Origin: Eledone cirrhosa
Lineage: Eukaryota
Direction of reading: 5' to 3'
Assembly (NCBI GenBank): GCA_964016885.1
Contig: OZ024748.1
Location: forward strand, 51,956,001-52,020,000
Length of the DNA: 64,000 bases
In this document: positions 1-64,000 of the stretch, one piece after another
How positions within the stretch are numbered: the stretch's first letter is position 1
Layout: every line of letters starts with the position of its first letter
Translations under genes and position numbers: made by a program
Notes under the pieces: model-generated
Seen by the model: the letters and a program-made list of their open reading frames with translations, nothing else
Database searches by the model: none
Told to the model about the DNA's origin: nothing

Positions 1-308
1 AGAGAGGGAGAGAGAGAGAGAGAGAAAGAGAGGAAGAGGAAGAGAGGAAGAGAAAGAGAGGAAGAGAAAGAGAGGAAGAGAAAGAGAGAAAGAGAGGAAG
101 AGAAAGAGAGAAAGAGAGAAAGAGAGAAAGAGAGAAAGAGAGAAAGAAAGAGAAAGAGAGAAAGAAAGAGAAAGAGAGAAAGAAAGAGAAAGAGAGAAAG
201 AGAAAGAGAGAAAGAGAGAAAGAGAGAAAGAGAGAAAGAGAGAAAGAGAGAAAGAGAAAGAGAGAGAAGAGAGAAAGAGAGAAAGAGAAACAGGGGAAGA
301 GAGAGAGA
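1..308. repeat. GA-rich simple/compound microsatellite
   Basis: (AGAGAA)n/(AG)n visible directly. Confidence 0.95.
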
Positions 309-920
309 GCGCAAGTGAAAACAAAAAAGGAATTATAGAGAGAAAGACATGAAAAAATAATTAGAGAGATGTGTGTGTTTGGTACCTTAAACTAAACAAC
401 AAATCACTTTTAATATGACACAAAAGGTAACACTTAAAATTAAATAAATGAAATTATTTTGGAAATGAATTAAATTTCAGTCATTGTAATATGGTTTTTA
501 TTGCCAACAGACTTCTGCTAATAGTTTGCCTCGCAAGTCTGTCTTTAATACTAATAATTGTTTTTGATTTAAGCACAAGGCCAGAAATATAGAGGGAGAA
601 AACAGTTGATTATATCAAGCGCAGTTCTTGACCAAGATTTTATTTGATGATGAGGAATTTTAGAAGTTGATTTAAGTAGTATTTGGACCCACTCACTGAC
701 CACACTACTAAAAATATGTAAACCTTCAGTTGTCTTTGTCATATTATCATCATGATCATCATGATCATCATCACAGTTTTACGTCCATTCTTCCATGCTA
801 GCATAGGTTAGATGAGTTGTCCTGCTGTGGGCAATGCTAGGTCAGGTAACCATACCTTCCTAATACAGAACTGATTTGGGCTTGGTTTCTACAGGTAGAT
901 GCCATTCATATAACAAAAGG

Positions 921-1140
921 GGTGGTGGATTAGCAGTATCAGTAAAGTGCTGGACACCATACTTTGTGGCATAGTGTTTCAGCCCTCTATGTCCCGAGTT
1001 CAAACCCTGATGAGGTTAGCTTTCCCTTTCATCCTTACGGGGTCAATAAAATAAAGTACCAGTAATGCACTGACGTTGATTTAATCAACTTTTCCCCTTG
1101 CCCGAATTTGTTGGCCTTGTGCCTGAATCAGAAACAATTA
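921..1140 (+). mobile_element. tRNA-derived SINE, family A
   Basis: Box-B-like GAGTTCAAAC, body CCTTTCATCCTTACGGGGTCAATAAAATAAAGTACCAG, tail GGCCTTGTGCC..AGAAACAATTA; many dispersed copies in this window. Confidence 0.85.
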
Positions 1141-1245
1141 TACATATAACAAGATAATTTACTGTTGTAGCAACAACATTGTTCTCTGACACCATTGAAG
1201 AGAACTCTGATTATACTTTGTTACATTGGTACAAAGTAACCTCTT

Positions 1246-1460
1246 TTAACCCTTTAATGTTCAAACCGGTCAAAACCGGCCAGAATTGTCTACCTTTTTC
1301 TGTTGAAACTGGCTGTAACTGATGTTAAGGTATTGTTCTCAAAATAAATACTTTCAAAATCTCATAGATTCGATACTATGTGAGATAATTATGTGAGGTA
1401 AAGCCTTTACCATGAAAATATAATAGTATATATAGAGGAATGTGAATGCTAAAGGGTTAA
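1246..1460. mobile_element. piggyBac-like MITE
   Basis: TTAA|CCCTTT...AAAGGG|TTAA termini; homologous copies at 1778-1994, ~19750-19881 and 51715-51928. Confidence 0.75.
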
Positions 1461-1777
1461 GGAAGAGTAGAATTGATAGAACACTATCTTAATATATTAC
1501 TGGTACTTGTTGTGAAGGTACATGGTTTAGTAGTTAGAGTATTGGATTCATAATTGTAAGGTTGTGAATTTGATTCCTGGACAGGGCCATGCATTATGTC
1601 CTTGAGCAAGACACTTTATTTCACAATGCTCTTTTTTCCAAGAGTTGCAGCTGGTAGATATTATGAGCAATGGAAATATTGTATCCTTAGTTCAATTTGA
1701 AGAGATGCACCTCACTCGGAAAGTGAATAAGTTCTGGAAACTTAATTGATTCAATTCCATGTTGACACTGAAACGAT

Positions 1778-1994
1778 TTAACTCTTTATCATTTACATTA
1801 CTCTATATTTTCATGGTTAAGGCTTTACCTCACATAATTATCTCACATAATATCGAATCTATGAGATTTGGATATTATTTATTTTGTGAATAATACCTTA
1901 ACGTGAGTATGAACAGCCGGTTACAACCAGTTTAAGCAGAAAAAAGTGAAATAATTCTGGCCAGATATGGCCAGTTTAAATGCTAAAGGGTTAA
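1778..1994. mobile_element. piggyBac-like MITE, inverted relative to the 1246 copy
   Basis: Reverse complement of the 1246-1460 body; ends AAAGGG|TTAA. Confidence 0.75.
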
Positions 1995-2043
1995 ACTAAT
2001 ACTAACATATGTTAATCAGTGAGAAATATAACTTATGGAAACA

Positions 2044-2620
2044 TGGAGTGTCTTAGTATAGCTGGTATTTGTGTGGGGACGTAGATATCAGCAACGAACA
2101 CTGTGGCTACCCCAATGTACACAGAGTATGGGTGAATGCTCTCTAGTGTGGAAAATTCCAAGTGCAAGCTGCCTTGTGTTTCCAGTGGACAGTCTAATGG
2201 AGAAAGTGTTATCACAGAGAATAGCAAAGGTGAGGTATTCAAAAAGCCATTCCAACTCATGGGCTCACTCCTACAGGTGGTCAACTCTGCCACATTATCA
2301 ACATATAAGGGACCAAGAATACCAGGTCTCCACCAACATAGGTTGTTTAATTAAGACAACACATTTCATCCAATGTCACTAAGACATGTGTAAAATGTTA
2401 GACTTTTCCTCGACCTTATGATCTTTTGAAGCTCTGTCCACCTTAGGTCCACCTTATTTTCACCCCTCCCTCTCCCATGTCGTGTCTGCTACAATTACAA
2501 TTAATTTCAATAAAATGCTGTCCCTCTTACCTTGGTGTGTTCATTTTGTTTACTGGTTAATCCAGCATTGTATCTATGGATCAGACATTTCTGTTAAATT
2601 GAGGAACATATTACACTCCA
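2044..2620 (+). mobile_element. solo LTR
   Basis: TGGAGTGT...ACACTCCA (TG...CA, 8-bp terminal inverted repeat), flanking 5-bp TSD AAACA at 2039-2043 and 2621-2625, AATAAA near 2509. Confidence 0.8.
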
Positions 2621-2678
2621 AAACAGGATTTGTTCCTCCAGTAAGTTTCCACAGTTTCTAACAGTTTAACTAATGTAT

Positions 2679-2910
2679 ACCCCTTTGTAAACCCTTCATA
2701 CATGCTATTTAACCTCTTTGTAAACCCTTTATAGAGGCTATTTAACACCTTTACAAACCCTTCATACATGCTATTTAACCTCTTTGTAAACCCTTTATAG
2801 AGGCTATTTAACACCTTTACAAACCCTTCATACCTGTTATTTAACCTCTTTGTAAACCCTTTATAGAGGCTATTTAACCCCTTTGTGAACTCTTCATACA
2901 TGCTATTTAC
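2679..2910. repeat. 33-bp minisatellite with alternating units (66-bp higher order)
   Basis: Units ...TTTGTAAACCCTTTATAGAGGCTATTTAAC and ...TTTACAAACCCTTCATACATGCTATTTAAC. Confidence 0.9.
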
Positions 2911-3118
2911 CAACACCAACCATCATTAGTTTCATCAGACCCCATTGTATATCTGGTATCTTATATTTTGTTATTTATTTAATTTATTTCACCCAACCCC
3001 ACCCCATTATTTCTAACAAAGGTGAATTGTTGCTGCTGTTGCTGCTGTTGCTCTAGTTAGCTCTATGATTAAAGGTTTTCCATCCCTGGCCATCTTGTCT
3101 TCTATTCAGACATGCACT

Positions 3119-3703
3119 ATCATCATCATCATCATTTTACGTCCGCTTTTCCCTGCTTGCAAGGGTGGGATGGGTCTTATTCAGCACAGCATCTCTCCAC
3201 TCGTCACGGTCCCTCGTCATCTCCACCGTGAGCTTCAATGAACTGAGGTCTGTTCTCACCACCTCCGCCCATGTTTTTCGTGGTCTACCTCTACCACGTC
3301 TCCCTTCAACTGGCAATTCCTGGCACTTCTTCACCCATCGGTCATCCTCCATGCGCATCACATGTCCATACCACCTCAGTCTCCTCTCCCGTACACTACA
3401 TTCTATCCCTCTCAGACACAGTTTCTCTCTCAACACATTTATGCTGGGTCGTTCACGCACATTTACACTGCACATCCAACGTAGCATGCTTGCCTCATTT
3501 CTCTCCAGCCGTTGCATATCCTCTGCAGTTGCTGCCCATGTCTCACTACCATGCAGCATCGCGCTCCTCACACAGGCATCATACAACTGGCCTTTCGTAC
3601 GCAGGGAGAAACCCTTCTTCGTCAACAGAGGAAGCAGCTCCCTAAACTTCTTCCAACCCGTCCTTATTCTAGATACTATGGCCTCGGAACACCCTCCTCC
3701 CTT
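3119..3703 (-). mobile_element. RTE-clade LINE 3' fragment (RT C-terminus + (ATG)n tail)
   Basis: KGQLYDACVRSAMLHGSETW...RRLRWYGHVMRM...RGRGRPRKTW...DRDEWR; stop directly followed by ATG repeats. Confidence 0.92.
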
Positions 3704-4434
3704 GCACTATCTCAGAATTATTCAATGTTACCTTAAACACCCACTTTTTTAAAAATAAGTATGGTCAAGCCTACTACTGGTACCATGTAACCTTGTATAA
3801 CCTACTTCATGGTTGAGGGGTCAGGGACTATACAGGCTCCCCCACCAAACTTGGTCTCATGAGGAGAGTAAGTTGAACACCAACAGCACAAAAAAACAAG
3901 AGCTGTTAAAAGCAGGAATTAACTTTTCAGAATCAACATCCATCTACCCCCACTTTGGGTTAAATAGCCTCACCGACCAGCAATTGGCCAAGTGTGGTGA
4001 GTATGGCTACAACCCTTGAAGACATGACCAAAACCAAACAGAAAGCAGTGGAGCTCAACCAGAGAGTGTTTCCTCCAACAGGTATGAGACAGCCCTGGAG
4101 GTGAATTGGATTGGATGTTGTAATTTGAGGGATATTTAACTACTATTTCTAGTATATCGATCATTTAGAGCTTTTTCTAGTTGAGTTTTTGCAGGAAAAG
4201 GAAGCATTTTAAGAACTTTCCAGAAATATTTCTAACAAAAATACAAAAATTAATAAAAACAAACAGATAAAAAGAAATAAACATATAAAAACAAATTGAA
4301 ATAAATGAAAAATGAATGTAAAACAAAGAAATTGTAAAAAAAACTAGGCAAGAATTAGTAATAATTAATAACGTTATGAATTTAGAGACATTTATGATAT
4401 AATTACTGCTTTTGGAATAATTAAATCACTATTA

Positions 4435-4735
4435 TTAGTGTTGTTTTTATTGCAATAGTGTTGGTGATGGTGTTGGTGGTCGTGGTGGTGGCTGTGGTGG
4501 TGTGGCATTGATGATGATGGTGGTAGTGGTGATGGTGTTGGTGGTGGTAGTTCGAATGGTGGTGGTGGTGGCAGCAGTGGTGATGGTTGTGGTGTGTACT
4601 GTTGATGATGGTTGGTGATGGTGTTGGTGGCAGCAGTGGTGATGGTAGTCTCTAGTGATGGTTTGTAATATCAATAGTGGTGGGGATAGTGATGATGGTG
4701 GAGGTAGAGTCAGTAGTAGTGGTGGTGGTGGTGTT
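4435..4735. repeat. (GGT/GAT)n low-complexity tract
   Basis: Direct reading. Confidence 0.85.
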
Positions 4736-4839
4736 CATTTTTCTCTTTTAATGAATTAATTTCAGAATTTTCCTTGATTGTCATCTCTGTAAAAATATTT
4801 GTTTATCTGCTAATTATGTGCATGTTAGTGTTTTAGAAG

Positions 4840-5456
4840 AGCAGAGGGTGAGAGGTGAGAGATGTAAGGGTGAGGACATGGGAGAGAGGGAGAGACAGGT
4901 AGCAAGGAAGAGAGACAGAGAGTGGAAGAGTGAGGGAAAGAGAAAGAAAGTAGAAGTGAAAAAGAGAGAGCAGAGGAGAGAGAGAAAGAAAGATAGAGTA
5001 AGAAAGAGAAAGGAATAACGCAGAAGAAACAGAGAGGATAAAAAAGGGGGAAGAAAGAGAGAGGATAAAAAGGGGGAAGAAAGAGAGAGGATAAAAAGGG
5101 GGAAGAAAGAGAGAGGATAAAAAGGGGGAAGAAAGAGAGGATAAAAAAGGGGGAAGAAAGAGAGAGGATGAAAGAGGGGGAAGAAAGAGAGAGGATAAAA
5201 GAGGGTGAAGTGTGATAGAATGGAAATAAAAGTGAGAGAAAAGAAAAAGAAAATGGGAAAATGAGAGTGAAATAAGGTAGGAAGAGACAGAGAGAGAAGT
5301 GGTAGAAAGTGTGGAGAGGGGACACAGAGAGAGAGGGGAGAGAGAGAGGAGAGGAGAGAGAGAGGAGAGAGAGGAGAGAGAGAGGAGAGAGAGAAGAGAG
5401 AGGAGAGAGAGGAGAGAGAGGAGAGAGAGGAGAGAGAGGAGAGAGAGGAGAGAGAG

Positions 5457-5488
<32 letters not shown>

Positions 5489-5950
5489 AGGAGAGAGAGG
5501 AGAGAGAGGAGAGAGAGGAGAGAGAGGAGAGAGAGGAGAGAGAGGAGAGAGAGAGGAGAGAGGAGAGAGAGGAGAGAGAGAGGAGAGAGAGAAGAGAGAG
5601 GAGAGAGAGAGAGGAGAGAGGCAGAGAGAGAGAGAGGAGAGAGGCAGAGAGAGAGAGGAGAGAGGCAGAGAGAGAGAGGAGAGAGGCAGAGAGAGAGAGG
5701 AGAGAGGCAGAGAGAGAGAGAGGCAGAGAGAGAGAGAGGCAGAGAGAGAGAGAGGCAGAGAGAGAGAGAGGAGAGAGGCAGAGAGAGAGAGGAGAGAGGC
5801 AGAGAGAGAGAGAGGATAGACAGAGAGAGAGAGAGGAGAGACAGAGAGAGAGAGAGGAGAGACAGAGAGAGAGAGAGAGAGGAGAGACAGGCAGGGAGAG
5901 AGGAGAGAGAGAGGACAGAGAGAGGACAGAGAGAGGAGAGACCGAGAGAG
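4840..5950. repeat. GA-rich compound satellite including ~29-bp units at 5030-5200
   Basis: Direct reading; explains the E/R-rich and L/S-rich ORFs. Confidence 0.95.
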
Positions 5951-7539
5951 TGTAGGGAAAGGCAGAAAGTTGTATTTATGTGTTGGAGAGAGTTAAAATA
6001 TGAAGGTGGGGGAGGGGGCGAAAGCAAGTGAAAGGGAGTGTGAAATTGAAAGGGAGAGAAGGTAAAGAGAGAAATAATACAGTCAGTGTGTATGAATATA
6101 TATATATATATATCTTTGGATTTAGTCTCAAATTTATTATTATTACTATATATATATATAAGTGTGGGAGAGAGGGGGAGAGAGAGAAAAATAGATAGAT
6201 AGATAGAGAGAGAGGGATTGTGAAAGAGAAACAAGTTTAGAGAATTTAGAAAATTAATAAAAAATGTGTTTTGGTGAGAAATGTAGAAAATAAAAGAAAG
6301 TTAAACCAATTAGTTAAGAATTTGAGATTTATTTTATTGCTAACAGGTGAGATAAAGAATATAATGGAAGGGGAGAGGGGAGAGGGGAAGTGGGAGGGGA
6401 GAGGGGATGAGGGGGGTGAAACAGAGAGGGGTGGGTGGAGGGTGGGAGAGAGAAGAGAGAGAGAGGTAGAGAGAGGTGGTGGGTGGTGAATGGGGGGGGG
6501 GGGGGGGGGAGAATGGTGGAGGGGGTGGCAGAGAGAATGGTAGCGGAAAAGAGAGGTGGAGGGTGGAAAAGAGACGGGTGGTGGGAGAGAGGGATGGAGG
6601 GTGCAACAGAGAGATGAGGGGTGGTGGGAGAGAGGGGTGGTGGGAGTGATGGGTGGTGGGAGAGAGGGGTGGAGGGTGCAACAGAGAGGTGAGAGGTGGT
6701 GAAGAGTGGCTGGTATAGGAGAGTGGTAGCTGGGTATGTGGGTGGAAAAGAGAGGTGGAGAGTGGAAGAGAGAGGATGGCTAGGTAGGTGGAAGGAGTTT
6801 GGAGAGAGAGCGGTGGAGGGAGATGGCTGGGTGGGTGGAAGGGAGAGGTGGCTGGGTGGGTGGAAATGTAGGTGAAGGGTGATAGAGAGAGGCAGATGTA
6901 GAACAGGGGAAGAGAGGGGAAAACAGAGAGATGAAGAAAGAGTGGAATTCTTTTGAGGTCGATAAAAAAGTACTAGTCTTGTATTGGGTTGATATTTGCT
7001 ACATATATATCACTTTCTCTCTCTCTAGATAAAATCTCCTCAGTTCGGACATGGAATGGGGTGGCCTCTGCCAGGTTTAAAATGCCCAAGAAACGATGTA
7101 TCCCACTACATCACCCCTATGGTCAGTATGTAGTTATGGAACAATATGCAAAAAAAGATGTATATGGGTTACCTTAAAAAAAGCCTAACCCTTATATCAT
7201 CCTGCCTAATAAAGTCAAAATTCACGAAGCCCCTAACTGCTGCAACCACCTTGTTGGATTAATGTACTTATTGATTCCCACCCCCACCTACAACTTGTTA
7301 GTTCAACCAGACATGAAATGGAAAAAGTATCAAACAGACAGAGAGAAAGAGAGAGAAAAGAAGAGGGAAAGAGACAATAGTAAATTGCCTGCATGTACAG
7401 AGTTTGTTTCCTCAAAGCACCATATAGCAGGCCCGCTTTGGTCACAAATGACCATGGTTTTTGCACCTGCAAAGTTCTCCTCCAAAGACACAAACCAAGG
7501 CAAGGTATGTTTGTGGAAAACCAGCAGTCTCCCATACAT

Positions 7540-7725
7540 GCCAGTCTTCTCTCCCCCATGCCACCTATGTTGTTCAAGAAAAAGGCAATTGCAGATACAA
7601 CTTGGCACCAGTGATGTCACAAAGTGTTTTGCTCAAGAACATAACACATCACCTGATCTGGGATTTGAACTCACACGCCTACGATTGTGTGTCCAATGCT
7701 CTAACCCCTAAACCATATGCCTTGA
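7540..7725 (-). mobile_element. degenerate family B SINE head
   Basis: Similar to reverse complement of 11947-12060 (GCTCAAG.ACA..ACATCACC, TTGAACTCAC, CCAATGCTCTAACC). Confidence 0.65.
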
Positions 7726-7741
7726 CATGGCACCATATGTG

Positions 7742-7810
<69 letters not shown>

Positions 7811-7813
<3 letters not shown>

Positions 7814-8254
7814 GGGAGGGTCATATTGTTATAATATTGCCAGAAATAATAACAGAACACACTCACTGTTTGGTTGGTTTTTGCTTCTGTATCTTTTATA
7901 TCTCCATAGTTAATTTATTTAAAAATAAAAATGGTGTAGATATTACAGTACAATACAATAGGGGGAAACATAATAGTACCACTGATGATGTTGCAGATGT
8001 GCAACGAAAGAACTTTGATAGACTATATAAATATATTTATATCTGTATTTTTAACCGCTGATCAATCAATGATAAACATTGATTGCCAAATAAATTAGCT
8101 ATGGAGATATAAAAGATACAGAAGCGAAAACCAACCAAACAATGAGTGTGTTCCGTAATTATTTCTGGCAATATTACAACAATATGACCCTCCCCAAGTA
8201 TAACACTATTTGTATTGAAACACGATTTCGTATCAAAAGCCTTGCAAAACAAAT

Positions 8255-8260
<6 letters not shown>
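7811..8260 (+). mobile_element. Penelope-like/retrozyme terminal cassette, family P2 (inverted arms, hammerhead, ORF start MTLPKYN)
   Basis: 7811-7920 is the reverse complement of ~8088-8197; hammerhead between the arms; flanked by (TA)n. Confidence 0.7.
7973..8026 (+). ncRNA. type I hammerhead ribozyme (family P2)
   Basis: CTGATGA-T-GTTGCA(GATG)TGCAAC-GAAA-GAAC-TT; imperfect stem I ATAGTACCA/TGATAGACTAT. Confidence 0.75.
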
Positions 8261-8291
<31 letters not shown>

Positions 8292-8339
8292 GTGAAACAC
8301 TGGAAGGTAATATCCGTAGTGGTAGAGCACTCAGTCCAT

Positions 8340-8497
8340 GGGACGAGTTTGGTAGAAGTGGTTACACAACAGTTAGTTCACCATACCGAGAACAATTGTT
8401 TCACCTTAGCCCATTCCGAGCTGAGGATCCGCTAAGGTGAAACAATTGTTCTCAGTATGGTGAACTGTTGTGTAACCACTTCTACCAAACTCGTCCC
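8340..8497. repeat. ~67-bp inverted repeat hairpin carrying a hammerhead (family P3)
   Basis: 8340-8410 versus 8431-8497 reverse complement. Confidence 0.9.
8411..8460 (+). ncRNA. type I hammerhead ribozyme (family P3), weak stem II
   Basis: CCATTCCGAG-CTGAGGA-TCCGCTAAGGT-GAAA-CAATTG-TT-CTCAGTATGG; palindromic stem III ACAATTGT. Confidence 0.65.
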
Positions 8498-8543
8498 CTG
8501 AGTGCGATATTAACAAATGGAAACTATATTTATAAAACCAGAT

Positions 8544-8610
8544 TTATTTTATTATACATATTTCAAGGACACCACGTTAAATTATGGTGTGCTTTCATCA
8601 GACAAAATAC
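8544..8610 (-). ncRNA. type I hammerhead ribozyme (family P1)
   Basis: Minus strand: TATTTTGT-CTGATGA-AAGCACACCA..TGGTGTCCTT-GAAA-TATGTA-TA-ATAAAATA; part of an element at ~8505-8770. Confidence 0.8.
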
Positions 8611-8766
8611 AATATAGATCAGTTTTATAAATAAATATTGACATACCCTTAAAAAATGCAACCATTACTGTTGGAAGCTCCGATTTACTCCAAATACTTG
8701 TTGAGTGCTTTATATCAGTTATAAAAATATTTGCTTGTTGTATCCCAACAATTTAAATAGAACTTT

Positions 8767-8805
<39 letters not shown>

Positions 8806-8809
<4 letters not shown>

Positions 8810-9003
8810 GAACATCAGACAACATGCTTTGCAGCATATATTTATGGCCCTTTATGAACTGGGTTCAAATCTTTCCAAGATTACCTGTCTTTCACCTTTA
8901 CACGGTTGATAAAATAAATACCAGTAATGCACTGGGATCGATTTAATCAACTTTCCTATTTCGCCAAAATTGTTGGCCTTGTGCTTAAATCAGAAACCAT
9001 TAT
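8806..9003 (+). mobile_element. SINE family A
   Basis: Homologous to 921-1140. Confidence 0.8.
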
Positions 9004-9009
9004 TTCTTT

Positions 9010-9455
9010 CCCATGGAGTATGATGCAGAAGCCAGAACAGCCTGGAAAGCATTACAGTAGACAAAAGTAAAAACAAATAGAAATGAATGTATTGAGACTG
9101 ATAGCTCAAAGTTATATTAATGGAACCTAAAAATAAAAACTGCCATCACATTAAAACACAACTGACCTGGTTTGTTGTTTGGTACCAAAGATTAAAAACA
9201 TGGTATGTAGTAGAGGCCAGCAGCTCTCTTGATGTGAATGTAGAAAATAAAATAAAAGAGAAGGAAGATATCTTTGAACCATTGATGAGGAATTTGCAGA
9301 TTCAATTCCAAAAATATACTTCAGTTTCATATACATTATTAATGAAGCTACAGGATATAAACCAACCAGCCTGGAAGAAGTTATGACTGAACTTGGATTC
9401 TTGCAGAAAGAGAAAGAACAGAGCTCTTTAATTCATAAACTATTAAATGGCTGAA
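9010..9455 (+). pseudogene. fossil restriction-like endonuclease (RLE) domain of an R2-superfamily (R4/Dong/NeSL-like) non-LTR retrotransposon
   Basis: Across frameshifts: LY*WNLKIKTAITLKHN*P / VVWYQRLKTWYVVEASSSLDVNVENKIKEKEDIFEPLMRNLQ / FSFIYIINEATGYKPTSLEEVMTELGF, matching the RLE pattern HNRPD..W..(Y)xxE..D..KxxEK..Y..L..PIIxGAxG. Confidence 0.7.
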
Positions 9456-9565
9456 CGATTGTATGAGGGAGGATGGAATTTTCTTTTACATTACTAGTTT
9501 GCCACTGGAAAGGGGGTGGATCAAAATAAACTCAAAATTAAAATAAAAGATATATATATATATAT

Positions 9566-9620
9566 ATAGTCTTTCAAAGTTCTTTTCTCACACACTTGTG
9601 ACATCATCAGTGATACTGTT
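9566..9620 (-). ncRNA. type I hammerhead ribozyme (family P2), inverted partner
   Basis: Minus strand: AGTATCA-CTGATGA-TGTCACA(AGTG)TGTGA-GAAAA-GAAC-TT-TGAAAGACT. Confidence 0.65.
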
Positions 9621-9664
9621 ATGTTTCCTCCCATTGTATTACGGCAATACAACAGCAAGAAACA

Positions 9665-9718
9665 TAATAGTATCACTAATGATGTCACAGGTGTGTGATG
9701 AAAGAACTGAGAGACTAT
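9665..9718 (+). ncRNA. degenerate hammerhead (family P2; CTAATGA core)
   Basis: TAGTATCA-CTAATGA-TGTCACA(GGTG)TGTGAT-GAAA-GAAC; followed by the P2 body and MTLPKYN start at ~9922. Confidence 0.55.
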
Positions 9719-9948
9719 ATATATATATATATATTTATAAAACAAACTTTATATATATAAGTATTCATATCTATATTTTTAACTGTCGGTTAATCAATGA
9801 TAAACATTTATTGCCTGCTAAATTAATTAAAGGGATATAAAATATATTAAAGCGAAAACCAACTCAAATCAAACAGTGAGTGTGTTTTTTTTTTATATAT
9901 TTCTGGCAATATTATAACAATATGACCCTCCCCAAATATAACAATATT

Positions 9949-10070
9949 TTAGGTAGTAATATTAGTAACATGTGCTTACGCCGCATTTGGCTAAATTGTT
10001 TTCTTTAAATCCCAACTAACAGACTAATTCTATTTAGTCAAATATGGCATAAGCATATGTTACTACCTAA
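9949..10070. mobile_element. small hairpin/MITE-like insertion in the P2 ORF start
   Basis: TAGTAACATGTGCTTACGCCGCATTTGGCTAAAT versus ATTTAGTCAAATATGGCATAAGCATATGTTACTA. Confidence 0.6.
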
Positions 10071-10543
10071 TTTCCAAATTCACTAGCCATTTCTAAACAA
10101 AGCCTGTTTGTGTCTCCCTATTTCTATACATATAACAACATGTTTCAACACACGATTTCATATAAAGAAAACCTTGCAAAACAAATTCATCACCATCATA
10201 AAACAAAACCCATACACACCTATATTTATACACGACAGATTGAAAACAATTTTCAACTGGTAAATTCCATACAAAAGTTATTGGTTAACCCTAGGCTACA
10301 ATAGAAACAACTTTCCTAAGGTGCTACACAGAGGAACCAAACCTGAAACCATGTGGCCCTAAAGTGAACCACATAACTATATAGCAGAAACCGTGCATTT
10401 ATTTTACACACAGACATTATATGTACACACACACACATGTGTATGAATGCCTGTGTGTGAGTGCGTATTTGTATGTATTTATACATCCATATGTATATGT
10501 GTGTGTATAATATGTATATATTTTTATGTCCGTTTTTCCACAA

Positions 10544-10600
<57 letters not shown>

Positions 10601-11468
10601 TATATATATTCTTTTACTCATTTCAGTAATGGACTGCAGTTTTACCCTCAAACGCTGGAGAGAGTAAAGCAATGAGACAAAGTGTGTGTATGTGTGTATA
10701 TGTATACAAGAAAGAATGTGTGAGTGTGTGTATGTGTATATATGTATACAAGAACGAATGTGTGAGTGTGTGTATGTGCTTTCATTTTATATGATTGTAT
10801 ATATCCATGTATAAACATGTATATATATATGTATAAACATGTATATATATACATACATGTATAAACATATATATATATATATATATAATTACATTTGTGT
10901 GCATGTGTGTATGTTTGCGTGAGTGTGTGTGTGTATAATCATTTAAATAGGTATAGAAGATGCATATTCAGATTCCCATGAGAGTAATTTTAAATATTGC
11001 CCTCAAAGGTTAATGAGGTCACACACCTTAACAACAACTTGCACTACCACCACCACCACTACTACTACATCACCACCAACACCCCTACCAAACAACACCA
11101 CCCTCACCATACCACTACAACCATGAAATCAAACATCCTAACAAGTATCACAACCACCACAACTACTACTTTAACCAAAAAAAGATAACAACAACAACAA
11201 CAACAAATGAAAAATACTTCCAATGTAGAGTGAAAGTTTTAAATCATTGATCTCGGACAAGAAGAAATTGATTGGATTATCAAGAAAGGTTAGATGGAGA
11301 ACTGAAAATCTTGCCTAAGGCTTTATCAAGAATGGAAAGTAGCAATACGCAAGGGGCATAACCTAGATTACACTGCTTCTTTACTATGTGGTCTTATTTC
11401 TTTTTAGGCATAGAGTGGATGTATAGATTATATGTCTTTTATGTAAATAGGTGTGTGTGTCTGCATAA

Positions 11469-11511
<43 letters not shown>

Positions 11512-11687
11512 AATTTTGGAGGATGTGTCTGTGTGTGATATTTATTCATCCATTGTAAGAATAAATACAGGTTAAAAGTTAATAGTGTGGTACATGGTGA
11601 GGTTATGATTATTGTCGATCGAGTTAATTTTATTTACTTTTACATTCCTGCTTCATTATATGTATATATGTGTGTGCGTGTATGCGC

Positions 11688-11718
<31 letters not shown>

Positions 11719-11946
11719 CGTGTATGTGCGCGTGTGTGTGCGTGTATGTGCGCGTGTGTACATTAGTTATGTGTGTAACAACAGTTATAGGTGGTGCACC
11801 ATTTGAAGCACTTGATCCTGTTACGAGGTCCATTTCATTTGGGTTGTATTTCCAGTGTTCCAGCCGTAGTGTGCAAAGTGTAAATAGATTTAAATCTCTC
11901 TCTCTCTCTCTTTATATATATATATATAAATATATATATATATAAA

Positions 11947-12292
11947 GGGGGCACATGGCTTAGTGGTTAGAGCATTGGCCTTGCAATCGAAAGGTTCTGG
12001 GTTCAATTCTCACACCGGGTGATGTGTTGTTTCCTTGAGCAAGACACTTTATTTCACATTGCTCCAGTTTACTCAGCTGTAGAAATGAGATGATAGGGTC
12101 TGGGGTCCATATCATTCCACTGCAAAGTGGTCGTGGAGGTGCCACGGCAAAAAAGCACCCAGCACTCACTGTAAATGAGGTTGGTGTTAGGAAGGGCATC
12201 CAGCTGTAGAAATCAAGCCAGAATCAGTTCCTGTCCCACCCTTGCAAGCAGGGAAAAGCGGACGTAAAATGAAATGATGAAATGATGATGAT
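11947..12292 (+). mobile_element. tRNA-derived SINE family B (CORE-like body, RTE-type tail)
   Basis: A box TGGCTTAGTGG, B box GGTTCAATTCTC, CCTTGAGCAAGACACTT body, tail CCCACCCTTGCAAGCAGGGAAAAGCGGACGTAAAATGA matching the RTE 3' end at 3133-3168. Confidence 0.9.
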
Positions 12293-12319
12293 ATATATAT
12301 ATATATATATATAGTGCCG

Positions 12320-12503
12320 ATGAATTAATATTGTATCTGTATTATTTTTGACCGTCGGCCAGTCAATGGCAACATTGAGGACCGAGTAAGTTAGATCGCA
12401 GATATAAAAGACAGCGAGAAGCGAAAACCAACCAAACAGTGAGTGTGTTCTGTTATTAATTCTGGCAATATTACGCAAATATGACCCTCCCCAAGTATAA
12501 CAA
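12320..12503 (+). mobile_element. family P2 fragment (leader to ORF start MTLPKYN)
   Basis: Homologous to 8040-8203; bounded by (TA)n. Confidence 0.7.
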
Positions 12504-13431
12504 TATATATATATTAGTTGCATGTTCGTCCAAATGATCTCTTTCAGCAAATAAAGAAAGAATTATTGTTATCAATATTATTAATATATGTGTGGATGTG
12601 TAAACATGGAAGAGATATATTTATATATATATAGATATATATATATATATACACACACATGCACACACATATACACAAACACACACACACATATATATAT
12701 ATCTGCATTGTCCTAGTTTTGTATTACAAAAATAAAGAAGTGCTCAACACACCCCATATGTTAGAAGTTTGTAACATTTTGAAGTTATGTTCAGCTAAGG
12801 ACAAGATCCTACAGAATATATATTGAACCTAAACCAATTACACACACCCCCATACATAATAACGGTGATTTGCTAGACTGCCATGTATTGCCTGACAAAC
12901 ATTTAAAGAAGGAATGAACTACCCCTAAAGTTCAGGTTTTGTTACTTGCCTCCCTGAAATCCCTTCACTAAAGTGGACGTGAAATAAACACGGCAAAAAG
13001 CACCCAGCACACACTGTCAATGTGGTTGGCATTAGGAAGGGCATCCAGCTATAGAAAACCAGCCAGAAACAGCCAACCCAACTTGCCTCTAAATGGGACC
13101 CGTCTAACTCATGCTAGGGTGGATGATGATGATGATGAGTGCGTGTGCGTGTGTATACACGCACATATAGTGAGAGAATATGCTCCGAAATCATTAGACG
13201 TGTCTGTCGAACCTGGGGGTCCAGAATCAGGCAGACCCACACAATGGCTGTGTCTCGAGCTGTCTGCTAGGAAAACAATTGTAACACACAATAAATTGAG
13301 TTCAGATGCATCACTCATTTTTCGTTTTCTATTGTATCATACTCTGCTCTGTAAGAGCATAGAGTGCTCAACCAGCATACCACCTATGGAAGTATCTTAG
13401 CTACCATCAGACACACACATATATATATATA

Positions 13432-14464
13432 TCATCATCATCATTTAACGTCCATCTTCCATGCTTGCATGGGTTTGGATGGGAATTTTCCCACTTGAGG
13501 CAAGATTGGTTGACTTGCTCGTATAGGACTGTCTGGTGAGTTTTCTATGGCTGGATGCCCTTCCTAACACCAACCACGTTTACAGTGTGGACTGGGAGGT
13601 TTTTACCGTGTTACCTACACGGCCACATTACAGCATGGACTGTGTGTTTTTTTTGTCGTGACACCTACACGACCTCATTTGTTTCGGACTGGATGTTGTG
13701 GTACCAACATAACTTTACATTGAAAGGGGTGGTGTGGATGGGGTGGGGGTCGTGGGACGGGTTGTATTTTTGTTAGAGGTGCTTACTGACTGTAGGTTTC
13801 GCTTTGTACTTAGGCAAGGCGGGTCTTCTGTATTACTGTGTAGCGCCAAAGATCTCGGTCCAGTGACATTGTCTTGGAGAGGTGTAAGTGTGTGAGGTCA
13901 GAATTTATCAAGTCGTCCCAGGTTTTTCTGGGTCTGCCTACTCCGTGGCTACCGTCTATTTTTATCGCGCTGCACTTTTTTATACAGCTGTCGTCTTTCA
14001 TGCGCATAACATGACCGTACCAACGCAGTCTTCTCTCGAGTAAACAACATCTGATCCCTCTTATTCCTAATTTCTCCCTTAGTTCGTTTATGTTTTGCCG
14101 TTCACGTATATTACTACTACACATCCAGCGGAGCATGCAAACTTCATTCCTCTCCAGTCTGCGTATATCCTCTGCACACAATGCCCAAGTCTCACTGCCA
14201 TGTAACATTGCTGTTCGTATGCAGGCATCATACAGCCTGCCTTTCATTTTTAGAGAGAACCCTTTAGCGGCCAATAGTGGTATAAGCTCTCTGACTCTAG
14301 CTACTGTACTTTCAGAGCACCCTCCACCACTGCTGATTTTGTCACCCAGGTAACAGAAGGTGTCCACTATTTCTATAGAACCATTTGTGCAATGGAATGA
14401 GCTAGTATTCTGTGGGCACTTGCTGCTACTTATTGCACCTGTATTTTGGACATAAAATGGAGTT

Positions 14465-14470
<6 letters not shown>
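13432..14470 (-). mobile_element. RTE-clade LINE, 5'-truncated, with ~370-bp 3' UTR
   Basis: ORF 13810-14367 (FCYLGD...SETW...RRLRWYGHV...GRPRKTW); same family as 42815-45036. Confidence 0.92.
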
Positions 14471-14500
<30 letters not shown>

Positions 14501-14502
<2 letters not shown>

Positions 14503-14610
14503 CGAAGGAGGTGTGGTAAGGAACCAGATAGACTATAACGCACCAGAGTGCTCAGAAATAGCCGTCGAAACGGCTTGAGCTCTGCCGTCGGGGGTCAAAT
14601 ATTTTCCTGT
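14501..14610. mobile_element. family P4 cassette (hammerhead 3' half plus inverted tail piece)
   Basis: GAAA-CGGC(TTGAGCTCT)GCCG-TC-GGGG; homologous to 34791-34987 and 52234-52430. Confidence 0.65.
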
Positions 14611-14629
14611 ATATATATGTGTGTATATT

Positions 14630-14661
<32 letters not shown>

Positions 14662-15013
14662 CATGCACACACCCATATATGCACACAAATATATATATAT
14701 ATTAGAAAGTGAGGTTTTTTTTTACAAAATGAAAGATAACCGAGATGTCCTACACGAAAAAAATATATATTTGGTTCCTTTACTGGTTTCTCGCAGATGT
14801 GAGAAAAACCACAGACCCTCCATCTCAATTCTACTTTTGAAAAGCAAAAGAACAGCGAAACCGGTTTAAGGAACCAAATGAATATATATTTAAAAAAAAA
14901 AGACTCCTGTGGCATTTTCGATTTCATCTTTTTTCCTTATATATAGGCAGCTCCAACCGTTAAGGTTGTCTTTTTTTCCGGGTATGTCAATATTTATTTA
15001 TAAAACAAATCTG

Positions 15014-15079
15014 TATTTTATCTGATGAAAGCGCACCATAATTTGCCTTGGTTGCCCTTGAAATATGTATAATAAAATA
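15014..15079 (+). ncRNA. type I hammerhead ribozyme (family P1)
   Basis: TATTTTAT-CTGATGA-AAGCGCACCA..TGGTTGCCCTT-GAAA-TATGTA-TA-ATAAAATA; perfect 8-bp stem I. Confidence 0.8.
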
Positions 15080-15513
15080 AATATGGTTTTATAAATATAG
15101 TTTCCATTTATTAATATATTGTATATATATATATATGTATATGTTTATAAACATTGCATACATACATGTACATATGATATAAGAGCACATGCATGTGTAT
15201 GTATACACAGTTATAAATACTTTAAAATTCTTGCCAAGCTTACTTATTCTTGTACAATGTTGGTATTTTTAACAGACAATAAACTCATCAAAATTCTATT
15301 CTATGAAATACATTGTATTCTATAGACTAGAATGTTCCTCATTATTATTAGATTCAATTTAAGCTAATCTTACTAATATAAATAATCACATTTCTATATT
15401 ACTTAACTGCCTTCATAATTATTTCATCTAATTGGATTCATTTATAAATTGATATAAACTGATGGTTTCACTTGAGGCAACATACGTGTGTGTGTGTGCC
15501 AGTGACATATATG

Positions 15514-15545
<32 letters not shown>

Positions 15546-15629
15546 TACACACATATATATGTACAAATATATATATATATACAGGCACACACACACATAT
15601 ATATATGTACAAATATATATATATACAGG

Positions 15630-15673
<44 letters not shown>

Positions 15674-15865
15674 CATACATACATACACACACACATGTTG
15701 AACAATAAAAACAAAAGGTGAAGTGCAGTGCTTAAACAGTTCATTGTTTTACTATCGTTTCAGAAGGTTGATTGATCATGATAAATCAATATAGTGACTA
15801 ATCAATAGTAGTTATGTAGCTCCATATCATTTATGCTCCAAATCCATCTTGCCATATTCCTCAGA

Positions 15866-15906
<41 letters not shown>

Positions 15907-16389
15907 GTCATCTCACAAATAATGTCTAGAATATTATATATGTAATTTCTCTTACATATATACATGAAATTTTACAGTATTCTAAATTTCAAATGGTATT
16001 GATTGATACTCCTATATATTTGGAAACCTTTAACTTAATATAATTCTGTTTTAACAGATTAATCTGACTGAATTAATATTAACCCACAAAGACGAATACA
16101 ATTTTTACACACGCCCATATAGATGTATACACAAAAGACATACATGCACATATATGCAACTACGCATGTAAGTAAACGTTATTTGCAAATTGATTGAATT
16201 ATAAATCCACTTTTAGGAACAAGAAAATAAAGAATGCCACAGCTTTGTCTAGACATATATGGTAATGAAATAATAAAGGAACTATTTCAATGTTAAATAG
16301 TCAAACATTGACAATACATAATTGGAGAAAATATTGCCACTTATGTGCATGATCATCATTTTTCGTCTGCTTTCAATACTGGTATTTGA

Positions 16390-17500
16390 AAGCCAATCAT
16401 ATCAACCTGAGTACATGACTGGTACTCTATTTTATCAACCTCTGGAGACTGAAAAGCAAAGTTAACCTTGGTAAGGTCATCATCATCATCACCATTTTAT
16501 GTCAATTTTTCCACACTAGCATGGGTTAAATGGGTTGTCCTGTTGTGGGCGATGCTAGGTCAGGCGACCATGTCTTGCACATAAAGAACTGATTTGTGCT
16601 TGGTTTCTACAGCTGGATTCCCTTCCTAACACCAACGTCATTTATAGCGAGTACTGGGTCCTTTTTTCGTGACACCAGCATGACCACTTTACAGTGTGGA
16701 ATGTAGGATGTAAACTCAAAATGTAAAGAACCAAAACAAATATTGCTAAGCATTTGTTCAACACTATCAAATCTGCCAATCCACCACTTGTTGAGTAATA
16801 CTTTCTGAATTTGGTACAAGGCCAGACATTTTCTATAGGGGAAAGTTGATATGAACTCCAGTGGTTGACCGGTTTTATTTTAACAATGGAAGAATGAAAG
16901 AAAGATAGCCTCAAAATTTGAACTCAGAATATGAAGAGTCAAAATAAATATGGCTGAGCATTCCTTCAATGCTTTAACAACTATGCCAACCCACCACCTG
17001 TAAAATAATTGGTTCTACATTTGGCAGAAGTTCAGCACCTGGAGAGAAGGGAACAGTAGATCAAATCAACCCCAATGCATTACTGATACATTATTTTATT
17101 GATTCTGAAAGATAAAGTTAATCTCAACGAGATTTGAACTAAAATAATACAAATGGTTTCTGATTTAGACACAAGGCCAACAATTTGGAGGGGGAGTGGA
17201 AAGTTCATTAAATCAACTCCAGTGCATTACTGGTACTTTATTTTATTGACCCCATAAGAATGAAAAGCAAAGCTAACCTCAACGAGATTTGAACTCAATA
17301 TTAATAACAATGTTTCTACATTTGGCACAAGGCCAGCAATTACCCCAGTGCATTACTGGTATTTTATTTTATCGACCCCATGAGGATTAAAGGCAAGGTT
17401 AACCTCAGTAGGATTTTAACTCAGAACGTAAAGGGCCATAACTTCATGCTGCAAAGCATGGTGTCTGACGCTCTACCGATACTACCGATACAAACTCAGA
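16390..17500 (-). mobile_element. cluster of head-to-tail family A SINE copies/fragments plus a family B/RTE-tail fragment
   Basis: Repeated ACAAGGCC...CTGGTACTTTATTTTAT..ACCCC...TTGAACTCAG modules. Confidence 0.75.
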
Positions 17501-20500
17501 TAATAATAATAAAACCTGGAATTAAACAATGATACCAAAGGAAGCATCTAGATGGCCCCTCCAGTGGCTAGAAATAGTACTATCAACACCATTCATGCAG
17601 CATAATGCTCTTTATGTATAATGGCTATATCATCATCATCATTATCATCATTTAATGTCCATTTTCCATGCTAGCATTGGTTAGACGAATTGTTCTGACA
17701 TTGTGAAACAAGTTAGATCAAGTGGACAGACAGTTGTATTTAGCTGCTATCTCTAGCACTTTAAGCTCCCCCCCCCCCCATTATGGAGACTCATACTCTC
17801 ACTTTTTTAACCCCTCTTTATTAAACAATATGGTGCTTGTTAATACTTGTTGTCTTGTGTTATATCTCCAATAGGGTACCTTTCAATATCCTCTTATTTT
17901 ACTTACGAAATGTTGAAATAACATATTTACTATATATTTATAGTCAATGAACCACATATATGTTTTCTCTTTGATTCGTTTAGCATTGATCTTTGGTATA
18001 TGATGGCAAATGGCAACAAAATTTTATTACACCATATATCTCACTCAATATCCTTTACTCCTAAAAACTAAAATAAAAAAATAATGTTTGTTGATGAAGA
18101 TTTAAAACTCAGCTAATCAAACAATCATAAACGTTAATACTTTCAGTCTTTCACTAGCAAGAAGATCCACCCTACCACAGCCACTGCATCAATAAATAAC
18201 ATCAACAACAAGAAAAAAACATCTACCAAATTGGAAATGTTAAGGGTCAAGGAAAGATGTAGAAGACAGCTTTGATGGGGGTAGGGAGAAATCTTTTAGC
18301 CTCGTTAATTTTCTCATCCTTTACCTCAAACTTGTTTTTAAAACGAAACAGTGGTGAGGAGTTATTTACATAAAAAGTATCTGTTCTTAGAAACAGAACT
18401 TCAAAGGATATACTTTCTCAGCTATAAATTTAGGGTGGATCTTTCTACTCCTAAGCCTTCATGTATAAGTGTCGACAGGTGTGGATAAAACTGATTTAGT
18501 TGGGGCTATGTAATTCTTTGAAATTTGAGTTTAATGAGAGGAGAAAAAAATGTCCTCAAAACTAACAAACGTTTTTATTTTTGCATGTATGATGGGGTGT
18601 AGGCCTAAGATGCCCCCCAGCTTAATAACGCCACCTGGTCTTTAGGTGCTTTCAGCAGAGTTTACCCTGTTGCACAAGCATAAAAAATAGTTTCTTTCAG
18701 ATGTTCGAGCTGAACATCAGCCACATGAAACTCATCAGTCTGGGAAGGTCTTCAACTGTTATAAGTATAGACTTTCTTCCAATGATTATTACATAAGTTA
18801 GTTTTTCTTCTCCCAATAAATTTCTTATGAAAGTTAACAATTTTGTTATGTTTCTAATGAAATATGCCACCAACAATTTCAAAATATTTTGAAAATAAAA
18901 AGAATTTTTATAGATTTAGTAATATAATTTTCACATTATTAAACTAGTGTTCTGAACATTATAAAGGTTTTTTAGATAAATATAAACATTTTAAAACAAA
19001 AATGTTAGTATCATAGAACAAGGGGCAAATTCGGGTGTTTTGTATTAAAAGGGTTAGTCTATAGACATTCTGTATAAAGATAATAAAAAAAAAATAGTGC
19101 CAGAATATTTTTCAGAGGAAAAGAAATTTTTCTCCTTGAAATTTTCTACTTATTTCTTGTATTTTTTACTTTATATACAACATTATATTTATTTTTTATG
19201 TGAAGCAGATACATAGGTTATTGGAAATAAAATTGAAAATCAAAACAAAACAAGCAATGTGTGGTGAACATTTTTATAGACAAATAAACTGCTTTGAAGA
19301 TTTTAGAGATGAGAGGAGTTGGACATTTGTCTTTGGATTTCGTAAACAAATCCAAATAAACAAATTTGCACATGTGTGGGTATATAGTAGTACATATATG
19401 TGTGTATGTATGTGAGTTTGTATGTGTGTTTTCAGATATTGCTACTACATGTTTGTATGTCTTCTCCCAGATATTGCTCTATAACTATATATATTTGTGT
19501 GCATGTGTTCATGTGTGTATGTGCACATATATGTATGTCTTCTAGATAATGCTTTATACCTATATACCTGTGTGGGTGTTCTTGTATGGATACATACAAA
19601 TTACATAAACATACATTTGTTACCCTGAAGGATATTGCATACGAGGAGGTGGAAAATAGGAAATGTTTCTGTTACAATTGCTCATGGTTACAGATCATTC
19701 TAAGAATTGTGCAGATCCACTACCTTTGGAAAAGCATGAACATCACCACAATGTATCATAACCAATGATGATATTTTATATTTTGAGAACAATACCTTAA
19801 CGTTGGTATGAGCAACTGGTTTGAACAGATAGAGGTGAGAGTTCTGGCCGGATATGGCCGGTTTAAATGCTAAAGGGTTAATGTACACTATCCTTGTTAG
19901 GATGGGTAGGACAGTTGATTAGCAGACCTGTTTGGCTCACAAAACCGAGGTACTTAACCTACAGTTGGCAGGCACTACCCCATTATCCATAAGCTCAGAA
20001 CTCATGACTACTTTGTACAGTTTTTAAGTGTATGTGAGATAAAACCAATCAGGATAGAATACATGTATGAATGTTTGTGTCAATTGAGGTTTTGATAAAA
20101 AAAATTAGGAATGAATTATATTTACAAGAGAATATGATTTACAAAAGGTGAACCAAACCTAACAAGGTGTCATGCCTTAACATCATTGAAACTTACTCCA
20201 GGTGTATTAAAATGTAAGAAACAAATTTAACCTTTTCAGAACCACATTCTAATGTTATACACTGCCTTTCTGTCAAAGTTTAATTTTGACAATAATCAAG
20301 AATTCAGAGAGCTTTAACAAAATAGCTAACCTTTTCATTATTATGATGTTGTTTGGAACATAACTGAACAAAAGGTTCTTATTTAAAATTATGATCAGTT
20401 TTAATTGAAGTACGAACAATTTAAAATGAAGAGCTTTTGTTTCATAAAACTAGAGGGGGTTTCAGTCATGAATTCAATGGGAAATTTTACACATTCATGT

Positions 20501-20921
20501 GTAATAATGTTTTTTCAGATTCCGATTCTAACCTCAGCTGCTCAGGTATGAAGTTTTGATGGCATTGTAACAAAATCCACGTGAGACTGTATTTTTCTTT
20601 TATATTCATTCACTTTCACTCTCTCATTTATTTATTTAATTTAAATAGGTTATTGAAAACATCTACAAAAGGAAAATGATAAGCAATAGGAAATTAATTC
20701 AAAAAATTAAATATGAAAGGGAAAAACCATAATAATAATAATAATAATAATAATAATAGTAATAATAATGACGCACACAAAAAACAAACAAACTAATAAA
20801 CAAATGAAAAGGAATAACAAAAAAAAAATTAACAGTTATGAAAAAGAAATGGGCAAGGGATGTGTTATATAGGTTCATAAACTGTGGTTGGGAAATATAT
20901 ATATATATAAACCTATATATA

Positions 20922-20962
<41 letters not shown>

Positions 20963-21177
20963 ATGAGAAATAGAGAGACAAAAGAAGATAGGAATTAGTG
21001 AATGATTGTGAGGAAGGGAGAAGAATGGCAACTATAGAATTAGCTTTCATCTAAGCTTTAGACTGATATTATTGTTTGTGATAAGGATAAAAAGGAAATG
21101 AAAAAAAAGAAAAAAAATGACATCACTTTCTGTCAAGTTATAAATGAACAGAATTTACAATACCATTTAAGAATAAT

Positions 21178-21360
21178 TGTTTCTACTTTAGGCACAAGGC
21201 CAGCAATTACCCAGTGCATTACTGGTACTTTATTTTATCGACCCCGTAAGGATTAAAGGCAAAGTCAACCTCGGCGGGATTTGAACTCAGATCGTAAAGG
21301 GACGTAACTATGCTGTAAAGCATGGCGTCCAACCCTCTACCGATACTGCCAATCCACCAC
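21178..21360 (-). mobile_element. SINE family A with 21-bp target-site duplication
   Basis: ACAATACCATTTAAGAATAAT at 21157-21177 and 21361-21381. Confidence 0.92.
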
Positions 21361-21546
21361 ACAATACCATTTAAGAATAATGATACAATATGGATGAAGT
21401 TAGTGAAATTATGACATTAACTAGTAACCAAACCATTACTGTTTAATGTTTGTATGTGTGTATGGTTAGCTAAGTACAAAGTGAACACATTCACACAAGT
21501 ATCTCTAAATACATTACATATATAGATATCTCTTTCCATATACATT

Positions 21547-21592
<46 letters not shown>

Positions 21593-21716
21593 AAAGTTCT
21601 ATTTAAATTGTTGGGATACAACAAGCAAATATTTTTATAACTGATATAAAGCACTCAAGTATTTGGAGTAAACATACGATATTAACAAATGGAAACTATA
21701 TTTATAAAACCATATT

Positions 21717-21776
21717 TATTTTATTATACATATTTCAAGGACACCACGTTGAATTCTGGTATGCTTTCATCAGACA
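21717..21776 (-). ncRNA. hammerhead (family P1), stem I 5' arm truncated
   Basis: Inverted copy of 21861-21925. Confidence 0.6.
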
Positions 21777-21860
21777 GTATAGTATCCTGGAGCTTCCAAC
21801 AGTAATGGCTGCATTTTTTAAGGGTATGTCAATATTTATTTATAAAACTGTTATATATTG

Positions 21861-21925
21861 TATTTTGTCTGATGAAAGCATACCATAATTCAACGTGGTG
21901 TCCTTGAAATATGTATAATAAAATA
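21861..21925 (+). ncRNA. type I hammerhead ribozyme (family P1)
   Basis: TATTTTGT-CTGATGA-AAGCATACCA(TAATTCAACG)TGGTGTCCTT-GAAA-TATGTA-TA-ATAAAATA. Confidence 0.82.
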
Positions 21926-22339
21926 AATATGGTTTTATAAATATAGTTTCCATTTGTTAATATCGTATATATATATATATATATATAAAGTATTGCAGAA
22001 CAGATGTTGAGATTATGTCAAATAAAATGAACTCTAAGTTTGAAGCTAGACTGCAACCAAAAAAGTGTCAAGTAGTATTGTAATGCAAATGTGTATGCCT
22101 TCTATGGATATAAAGCTCTTTCAGTAGCTGTTTATTATGGTATGCACAAATACATATCTACACAAGAACATTATAAGTCATTTTCCCTGCTAAATCAGAT
22201 TTTAACCTCTCAGGCCCTGTATAAACATCATGGGTTTTTATTTGGCAATAATTTACGGCCAAATGACTTTTCAAGCTGTAACTAGTTTAGTAACCACATA
22301 CTATGCACATATTTGCATGTGTCTGTGTGTGTGTGTGTT

Positions 22340-22369
<30 letters not shown>

Positions 22370-22370
<1 letters not shown>

Positions 22371-22610
22371 CATCATCATCGTCGTTTAACGTCCATCTTC
22401 CACGCTTGCATGGGTTTGGACGGGAATTTTCCCACTTGAGGCAAGATTGGTTGTCTTGCTTGTATAGGACTGTCTGGTGGGTTTTCTATGGCTGGATGCC
22501 CTTCCTAACACCAACCACGTTTACAGTGTGGACTGGGAGGTTTTTACTGTGTTACCTATATGGCCATATTACAGCATGGACTGTGTGTTTTTTTGTTGTG
22601 ACACCTACAC
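22370..22610 (-). mobile_element. RTE 3' UTR fragment
   Basis: Near-identical to 13432-13670. Confidence 0.85.
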
Positions 22611-23106
22611 AATATATATATATATATAAACTGTCTGTGGTGCCAAGACCAGGGACACCCTTCAAAAGGTTTGCCGAACACAAGCTGAAATCGCTTGGTG
22701 TCACGGTCGGGTTTGTAACTTCCTATATATATGTATATATACACACAAACACAGAGACAAAAGCACAATTGCTGACAATCATATCCTTCTATTCCTGTTG
22801 CCATGGTGCTCATTTATACAACTCTGAACAAACTCAACACACACACACATACTTCCTTTTTTTATATATATATCAGCACATATATGGCAGCATACCTACA
22901 TAAATTACATACATACATACACACATGCATACATATTCATAAGGAATTGTTTAAAAGCATATATCAATACAAGAATAGATATTCATATGAGCACATTTTG
23001 TGTATTTGCATATACAGACACACATGTATATATTTACAAACACACACACACACAAATCTATGGACACCAGCACATATTCACACACATGCACAAACAGACA
23101 GACATG

Positions 23107-23144
<38 letters not shown>

Positions 23145-23274
23145 GCACATACATACTCATATTGGGTAAAGAAATAAACTTATACAAAGATTTTAATACA
23201 TATACATCCAGCAACATCTCTCTCAAATTGTATGAGAACAGTTATACAATCACAACCAAATCCACCCACCCAAA

Positions 23275-23325
<51 letters not shown>

Positions 23326-24290
23326 CACACATACACAAACAAACAAATTACATGCACACAATCATACGCACATATACGTGCACACATGCAGAAAGGCAGC
23401 ACTTGAATGCTTGGGAAGTTAATTTCAAACTTATCTTCCACTGGGAAATTAATTCTTTTAAATTGATCCAAGATAATTCTACCTGGGGCGAAATTCTTTA
23501 GTCTGTGAGTTACAATTAAATTGACTTATCTCCGAATATATAATTAACCAGCCTCCACACAACTCGCAGTCTTGGATTAGAAAAAAAAAATTAAAATAAC
23601 CACTACACACATACATAGATATATGAATAGAAAAATACATTTATACAAATCTATGTATATGCACATATACACATATATATGAACACACGTAAGAAAAGAA
23701 AATCACATACACACACAGACATATATATATATATATATACACTCTTAAAAGAAAATCCCAAATTGTATGCATGCATGTATTTGTGTGTATGTGATGAGTG
23801 TACACAGAGAATACATTAAAAAAAGTGAAAATTACATATAAATACACAGACACATATACATGCAGAGATCTTGGAAAAAATATCTCACAAGTGATGCACA
23901 CACAACTTAGAAGAAAAATTATACACGCATTAATATACATATATATACATACATGCTCAACCTCTCTCGCAATACAATTTTAAAATCACATACTTGGACG
24001 AAACAAAAAGATACAATGCATACATACACACACACATATATATATTCAAAGAAAATACCATGTAAATACACATATATTCATACATAAATACACAAATACA
24101 CATATACATGAAATGAAGAATGCAAGAAGAAAAACTTAAGGCAAATTTGATTATAGTTATCATTATATTACTATTATTGTTATCGTTATTATTATTATTA
24201 TTACTATTATTAACATTATCATCTTTATTATTTCTTATACTGTAAACTTTATGAATGGTAAATCTGTGTTCTATATTTTAGCATATCTAA

Positions 24291-24339
<49 letters not shown>

Positions 24340-24524
24340 ATATATATTATGATGCATTAATATATATACACTGGAATACAAATGTAGATTCTTTACAATC
24401 AGAAACATGTGCAACACATGCATGTATGTATATATATATACACATACATGTATACATAGATAATTATTAGGAAAAAACTGAAGAAATATAGATAGCTGGA
24501 AAATATAGAGAGACTGGTAGATAT

Positions 24525-24750
24525 AGCAGCATACATAGATAAATAAATATTAAAGGGAGGTTTAACATACAACCATATATATATATATACACACAAACAC
24601 ACACACATACACACAATTGACAAACCACCAAACCACAGATAAATAAATATTAAAGGGAGGTTTAACATACAACCATATATATATATATATATATATATAC
24701 ACAAACACACACACATACACACATTTGACAAACCACCAAACCACAGATGA
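24525..24750. repeat. local tandem duplication (~105-110 bp)
   Basis: AGATAAATAAATATTAAAGGGAGGTTTAACATACAACC...TTGACAAACCACCAAACCACAGAT occurs twice. Confidence 0.85.
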
Positions 24751-24885
24751 AGAAATATCAATCCATTGCTAAATATTAAAGTATGTAAGATAAAGTATAG
24801 GTGTGTGTGTGTATATATATAAATAAATATACAAACACGCACATGTAAGTATATACATACACACATGGCTTTTATATATATATAT

Positions 24886-25245
24886 ATTGTTATACTTTGG
24901 GAGGGTCATGTTGACAATAAGAAACACATGCACCAGTTGCTTTCACTTCAATTTATTACAAATTAAATTATACATTTAAAAAAATTTATAAATTTCTGGT
25001 TGGTTGGTTCCACAACCGGACGGTTGTTCACATATTGTCAAAGTTCTTTCGTCACACATTCTGTGACCTCTTCAGTGACTGGGGATTGTTTTCTTTGTTT
25101 TGTGCCTCTGCTTTGTCCTGTCCTATGCCATCTTGTTTTTGTCTGTGTTTCTTATTGGCAACATGACCCTCCCAAAGTATAACAAAATCGGTTTCAACAC
25201 ACGTTTTCAGATAAAGAATCTTGCTAAACAAATTCAGAAACGACA
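24886..25245. mobile_element. family P2-related cassette: inverted ORF-start arms around a minus-strand hammerhead
   Basis: 24887-24928 is the reverse complement of ~25144-25185; + arm reads MTLPKYNKIGFNTRFQIKNLAKQIQKR. Confidence 0.75.
25037..25079 (-). ncRNA. type I hammerhead ribozyme (P2-related)
   Basis: Minus strand: GTCA-CTGAAGA-G-GTCACA(GAATG)TGTGAC-GAAA-GAAC-TT-TGAC. Confidence 0.82.
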
Positions 25246-25286
25246 TATATATATATATATTTATAAATTTCCGGTTGGTTGGTTCC

Positions 25287-25633
25287 TCTAACAAAATGCA
25301 CCCCCGTCCCACTACCCCCACCCCATCCACACCAGCCCTTTCAATGTAAAGTTATGTTGGTACCACAACATCCAGCCTGAAACAAATGAGGTCGTGTAGG
25401 TGTCACAACAAAAAAAACACAGTCCGCGCTGTAATGTGGCCATGTAGGTAACACGGTAAAAACCTCCCAGTTCCACAATGTAAATGTGGTTGGTGTTAGG
25501 AAGGGCATCCAGCCGTAGAAAACCCGCCAGACAGTCCTATGCGAGCAAGACAACCACTTTTGCCTCAAGTGGGAAAACTCCCGTCCAAACCCATGCAAGC
25601 ATGAAATATGGACGTTAAACGATGATGATGATG
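25287..25633 (+). mobile_element. RTE 3' UTR fragment
   Basis: Reverse complement of 13432-13775. Confidence 0.85.
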
Positions 25634-26093
25634 ATATATTCTCGTCTAAGTGCCCAAAGAGTAGGTTACAATCTGGAGATATGGTCAATATTGGGCCTTG
25701 AAACCTTAGGTACCACATTTTATTCCTTGTGTAACCAAAATAGATTAGAGTCTTTTAAGAATATCTATTTTCTTTACTGGTTTCACAGTTCTTATAATTT
25801 TCAAAAATAAAATTGAGATGGAGGGTTTGTGTTTTTGTTGTGTGTCTCACATCTAATTGGAATTCGAAAATTCTTTGGAAGATAGACATTAAATGATGGT
25901 GATGATATATTATTTATGTTCATAAATGAAACAAAAAGTGCTACCTAAGGTTTCATGGTCTAGAATGTGTATGATGATTCATTAGGTCATCAGCAAACTA
26001 GACTATTTAGTGACATGTGTGTTTGTGCGCGTGTGCTTGTGTGTGATCCAATCTTCCATAGGGAACACAAGAACCTAAAGCAGAAGAGATATA

Positions 26094-26233
26094 AAGGGTG
26101 CAGCAAAAGTGATGCCCTTTTTTAAATTTATTAACTCGTTTGGAACAAATATACATTACAGTAATTTAAGAAAACTTATAAGTATTGTCTCATCAAAACG
26201 ACATGAAAACGGCATTACTTTTGCCACATCCTA
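26094..26233. mobile_element. Tc1/mariner-like MITE
   Basis: TA|AAGGGTGCAGCAAAAGTGATGCC...GGCATTACTTTTGCCACATCCTA|TA. Confidence 0.7.
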
Positions 26234-26474
26234 TATATATATATATATGGCATAATGCCATAACTTTTGGTGGAGTTGTAGGGGGACCACATTGACATAT
26301 GGCGTTTCTCTCAATTATTTTTCCATTCCTTTCTCATCTTTGATTTCTCATTCTATCTTCTGATGGAGGACTAGTGTCCAAAATGCCCAGACTCTTTTCC
26401 TGTTATTTCAAGCATAAAACTAATGTATGTTTTCATTGTACTGTGTTGTTTGTTTTGTTGTTTACTTTTTACAT

Positions 26475-26508
<34 letters not shown>

Positions 26509-26844
26509 TAGGCTCCCATCAGTCACTAATAACAATGGTTTTACCTGAGGACCTGGTGTTATGGGAGTTATCTCCACAACACATTACTAGTGCCATGTAT
26601 TAATATAAGGGTAGAGAGGATACTTCAGTTGCATTATTGACAAGACAATCTCCATGTTGGTGGTACTATCATCTCTTTATTGGTGGTACTATGACAAACA
26701 ACACTCAGTACATTTTGTGTACACCAGCCACATTAAAGTATATATACATACATATTTTAATGTGGCTGGTGTTAGGAAGGGCATCCAACTGTAGAAACTG
26801 TGCCAAAAGTCAATATCAGTTCACATATATATGTATATGTTTTA

Positions 26845-26910
26845 GGTGTTGTCATCTGAAGAGCTCAGGCTATCATATTAATAGTCCTCAGTGAAATATG
26901 TATAACAGGG
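26845..26910 (+). ncRNA. hammerhead-like motif (long stem II, weak stem I)
   Basis: CTGAAGA-GCTCAGGCTAT(CATATTA)ATAGTCCTCAGT-GAAA-TATGTA-TA. Confidence 0.55.
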
Positions 26911-27140
26911 TTTTAAATAAACTTGAATCAACTGAATATGACCTTGGATCTTTTTTGAATATATAATGCTCCGTCTTGAACCATTTATACAGGTTGTTGA
27001 GCGGTTCTTTTTATCTGCTTCACAACCGACAGACCATGGTGTGATCCGCACATCCCTGTTCGGTTAACTCCTTACTCTTACATATATATATCTAGCTGTC
27101 GAAACGGCTGGAGCTCAGCCATCGGGGTCCTGACTCTTTT

Positions 27141-27189
<49 letters not shown>

Positions 27190-27194
27190 ATAAT

Positions 27195-27380
27195 AATTGT
27201 TTCTACTTTAGGCACAAGGCCAGCAATTACCCAGTGCATTACTGGTACTTCATTTTATCGACCCCGTAAGGATGAAAGGCAAATTTAACCTCGGCGGGAT
27301 TTGAACTCAGTCCGTAAAGGGACATAACTATGCTGGAAAGCATGGCGTCCGACCCTCTACCGATACTGCCAATCCACCGC
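27195..27380 (-). mobile_element. SINE family A
   Basis: Near-identical to 21178-21360. Confidence 0.88.
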
Positions 27381-27497
27381 TAAATGTGTACCTATAAATA
27401 TATATATAGTAATAATAATAATAATAAATTTGAAGACTAAAATACAAAGAGCGGTTGATAAGGATAAATATATATCAAATATATAAGAACCCTAGAG

Positions 27498-27551
<54 letters not shown>

Positions 27552-28089
27552 TAGATAGATAGATAGATAGATTATAGAGAAATACATATAGAGAATATTC
27601 TTCTGAAATATCAAGTACATGTCTCTAGCACCTATCTCTCACTTCATCCTACCCCACCCCTTTTCCCATACGTATTTCTTTTCTTCCAAAATTCTAGATC
27701 AACTAAGTGCTCATTAGTAATCAATCTTCTTCCAAAGAACTAAATCATTAATACACTTCAAAAGAAACCACTGCTTCTCTTTCCACCAAACACTTTTTCT
27801 TGTTATGTTTTGTATTTGTTTTTATTTGTTTGTGTTTGAGGCTGGGGCCAGGAGAGGTTTCATTTATCTTCTTTTAATCTTCAATGATTTAAACAACAAG
27901 ACTAAAATAAGTAAATAACAATTGTAAGACTAGTATTCAATTAATACTGCATTTCTTTATTATCTGATTATATTTGATCTGTGTTTCACATTTAATTATA
28001 TACAAGTCAACTAATAAAACTTGTTAGTCATGTGATCATTCAGTTATTCAGACGAACACAACAAATTGTATTAAAACATTATAGCTCAT

Positions 28090-28421
28090 CAACAAAATAA
28101 ATAGAGTGTGTAGCTCGAAGATCAGAGAGTCACTCCAGGTAGAGCCGCTACTTCTCTGAATTGAGAGATCACAGCACCAATATTATAGGCATGTGGTTAT
28201 AATGTGTCAGGAAAGAATTGCTGGACAGATTTTCCGGGCAAAACCAAATGGTAGGAGACCCAGGGGTAGATCCTGAGCAAGATGGTTGGGTAACATCCAT
28301 GAGATTGGCTGATTTAACTTGGGGATCCAGCCGTATTAATTGGAGATGGTTACTTCTGACAGGAGTGTTTGAGGACTTTGCCACCATGACCCTCCCAGGA
28401 GCAAGTGGGTGAAGAAGAAGG
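28090..28421 (+). pseudogene. degenerate RTE (Expander-like) LINE 3' fragment
   Basis: Translates as IRESLQVEPLLL*IERSQHQYYRHVVIMCQERIAGQIFRAKPNGRRPRGRS*ARW; ends in (GAA)n. Confidence 0.75.
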
Positions 28422-28599
28422 AAAACAGCAGTAACATCAGACACAGTGTCTCATTTTGCCATGGTTTATTTGTTTTATATTTGATTTGGCTTTGTTTATC
28501 AGTTTCTCATGAAACCTCGAGCAATCTCGTCTGGTACCCTAAGGTTCCAAGGGACACAGGTTGAGAAAAGCTGCTCTACAGGGACAAAAATACCATTAG

Positions 28600-29260
28600 C
28601 TGAGCCTGTTCAAAATCAGTATTGGGAGGCTTAAAGTTTTATTCACACAAATTCAGTATTCAAGTTTTGCTGATCTGTGGAATTGTTTTCAATGTAGAAC
28701 TGCTGTTGCATCTAAGATGAGTCCAGCCCTCAGCCAAGTTTATCATGAAGAAAAAGCAGGCAGCTTTCCATTATCAGCAGTCTATCTATGATGAAAACAA
28801 TTGTGTGGTGAACAAAATTGAATGACTGAGATAGAGGAGTGTGCTTTCCACTTTGGCCCATCAATTATCAGCTTCAAGTTCTACTTAGAATGAATGGTGA
28901 GGGTGAAGAATGGATGCTGCCCTCCTCCGAATTTAATCAAAAGGGGATGAGAGTAATGAGAAAGACCACAGGAATAGGCCTACTTTGAACCTGTACCTCT
29001 AAGCAAGAGAACAGAGGTGATAGTGGGCTCTTTTGACATTTCTGAAACTGTGATAGAATTGATACACTTACCCAGATTAATCCTAAAAATGAGGGTTTTT
29101 TATATTTTATTTGACCCTAAATGGTTGCTCCTTTATTAGGATATTTTTATTTTTCATTCCTTTTATATACTGTTGTTTTTTTCCTTATTCCATTCTCTAT
29201 AAACCCTCACCACTTTTGTAATTTGTATATTTAATGTCCCCCTTGTGGCAAATAAAATCT
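28600..29260 (+). mobile_element. probable highly degenerate L1/Tx1-like LINE 3' end
   Basis: Remnant motifs (..QYSSFADLW.., ..K.IVW*TKL.., ..SFKFYLE*MVRV..), T-rich 3' UTR ending TGTCCCCCTTGTGGCAAATAAAA; assignment by recalled similarity. Confidence 0.4.
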
Positions 29261-29279
29261 CATTATTATCAAATTTTGC

Positions 29280-29430
29280 TTTGACGCATAGAGTTACGGC
29301 CCTTGCCATTCTGAGTTCAAATCCCGCCAAGGTTAACTTTGCCTGTCATCCTTACGGGGTCAATAGAATAAAGTACCAGTAATACACTGGATAATTGCTG
29401 GCCTTGTGCCAAAAATAGAAACAATTATTA
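29280..29430 (+). mobile_element. SINE family A (5'-truncated)
   Basis: Homology to other copies. Confidence 0.82.
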
Positions 29431-30337
29431 TCAAATTTATTATTATTATCAACATTATTATACAGAGTGGACATTAATTCTATTTTCAAAAAGATGTTAA
29501 TAATTGATATTGAATCAATTCAGGATAAGATTACTCTGACAGAGGGTGAGAGGGATAGAGAGGTAGAGAGAGAATGAAAGTATGAGAGCAGGATAAGTGT
29601 GGATGTCTGTATATGTATTTATATAACAAACGAAAGAGGAGAGATGGAGATTCGTGTGTGTGTGTATGTTTATGATGTATGTGGGAGTGTGTGTGTGTGA
29701 GAGAGAGAAAGGGAGGAGGAGAGAGAGAGAAAGTGGAATGGGAAACCCAGAGAGTAAAGACTAGAAAGATTAGCTATATTAATGCATAATGCCTAATATT
29801 TCAAAAGCCACTAAAACATTAAAAAAATATTATAAAAAAAGCCAAAAAAAAACAAAAATAAAGCAAAAAAAAACAAATCAAGCTCATCAAAATATTCAGG
29901 CATCCAGATAATGGTTAATCCTGTTATATTTCGCAGACTCAGACTATATTCTTACATTTCCATGAAAATAAATATCAGTAGAAGCACCAACAATGAAACC
30001 AAGTATAACAATGATAATAATAGTATTAATAAAATTAATAACAATAATTAATATTATTATTATTCAAAAATAATATTGACTAGCACAGCATCCATACTAC
30101 AAAGAGTTCTGTCAAGCTAAATGTGTACCTATAAATTAATGTGACACATATATATATACACCTGGTATACATTCAACACCAAAATATGTGTACAAAACAT
30201 ATTTCTTCTGATAACTAGTGTGCTTTTAGGGTGCTGCCTATGGAGGTAGTTACCTTCTCAGGTAATAAAATAAGGAAAATTATTGTGTACAGTGCTCAGG
30301 TGCACAACAACTCAAAGGTGTATGTAAAGTACATAGA

Positions 30338-30700
30338 ATAATTGTTTCTACTTTTGGCACAAGACCAGCAATTATCCCAGTGCATTACTGGTACTTTAAT
30401 TTATCGACCTCGTAAGGATGAAAGGCAAAGTTAACCTCAGCGGGATTTGAACTCAGAATAGCAAGGGCCGTAACTCTATGCATCAAACAAAGCATGGCGT
30501 CCGACCCTCTACCAATACTGCCAATCCACAAAATAATGGTTTCTGATTTAGGTACAAAGGCAACAATTTTGGGGGAGGGTAAAGTCGATTGTTCTGACCC
30601 TCGTGCATGACTGGTACTTTATGTTATCAACCTCAAAAGGATGACAGGTAAAGTTGACCTCAGTGGGATATTAACTCAGAATGTAAAGAGCCAAACAATC
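30338..30700 (-). mobile_element. two adjacent family A SINEs
   Basis: Homology to other copies. Confidence 0.8.
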
Positions 30701-30852
30701 ACAACTAATCCTTTGGAATTTATTATATTTGTTTGGGAAGAGGACTAAAGTGAAATATAGTGACATGAAATACCTGTATTTCAAAGCAATGCCCCAGCAT
30801 AACCTCAGACTAATGACTAAAACCAGAAAAGAATTCTTTTAAATAGCAGTTA

Positions 30853-31018
30853 CTGTATTTCCCGGCATCGAAGACGCTACACTTTTCCTAAAATAAGTCT
30901 CAGACATCTACAATGTGTCCTGGAGGCCAAAGGTTGTTTGATGTTTTTCAAATTTTTGCTTGTCAAAATTAGGGTGCGTCCTCGAGGACGAAACGTCTTT
31001 GGCGCCGGGGAAATACAG
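30853..31018. mobile_element. Tc2/pogo-like MITE
   Basis: TA|CTGTATTTCCCGGCATCGAAGACG...CGTCTTTGGCGCCGGGGAAATACAG. Confidence 0.72.
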
Positions 31019-31689
31019 CATTTTTTTTTATGTTTAGATGTGAGGGGAGTGGGTCTACCAGAGTGTAGAGTGAAGGACTGTCAACTCTGATAGGATTTGA
31101 ACATATGTATTACTGATGTTGTCATCATTATCACTGTTGGTTCTTCAGTTGTATTGTCCTCCCATTTTACTTATTTCACAGTTACATATTTATGATGACA
31201 ATAATGAGGGTGACAATTATAGTGTTGATGGTATGACAATGAGGGTGACATGACGACAATGATGAGGATAACAATGACTTTGACAATAATAATGACAATG
31301 ACAGTGATGATGACAACACTGACGATGATGACAACAATGATTATGATGACGGCAATGGTAATAACACCAACAATAGCAACAACAATAATGACAGCAATGG
31401 TAATAACAACAACAATAACAACAATAATGACAGCAATGGTAATAACAATAACAACAATGTTAACGACAACAACAACAATTATAATAATAGTAATAATGGT
31501 TTCTATTATAGGCACAACACCAGAAACTTTTGGGGAAGGGGAAAGTCGATTAAATCGACCTCAGTGCATGACTGGTATTTTATTTTATCAACCCCGTAAT
31601 GATGAAAGGCAAAGTGAACCTCAGCGGGATTTGAACTCAAACCATAATAACAACAGTAATAATGACAACAATGGTTGGTATTAATCTAA

Positions 31690-32107
31690 TATGGTCAAGT
31701 TTAAAGACACAAATAAGAAGAACCAGGGTCACCCCTAGGAGCAATGGATTTGGTGTACTTCTTATTTGTTTTGGTTGTTGAATACAATCAGGGGTCGCTG
31801 CTTCTCCTGAAGGTCAATAGTTCTCTTCTAACTTGAGCAGGAGCACCTTTCCATTGTCAATTTACATTGATCATCTACAAAGCAGCATTGTTCTTAGAAC
31901 CACTACAGCAGTCTTTCGATGTGTGCAGCTGGAACTACTGCCACCCATTCATTTGGAAGGATTGCAACTCATTTCTACAGCTGAGTAAACTGGAGCAACG
32001 TGAAATAAAGTGTCTTGCTCAAGGACTCAGCACATCACCCAGTCCGAGAATCGTACTCACAACCTTTCGATTGCAAGGCCAATGCTTTAACCACTACGCC
32101 ATGCACC
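31690..32107 (-). mobile_element. family B SINE head (31967-32107) joined to a different 3' region
   Basis: Head matches 11947-12090; the sequence beyond ...AGAAATGAG does not match the RTE-type tail. Confidence 0.6.
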
Positions 32108-32149
32108 TGGTAATAATGACAACAGTAATAATAACAGCAACAGGGGTAA

Positions 32150-32341
32150 CAATTGTTTCTACTTTTGGCACAAGGCCCCAGCAATTATCCCAGTACATTA
32201 CTGGTACTTTATTTTATCGACCCCGTAAGGATGAAAGGTAAAGTTAACCTCGACGGGATTTGAACTCAGATCGTAAAGGGACGTAACTATGCTGGAAAGC
32301 ATGGCGTCCGACTCTCTACCGATACTGCCAATCCACCGCCT
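32150..32341 (-). mobile_element. SINE family A
   Basis: Near-identical to 27195-27380. Confidence 0.88.
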
Positions 32342-32456
32342 ATGACAACCGTAATAATGACAACAATAATAATGATAACGATGATAATGTTGAGTAGCCA
32401 CAGTGATGATAATGAAGACACAGTGACAATGATGACTGTATTGGCAACAGTGACAA

Positions 32457-33213
32457 TGATGACTATTGACAACAGTGACAATAATGACAGTATTGACAAT
32501 GGTGACAATAATGACAGTATTGACAACAGTGACAATAATGACAGTAGTGACAATAATGACAGTATTGACAATGGTGACAATAATGACAGTATTAACAACA
32601 GTGACAATAATGACAGTAGTGACAATAATGACAGTATTGACAATGGTGACAATAATGACAGTATTGACAACAGTGACAATAATGACAGTAGTGACAATAA
32701 TGACAGTATTGACAATGGTGACAATAATGACAGTATTGACAACAGTGACAATAATGACAGTAGTGACAATAATGACAGTATTGACAACAGTGACAATAAT
32801 GACAGTGACAATAATGACAGTATTGGCAATGGTGACAATAATGACAGTGACAATAATGACAGTATTGGCAATGGTGACAATAATGACAGTATTGACAACA
32901 GTGACAATAATGACAGTATTGACAATGGTGACAATAATGACAGTATTGACAATGGTGACAATAATGACAGTATTGACAACAGTGACAATAATGACAGTAG
33001 TGACAATAATGACAGTATTGGCAACGGTGACAATAATGACAGTATTGACAACAGTGACAATAATGACAGTATTGACAATGGTGACAATAATGACAGCATT
33101 GACAACAGTGACAATGACAGTAGTGACAATAATGACAGTATTGACAATGGTGACAATAATGACAGTATTGACAACAGTGACAATAATGACAGTATTGACA
33201 ACAGTGACAATGA
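32457..33213. repeat. 9-bp-based minisatellite (TGACAATAA/TGACAGTAT/TGACAACAG/TGACAATGG)
   Basis: Direct reading; explains the open ORFs in several frames. Confidence 0.95.
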
Positions 33214-33379
33214 TAATATTTATTTTTATAATAATCACAACAAAACTACAAAGCTAATACTAACAACAACAACAGCAACACCAACAACAGCAGTGGTGAT
33301 AAACATCATAAAACAAAGCTAATATCACCAACAACAACAGCAGCAGCAGCAATAATCATCATAAAACAAAGCTACAAAG

Positions 33380-33705
33380 CTAACACCACCACCAACACCA
33401 CCACTACCAACACCACCAACACCACCAACCCCAACACCAACACCAGCCCCAACACCAACACCACCACCAACACCACCACCAACACCACCACTACCAACAC
33501 CAGCCCCAACACCAACACCACCAACACCACCCCCAACACCACCAACAACAACACCCCCAACACCAACACCACCACCACCAACAACACCAACACCACCCCC
33601 AACACCAATACCAACAACACCAACATCAACAACAACACCAACACCAACACCACCACCAACAACAACACCAACAACACCACCAACACCAACAACAACACCA
33701 CCAAA
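33380..33705. repeat. (ACC/AAC)n tract
   Basis: Direct reading. Confidence 0.9.
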
Positions 33706-34029
33706 ACTAATATCAGTCCTACTTCACACAACACTAAATTGTCTTGTGTACAAAAATACTATTTTAACATTGTAAGAGAGATAGCTAGATAGTAGGATCA
33801 ATTTGTTGTGAGTCTTTTGTTTTGTAGAAGAGCTGAGAAGATGGTAAACAGAGGAATTGAATGAGAAGAATGGGAGGGGTGGGGCAGTATAGTTTATTTG
33901 GAGGGGGGAGGTTGAAATCCCATTATGGGAAGACTTAGGAAACATATCTTGGAATTTGATGAAATTCATGAAAAAAAAAATTGTTTTTGTTTTTGATTTT
34001 GTCTTGTGATTATTAATGGTGAGCGATTG

Positions 34030-34213
34030 CGTTGTGATTATGATTGTGTGTGAGTGTGTGTGTGATTATGATTGTGTGTGAGTGTGTGTGTGATTATGAT
34101 TGTGTGTGTGTGATTATGATTGTGTGTGTGTGTGTAATTGTGTGTGTGTGGGGGGGTGATTATGATTGTGTGTGAGAGTGCGTGTGATTATGATTGTGTG
34201 TGTGTGTGATTAT

Positions 34214-34248
<35 letters not shown>

Positions 34249-34610
34249 TTATGATTGTGTGTGAGTGTGTGTGATGGGGGTATGTATGATTATGATTGTA
34301 TGTGTGGAGGGGGTGTGATTATGTATGTATGTGTGTGTGTGCGTGTGTGAATGTGTGGAGGGGGTATGTATGATTATGATTGTGTGTGTGTGTGGAGGGG
34401 GGATGTGTGTGTATTTGAGTGTATGTGTATGCATGTGTGTGTATATATGTGTGTGTATGTATGTGTGTATATGTGTGTGTGTATGTGTGTGTATGTGTGT
34501 GTATGTGTGTGTATGTGTGTGTATGTGTGTGTATGTGTGTGTATGTGTGTGTATGTGTGTGTATGTGTGTGTAGGTGTGTGTAGGTGTGTGTATGTGTAT
34601 GTGTGTGTGG
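34030..34610. repeat. TG-rich compound repeat (GATTATGATTGTGTG units)
   Basis: Direct reading. Confidence 0.9.
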
Positions 34611-34790
34611 TGGGTGTTCCCCTTTTAACAGACAATAAAAGACAGATGCAAAACAATAAATAGAAACTATTATTTTATCATTTCCTCCTTAATGTTGTAA
34701 GATGTACATTGTTGAATGTTCAGATCTGTGGGTATATTTGTACATATATATATATCTATGTATATACATATATATATATATATATATATA

Positions 34791-34987
34791 GAAAAAGGTA
34801 TGACCCCGACGGCAGAGCTCAAGCCGTTTCGACGGCTATTTCTATTTGAGTCCAGAAATAGCCGTCGAAACGGCTTGTGCTCTGCCGTCGGGGTCATATC
34901 TTTTCCTATTTCCCACTCGACTACCCTAAGTATTGAGTACTCTTGTGCGTTATGGTCCATCTGGTTCCTTACCACAATTCCTTTGTT
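34791..34987. mobile_element. family P4 cassette: inverted pair of hammerhead 3' halves plus tail
   Basis: Arms 34791-34843 and 34854-34906; GAAA-CGGC..GCCG-TC; flanked by (TA)n. Confidence 0.75.
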
Positions 34988-35532
34988 ATATATATATATA
35001 TACATACACACACACAACATACATATATATATATACACACACAACATACATATATATATACATACATACACATAACATGCAAATATTCACCAATACATAT
35101 AAGTATATATATTACATATATATATACATACACACATATATATAAATATATACTTACATAAACACACACATATATAAATATATAGTTACATAAACAACAC
35201 ATATATATACATACATACACATTACATATATACATACACATTACATATATATATATACACACAGACACAACATATATATATACACACACACACATATATA
35301 TATATATACACATAATATGCATATATATATATATATATATATATAGTGAATTATTATACCTAAGTATACTTAAAGGACATTTATCTAACACCAAGTACAT
35401 ATTGACAGTTCCTTCTGAATTTCCAAATTCTGTTTGAATCTCATCCCCTCTGCCACCCCTCACCTCTCTTTGTATATATATACATATATATATATATATG
35501 TGAGTATATATATATATATATATACATGTATA

Positions 35533-35573
<41 letters not shown>

Positions 35574-35624
35574 GTGTGCATATATATATATATAAGATCA
35601 AAAGATGGTTAAATGAGTTCCATG

Positions 35625-35695
35625 TATTTTATTATGCGCATTTCAAAAACAAATATCATCATGGAATAACATTTGTGTTTTCATCAGATAAAATA
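35625..35695 (-). ncRNA. type I hammerhead ribozyme (family P5)
   Basis: Minus strand: TATTTTAT-CTGATGA-AAACACAAATGTTAT..ATGATATTTGTTTTT-GAAA-TGCGCA-TA-ATAAAATA. Confidence 0.82.
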
Positions 35696-36070
35696 GGAGT
35701 ACATGATATGAAGGTTAAAAAACACTTGTGGATAGTTCAGTTTTAAATCAACATATCCGATATCTGCATAGCTTTATTGTACTACAATAAAACTCATCCC
35801 CTACATATATATATATATACATGTATATATACATGTATATATATATATACACATATATATATATATACATATATACATGTATATATATACACATATACAT
35901 GTATATATATATATATACACATATATACATATATATATATACATATATATACATATATACATATATATATATACATATATATATATACATATATACATAT
36001 ATATACATATATACATATATATATATACATATATATATATACATATATATATATACATATATACATATAT

Positions 36071-36117
<47 letters not shown>

Positions 36118-36150
36118 CATATATATATATACATATATATATATACATAT

Positions 36151-36195
<45 letters not shown>

Positions 36196-36218
36196 CATAT
36201 ATACATATATATACATAC

Positions 36219-36249
<31 letters not shown>

Positions 36250-36304
36250 CATGTATATATATATATATACATACATATATATATATACATGTATATATAT
36301 ATAT

Positions 36305-36350
<46 letters not shown>

Positions 36351-36624
36351 ATATATATATATACATACACATATATATATATATATACATGTATATATAT
36401 ATATATACATGTATATACATACATATATATATATATATATATACATACATACATATATATATATATATACATGTATATATATATATATACATGTATATAC
36501 ATACATATATATATATACATACATATATATATATATATATACATGTATATACATACATATATATATATATATATATACATACATATATATATATACATAC
36601 ATATATATATATATATACATGTAT

Positions 36625-36655
<31 letters not shown>

Positions 36656-36693
36656 CATACATATATATATATAAATAAATATATATATACATG

Positions 36694-36731
<38 letters not shown>

Positions 36732-36875
36732 TATACATGTATATATATATATATATACATATATACATGTATATATATATATATACATATATACATGTAT
36801 ATATATATATATACATATATACATATATATATATATACATACATATATACATATATATATATATACATATATACA

Positions 36876-37484
36876 TGGTGGCTGCCAACTCGTTTTCGAG
36901 TACGGCCACTACTTTATATCCATGTAGGAGAACCCCTACTGATGCGCTGAACGAGTGTGACTTTTTAGTCCAGCCAGCGACTTGAAAACTCTGGTACAAA
37001 GACTACACTTGTGACAATTATTGACACATAGTGTTGGGCCCATGGTACCATGTGACGACAAGTGCAGAGAGATCTCCAGATATAAAGCAATGCCTGTGCC
37101 GTGAAGCTTTTATAGTGAGCAAAGGCACTGCACAAAGCCAGTCCCACTCTCTTAACCAAGATGATATTTACCAAAAAGAAGAACAAGTCAACATCATTGG
37201 ATACCATCAGGGTTGCAGGTGTTATATCAGAGTTTTCCTTCTCCTAGAATTCTGCCTTGACAAAGGCTAAGGGGTCATCTCTCCCGGTGATTTTGGATGG
37301 CCATTGACTCTTAAGAGCTCCTTTGCCCTTTGACAGGTTTTGTTTTTAGTCCTGCAGGATGTCCAAAGTCACCCTCCTCACCAAGAAACCTTGGTGGGGT
37401 TGCCAGTTTAGTCGCCAACGACCCGACCATGAGACAGGTTGTACTGGGATACATGTTACCAGTAGCACCAACTGGTGACCTGAC
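36876..37484 (-). mobile_element. non-autonomous, internally deleted RTE derivative, copy 1
   Basis: Minus strand carries an RTE-type 5'-UTR motif CTAGGAGAAGGAAAACTC and a terminal C2H2 finger [23 protein letters not shown] (36936-37007). Confidence 0.7.
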
Positions 37485-37713
37485 ATGCATATATACATAT
37501 ATACATATATATGACATATATACATATATACATATATATATACATATATATATATATATACATATATATATACATATATATATATATATACATATATATA
37601 TACATATATATATATACATATACATATACATATATATACATATATATATATATACATATATACATATATACATATATATATACATGTATATATATATATA
37701 TACATATATACAT

Positions 37714-37748
<35 letters not shown>

Positions 37749-37893
37749 TATATACATATATATATACATATATATATATACATATATATATATACATATA
37801 TATATATACATATATATATATACATATATATATATACATATATATATATATACATATATATATATACACATATATATATATACATATATATAT

Positions 37894-37924
<31 letters not shown>

Positions 37925-37986
37925 TACATATATATATACATATATATATATACATATATATACATATATATATACAGATGTATATA

Positions 37987-38018
<32 letters not shown>

Positions 38019-38050
38019 CTTATATATATATATATATACAGATGTATATA

Positions 38051-38082
<32 letters not shown>

Positions 38083-38105
38083 CTTATATATATATATATA
38101 TACAC

Positions 38106-38155
<50 letters not shown>

Positions 38156-38228
38156 ATATATATATATACTTATACATATACATATATATATATATATATA
38201 TACTTATATATATATATATATACACATG

Positions 38229-38297
<69 letters not shown>

Positions 38298-38305
38298 ACA
38301 TATAC

Positions 38306-38380
<75 letters not shown>

Positions 38381-38471
38381 CATATACATATACATATATA
38401 TATACATATACATATACATATATATATATATATACATATACATATACATATATATATACATATACATATAC

Positions 38472-38503
<32 letters not shown>

Positions 38504-38517
38504 ATATATACATATAC

Positions 38518-38564
<47 letters not shown>

Positions 38565-38571
38565 CATATAC

Positions 38572-38644
<73 letters not shown>

Positions 38645-38705
38645 CATATATATACATATACATATATATATATATATACATATATATACATATACATATA
38701 TATAC

Positions 38706-38752
<47 letters not shown>

Positions 38753-38843
38753 CATATATATATACATATATACATATATATATATACATATATAACATAT
38801 ATATATACATATATATATATACATATATATATATACATACATA

Positions 38844-38875
<32 letters not shown>

Positions 38876-38895
38876 CATATATATATATACATACA

Positions 38896-38927
<32 letters not shown>

Positions 38928-38949
38928 CATATATATATATACATACATA

Positions 38950-38981
<32 letters not shown>

Positions 38982-38996
38982 CATATATATATATAC

Positions 38997-39045
<49 letters not shown>

Positions 39046-39046
39046 C

Positions 39047-39111
<65 letters not shown>

Positions 39112-39116
39112 CATAC

Positions 39117-39201
<85 letters not shown>

Positions 39202-39202
39202 C

Positions 39203-39273
<71 letters not shown>

Positions 39274-39286
39274 CATATATATATAC

Positions 39287-39335
<49 letters not shown>

Positions 39336-39378
39336 CATATATATATACATATATATATATATACATATATATATATAC

Positions 39379-39457
<79 letters not shown>

Positions 39458-39534
39458 CATATATATATATGTACATATATATATATATACATATATATAT
39501 ACATACATATATATATACATACATATATATATAC

Positions 39535-39565
<31 letters not shown>

Positions 39566-39604
39566 CATATATATATACATACATATATATATACATATAT
39601 ATAC

Positions 39605-39635
<31 letters not shown>

Positions 39636-39639
39636 CATG

Positions 39640-39689
<50 letters not shown>

Positions 39690-40148
39690 CATGTATATAT
39701 ATATATATATACACATATATATATACACATATATACATATATATATATATATACATGTATATATATATACATACATACATACATATATATATACATACAT
39801 ACATATATATATATACATATATATATATACATACATACATATATATATATACATATATATATATACATACATACATATATATATATACATATATATATAT
39901 ACATACATACATATATATATATACATGTATATATATATATATATATACACATATATACATATATATATATATACATGTATATATATATATATATATACAC
40001 ATATATACATATATATATATATACATGTATATATATATACATACATACATATATATATATATACATGTATATATATATACATACATACATATATATATAT
40101 ATATACATACATACATATATATATATACATACATACATATATATATAC

Positions 40149-40183
<35 letters not shown>

Positions 40184-40776
40184 CATACATACATATATAT
40201 ATATATATACATACATATATATATATATATATATACATACATATATATATATATACATACATATATATATATATATATACATACATATATATATATACAT
40301 ACATATATATATATACATACATATATATATATATATACATACATACATATATATATATACATACATATATATATACATACATATATATATATATATATAC
40401 ATACATATATATATACATACATATATATATATATATACATACATATATATATACATACATATATATATACATACATATATATATATATATATACATACAT
40501 ACATACATATATACATACATACATACATATATACATACATACATACATATATATATACATACATACATATATATATACATACATACATATATATATACAT
40601 ACATACATATATATATACATACATACATATATATATACATACATACATATATATATACATACATACATATATATATACATACATACATATATATATATAT
40701 ATACATACATATATATATATATATATACATACATATATATATATATATATACATACATATATATATATATACATAC

Positions 40777-40809
<33 letters not shown>

Positions 40810-40975
40810 CATACATATATATATATATACATACATATATATATATATACATACATATATATATATATATACATACATATATATATATATATACATACAT
40901 ATATATATATATATATACATACATATATATATATACATATATACATATACATATATATATATACATATATACATA

Positions 40976-41584
40976 TGGTGGCTGCCAACTCGTTTTCGAG
41001 TACGGCCACTACTTTATATCCATGTAGGAGAACCCCTACCGATGCGCTGAACGAGTGTGACTTTTTAGTCCAGTCAGCGACTTGAAAACTCTGGCACAGA
41101 TACCCCACCTGTGACCATTATTGACACATAGTGCTGGGCCCATTGTATCATGTGATGACAAGTGCAGAGATATCTCCAGATATAAAGCAATGCCTGTGCC
41201 GTGAAGCTTTTATAGTGAGCAAAGGCACTGCACAAAGCCAGTCCCACTCTCTTAACCAAGATGATATTTACCAAAAAGAAGAACAAGTCAACATCATTGG
41301 ATACCATCAGGGTTGCAGGTGTTATATCAGAGTTTTCCTTCTCCTAGAATTCTGCCTTGACAAAGGCTAAGGGGTCATCTCTCCCTGTGATTTTGGATGG
41401 CCATTGACTCTTAAGAGCTCCTTTGCCCTTTGACAGGTCTTGTTTTTAGTCCTGCAGGATGTCCAAAGTCACCCTCCTCACCAAGAAACCTTGGTGGGGT
41501 TGCCAGTTTAGTCGCCAACGACCCGACCATGAGACAGGTTGTACTGGGATACATGTTACCAGTAGCACCAACTGTAGCACCAAC
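40976..41584 (-). mobile_element. RTE derivative, copy 2
   Basis: Near-identical to 36876-37484. Confidence 0.75.
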
Positions 41585-42223
41585 ATATATACATATACAT
41601 ATATATATACATATATACATATATATATATACATATATACATATACATATATATATACATATATACATATATATATATACATATACATATATACATATAT
41701 ATATATACATATATACATATACATATATATACATACATATATACATATATATACATACATATATATATATATATACATATATACATACATATATATATAT
41801 ATACATATATACATACATATATATATATATACATATATACATACATATATATATATATACATATATACATACATATATATATATATACATATATACATAC
41901 ATATATATATACATATATACATACATATATATATACATATATACATACATATATATATACATATATACATACATATATATATACATATATACATACATAT
42001 ATATATATATATACATATATACATACATATATATATATACATACATATATATATATACATACATGTACATATATATATATACATGTGTATATATATATAT
42101 ATATATATACATGTGTATATATATATATATATATACATGTGTATATATATATATATATACATACATGTATATATATATATATACATATATATATATACAT
42201 ATGTATATATATATACATACATG

Positions 42224-42255
<32 letters not shown>

Positions 42256-42301
42256 CATATGTATATATATATATACATATGTATATATATATACATACAT
42301 G

Positions 42302-42333
<32 letters not shown>

Positions 42334-42437
42334 CATATGTATATATATATACATGTATTATATATATACATGTGTATATATATATATATATACATGTATA
42401 TATATATATACATATATATACATGTATATATATATAC

Positions 42438-42479
<42 letters not shown>

Positions 42480-42585
42480 ATATATATATATATACATATA
42501 TATACATGTATATACATATATATACATGTATATACATATATACATGTATATATATATATATATATATACACTATATATATATATA

Positions 42586-42728
42586 CCCTAGAAGAGGAAG
42601 ACCTAAGGACAGACACTGGTCTGTTGGAGACGCGGGACATGGCAGCGATAATGAGGGACAGAGACCGCTGGAGAGAACTCGTCCATGGATCTCAGGAATT
42701 TTACCCGCCTTAGATAGATAGATAGATA
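42586..42728 (+). mobile_element. RTE/RTE-X LINE extreme 3' fragment with (TAGA)n tail
   Basis: PRRGRP / [27 protein letters not shown]. Confidence 0.75.
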
Positions 42729-42729
42729 T

Positions 42730-42814
<85 letters not shown>

Positions 42815-42817
<3 letters not shown>

Positions 42818-45036
42818 TCATCATCATCATCATCATCAACGTTTAACGTCCGTGTTCCACGCTTGCATGGGTTTGGACGGGGGTAGTCCCACTTGAGGCA
42901 AGAGTGATTGTCTTGCTCGCATAGGACTGTCTGGCAGGTTTTCTACAGTTGGATGCCCTTCCTAACACCAACCACATTTACAGTATGGGTCTGGGAGGTT
43001 TTTACCGTGTTGCCTACACGGCCACATTACAGCGTGGACTGTGTGTTTTTTTGTCGTGACACCTACACGATCTCATTTGTTTCGGCCTCGATGGCGCGGC
43101 ACCAACATAACTTTACATAGAACGGGGTGGTGTGGATGGGGTGGGGGTGGTGGTGGTGGGACGGGGTGTATTTTGTTAGAGATGCCTACTGGCTGGAGTA
43201 GGTTTTACTATATATTTAGGTAAGGCGGGTCTTCTCTGTTACTGAGTACCGCCAAAGGTCTCGGTCCAGTGACATTGTCTTGGAGAGGTGTAAGTGTGTG
43301 ATGTCGGAGTTTATCAGCTCGTCCCAGGATTTTCTAGGTCTGCCTATTCCGTGACTACCGTCTATCTTTATTGCCCTGCACTTTGTTATACAGCTATCGA
43401 CTTTCATGCGCATCACGTGTCCATACCAACGTAGCCTTCTCTCGAGTAAACAACATCTGATCCCTCTTATCTCTAATTTTTTCCTTAGTTCGTTTATGCT
43501 TTGCCGTTCACGTATATTACTGTTACACATCCAGCGGAGCATGCAAGCTTCGTTCCTCTCTAGTCTGCGTATATCCTCTGCACACAATGCCCAGGTCTCA
43601 CTGCCATGCACCATTGCTGTTCGTATGCAGGCATCGTACAACCTGCCTTTCATTTTTAGGGAGAACCCTTTAGCAGCTAATAGTGGTATAAGCTCTCTGA
43701 ACTTTTTCCAACCAGTTCTGACTCTAGCTACAGTACTTTCAGAGCACCCTCCCCCACTGCTGATTTTATCGCCCAGGTAACGGAATCTGTCCACTATTTC
43801 TATAGAACCCTCTGCGCAATTGAAAGAGCTAGTATTTTGTGGGCAATTGCTGCTACTTATTGCACCAGAGCACCGGCCACATGTAAAATCTATGTTCTTA
43901 GTTAGCTTACCTGTGATCCCACTACATCTTTTATGCACCCATACTTTGCATTTAGGACATAAAATGGAGTTTCTACCTACGCCTTTCCTACACACCGAGC
44001 ACGACCATTTCCCAGAAGGGACCGCCGCCTTGTTTTCTTTCCTACAAACTAGTACTTTGGTCTTAGCCAGGTTAATTTTAAGTCCTTTTGACTCTAGGCC
44101 GTGCTTCCATGTTTGGAATTTCTTCTCTAGCTCGGCCATTGATTCCGCTATGAGTGTCAGGTCGTCTGCGTATAGGAGTTCCCATGGGCAGCCTGTCTTG
44201 AACTCCTCTGTTATAGCCTGAAGGGTAATAATAAATAGTAGTGGGCTGAGAACAGAGCCCTGATGGACGCCAACTTTTACGCTAAACTCTTCACTATATT
44301 CGTTGTTAATTCTAACCTTGCTGACTGTTTCTTTATACATGGCTTGTATAGCCCTCACAACGCCTAGTTTTCTAAGAGCCCACCAGATAATGGAGCGGGG
44401 GACTCTGTCGAAGGCTTTCTCCAAGTCGACAAAAGCTAAGTAGAGGGGTTTACCTTTAGCTAGGTACTTCTCCTGTAGTTGTTGTACTATGAAAAGAGCG
44501 TCTGTGGTACTTTTGCCTGACACAAACCCGAACTGCATTTCATCTAGGTCAATTCTCTCTCTGATTAGTTGCGCTATTACTTTTTCCGTGACCTTCATGA
44601 CCTGGTCGATTAATTTAATGCCTCTATAGTTACTCCTATCTAGGGCGTCTCCTTTACCCTTATAACAGTTAACGATGATGCTGCTATGCCAGTCCTTCGG
44701 AACAACCCCATTCTGTACGACTTGGTTAACTATGCGGGTGACCATGTTGTGTCCCACCGTGCCAGATGCCTTCAGCATCTCAGCAACTATTTCCGAAGGC
44801 CCAGCCGCCTTACCCGTCTTCATATCCTTGATTGCCTTACTTATTATACTCCCCTCGACTAATACTGCTGGTCCCTCTATTGGGTCGATATGGGGGAGAC
44901 TGTCTTTCTCCCATTTATTCTCCTCATTTAGTAGCCTTTCATAGTGACACTTCCAAGCTACCTTCTTATCAGCGTCGGTGATGGCAAGTGTGCCATCGTC
45001 GTTTAGTACACACTTCTCCCCGACAATATCACGGGT
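42815..45036 (-). mobile_element. RTE-clade LINE, 5'-truncated
   Basis: RT ORF, ~400-bp 3' UTR and (ATG)n tail. Confidence 0.95.
43216..45036 (-). CDS. RTE reverse transcriptase (partial, no endonuclease) with PHD-finger-like insertion
   Basis: KAAGPS, YKGKGD..NYRGI, QFGF, FVDLEKAFD, GVHQGSVLSPLLF, LYADD, FRYLG; CSVC..CPKC..HKRC..CGRC. Confidence 0.9.
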   Translation of the reverse strand, partial: TRDIVGEKCVLNDDGTLAITDADKKVAWKCHYERLLNEENKWEKDSLPHIDPIEGPAVLVEGSIISKAIKDMKTGKAAGPSEIVAEMLKASGTVGHNMVTRIVNQVVQNGVVPKDWHSSIIVNCYKGKGDALDRSNYRGIKLIDQVMKVTEKVIAQLIRERIDLDEMQFGFVSGKSTTDALFIVQQLQEKYLAKGKPLYLAFVDLEKAFDRVPRSIIWWALRKLGVVRAIQAMYKETVSKVRINNEYSEEFSVKVGVHQGSVLSPLLFIITLQAITEEFKTGCPWELLYADDLTLIAESMAELEKKFQTWKHGLESKGLKINLAKTKVLVCRKENKAAVPSGKWSCSVCRKGVGRNSILCPKCKVWVHKRCSGITGKLTKNIDFTCGRCSGAISSSNCPQNTSSFNCAEGSIEIVDRFRYLGDKISSGGGCSESTVARVRTGWKKFRELIPLLAAKGFSLKMKGRLYDACIRTAMVHGSETWALCAEDIRRLERNEACMLRWMCNSNIRERQSINELRKKLEIRGIRCCLLERRLRWYGHVMRMKVDSCITKCRAIKIDGSHGIGRPRKSWDELINSDITHLHLSKTMSLDRDLWRYSVTEKTRLT

Positions 45037-45081
45037 ATATATATATATATATATATATACATACATGTATATATATATAAA

Positions 45082-45320
45082 TGGTGGTGGCTGCCAACTC
45101 GTTTTCGAGTACGGCCACTACTTTATATCCATGTAGGAGAACTCCTACCGATGCGCTGAAGGAGTGTGACTTTTTAGTCCAGCCAGCGACTTGAAAACTC
45201 TGGTACAAACACTACACTTGTGACAATTATTGACACATAGTGCTGGGCCCATGGTACCATGTGACGACAAGTGCAGAGAGATCTCCATATACAAAGCAAT
45301 GCCTGTGCCGTGAAGCTTTT
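45082..45320 (-). mobile_element. RTE derivative, copy 3 (5'-truncated)
   Basis: Matches 36876-37111. Confidence 0.75.
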
Positions 45321-45336
45321 ATATATATATATGCAT

Positions 45337-45367
<31 letters not shown>

Positions 45368-45370
45368 CAT

Positions 45371-45401
<31 letters not shown>

Positions 45402-45404
45402 CAT

Positions 45405-45482
<78 letters not shown>

Positions 45483-45486
45483 ACAT

Positions 45487-45520
<34 letters not shown>

Positions 45521-45566
45521 ACATACATACATGTATATATATATATATATATACATACATACATGG

Positions 45567-45599
<33 letters not shown>

Positions 45600-45718
45600 C
45601 ATACATACATACATATATATACACATACATACATACATGTATATATATATATATATATACATACATACATACATGTATATATATATACATACATACATAC
45701 ATGTATATATATATACAT

Positions 45719-45751
<33 letters not shown>

Positions 45752-45957
45752 CATACATACATACATGTATATATATATATACATACATACATACATGTAT
45801 ATATATATATACATACATACATACATGTATATATATATATACATACATACATACATGTATATATATATATACATACATACATACATGTATATATATATAT
45901 ACATACATACATACATGTATATATATATATACATACATACATACATGTATATATATA

Positions 45958-46566
45958 TGGTGGCTGCCAACTCGTTTTCGAGTACGGCCACTACTTTATA
46001 TCCATGTAGGAGAACCCCTACCGATGCGCTGAACGAATGTGACTTTTTAGTCCAGCCAGCGACTTGAAAACTCTGGTACAAAGGCTACACTTATGACCAT
46101 TATTGACACATAGTGCAGGGCCCATGGTACCATGTGACGACAAGTGCAGAGAGATCTCCAGATATAAAGCAATACCTGTGCCGTGAAGCTTTTATAGTGA
46201 GCAAAGGCACTGCACAAAGCCAGTCCCACTCTCTTAACCAAGATGATATTTACCAAAAAGAAGAACAAGTCAACATCATTGGATACCATCAGGGTTGCAG
46301 GTGTTATATCAGAGTTTTCCTTCTCCTAGAATTCTGCCTTGACAAAGGCTAAGGGGTCATCTCTCCCGGTGATTTTGGATGGCTATTGACTCTTAAGAGC
46401 TCCCTTGCCCTTTGACAGGTTTTGTTTTTAGTCCTGCAGGATGTCCAAAGTCACCCTCCTCACCAAGAAACCTTGGTGGGGTTGCCAGTTTAGTCGCCAA
46501 CGACCCGACCATGAGACAGGTTGTACTGGGATACATGTTACCAGTAGCACCAACTGGTGACCTGAC
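45958..46566 (-). mobile_element. RTE derivative, copy 4
   Basis: Near-identical to 36876-37484. Confidence 0.75.
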
Positions 46567-46884
46567 ATATATATATATACATACATACATACATACATGT
46601 ATATATATATACATACATACATACATACATGTATATATATATACATACATACATACATACATGTATATATATATATATATATACATACATACATACATAC
46701 ATATACATACATACATACATACATATATATACATACATACATACATACATGTATATATATATACATACATACATACATACATGTATATATATATACATAC
46801 ATACATACATACATGTATATATATATACATACATACATACATACATGTATATATATATACATACATACATACATGTATATATAT

Positions 46885-46915
<31 letters not shown>

Positions 46916-47496
46916 CATACATACATACATGTATATATATATACATACATACATACATACATGTATATATACATACATACATACATGTATATATATATAT
47001 ACATACATACATGTATATATATATATACATACATACATGTATATATATATACATACATACATGTATATATATATATACATACATACATGTATATATATAT
47101 ATACATACATACATGTATATATATATATACATACATACATGTATATATATATATACATACATACATGTATATATATATATACATACATACATGTATATAT
47201 ATATATACATACATACATGTATATATATATACATACATACATGTATATATATATATACATACATACATGTATATATATATATATACATACATGTATATAT
47301 ATATATACATACATGTATATATATATACATACATACATGTATATATATAAACATACATACATACATGTATATATATATACATACATACATACATGTATAT
47401 ATATATACATACATACATGTATATATATATACATACATAGATGTATATATATATACATACATACATGTATATATATATACATACATACATGTATAT

Positions 47497-49539
47497 AGAA
47501 CTATAAACAAATCTAAGAGCAGAATCCCTAGAAATAGAAAAACACTCATCAGAAAAATTAAGAGAACGAACAAAAAAATCAACAAGCTGAAATACTGTCA
47601 GCAGCAACACATCAACTTGACTGCCATTTCATCACTAGAGATTAAAAAACATAACCTCCAAAACAACATAATGTCCCTCATCAACAATCAGAGAAGAGCT
47701 GAAGAGGCCTGGGCCATTGAGAAGATCAAACTCAATCCCAAAGTGTTCTTTTCATTTGCAAAAAAACACAAAATCACTGGCTCTACTGTTGGCCCTCTAA
47801 TTGATGAAAATGGCACTCTTCAAGACAATGCTAAAACCATGGGTGAGATACTGCAGAAACAATACTGCTCTGTTTTCAGCAATCCTGATATGGCCGATCT
47901 GGGCTGTATCGGCGATGTTACTCCCCATTACACCTTATCGGACATAACGTTTGGCGCCCCTGATGTCTTGGCGGCAATAAAGGAAATCAAGCATAATTCA
48001 GCAGTAGGTCCCGATAGGTTCCCTGCTTGTGTCTTGAAGGCGTGTCAACACCAACTTGCTTCTCCTCTTGCCAATCTGTGGCGGAACTCACTGGATGCTG
48101 GATATGTGCCAGAAAACCTTCTATCCCAGTCTGTTGTCCCAGTTTTCAAAAAGGGAAACAAATCCCTTGCCGTGAATTACCGTCCAATCTCACTCACCTC
48201 TCATATCATTAAGGTATTTGAGCGAGTGGTGAGATCGCGAATGACCCACTTCCTTGAGAGTAACAATATGCTGAACTCCAACCAGCATGGATTCCGTAAT
48301 GGAAGGGATTGCCTGACGCAACTACTGCATCACTTTGATGACATTTTGAGAGCCTTGGGAGAGGGTTCCAACACTGATGTTATCTACCTTGATTTCAGCA
48401 AGGCCTTTGACAGGGTTGATCATAACATTCTACTGAGAAAGCTGTCCAATATTGGTGTCACTGGAAAGCTGCTGCAGTGGATCAAGAGCTTCCTGTCAAA
48501 CAGAACCCAACATGTTGTAGTTGAGGGAGTCAAATCAAGCCCAGCCAAAGTCAGTAGTGGAGTCCCACAAGGCACTGTGTTGGGCCCACTTCTCTTCATC
48601 ATCTATATTAATGACATCACTGACATCATCAAACACAGCAACATTAAAATTTTCGCTGATGATTCCAAGCTCCAAAAGGTCATCAATGGCGTGGATGACC
48701 GGATAAGCCTTCAGTCAGACCTACTGGCTGTTACCCAATGGGCAGAAAAGAACAACATGTTACTGAACGAAGATAAATTCGAACTGATCCACTTTGGAAA
48801 AGAGGATGCTCTGAAACTCCCGTACTCCCTTCCCTCCGGGGAAACTCTCGTGGCATCTAACAACATCAGAGACTTGGGAGTAACCGTGGACAGCAACATA
48901 AGCTGGACCACGCATATAAGCAGCAAAGTTGACATGGCCCGCAGAATGTGTTCCTGGATCCTCAGAACCTTCCAGTCGAGAGATTCCCGCACCATTATCC
49001 TTCTCTTCTCTACTTTCGCCCGACCACACCTTGAATACTGTTGTCCACTGTGGTCTCCCCACACGAAACAAAGTATCATGAAACTTGAAGCTCCTCAAAG
49101 GGCAATCACGAAAAAGATAGATGGCATGTCAGACCTTGACTACTGGGGTCGATTGGAAAACCTGAAACTTTACTCACTCCAACGTCGCCGTGAGCGTTAT
49201 ATTATCTGCATGATGTGGAAAATGTTCCATCATCACTGCCCAAATGATGTTGGCATCGCCTTCAAGATACACCCAAGGCTTGGGCCCCGTGCTATCCGTC
49301 CCATTCAAAAATCTAAATCGCAACTCATAACAACAATACGGCACAATTATTTCACCTCAATCGGCCCTGCTCTCTTCAACATCACACCAGGACACGTCAA
49401 AACAGAAACTGACCACACAAAATTCAAGAAGTCTTTGGACAAATTCCTCCAAGTAATCCCGGACAAACCACCCACACCCGGATATGTCTCCGCAAACAGT
49501 AATTCTCTTCTCGAATGGGCCATGGTGCCCAAATCCTGA
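47497..49539 (+). CDS. CR1-group (CR1/Crack/L2-like) LINE ORF2, 5'-truncated, intact RT
   Basis: [75 protein letters not shown]; no stops. Confidence 0.93.
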
Positions 49540-49615
49540 ATTGAAAGACTTCGCCAGGTGGTGCTATTAAGTTAGACATGGCCTGGGCCAATACTGGCCA
49601 AAACATTTCAAAGTT
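49540..49615 (+). other. short LINE 3' UTR with stem-loops running into (TA)n
   Basis: CCAGG..CCTGG and GGCCA(ATAC)TGGCC. Confidence 0.6.
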
Positions 49616-50551
49616 ATATATATATACATACATACATGTATATATACATACATACATACATATATATATACATACATACATACATACATATATACATACA
49701 TACATACATACATACATACATGTATATATATATACATATATACATACATACATACATGTATATATATATACATACATACATACATGTATATATATATATA
49801 CATACATACATACATGTATATATATATATATACATACATACATACATGTATATATATATACATACATACATACATGTATATACATACATACATACATGTA
49901 TATACATACATACATACATACATGTATATATATATACATACATACATACATGTATATATATATACATACATACATGTATATATATATACATACATACATA
50001 CATGTATATATATATACATACATACATGTATATATATACATACATACATGTATATATATATATACATACATACATGTATATATATATATACATACATGTA
50101 TATATATATATACATACATACATGTATATATATATATACATACATGTATATATATATATACATACATACATGTATATATATATATACATACATGTATATA
50201 TATATATACATACATACATGTATATATATATATATATACATACATACATGTATATATATATACATACATACATGTATATATATATACATACATACATGTA
50301 TATATATATACATACATACATACATGTATATATATATACATACATACATACATGTATATATATATATACATACATACATGTATATATATATATATATACA
50401 TACATACATGTATATATATACATACATACATACATGTATATATATATATACATACATACATGTATATATATATACATACATACATGTATATATATACATA
50501 CATACATACATGTATATATATATACATACATACATGTATATATATATACAT

Positions 50552-50585
<34 letters not shown>

Positions 50586-50749
50586 CAACATCATTTAACG
50601 TCTGTTTTCCATGCTAGCAAGTGTTGGACATATTTGTGTGAGTGCATGTATGACAGTGTATGTGAGTGTGTGTATGTGTATGAGTGTGTGAGTGCATGTA
50701 TGACAGTGTATGTGTGTATGAGTGTGTGCATGCATGTGTTAGTGTACAA

Positions 50750-50792
<43 letters not shown>

Positions 50793-51404
50793 TGTGTATT
50801 CCTTTCAATATCATTTCAATGATAAGCAATGAATACAAATTTTTGAAAAATTATAATGCAATTACAAATATATTTTAGTTACAGCCTCTTTGTTATTATA
50901 TTGTTGTGGTTTTTATTATTAAATTAAGAAATCATTATTATTATTATAATCCTCTTTATTGTTGTCATCCTCATCGTTGTAAATAAAAGATAAAAAAAAA
51001 ACTGACATCATCATCATCATCATACAATTGTTTTCAATATAGTTATTTTCAAAAGTATTCATTTCAACTACAACTATTATTATTAGCATTATTATCATTA
51101 TTAGTAGTAGTAGCAGTAGTAGTAGTGATTCTATTGTTATCCTCAATATTATTAGTATAATTACCATTATCATTATCAATAAAATTATCCCCCGCCTCAT
51201 CATTATCATAATTGTTATTATTGTTATTAATATTGTTATTGTTGTTATTGTTGTTGTAATTTTAGTTATTGTAATCATTATCATAATAATTATTTTATAG
51301 AAATTTATATAACTAATTTATTTATTTCTGTGATATTTCTCTGCTGACACCTTACAGGACATTAATACTTCCAAATATCCAGATAATATAAGTAGAGCAC
51401 ATGA

Positions 51405-51628
51405 GGATTGGCAGTAGAATCGGTAGAGCATTGGACAACAAATGTTGTGGCATAGTTACATCCCTTTTATGTTCTAAATTCCAATTCTACTGAGGTTAGC
51501 TTTGCTTTTCATCCTTACGAGGTCGTTAAAATAAAGTATCAGTAATACATTGGGGTTAATTTAACTGGCTTTCCCCTTTACCCCAAAAATTGTTGGCCTT
51601 GTGCCTAAATCAGAAATTATTATTATTA
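51405..51628 (+). mobile_element. SINE family A
   Basis: Homology to other copies. Confidence 0.8.
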
Positions 51629-51714
51629 CATGCATATTTTCATTCCAGTATGAAACTCAATCTTGTCAGTATGGCATCAGTCTGAATAAATTGAATTTTT
51701 TTTTTTTCCAGTAT

Positions 51715-51928
51715 TTAAACCTTTAGCATATACATTAACCTATATTTACTCTTGTATTTTTATGGTAAAGGCTTTATTTCACATAATATCAAATCTATGA
51801 GATTTTGATATTTATTTTGAGAACAATACCTTAACATCAGTATGAGTGGCCGGTTACAACCAGTTTGAAGAGAAAGAGGTGAGAGAATTCTGGCCAGATA
51901 CGGCCGGTTTAAATGCTAAGGGGTTAAA
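51715..51928. mobile_element. piggyBac-like MITE
   Basis: Homologous to 1778-1994; ends GGG|TTAA. Confidence 0.72.
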
Positions 51929-52233
51929 TATGGAATGTACTGCTTTTGTTAAAAACTGTTGACAGATTTTCTGATTCAACATAGAAAAGTTGCCATACAG
52001 GTCACCAAACTAAATATCAAACCTCATCAATAGATTAAGGTCTCTCTTTACCAGTATATGTAAGATGCATGAAACCAATTGTTTATTGTGACTACCAGTC
52101 TGCACATGTTACCACATCTCTGATGCAATATATGTGCAAAACAGCTCAGCTTGTTATAATGATCACATTTTATTTCCTTTCTTTGATGGAGGCCCAACAT
52201 GCATTTGTGTGTGTGTATATATAAATATATATA

Positions 52234-52424
52234 TAACAAAGGAGTTGTGGTAAGGAACCAGATTGACCATAACGCACCAGAGTACTCAATACATGGGGTA
52301 GTAGAGTGGGAAATAGGAAAAAGTATGACCCCGACGGCAGAGCTCAAGCCGTTTCAACGGCTATTTCTGGACTAGAAATAGCCGTCGAAACGGCTTAAGC
52401 TCTGCCGTCGGGGTCATACTTTTT

Positions 52425-52430
<6 letters not shown>
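52234..52430. mobile_element. family P4 cassette (opposite orientation to 34791)
   Basis: Arms ~52316-52368 and 52374-52428; tail on the minus strand. Confidence 0.75.
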
Positions 52431-52473
<43 letters not shown>

Positions 52474-52532
52474 GCATATATATATATATATATATATATA
52501 TGCGTATATGTATTACTAATTAATTGCTGAAG

Positions 52533-52563
<31 letters not shown>

Positions 52564-52814
52564 AACATATATGTGTGAACATATATAAAAACACATATGT
52601 ATGTATTACTAATTAATTCCTGAAGATATATAAGATATATATATATATATATGTGTATGTGTGAGTATGTGGGTGGGTGTTTATGAACTATATTTCTTTT
52701 AATTAAATGCTGTATATGATATATTAATTCACACACAAACCCACACTCGATAAGCTATCAATTGTCTTAAAACCACTTTTGTTTTCTGATGCCTACAGAT
52801 TATATAAGTAAATT

Positions 52815-53972
<1,158 letters not shown>

Positions 53973-54151
53973 TCATCATCATCATCATCTTCGTTTAACG
54001 TCCACTTTCCACGCTAGCATGGGTTAGACGGGAGTTGTCCCACTTGAGGCAAGGGTGGTCGGGTGACCGTGTCTCGCTCATTCTATGGCTGGATGCCCTT
54101 CCTAACACCAACCACATTTACAGTGTGGATATATATATATATATACATATA

Positions 54152-54499
54152 GAGGCACATGGCTTAGTGGTTAGAGCATTGGCCTTGCAATCGAAAGGTT
54201 GTGAGTTCAATTCTCAGACCGGGCGATGTGTTGTTTCCTTGAGCAAGACACTTTATTTCACATTGCTCCAGTTTACTCAGCTCTAGAAATGAGATAGGGA
54301 CTGAGGTCCATATCATTCCACTACAAAGTGGCCGTGGAGGTGCCACGGCAAAAAGAAAAGCAGCCAGCACTCACTGTAAATGAGGTTGGTGTTAGGAAGG
54401 GCATCCAGCTGTAGAAATCAAGCCAGAATCAGTTCCCATCTCACCCTTGCAAGCAGGGAAAAGTGGACGTAAAATGAAATGATGATGATGAATGATGAT
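54152..54499 (+). mobile_element. SINE family B
   Basis: Near-identical to 11947-12292. Confidence 0.9.
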
Positions 54500-54505
54500 A
54501 TATAT

Positions 54506-54546
<41 letters not shown>

Positions 54547-54589
54547 TATGTGTGTGTGTGTGTATATATATATATACATACATATGTAT

Positions 54590-54634
<45 letters not shown>

Positions 54635-54900
54635 TGGGTGTATACACATGAGTTTCTATATATATATCTATGTATAAACAAAATAGAAAAACCGAATCAA
54701 TGTCAAACAAAACATTCAAACATTCTCCTAACCCAGACATTTGTTCTCAGAGATGAAACCAATTCCTTCAGAATAATTCCAAAAAATCCTAAAAAGACAA
54801 ACATAACACGCATATATATATACACACATTTATATATACACATAGATAGGCACACAAACATATATACATACAGATAAACACACAACACACACACACATAG

Positions 54901-54944
<44 letters not shown>

Positions 54945-55549
54945 CCTTACAAACAAAATTTAAAACTCAAACACACACATATACATACACACACAAACGA
55001 AAAGATAATCACATATATATATATATACACACACAAAAGAAAAGATAATCACATATATATATATATACACATACAAAACGAAAACAATCACATATATATA
55101 TACATATACAAAACAAAAACAATCACATATATATATACATATACAAAACAAAAACAATCACATATATATATATATATATACACACACACAAACACAAGAA
55201 AAGTCATATATATGTATATATACATACACACACTAAATAAAAGCCAAATAGAAGCAAATTAAATTGTAATTGAGATGTTTTTCTGATTTATTTAATGTTT
55301 TCTTATTTTATTTCTGTTCTTATCAACCATTGAAACTGCTCAATAATTCTTATATAATATATTTCAAATTTACATTTAACTTGAAAATATCTCCTTTTGT
55401 TTCAAGTGTGTTGTTTTACTATCAAGTGGCTGGAGACATTTCACTTAGCTGCCATATTGGAGGATTTTATACCAGTGTATGAGGTAGAGGGGTGGGGAGA
55501 GGATAGAGGGGATAGATGGTGAGAGGAAGTGTGTGTGGGTTTGGTGTAG

Positions 55550-57520
55550 AGAGGCGAGGAGAGAGAAAGAGAGAGGAAAGAAGGAGAGAGGGGCAAGAGA
55601 GAGAGAGAAACAGTGAGGCAAGAGAGAGAGAGAAAGAGAGGCAAGAGAGAGAGAGAAAGAGAGGCAAGAGAGAGAGAGAAAGAGAGGCAAGAGAGAGAGA
55701 GAAAGAGAGGCAAGAGAGAGAGAGAAAGAGAGGCAAGAGAGAAGCAAGAGGCAAGAGAGAGAAGCAAGAGAGAGGCAAGAGAGAAGCAAGAGGCAAGAGA
55801 GAGAAGCAAGAGAGAGGCAAGAGAGAGAAGCAAGAGAGAGGCGAGAGAGAGAGGCGCGAGAGAGAGAGGCGAGAGAGAGAGAGGCGAGAGAGAGAGGCGA
55901 GAGAGAGAGGCGAGAGAGGCGGGCGAGAGAGGCGAGAGAGAGGCGAGAGAGAGGCGAGAGAGAGGCGAGAGAGAGGCGAGAGAGAGGCAAGAGAGAGGCG
56001 AGAGAGAGGCGAGAGAGAGGCAAGAGAGACGCAAGAGAGAGAGAAGTAAGACAGAAGCAAGAGAGAGAGAAGCAAGAGAGAGAGAAGTAAGACAGAAGCA
56101 AGAGAGAGAGAGAGAGAAGTAAGACAGAGAAGCAAGAGAGAGAGAGAGAAGTAAGACAGAGAAGCAAGAGCGAGAGAGAGAAGTAAGACAGAAGCAAGAG
56201 AGAGAAGTAAGACAGAAGCAATAGAGAGAGAGAGAAGTAAGACAGAGAAGCAAGAGAGAGAGAGAGAAGTAAGACAGAGAAGCAAGAGAGAGGCAAGAGA
56301 GAGGCAAGAGAGAGGCAAGAGAGAGAGAGAAGCAAGAGAGAGAGAAGCAAGAGAGAGAGAAGCAAGAGAGAGGCAAGAGAAAGAAGCAAGAGAGAGGCAA
56401 GAGAAAGAAGCAAGAGAGAGGCACGAGAGAAGCAAGAGAGAGGCAAGAGAGAGAGAAGCAAGAGAGAGGCAAGAGAGAGAGAAGCAAGAGAGGGGCAAGA
56501 GAGAGAGAAGCAAGAGAGAGAGAGATAAGAGAGAGAAGCAAGAGAGAGAGAGAGATAAGAGAGAGAAGCAAGAGAGAGAGAGAGATAAGAGAGAGAGAGA
56601 GATAAGAGAGAGAGATAAGAGAGAGAAGCAAGAGAGAGAGAAGCAAGAGAGAGAGAAGCAAGAGAGAGAGAAGCAAGAGAGAGAGAAGCAAGAGAGAGAG
56701 AAGCAAGAGAGAGAGAAGCAAGAGAGAGAGAAGCAAGAGAGAGAGAAGCAAGAGAGAGAGATAAGAGAGAGAAGCAAGAGAGAGAGAGATAAGAGAGAGA
56801 AGCAAGAGAGAGAGAGATAAGAGAGAGAAGCAAGAGAGAGAGAGATAAGAGAGAGAAGCAAGAGAGAGAGAGATAAGAGAGAGAAGCAAGAGAGAGAGAG
56901 ATAAGAGAGAGAAGCAAGAGAGAGAGAGATAAGAGAGAGAAGCAAGAGAGAGAGAGATAAGAGAGAGAAGCAAGAGAGAGAGAGAGAGATAAGAGAGAGA
57001 AGCAAGAGAGAGAGAGAGAGATAAGAGAGAGAAGCAAGAGAGAGAGAGAGAGAGAGACAAGAAAGAGGCAAGAGAGAGAGACAAGAAAGAGAGACAAGAA
57101 AGAGGCAAGAGAGAGAGACAAGAAAGAGGCAAGAGAGAGAGACAAGAAAGAGGCAAGAGAGAGAGACAAGAAAGAGGCAAGAGAGAGAGACAAGAAAGAG
57201 GCAAGAGAGAGAGACAAGAAAGAGGCAAGAGAGAGAGACAAGAAAGAGGCAAGAGAGAGAGACAAGAAAGAGGCAAGAGAGAGAGACAAGAAAGAGAGAG
57301 ACAAGAAAGAAGCAAGAGAGAGAGACAAGAAAGAGGCAAGAGAGAGAGACAAGAAAGAGGCAAGAGAGAGAGACAATAAAGAGGCAAGAGAGAGAGACAA
57401 GAAGGAGAGGGGTGGGAAAGCGAGAGGAGAGAGAGAGGGGTGGGAAAGAGAGAGGAGAGAGAGGGGTGGGAAAGAGAGAGGAGAGAGAGGGGTGGGAAAG
57501 AGAGAGGAGAGAGAGTGAGA
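55550..57520. repeat. GA-rich satellite with progressively changing units
   Basis: GCAAGA, GCGAGA, AGTAAGACAG, GATAAGA and GACAAGAA blocks. Confidence 0.95.
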
Positions 57521-57907
57521 GTCTGGAAAGGGTAAGAACTGAGTAAAAGCCAGCCAGTAATGTAAGTTTGACTTAGTTTATTTCTCACCTAAAATTATCT
57601 TAATCTGGCCAAAAGTGATCTGGTTGCTGATAATGAAGATTTTACAGAATGTCAAAAACCTTCTGTATTGAGTTAACATTGAACTAACTGCGTTCTGTAG
57701 AAGAGATTTCATTTAACTTTCAAATAAGGAATCTCCATTTATATATAATTTAATTATCTCTCTGACAGTCAGTCGTTTGAGATACAAATATACATGCATG
57801 TACATGTGTCTTTGCACAAATATAAGGAGAACTCAATACATTAATTAATGATAGTTATAACACTAGTAGAACTATTAAACCTTCAGTGCTTTTATCATTA
57901 TTATTGG

Positions 57908-58303
57908 TAGGGTGGTGAATTGGCAGTATTGGTAGAGGGCTGGACCCCATGCTTTCCAGCATAGTTATGTCCCTTTATGGTCCGAGTTCAAATCACGTCA
58001 AGGTTAACTTTGCTTTCATCCCTACAGGCTTGATAAAATAAAGTACCAGTAATGTACTGGATAATTGCTGGCCTTGTGCCAAATGTAGAAGCAATTATTA
58101 TTATCGGTAGAGCGTCAGACACGATGCTTTTCAGCATAGAGTTACGGCCCTTTATGATCTGAGTTCAAATCCTGCCAAGGTTAACTTTGCCTTTCATCCT
58201 TACGAGAACGATAAAATAAAGTACCAGTCACGCACTGGGGTCAATTTAATCGACTTTCCCTACCCCCAAGTTGCTGGCCTTGTGCCAAAAGTAGAAACAA
58301 TTA
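57908..58303 (+). mobile_element. tandem pair of family A SINEs
   Basis: Homology to other copies. Confidence 0.85.
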
Positions 58304-58524
58304 TATATGCAATAAAAGCTTGACCACACCAGTGTACATGATGCTTAATTCTGCCATAAGATTTTGTGTAGCTTTTTAGTCCAACATACTTTTAAAAAGT
58401 CGTCCACATAAATTACATATTAGTTTTGGTGCAGCTTGGACTGACTGTCTATCTTGAACCTTGAAATATCTTAGGACCACCTTGAGATACATATCTATGT
58501 GTATGTATGTGTGTGTGTGTGTAT

Positions 58525-58850
58525 ATCATCATCTTTTCATTTTACGTCCGCTGTTTCCCTGCTTGCAAGGGTGGGACGGGAACTGATTCTGGCTTGATTT
58601 CTACAGCTGGATGCCCTTGCTAACACCAACCTCATTTACAGTGAGTGCTGGGTGCTTTTTTGCCGTGGCACCTGCATAACCACTTTGCAGTGGAATGATA
58701 TGGACCCCAGTCCCTGTCATCTCATTTCTACAGCTGAGTAAACTGGAGCAATGTCAAATAAAGTGTCTTGCTCAAGGAAACAACACATCACTCAGTCTGA
58801 GAATTGAACTCACAACCTTTCGATTGCAAGGCCAATGCTCTAACCACTAA
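58525..58850 (-). mobile_element. SINE family B
   Basis: Reverse complement of 11957-12290. Confidence 0.9.
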
Positions 58851-58968
58851 TATATATATATATATATATATGTGTGTGTATGTAAAAGGTAAACAGAAAT
58901 AACAACAGAATCGGTACAGTATATGGAAGGGATATATTAGGTTAACGCTCGATATAACAGGAAGAGGG

Positions 58969-59004
58969 TCTTAACGTTTCGGACGCTAGTCCTTCATCAG
59001 AAGA
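58969..59004 (-). ncRNA. minimal type I hammerhead ribozyme (family P6)
   Basis: Minus strand: TCTT-CTGATGA-A-GGAC(TAGC)GTCC-GAAA-CG-TT-AAGA; palindromic AACGTT in place of stem III. Confidence 0.82.
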
Positions 59005-59224
59005 AAGAATGAGAAATAAAATAGAGTGAGGGGACGGGCAGGATGGAATTGGAAAAAAATGTCTTTAGATAAAAATAATAGGTCCGTTCATGTTGCTCTT
59101 GCTATATATATATATGTGGTTTAGGGCTTTTAACATCAAGTTACTGTTTGTTCATCAATGTGAGCACTTGATGTGTAGTTATGTTCTTTCCAGTATATAT
59201 TTTGGGGTTGTACTAAACAGAGTG

Positions 59225-59465
59225 TTATAAGTAGGGATGAGGTATCAAATTATCATTAAGTTTATTCAGGTATGACGTGTTTCACGATTGATCAGCTCAA
59301 GGTTCGACCTCATCTGACTTCTGATAACAGAAGTCTAATGAGCTTTATTCCACAGTCGTGCCCGATCGATAGAGATTGAACCTTCAGCTGATCAACTGCG
59401 AAACGCATGTCACACCTGAATAAACTTAATGATAATTTGACACCTCATCTCTACTTATCATTACT
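59225..59465. repeat. inverted-repeat cassette with hammerhead 3' halves (family P7)
   Basis: 59227-59305 versus 59378-59458; GAAA-CGCATG-TC and GAAA-CACG-TC. Confidence 0.7.
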
Positions 59466-59725
59466 ATATATAGTATTAATAGTTTGGTAAAGATATCAAA
59501 GGTGAAGAGCACCCAGTCCAAGGGATATGTTTTAATATATTATTAAATCCAATACTACACTGAAGACATAACATGAAGAAATGCAACAATACTATGTTGA
59601 ATAAGTTGGATTCACTGAACGAAACGTGTCCTAGTATTTCTCTGCATTATCTCTTTGTTGTACTATTGAATTTAATAATGTGTGTGTGTGTGCGTGTGCG
59701 TGTGCGTGTGTGTGTGTGTTTTTTG

Positions 59726-59870
59726 AAATAAAAGGAAAGCACAAGCGAGGGCTAATCCCTTCTTGAGTTACCTGCTGGAGTTCATGGATATTTCAAAGCA
59801 TTTGTCCGTGACCTCCAACAGACAACTGAAGAAGGGATTGTCCCCTGCTTGTGCTTTCCTTTTATTTTTC
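59726..59870. repeat. ~60-bp-arm inverted repeat
   Basis: AAATAAAAGGAAAGCACAAGC...GCTTGTGCTTTCCTTTTATTT. Confidence 0.8.
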
Positions 59871-59899
59871 AATACACTTTATCAAGTAACCACACATAT

Positions 59900-60228
59900 A
59901 CATGGCTTAGTGGTTTGAGCATTGGCCTTGCAATCGAAAGGTTGTGAGTTCAATTCTCAGACTGGGTGATGTGTGTTTCCTTGAGCAAGACACTTTATTT
60001 CACATTGCTCCAGTTTACTCAGCTGTAGAAATGAGATGATAGAGACTGGGGTCCATATCATCCACTACAAAGTGGTCGTGGAGGTGCCACGCCAAAAAAG
60101 CACCCAGCACTCACTGTAAATGAGGTTGGTGTTAGGAAGGGCATCCAGCTGTAGAAATCAAGCCAAAATCAGTTCCCGTCCCACCCTTGCAAGCAGGGAA
60201 AAAGCGGACGTAAAATGAAATGAATGAT
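59900..60228 (+). mobile_element. SINE family B
   Basis: Homology to 11947-12292. Confidence 0.9.
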
Positions 60229-60299
60229 ATATATATATTATATATATATTATATATATATATTATATATATAATTTATATATATATTATATATATATAT

Positions 60300-60619
60300 G
60301 GAGGTACATGGCTTAGTGGTTAGAGCATTGGCCTTGCAATCGAAAGATTGTGAGTTCAATTCTCAGACCAGATGATGTGTTGTTTCCTTGAGCAAGACAC
60401 TTTATTTCACATTGCTCCAGTTTACTCAGCTGTAGAAATGAGATGATAGGGACTGGGGTCCCAGTCCCTATCATTCCACTGCAAAGTGGTCGTGCCACGG
60501 AAAAAAGCACCCAGCACTCACTGTAAATGAGGTTGGTGTTAGGAAGGGCATCCAGCTGTAGAAATCAAGCCAGAATCAGTTCCCTGCAAGCAGGGAAATG
60601 TGGACGTAAAATGATGATA
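60300..60619 (+). mobile_element. SINE family B
   Basis: Homology to 11947-12292. Confidence 0.9.
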
Positions 60620-60654
<35 letters not shown>

Positions 60655-60885
60655 GGCAGCGAATTGGTCGTTAGGACATTGGAGAGAATTCTTTATGGTA
60701 TTCATTCCACCTCTTTGCACGTTCTGAGTTCAAATCCCACCAAGATCAACTTTACCTTTCATCCTTTTGAGGTCAATAAAAAAATATCAGTCCAGTACTG
60801 GGTCGATTCTTCCTCTATAGAAAAAATCGGCTGCATTTAAATCTGTAAAGGGTTGGGCTCCGCCAGGTTTAAAAGTGCCCTAGAT
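60655..60885 (+). mobile_element. family A-type SINE head with alternative tail
   Basis: Tail ..CTCCGCCAGGTTTAAAAGTGCCC shared with ~6945-7090. Confidence 0.6.
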
Positions 60886-61121
60886 ATGCCATATGACAAT
60901 GCCCAAACAACTCCATAAGGAGTTATGGGATCTTTATTCTTATATATATATATAGTCCCACCCTTGCAAGCTGGGAAAAGCAGACGTAAAATGATGATGA
61001 TGATGATGATGATATTATATATATATATACATATATGTATATATCATCGTTTTTATGTCTGTTTTTCCATGCTTACTTGGGTTAAGGGACTAGAACTGTT
61101 TCATTTGTATAAAAAAAGCAA

Positions 61122-61173
61122 GACATCCCTGATGATTTGACACTAATGAAACAGTTCTAGTCCTGTAGAAGTC
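61122..61173 (+). ncRNA. type I hammerhead ribozyme (family P8)
   Basis: GACATCC-CTGATGA-TTTGACACTAAT-GAAA-CAG(TTCTAGTC)CTG-TA-GAAGTC; stem II weak. Confidence 0.65.
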
Positions 61174-61319
61174 ATTTCTACATAAAATAAATATGCTTAT
61201 TTTATACTAATGTACTCAATACCTTATCTGTAGTTATTTCCTGATTCTCTTTGGGATACCATCCTTAATTTCATATATATATATGGTATATATATATATG
61301 TGTGTGTGAGTGTGAGTCC

Positions 61320-61617
61320 CAGGTTCAATCAGGGGTAACCACACTAAGTAAGGTACTCAATGCATAGAGTATATACAAGATTTAATATAGAAATGGCTTC
61401 TACGGGACTAGAACTGTTTTATTCAACGTAAATCATCAGGAAAGCCCTAGTTCTAGTCCTGAAGAAGCCATTTTTATATTAAATCTTGGGTATACTCTAT
61501 GTATTGAGTACCTTACTTACTGTGGATACCCCCTGATTGAACAGGCTTTCCTGTTGTTCCTTTGATTTGAACAGTTCTAGTCCTGTAGAAGCCATTTCTA
61601 TATTAAATCTTGTATAC
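61320..61617. mobile_element. family P8 cassette: one inverted and two tandem hammerhead-bearing units
   Basis: Minus-strand hammerhead at 61395-61446 (GAAA mutated to AAAA); + units at 61449-61541 and 61544-61617. Confidence 0.7.
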
Positions 61618-62539
61618 ACACATATATATAAACAAAGGTTGCTCATATACATATATCTAATGGATAAATTTCAAATTTAAATATCCAAAGAGGAAACATT
61701 AAAGTAAAATAATTAAATAAATTTTAGTTGATTTGGCAGTCATTTGAAAATGGGTCAAACTGGCTGCTAGGATAAAGAATTGCAGAATATTAGTATCACT
61801 AACAGATTTATACAAATAGAAAATGTCTCAAAGGCTTAACAATAACAGATGAAAAGAAAATGGTGGTAGAAACAGCATAAGGAAGATAGCAATAATAATA
61901 ATAATGATAATAATAATAAAAATAATACTGATAGCAGTGATAATTATAGAAAGTCAGTAAACAGCATAAAAACAAAAAGATACTTTCAGTAAAGAAAAAT
62001 AATGAAAGCTAAAAATTAAAAAATAATAAGTAACATTCTAATTGTTTATGTGTTAATTATTGTACAACTCTGATGTTGTAAATAGACCCCAGTAGTAATA
62101 ATACTAAGAAGAATATCAACAACAATAATAGGCCAAAACATTAATAAAATGTCCACACACTACCCTTACCTTCCAAATGGTGTTATCTCAAACAACTGTC
62201 TGATATTTTTTGTTTCACCCTAGTTTTGCTAATACTCTTATTTGAATTCTGGCTTCATTTCCACTCTGATGTAATAGCAGACACACCCAAATAAACCCCC
62301 AGAATTCCTTGCACACATTCTGCTGACTGACAGACAGACTTGTTGGAAAGCAGCCAGCCTCAATGCTGAAATGAACTATGGTGTTTGATTCTACTTAGCA
62401 TGCTGTTTCCCTTCACCATTGGCAATCTCTTTTACACCCACAGACTTCACAGCAGCATGGTTTCACAAAATAAATAAACAAAAACATACATAAAATTAAT
62501 TAAACAAAATATTTAATTTTGTTTTTTTTGTTTTTAAAT

Positions 62540-62890
62540 CACCACCACCACCACAAACACCAGTGTTGCCACCACCAACAACACCAAACCCCAACACCAC
62601 CACTATTAGTACTGCTGCCACCCACCACCAACACAACCAACAACAACAACAACAAATACCATTGCCCCCACCATCAACAACAACAACATTATCACCAACA
62701 CCACCAGCAAACCCACCAATAACAACAGCATCATCACCACCAACAATACCAATAACAATGCAAACACCATTGCCTCCACCACCAACAACACTGGCACCAC
62801 CATTAACAACAACAACAACAACACCAACATAACCACCACCACCCCCAACACCACCACCAACATCACAACCAACCCCAACACCACCAACCA
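62540..62890. repeat. (ACC/AAC)n low-complexity tract
   Basis: Direct reading. Confidence 0.88.
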
Positions 62891-63069
62891 CTAGTCTCAC
62901 AGACTTAAAGGAAACAGGACTGGTAGTCTGCAGTTAGAAATGAAACATTCAATAGCTGAGCCAGGCAAATATCTGGTAACAAGATAAGGAAGAAGAAAGA
63001 GAAAAAAAATCAAATGAAAAACAAACTGTAATGATTAAATACGAAGTCTTTAGATTGTTGCTTAAATGA

Positions 63070-63510
63070 AATAAACATGGAGAACTGAGAACTTAGATGG
63101 AGTAAACATGGAGAACTGAGAACTTAGATGGAATAAACAGAGAACTGAGAACTTAGATGGAGTAAACATGGAGAACTGAGAACTTAGATGGAGTAAACAT
63201 GGAGAACTGAGAACTTAGATGGAGTAAACATGGAGAACTGAGAACTTAGATGGAGTAAACATGGAGAACTGAGAACTTAGAATAAACATGGAGAACTGAG
63301 AACTTAGAATAAACATGGAGAACTGAGAACTTAAATGGAATAAACATGGAGGACTGAACTTAGATGGAGTAAACATGGAGAACTGAGAACTTAGATGGAA
63401 TAAACATGGAGGACTGAGAACTTAGATGGAATAAACATGGAGGACTGAACTTAGATGGAATAAACATGGAGGACTGAGAACTTAGATGGAATAAACATGG
63501 AGAACTGAAC
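63070..63510. repeat. 31-bp minisatellite
   Basis: GAGTAAACATGGAGAACTGAGAACTTAGATG units with variants. Confidence 0.95.
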
Positions 63511-64000
63511 AAGTGGTTTAACACCTTGTATAGAGTAAACAATATAAGGGGGAGAGTGAGCCAGGGGGAGACAATATAGGGGGGGGAGACAGGAGGAGAC
63601 AACAATATAGGGGGGGGGAAGGAGAAAGAAGGAGAGAAAGAGGTAAATGGAGGGATAAAGAGAGAGATGAAAGGAGAGAAAGAGAGAGAGAGATGAAAGG
63701 AGAGAAAGAGAGAGAGTGATGAAAGGAGAGAAAGAGAGAGAGTGATGGAAGGAGAGAGGGTGGGGTGAATGGAAGAAGAGAAAGATTGAGACATAGACAA
63801 AGTTAATTCTTCTGGTACCAACCCACCCAAAATCAACTCTAGTTTGATGAATAGTAATGAAATAACTTTATTAAATCAATCAAAAAGTTCAATAATTAAT
63901 TGAAATAGTGAAATAGTAAAATAGTGTGTATTTCATGAGAAATACAGTCATGAAAGGGGTAAAGGTGAATCAGAAACCTCTAGAAGGTGTGTCTAAGGAC

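Follow-up and report, generated by a model that had tools for sequence, protein, structure and literature searches.

The occurrence of a hammerhead and the first ORF codons at the end of a Penelope-like element (PLE) is an arrangement already known from other animals. In rotifer Penelope the pLTR is described as holding the first 12 ORF residues, with an optional tail extending to 22 (PMC3846280), and in the account of the Adineta vaga elements Pen2a_Av and Pen2_Av the tail is carried on one inverted pLTR, the head-to-head inverted arm being shorter at its 5' end (PMC3846280). For Poseidon of Anolis carolinensis (PAc), PMC11167929 reports a hammerhead in the pLTR, AT-rich targets, two end points in the ORF start, an ORF whose start lies within the hammerhead, and initiation at an AC-rich stem-loop 111-118 nt into the ORF. 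The minimal type I hammerheads of metazoan PLEs, as given in PMC4209133, have a 6-bp stem II, a 4-bp stem I, a tiny stem III, an extra base after A9, a G10.1-C11.1 pair and a 15.2-16.2 pair, and occur as opposite-strand motif pairs within 100-700 bp. Targeting of (TA)n is reported in PMC8557442 both for the Hydra clade, including Hydra-1_Obim, where a hammerhead lies near the 3' end, and for Naiads, which have inverted arms and a tail; the definition of Naiads given there combines the absence of a canonical hammerhead with an N-terminal GIY-YIG.

The window analysed here, a 64,000-nt stretch of the Eledone cirrhosa contig OZ024748.1, contains repeats with a shared layout: a minimal type I hammerhead is followed 127-164 nt downstream by an ATG, and the element ends approximately 19-28 nt or 72-82 nt into the reading frame, mostly in (TA)n. 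The ATG motif occurs six times in the window, at 7824(-), 8184(+), 9922(+), 12481(+), 24909(-) and 25163(+), against 0.04 occurrences expected by chance. We are confident that these repeats are heavily 5'-truncated insertions of an endonuclease-type (EN+) PLE retrotransposon, of which at least two subfamilies are represented. The features are as follows.

7806..7929 (-): insertion A, inverted 5'-truncated arm; UTR and ATG 7824, short end at about +19, into (TA)n; matches the main arm at 91% across 122 nt.
7930..8262 (+): insertion A, main arm; hammerhead, spacer and ORF head with the long end, into (TA)n.
7978..8019 (+): insertion A hammerhead, minimal type I, intact core; core 7982-7988, stem II 7990-8005, 2-bp stem III with a 2-nt loop, a single mismatch in stem I; from hammerhead numbering, the cut is predicted after 8015 (+).
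8184..8255 (+): ORF head of subfamily A, 24 codons (pLTR part plus tail), without its own stop codon.
9563..9640 (-): insertion B, inverted arm; damaged hammerhead 9572-9614, TA run just past the hammerhead; matches the forward arm at 84% across 79 nt.
9646..9949 (+): insertion B, forward arm; hammerhead 9672-9714 (damaged), then spacer and ATG 9922, with the short end at about +28.
9950..10066 (no strand): imperfect hairpin of 117 nt between the two pieces of B, from the fold; unmatched elsewhere in the window.
10067..10189 (+): B2, an older, diverged 5'-truncated piece, made up of UTR-like sequence plus the later part of the ORF head.
10190..10370 (+): possible decayed ORF continuation after B2.
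12314..12506 (+): copy C; spacer and ATG 12481, short end at about +26, lacking a hammerhead and flanked on each side by TA runs.
24884..25143 (-): insertion D (second subfamily), main arm; hammerhead, 127-nt spacer, ATG 24909, short end at +26, into (TA)n.
25037..25079 (-): insertion D hammerhead, minimal type I; intact core, with 4-bp stem I and 6-bp stem II both perfect; the cut is predicted between 25041 and 25040 (-).
25144..25244 (+): insertion D, inverted 5'-truncated arm; UTR portion of 19 nt, ATG 25163, ORF head with the long end (+72 to +82), into (TA)n; 96% to the main arm over 45 nt.
25257..25286 (-): short fragment repeating 24982-25011 of insertion D.

By definition, the pLTR of EN+ PLEs takes in the start of the ORF and may carry a tail at one end (PMC3846280), and the repeats have this structure. 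Also as expected of EN+ PLEs, A, B and D each include a second copy, 5'-truncated and inverted, that abuts the first head to head at its 5' end, and a minimal type I hammerhead lies in the pLTR (intact in two of four copies). The same layout is found in PMC8557442. Compared with the published A. vaga elements (PMC3846280), the ORF portion here is ~8 to 24-27 residues as against 12 to 22, there is no ORF body between the arms, any target duplication is hidden by the (TA)n insertion, and the tail measures ~45-55 nt as against 31. This tail also exceeds the 30-40 bp of PLEs described in the literature consulted, which counts against a PLE. The likeness to PAc as published (PMC11167929) extends to the two end points in the ORF start, the AT-rich targets and the hammerhead in the pLTR, whereas the ATG here lies 127-164 nt past the hammerhead and the ends are at ~+26 and ~+72, with no stable stem-loop predicted.

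The first-pass annotation of this DNA had copies at ~8184, ~9922, ~12481 and ~25163 beginning the same peptide. Both peptides that it quoted translate as written, but the copies at 9922 and 12481 stop early: only two of the six ATG copies (8184 and 25163) carry the whole 24-codon peptide, the others (7824, 9922, 12481 and 24909) ending after 6-9 codons. In both A and D the head-to-head inverted arm has the other end point, so that the two arms are unequal by ~50 nt, the long end belonging in A to the arm with the hammerhead and in D to the other arm. This bears on the possibility that the repeats are a TA-targeting MITE whose terminal repeats happen to begin with ATG, as might be suggested by the inverted repeats within (TA)n that bound A and D. 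The termini of a MITE should end at the same repeat position, whereas those of A and D end ~50 nt apart (+19 or +26 versus +72 to +82); moreover, arm length varies, copy C is single-armed, and both the codon-level conservation described below and the conserved hammerhead core would be left unexplained. We therefore regard a MITE as extremely improbable. The long end point is seen again in the RAD run X23, for which 132,653 of 12,467,656 reads aligned: of the 4,303 forward reads, 2,266 terminate at 25234 (ATG+72), and the 3,248 loose read ends at this position agree only to 0.35, that is, they represent unrelated flanks.

A strict minimal-hammerhead descriptor gives two matches in the window and none in each of 200 locally resampled windows. 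The motif shares the stem lengths (the tiny stem III included), the extra base, the two base pairs and the opposite-strand occurrence of the metazoan PLE hammerheads in PMC4209133, but differs from them in that loop 3 is AA (GA in 40% of X23 reads), and a swapped duplex would therefore carry two A-A mismatches. The Hydra hammerheads listed in PMC8557442 have a 3-4 bp stem III and sequences unlike those here, and there is no more than a faint likeness, judged by eye, between the head and the start of Hydra-1_Obim. The presence of a canonical hammerhead sets the repeats apart from Naiads as defined in that paper, searches of whose supplement gave no Naiad match to the head.

The three stem II sequences reported previously are indeed present, at 7990-8005 (+), inside 9672-9714 (+) and inside 25037-25079; a fourth copy, at 9572-9614 (-), had been missed. 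The core is not constant, as had been stated, being intact in only two of the four: in the copy at 9676 the CUGANGA box carries a substitution and two bases are missing at the cleavage triplet, and in the copy at 9572-9614 the GAAA box and the first stem II pair are damaged. Nor does the hammerhead at 25037 read into ATG 25163 as proposed, since 25163(+) is on the inverted arm; this hammerhead belongs to the minus strand, and the ATG in the same sense is therefore 24909(-). The suggestion of compensatory changes in stem II holds for two adjacent pairs, but all of these changes come from copy A. Together with one stem I pair, three of 12 pairs change on both sides, a level of covariation reached by 13 of 500 shuffles in a comparison of only four related sequences. 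Shuffled sequences fold as well as the hammerhead does (z about -1), which also counts against a PLE, and Rfam yielded only a tRNA-like match at gathering score, with no hammerhead family at that score or among the best 150 of 180 matches ranked by E-value. Among the 40 variants listed for run X23, four fall in the D hammerhead, at N7, loop 2, loop 3 and the cleavage-site base, the last a change from U to A that is still allowed; those listed thus avoid core and stems, and core or stem changes may sit among 42 further variants.

Is the reading frame that follows the hammerhead protein-coding? The heads of A and D differ at 18 of 72 nt, distributed 3/3/12 by codon position (binomial p 0.004), with pS 0.68 and pN 0.14 (Fisher p 1.3e-4) and 18 of 24 residues identical (simulation p 0.00024). 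One antisense frame also has pS above pN (0.47 versus 0.18), as a shared codon register predicts. Between the two subfamilies the hammerhead is 77% and the head 75% alike, whereas the spacer between them is 46% alike as against 45.5% in shuffles, and is thus unalignable. Within codons 1-7, one of six third positions differs, compared with six of 11 in later conserved codons, a sample too small to claim constraint at the nucleotide level. Two of the 40 X23 variants listed lie in the 24-codon head, one synonymous and one correcting a D-specific base. Folding of the head predicts no stable stem-loop (z -0.26 and +0.53), a further point against a PLE in view of the AC-rich stem-loop of the anole element.

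The first-pass annotation had taken the peptide for a pLTR tail running into the 5' end of the ORF, a reading that called for conservation at the codon level. Such conservation is present, and the tail reading stands: it is supported by the conserved codons together with the approximately half of forward RAD alignments that stop at ATG+72, and it fits two in-frame end points of which the longer is on one arm only of an inverted pair. The peptide would then be the N-terminus of a parent polyprotein, selected in parents and probably not usefully translated from these copies. Purifying selection on 24 codons, and the lack of any longer protein in the databases searched, might alternatively indicate a retrozyme-like element under selection for a free-standing peptide of 24 residues that it encodes. 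We give this very little credence, in that the frame lacks its own stop codon and passes into flanks that are unrelated, four of the six copies end at codon 6-9, and the copies are single or in inverted pairs; non-LTR retrozymes form head-to-tail tandem units with a hammerhead in each (10.64898/2026.07.22.740005), and no such tandems are seen here.

The parent itself would be expected to encode a reverse transcriptase (RT) and an endonuclease. No RT or GIY-YIG sequence linked to the head was found in the window frames scanned or the protein databases searched, for which a 24-residue query is weak. A motif scan of 296 window frames gave no PLE-type frame, its sole match being one LINE-type RT frame; Pfam found two LINE-type RT frames and none of PLE type in 94 frames, a hand-picked subset drawn mostly from 193 of at least 55 aa and sparse beyond 44 kb, and nothing above cut-off in the heads and three B2 frames. 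Searches for longer proteins produced 18 candidates with the two heads as query and 140 when B2 frames were added, none of which scored. The near-length homolog search returned P0003-P0005 only. Across this search and a profile search of 1.84 billion representatives, the yield was just three short proteins, of 58-79 aa, each matching the head alone and diverging just after it; we read these as probable further tails, not parents. The ESM Atlas gave no usable match, a metagenome scan by peptide gave 595 pattern matches with none confirmed, and the DNA motif was found in neither viral sequences nor prokaryote genomes. The sole metagenome match to the DNA motif (L001) was rejected as chance, being GC-rich, prokaryote-like coding sequence without hammerhead or UTR. 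In run X4 (organism B), 29 contigs align, one of them matching 25159-25243 with one difference. The raw reads of X21, which has the same organism label, gave 13 poor partial matches only, none on the hammerhead or head, and for this reason we do not claim a second host. None of the sequencing runs listed as carrying the repeat is an RNA run, which has no bearing on its expression. The earlier proposal that the peptide would serve as a handle to the autonomous parent is therefore borne out as regards conservation of the head, but no parent emerged from the databases searched. The family is without a match in the literature searched or in the supplement of PMC8557442, and Repbase, Dfam or cephalopod repeat libraries may hold it; the repeat landscape may be of octopod type, although a motif search of the literature gave no match.

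Since the enzyme was not seen, the class is assigned from architecture alone, and the hammerhead and ORF head could in principle come from a retroelement of a different class, such as an endonuclease-less PLE or a site-specific LINE. We consider this highly improbable, as a head-to-head inverted arm and a one-sided tail with the ORF start are described as PLE-specific in PMC8557442 and PMC11167929, and no telomeric-repeat stretch was noticed beside the hammerhead.

The B2 piece may extend the coding sequence. Its UTR alignment scores 45.5 against a shuffled mean of 18.9 (reached by none of 500 shuffles), its ORF head carries a 2-nt loss and a 2-nt gain, and 37 further codons without a stop follow it (10190..10370). 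This segment is possibly a decayed continuation of the ORF, presumably resembling PLE N-terminal motifs; ESM Atlas, homolog and Pfam searches gave no match in support of it.

Insertion by an EN+ PLE could have proceeded as follows. The template RNA would be a transcript exceeding one unit in length, so that the 3' end of a unit, with its hammerhead, is continued by the 5' UTR and ORF start of the following unit (after the model in PMC11167929). The element's protein would nick AT-rich DNA, and reverse transcription would start at one of two sites inside the ORF, at ~+19 to +28 or +72 to +82, and copy back through UTR and hammerhead before stopping or inverting 26-64 nt upstream of the hammerhead. 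The expected product is a head-to-head pair with the longer end, the tail of ~45-55 nt, on one arm only. The predicted ribozyme is unable to form stem III by itself, and a second copy or help from protein would be needed.

All three inverted insertions (A, B and D) stop within this 26-64 nt interval and none reaches coding sequence. This is one of several observations pointing to a dedicated non-autonomous PLE derivative, consisting of pLTR and ORF head only and multiplying with the parent's protein in trans, the parent being perhaps rare or extinct. The repeat is very abundant, with 11,454 of 16,285,364 contigs of run X1 aligning to a 371-nt stretch at a similar summed depth on hammerhead and head, though summed contig depth is not a copy number; no parent was found in the protein databases searched; and a pLTR alone sufficed for mobilisation in trans in PMC3846280. 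Against this, the junctions differ among A, B and D, with arms of 45-122 nt, as independent truncation predicts. We hold such a derivative to be a tentative but real possibility, and it is a refinement of the EN+ PLE explanation, not another class. A stronger form, which we find somewhat unlikely, is a very abundant self-propagating non-autonomous PLE made up solely of hammerhead, UTR and the first 24 codons, with the two priming sites fixed by the head sequence and kept across subfamilies whose UTRs are unalignable.

These findings add neither a new kind of element nor a new mechanism. They do confirm, for a further lineage, that a PLE tail consists of the beginning of the ORF of the element itself, and they provide a codon-validated 72-nt probe for retrieving the parent from an assembly. 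Given the abundance of copies, genome-wide counts of end points and hammerhead variants could test the model of internal priming at two sites. If the repeats do propagate as a self-contained non-autonomous PLE, their thousands of copies would constitute a natural map showing where priming and inversion occur and which hammerhead variants survive, the positions differing from those in the anole element.

The ATG motif occurs six times in the window, against 0.04 expected. The first-pass annotation quoted two peptides at this ORF start; both are present, though only two of the six ATG copies carry the whole peptide. The copies of this hammerhead-bearing repeat type (A to D), with the ORF head being the first 24 codons and +n counted in nucleotides from the ATG, are arranged as follows.

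Insertions and hammerhead copies in the window
7930-8262, plus strand: main arm of A, with hammerhead, 164-nt spacer and 72-nt ORF head
7806-7929: inverted arm of A, 91% alike to the main arm, ending at about +19
24884-25143, minus strand: hammerhead arm of D, ending at +26
25144-25244, plus strand: inverted arm of D, 96% alike over 45 nt, reaching +82
Insertion B: inverted hammerhead arm, forward arm ending near +28, 117-nt hairpin and older piece B2
Copy C: spacer and short head only
7978-8020, plus strand: hammerhead of A, model match
9572-9614, minus strand: hammerhead of B, model match
9672-9714, plus strand: hammerhead of B, model match
25036-25079, minus strand: hammerhead of D, model match

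Insertion D thus mirrors A, the long end lying on the hammerhead arm in A and on the inverted arm in D. At B's short end point stands the imperfect hairpin (9950-10066), the only copy within the window, while B2 carries the remainder of the ORF head. The inversion junctions lie 48 nt (A), 26 nt (B) and 64 nt (D) upstream of the hammerhead, and TA runs adjoin all seven of the insertion ends inspected. An inverted-repeat element (8280-8510, central hairpin 8383-8459) begins immediately beyond A.

The setting is AT-rich animal-type DNA, possibly octopod, in which SINE-like repeats, fragments of LINEs and (TA)n runs abound. Pfam identifies LINE-type RT frames at 43219-45117 (minus; RVT_1, E 2e-31; a PHD-finger match follows the RT domain) and 47629-49536 (plus; RVT_1, E 1e-31); fragments at 3140-3706 and 13813-14463 (both minus) resemble, by eye, the C-terminal part of the former. 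A SINE family has tRNA-like heads at 60303-60370 and 11956-12013 (both plus), and a short repeat flanked by long TA-rich arrays gives a weak C2H2 zinc-finger match under the Pfam cut-off (36939-37109, minus).

A model built from the four hammerhead copies recovers all four and a single weak extra (12.7 bits) in a window scan, and a strict descriptor matches twice in the window and never in any of 200 resampled windows. The repeats are real and of a known structural kind, and the stem II sequences quoted in the first-pass annotation are present, but strand and copy details were mis-described: the hammerhead at 25037 is on the minus strand, its in-sense ATG being 24909(-) rather than 25163, and the core is not constant, both B hammerheads being damaged. 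Covariation is limited to three of 12 pairs among four related sequences, a level reached by 13 of 500 shuffles; both stem II changes come from copy A, and the alignment misplaces a 2-nt gap in the forward B copy. Stem III has 2 bp and a 2-nt loop and is missing from predicted folds; the hammerhead would therefore depend on dimerisation or on protein for cleavage, which is the argument made in PMC4209133 for PLE-type (Penelope-like element) hammerheads.

A second repeat family, at 8500-8780(-), 14930-15140(+) and 21590-21990 (inverted pair), shows hammerhead-like core boxes (8601(-), 15022(+), 21773(-) and 21869(+)) and a stem II region that is longer; its copy at 21.6-22.0 kb has two arms set head to head within (TA)n, and the family is probably another one of PLE type. 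A third, unrelated hammerhead-like motif (58960-59010, minus; stem II 4 bp) sits in a short element flanked by TA runs, and a loose hammerhead-like core whose stem II region is long (18690-18740, minus) may be chance.

Judged by its substitution pattern, the head is coding sequence. A and D, which represent two subfamilies, differ there at 18 of 72 bases, namely three first, three second and 12 third codon positions (binomial p 0.004), with 18 of 24 residues identical (simulation p 0.00024). Codon-level conservation, whose absence the first-pass annotation had named as refuting its reading, is present (pS 0.68, pN 0.14; Fisher p 1.3e-4); the remaining two sense frames have no comparable excess of pS over pN, and one antisense frame has a weaker one (0.47 against 0.18). 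Hammerhead (77% alike) and head (75%) are conserved islands, since the spacer between them, at 46%, matches no better than shuffles (45.5%). Beyond B2 no stop interrupts the frame for another 37 codons, which might be a decayed continuation of the ORF. Homolog, profile (1.84 billion proteins), Atlas and Pfam searches returned no long relative, nor did contig scans in metagenomes, viruses and prokaryotes, a weak negative for a 24-residue query; three proteins of 58-79 aa match in the head alone and diverge beyond it.

Sequencing runs were compared with 24880-25250 at 82% likeness. In run X1, 11,454 of 16,285,364 contigs align (contig depth is not copy number), as do 132,653 of 12,467,656 RAD reads of X23, where depth is biased by restriction sites. 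Of 4,303 forward X23 reads, 2,266 end at 25234, exactly ATG+72, and the 3,248 loose ends there share an agreement of only 0.35, which argues that most copies stop at ATG+72 in unrelated AT-rich DNA. One X4 contig matches D as far as +81 apart from one difference, so the position of the long end varies. Among 40 listed of 82 variants, those in the hammerhead affect N7, the cleavage-site base and loops 2 and 3; those in the 24 codons are one synonymous substitution, carried by 47% of X23 reads, and one site where D has a private base. RAD alignment ends also cluster at 24991 (15,550 of 42,116), close to the element position at which the fragment 25257-25286 stops; they may represent copies stopping about 50 nt past the predicted cut site (a possible third end class) or a variable AT-rich patch.

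In the rotifer Penelope described in PMC3846280, the pLTR (terminal repeat) includes the first 12 ORF residues, and the tail, carried by one of the two inverted arms, extends these to 22. The window insertions have the same layout and, with the head conserved as coding sequence, the earlier interpretation of a tail running into the ORF start was right in outline. Three structural features of EN+ PLEs (those with a GIY-YIG endonuclease) are present: a pLTR that takes in the ORF start, the head-to-head inverted arm and the minimal hammerhead. By this structural reading of class the element behaves as the end of an EN+ PLE would. Naiads, which by the account in PMC8557442 have no canonical hammerhead, are ruled against by the one in the window copies; the Hydra-clade hammerheads listed there are also unlike those of the window. 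Retrozymes, as 10.64898/2026.07.22.740005 defines them, are tandem units, and the window copies are not. Penelope families are reported from an octopus in PMC13282606, whose main text carries no mention of hammerheads.

According to PMC11167929, a Poseidon protein nicks AT-rich DNA and primes at two sites within its own ORF, and the sequence that separates these sites forms the genomic tail; the hammerhead of this element cleaved only with protein and was dispensable for in vitro insertion. The window copies differ from anole Poseidon in their end positions, in a longer tail and in having no predicted stable stem-loop in the head. By analogy, the template here would be a longer-than-unit RNA, its hammerhead cleaved through dimerisation or with protein help. 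Reverse transcription primed near +26 or +72, copying back across the UTR and then the hammerhead, and followed by truncation with inversion, would yield every structure seen.

Follow-up and report, generated by a model that had tools for sequence, protein, structure and literature searches.

Layout of the P4 repeat

P4 is a repeat of about 200 bases that was located by sequence comparison at four loci, with six arms in all, within the window (the whole 64,000-nt stretch of DNA analysed here). Two loci hold full copies (34788–34986 and 52236–52429; 91% identical to each other), each consisting of a 56-bp head-to-head palindrome and a 77-bp tail on one side only. The locus at 14.5k comprises the tail and one arm; at 27k an arm of a second subfamily (b) stands alone (Table 1). 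Positions in the preliminary description were right to within 1–3 bases, and its two near-perfect palindromes were recovered with 56-bp arms that match each other at 53/56 and 54/56 positions; the 27k copy is slightly shorter, as had been reported, by about 4 nt. Two features were absent from that description: the tail, which is common to the 14.5k, 34.8k and 52.3k loci and thus makes these three loci one element, and the (TA)n that abuts both ends of P4 at 4/4 loci. No further copy was detected in the window by nhmmer (next match, E = 1.1). A general repeat search of the window was dominated by microsatellites.

Table 1 Coordinates of P4 components and of the sister family in the window
Feature	Position	Strand	Remarks
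P4 tail, outer 54 bp, inverted, abutting (TA)n	14501–14554	−	91% to 52234–52288 (alignment)
Untailed arm, subfamily a, ending in (TA)n	14554–14612	+	Stem II 3' strand/GAAA/stem III with GAGCTC loop/GUC/stem I 3' strand
Lone untailed arm, subfamily b, between AT tracts	27092–27145	+	Stem III broken at base (AUC)
Untailed arm, full copy 1	34788–34843	−	
10-nt centre, palindrome 1	34844–34853	.	
Tailed arm, full copy 1	34854–34909	+	
77-bp one-sided tail, full copy 1	34910–34986	+	Holds GTATTGAGTAC; ends in (TA)n
77-bp one-sided tail, full copy 2	52236–52312	−	71/77 identical to copy 1
Tailed arm, full copy 2	52313–52368	−	
5-nt centre, palindrome 2	52369–52373	.	Tail-proximal 5 nt of the copy 1 centre (alignment)
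Untailed arm, full copy 2, ending in (TA)n	52374–52429	+	
Sister family: tail, inverted piece, direct unit	21590–21964		
Sister family: tail and unit, like 14.5k P4	8506–8770		
Sister family: unit alone, like 27k P4	14952–15117		

The element can be written as (TA)n, an inverted tailed piece of variable length, a direct arm that has no tail and always starts at the same 5' point, and (TA)n again. All five subfamily-a arms start at the same AGAAATAG, at one base, which bears out the recurrent truncation point noticed earlier. The centres of the two palindromes are unlike, with 5 nt at 52.3k and 10 nt at 34.8k. At position 52322 the arms agree inside each full copy and the copies differ (A/A, G/G); agreement at this one site is consistent with both arms having come from a single template at the time of insertion.

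P4 is very abundant, making up about 0.17% of RAD reads in four runs. The reads carry (TA)n at both ends of the element (run X5: tail end, 6073+1477 reads; untailed end, 3634), and 1346 and 1441 reads have subfamily b as their loose-end consensus. Among the 14 opposite-strand (inversion) joints listed, 11 end at 52367–52374, an 8-nt zone at the hairpin centre, with a query that ended at 52375 and so bounds what this clustering can show; their other ends are scattered over 52275–52336. The shared 5' boundary of the arms is therefore real, and the inverted left piece is continuously variable in length. Neither end of P4 extends into longer sequence in the read tables.

The window also contains a sister family that is laid out like P4, with an intact CTGATGA...GAAA core (Table 1). 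Its direct unit also starts at one point in 3/3 copies, so a fixed start point is an ordinary trait of short Penelope-like element (PLE) units in this window. Similarity between P4 and the intact-core families of the window is borderline (shuffle p 0.05–0.07).

The half-hammerhead motif

Both GAAACGGC and GAAA occur in all six P4 arms. Five have a Watson–Crick stem III of 4 bp followed by U-H, the exception being the 27k arm, which has AUC and a C-A mismatch in stem III. The GAAA/stem III/GUC strand of the preliminary description thus stands, and the palindromic GAGCTC loop that it reported is intact in 4/6 arms. In the numbering of the type I hammerhead, the 3' core is present as G12-A13-A14-A15.1 in 6/6 arms and as stem III, U16.1 and H17 in 5/6, and the 5' core C3-U4-G5-A6-N7-G8-A9 between stems I and II is present in 0/6. 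The absence of CUGANGA reported earlier was confirmed: no exact CTGANGA lies in the 200 nt upstream of any of the six arms, and none with one mismatch in the 70 nt upstream. A type II topology was ruled out as well: the element contains no CUGANGA on the 3' side of stem I. The GACCCC-CTGANGA segment suggested as the 5' extension of an intact copy was matched 10 times in the window, always with 2 mismatches and against 6.0 expected (8/100 shuffles reach 10), and no match borders a P4 arm in the correct orientation.

The pattern of GAAA, a stem of at least 4 bp, a loop and UH arose on either strand in 92/20000 dinucleotide shuffles of one P4 arm, and in 4/20000 when a 6-nt palindrome was added in the loop; the criterion was picked after the motif had been seen, and elsewhere in the window the loose pattern has 8 further matches. 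Subfamilies a and b have the blocks GAAACGGC, GAGCTC and GGGGTC in common and differ at neighbouring bases. Core positions decay at par with the rest of the element (C11.1>T, G16.2>A and loop changes). Since GAAACGGC is able to pair with either of two GCCGT copies, the hammerhead likeness could partly stem from this internal repeat. Searches with Rfam gave no hammerhead match in the window at the gathering score, and microsatellite miRNA matches dominated the 150 of 901 matches listed in an E-value search. Local Rfam scans found no hammerhead in P4 and missed the intact-core control at 21790–21965 too, hence they are uninformative. A hammerhead origin of P4 is likely; no intact parent was found.

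Predicted folds of the palindromic copies are dominated by an arm-to-arm hairpin of about −100 kcal/mol with a pairing probability of 1.0. In single arms a competing hairpin with GAAA in its loop is predicted to dominate (p 0.62–0.99), and stem III reaches a probability of 0.37 at best and 0.05 or less otherwise. With one or the other of these hairpins prevailing, the predicted folds of P4 do not form the three-way junction.

A probable Penelope-like origin

The anatomy of P4 matches the insertion pattern published for PLEs. In PMC8557442 and PMC3846280, PLE insertions comprise a direct copy with an inverted 5'-truncated copy beside it and carry a tail on a single end, and palindromes at the head-to-head junctions are interpreted as self-priming (PMC3846280). 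P4 likewise shows a head-to-head inverted 5'-truncated copy, a one-sided tail in 2/2 full copies and, at 4/4 loci, the microsatellite (TA)n target known from Neptune, Hydra and Naiad elements. It shares with the published insertions (PMC3846280; PMC8557442 fig. 2) the head-to-head inverted pair, the one-end tail, the junction palindrome and heavy 5' truncation, but it has no direct full-length copy and no ORF, its junction lies inside the hammerhead (stem II) instead of upstream of it, and its tail is 77 bp long compared with 30–40 bp.

We consider it probable (roughly 70%) that P4, a short non-coding family of high copy number, descends from the 3' end (pseudo-LTR and tail) of a (TA)n-targeting, hammerhead-bearing PLE and has been moved in trans by a PLE protein. 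PLE biochemistry provides for such a course, as two reverse transcriptase start sites set the tail, nicks are made in both strands, and insertion in vitro persists when the hammerhead is mutated (PMC11167929). By extension from this work, the PLE protein would nick both strands of AT-rich DNA and reverse transcription would begin at two RNA sites, the tail end and an internal site ~20 nt after GUC, and the two cDNAs, or one cDNA folding back on itself, would be joined head to head. The usable 5' end of the template would fall within a stretch of ~10 nt immediately 5' of the 3' strand of stem II, which may be the hairpin loop where copying stops or folds back; as a consequence, every product would lack CUGANGA and be catalytically dead. 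A full-length tailed cDNA would then give the palindromes at 34.8k and 52.3k, a short tailed cDNA the tail and arm at 14.5k, and no tailed cDNA the lone arm at 27k, although copies of the 14.5k type could also arise if an existing palindrome were deleted on one side. The missing half of the hammerhead is thus best read as a by-product of element insertion and not as a designed partner for another RNA.

The source PLE possibly belongs to the Hydra clade, whose members have a (TA)n target and a hammerhead with a 3–4-bp stem III within about 100 nt of the 3' end (PMC8557442), all of which resembles P4. A GAG(C/T)AC-like word of the P4 tail also occurs, by eye, in 2/6 new Hydra consensus ends (PMC8557442 File S2), where the tail of Hydra-2_Amil matches GTATTGAGTAC of P4 at 10/11 positions and that of Hydra-2_Ajap holds GAGCACTCT, with short variants of the tail motif also at unrelated places in the same supplement file. 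Hydra-clade PLEs have a full CUGANGA core and loops III of 1–3 nt, whereas P4 has no 5' half of the core and a 9-nt loop III, which exceeds that of published animal PLE hammerheads. P4 can be a Hydra-clade derivative but, lacking the 5' hammerhead core, not a full member. Proteins of the clade are marked by the RT/EN motifs DKT and CxCX5C and the lack of CCHH; P4 has no ORF linked to it. Identity with Hydra-1_Obim was rejected because the 3' ends differ. Longer P4 motifs had no match at the DNA consensus ends in the PMC8557442 supplement, in searches that may miss motifs broken by line breaks.

P4 also resembles the minimal metazoan PLE hammerheads (PMC4209133) in its C11.1-GAAA, its palindromic loop 3 and the occurrence of dispersed single motifs from truncated PLEs and of close opposite-strand pairs, but C3-A9 is missing from it and its stem III exceeds the typical 1–2 bp. 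Like non-LTR retrozymes (PMC7229834; bioRxiv 10.64898/2026.07.22.740005), which are thought to be PLE-derived, it is short, non-autonomous and hammerhead-related; they form head-to-tail tandems with complete type I hammerheads, whereas P4 is head-to-head and incomplete. Literature searches found no paper joining truncated hammerheads, trans-cleavage and retrotransposons, and none joining Penelope, hammerhead, self-priming and palindromes. A search on octopus Penelope elements and palindromes gave a match on RNA editing only.

No PLE parent of P4, whether by CUGANGA or by PLE ORF, was found, and none of the 29 window ORFs scanned matched GIY-YIG. The reverse transcriptase ORF at 43216–45066 was rejected as a partner, having RVT_1 and PHD matches, no GIY-YIG and no link to P4. 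No CUGANGA-bearing P4 copy appeared in the read tables, a weak test with 2 rows of 2 letters each. The P4 pattern gave 0 matches in viral contigs and 0 in GTDB genomes, and its 85 metagenome matches were read as chance (median GC 0.62; (TA)6 in none; alignments no longer than 21 nt in 77/85; no CTGANGA in the 60 nt upstream of any).

Alternative readings and significance

A less likely reading makes P4 a PLE family that is non-autonomous yet perpetuates itself. Having lost the catalytic 5' half of its hammerhead, it would have multiplied to very high copy number without a CUGANGA-bearing master, and the 3' half (GAAA, stem III, GAGCTC and GGGGTC), conserved across at least two subfamilies, would have been kept as a cis signal by which the RNA binds to the PLE protein or dimerises on it.

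It is improbable that the source was instead a Naiad/Chlamys-type PLE 3' end, with a non-canonical hammerhead-like structure that never had an upstream CUGANGA, so that nothing was truncated from a working ribozyme. Naiads target (TA)n and make the same inverted, tailed insertions without canonical hammerheads (PMC8557442), Naiad_Ovul is annotated HHR_half_core in the supplement of that paper, and two Octopus Naiads have GAAA followed by a 4-bp stem and a loop with a 6-nt palindrome. Naiad 3' ends marked HHR_half_core (PMC8557442 File S1) share with P4 the (TA)n target, the insertion anatomy and an incomplete core, but they keep CUGANGA, whereas P4 keeps only GAAA, stem III and GUC. All 3 matches of GTCGAAAC in the supplement lie, by eye, ~105–115 nt from the 3' end (about 120 in P4), yet three matches of an 8-mer are, by a rough estimate, near chance level there, and the longer P4 motifs match no DNA consensus end. 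Naiad stems also lack the U-H cleavage site found in 5/6 P4 arms, and cephalopod Naiads are old remnants (PMC8557442), in contrast to the 91% identity of the full P4 copies.

The preliminary description held that a family with no CUGANGA copy would be an ordinary palindromic MITE, which does not follow, as the tailed copies have no terminal inverted repeats. For this reason an ordinary MITE is unlikely, and a palindromic DNA element of MITE or foldback type that resembles a hammerhead by chance is an improbable reading even though P4 combines small size and high copy number with a lack of coding sequence, lies at TA sites, contains a long palindrome and has yielded no CUGANGA, and frog has palindromic ~200-bp Harbinger repeats (PMC5625713). 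Several observations speak against it. The 14.5k, 34.8k and 52.3k copies each have two unrelated ends, the tail runs collinear with one of the arms, and the left piece takes a continuous range of lengths. Shuffling gives p ≤ 0.005 for the 3' half, and intact hammerhead cores occur in the window within this same layout. A target-site duplication of fixed length would be masked by the surrounding (TA)n.

The earlier suggestion of a substrate strand is not supported. A hammerhead split into two strands in the I/II format is chemically valid, an enzyme strand (stem I 5'/CUGANGA/stem II 5') from an intact copy is predicted to form helix I at about −14 and helix II at about −20 kcal/mol, the competing hairpin of single-arm copies would give way once helix II formed, and the loop palindrome is kept across subfamilies; but trans-cleavage of P4 transcripts is unlikely, because the palindromic copies are predicted to fold into hairpins of about −100 kcal/mol that bury the motif, and it becomes very improbable given that single arms would mostly misfold with little stem III, neither the window nor the read tables (2 rows of 2 letters) yielded an enzyme strand, core positions decay like the remainder of the element, and any intact copy whose stem II matched would pair with itself before it paired with P4.

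As it stands, P4 is one more short PLE-type repeat family. The palindromic copies, if transcribed, would yield double-stranded RNA of ~56 bp that is likely to be an ADAR or Dicer substrate; palindromic repeats in frog are heavily edited (PMC5625713). Thousands of P4 junctions could show whether PLE inversions come from fold-back or from the joining of two cDNAs. Cleavage by the PLE hammerhead is dispensable for insertion in vitro (PMC11167929), and a very abundant family that lacks the catalytic half would put the role of this hammerhead to a natural test in vivo. If P4 is indeed a masterless family that retains the 3' half, it would provide natural in vivo evidence for the PLE hammerhead as a structure and not a catalyst.

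Anatomy of the P4 element

The window has the character of animal non-coding DNA, with a GC content of 33%, dinucleotide microsatellite over ~21% of its length, many short dispersed repeats and a single reverse-transcriptase ORF; the mixture of repeats may be of an octopus-like kind. The four P4 loci represent a single element, and no further copies were found elsewhere in the window. The two full copies, at 34789–34990 (minus strand) and 52232–52428 (plus strand), are 91% identical over a 202-nt alignment and share the order (TA)n, 77-bp unique segment, 56-bp arm, centre of 5 or 10 nt, inverted arm and (TA)n. In the orientation of the hammerhead, the 77-bp segment is an unbroken extension of one arm, so that only this arm carries a tail. 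The copy at 14501–14612 joins an untailed arm to 54 bp of inverted tail, and that at 27092–27145 is an arm of a second subfamily, alone.

The preliminary description had reported the 3′ half of a hammerhead without its CUGANGA half at these loci. The observation was borne out: the motif was found at all four as six arms, every one containing GAAACGGC and lacking CTGANGA within 200 nt upstream. Stem III with U-H was present in five of the six arms, and the GAGCTC palindromic loop, ascribed to the whole family, is intact in four. Dinucleotide shuffles of one arm reproduced the 3′-half pattern in 92 of 20,000 cases under a post hoc criterion, the loose pattern also matching eight other places in the window; adding the 6-nt loop palindrome reduced this to 4 of 20,000.

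P4 in sequencing reads

Four of the seven listed runs, two of contigs and two of RAD reads, were searched with 52236–52375, which covers the tail, one arm and the centre. Matches were obtained in 15,883 of 17,142,217 and 397 of 762,587 contigs, and in 20,752 of 12,467,656 (run X5) and 21,457 of 12,785,554 RAD reads (0.17%; RAD sampling is biased, so this share is no copy number). These counts show that P4 is a very abundant family. (TA)n was present at loose ends on both the tail side (52239, 52246) and the untailed side (52313), and a second subfamily, matching the copy at 27092–27145, appeared as the loose-end consensus of 1346 and 1441 reads.

Among the joints listed (15 of 27), 14 switch strand. 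The left ends of these 14 are spread across 52275–52336, whereas the right ends fall within 52367–52374 in 11, indicating that products of the 14501–14612 type form a recurring class and that untailed arms begin, at their 5′ end, within a narrow zone in the middle of the hairpin. The reads yielded no copy in which CTGANGA separates the stem I strand from the stem II strand, a weak test given that the letters recorded between joints amount to 2 rows of 2 letters each. Among the loose ends listed (24 of 539), those behind 52363–52374 agree at only ~0.4–0.55, and 14,155 of the 20,752 X5 reads extend past the query ends. Sequence upstream of the centre is thus barely covered, and a parent Penelope-like element (PLE) is still compatible with the read data.

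Hammerhead families and other repeats in the window

The AT-rich family with a complete core shows the three product types of P4, with a one-sided ~85-bp tail and one common direct-unit start in all three copies. Units that begin at one set 5′ point beside an inverted partner of varying extent are therefore ordinary in this window, and the sole difference of P4 is a start inside stem II. Further head-to-head pairs with a hammerhead lie at 9578–9708 and 61323–61542; the latter belongs to the 61k family, which also has a head-to-tail continuation, and the former to the minimal-core family, which includes a 131-bp head-to-head palindrome. Similarity between P4 and the hammerhead families is borderline (100–132 of 2000 shuffles, best three of seven comparisons). 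P4 shares with the 61k family a GTATTGAGTAC placed ~40 nt downstream of GTC; the GAAACAGTT 3′ half of that family resembles the one in Hydra-1_Amil. GGACTAG, in stem II/loop of the 59000(−) hammerhead, recurs in the centre of the P4 copy at 52232–52428, probably by chance. Core scans gave no hammerhead in long imperfect palindromes at 8337–8500 and 59227–59458.

The 616-aa reverse-transcriptase ORF, which we take to resemble an RTE-type LINE, has related pieces at 13433–14439, 22370–22610 and 25285–25635. To judge from their sequences, the ~320-bp family is a tRNA-derived SINE and the 93–98% identical units are a recent local segmental amplification.

Hammerhead families and other repeats of the window
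Feature	Coordinates	Strand	Details
AT-rich family, complete CTGATGA...GAAA core	21590–21964		(TA)n, ~85-bp tail, inverted piece, direct unit, (TA)n
Same AT-rich family	8506–8770		tail and direct unit
Same AT-rich family	14952–15117		unit alone
Complete hammerhead cores	7982, 25075, 59000	+, −, −	
61k hammerhead-bearing family	61087–61625		degenerate cores at 61129(+) and near 61432(−)
(TA)n-flanked family, minimal hammerhead cores	7811–8197, 9578–9708, 9750–9949, 24880–25236, 12331–12502		cores 7982(+), 9676(+), 25075(−)
Single minimal hammerhead	58870–59105	−	core 59000(−), AT tracts either side
616-aa ORF	43216–45066	−	RVT_1 (E=2e-31), PHD finger downstream of RT
~320-bp family, tRNA-like head	11950–12288, 54154–54491, 58529–58849, 59905–60223, 60303–60614		Rfam tRNA 29.4 bits at 60303–60370
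230–600-bp units, 93–98% identical	36877–37482, 40977–41574, 45086–45319, 45959–46564		interspersed with multi-kb (TA/TG)n tracts

Origin and insertion of P4

We consider P4 to be probably (~0.72) a PLE-derived stump family with its boundary within stem II, behaving like PLE stump insertions. The literature searched, mostly outside subscription papers and Repbase, contained no description of a family with only a hammerhead 3′ half. P4 was rejected as a hammerhead, as the 5′ core is missing, and as a retrozyme, as the arrangement is not head-to-tail. The closest clade is tentatively Hydra, which P4 resembles in its (TA)n target and longer stem III. By eye, its tail word matches the Hydra-2_Amil and Hydra-2_Ajap tails in the supplement of PMC8557442, although the supplement has short variants of the word in unrelated positions as well.

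The main rival within PLEs, derivation from a Naiad-type non-canonical end, appears improbable. A comparison by eye with 19 further Naiad ends in the PMC8557442 supplement revealed no likeness to P4, several of them having CCCC-CTGANGA. In several arthropod Naiad ends from this source the same word is followed by a strand able to pair upstream, and in Octopus Naiads a GAAA-stem precedes CTGATGA; such ends may constitute a permuted or pseudoknotted hammerhead variant overlooked by standard descriptors. A palindromic DNA element is likewise an unlikely identity for P4, and a MITE was rejected because tailed copies lack terminal inverted repeats.

Interpretation in the preliminary description was only partly supported, and its suggestion of a substrate strand cleaved in trans is very unlikely: no enzyme strand was found in the window or, in a weak test, the read tables, and both full copies are predicted to fold arm to arm on both strands (whole-element energies of −113 to −121 kcal/mol), with C15.2 paired to the opposite arm (predicted p = 1.0), against ~−14 and ~−20 kcal/mol predicted for the two helices open to an enzyme strand. 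In single arms, a competing 6-bp hairpin is predicted to hold GAAA in its loop (p 0.62–0.99); an enzyme strand could displace this small hairpin, so that single-arm copies would be cleavable in principle.

In the stump reading, assembly of the palindromes at insertion fits their unequal centres and the one site common within, but not between, palindromes in the two copies compared; copies of the 14501–14612 type could also be one-sided deletions of a pre-existing palindrome. Published PLE insertions comprise a one-sided tail and an inverted 5′-truncated copy (PMC8557442), and head-to-head junction palindromes were interpreted as self-priming (PMC3846280). A purified PLE protein introduces nicks into AT-rich DNA on both strands, begins reverse transcription at two tail-bracketing sites and still inserts hammerhead-dead RNA (PMC11167929). 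From this biochemistry we infer that the first P4 cDNA would start from the tail end and the second from ~20 nt past GUC, both ending within or just beyond the stem II 3′ strand, where a hairpin would cause copying to stop or fold back. The two cDNAs would then be linked head to head. RNA from a palindromic copy would form a loop at the same boundary, which could hold that boundary fixed.
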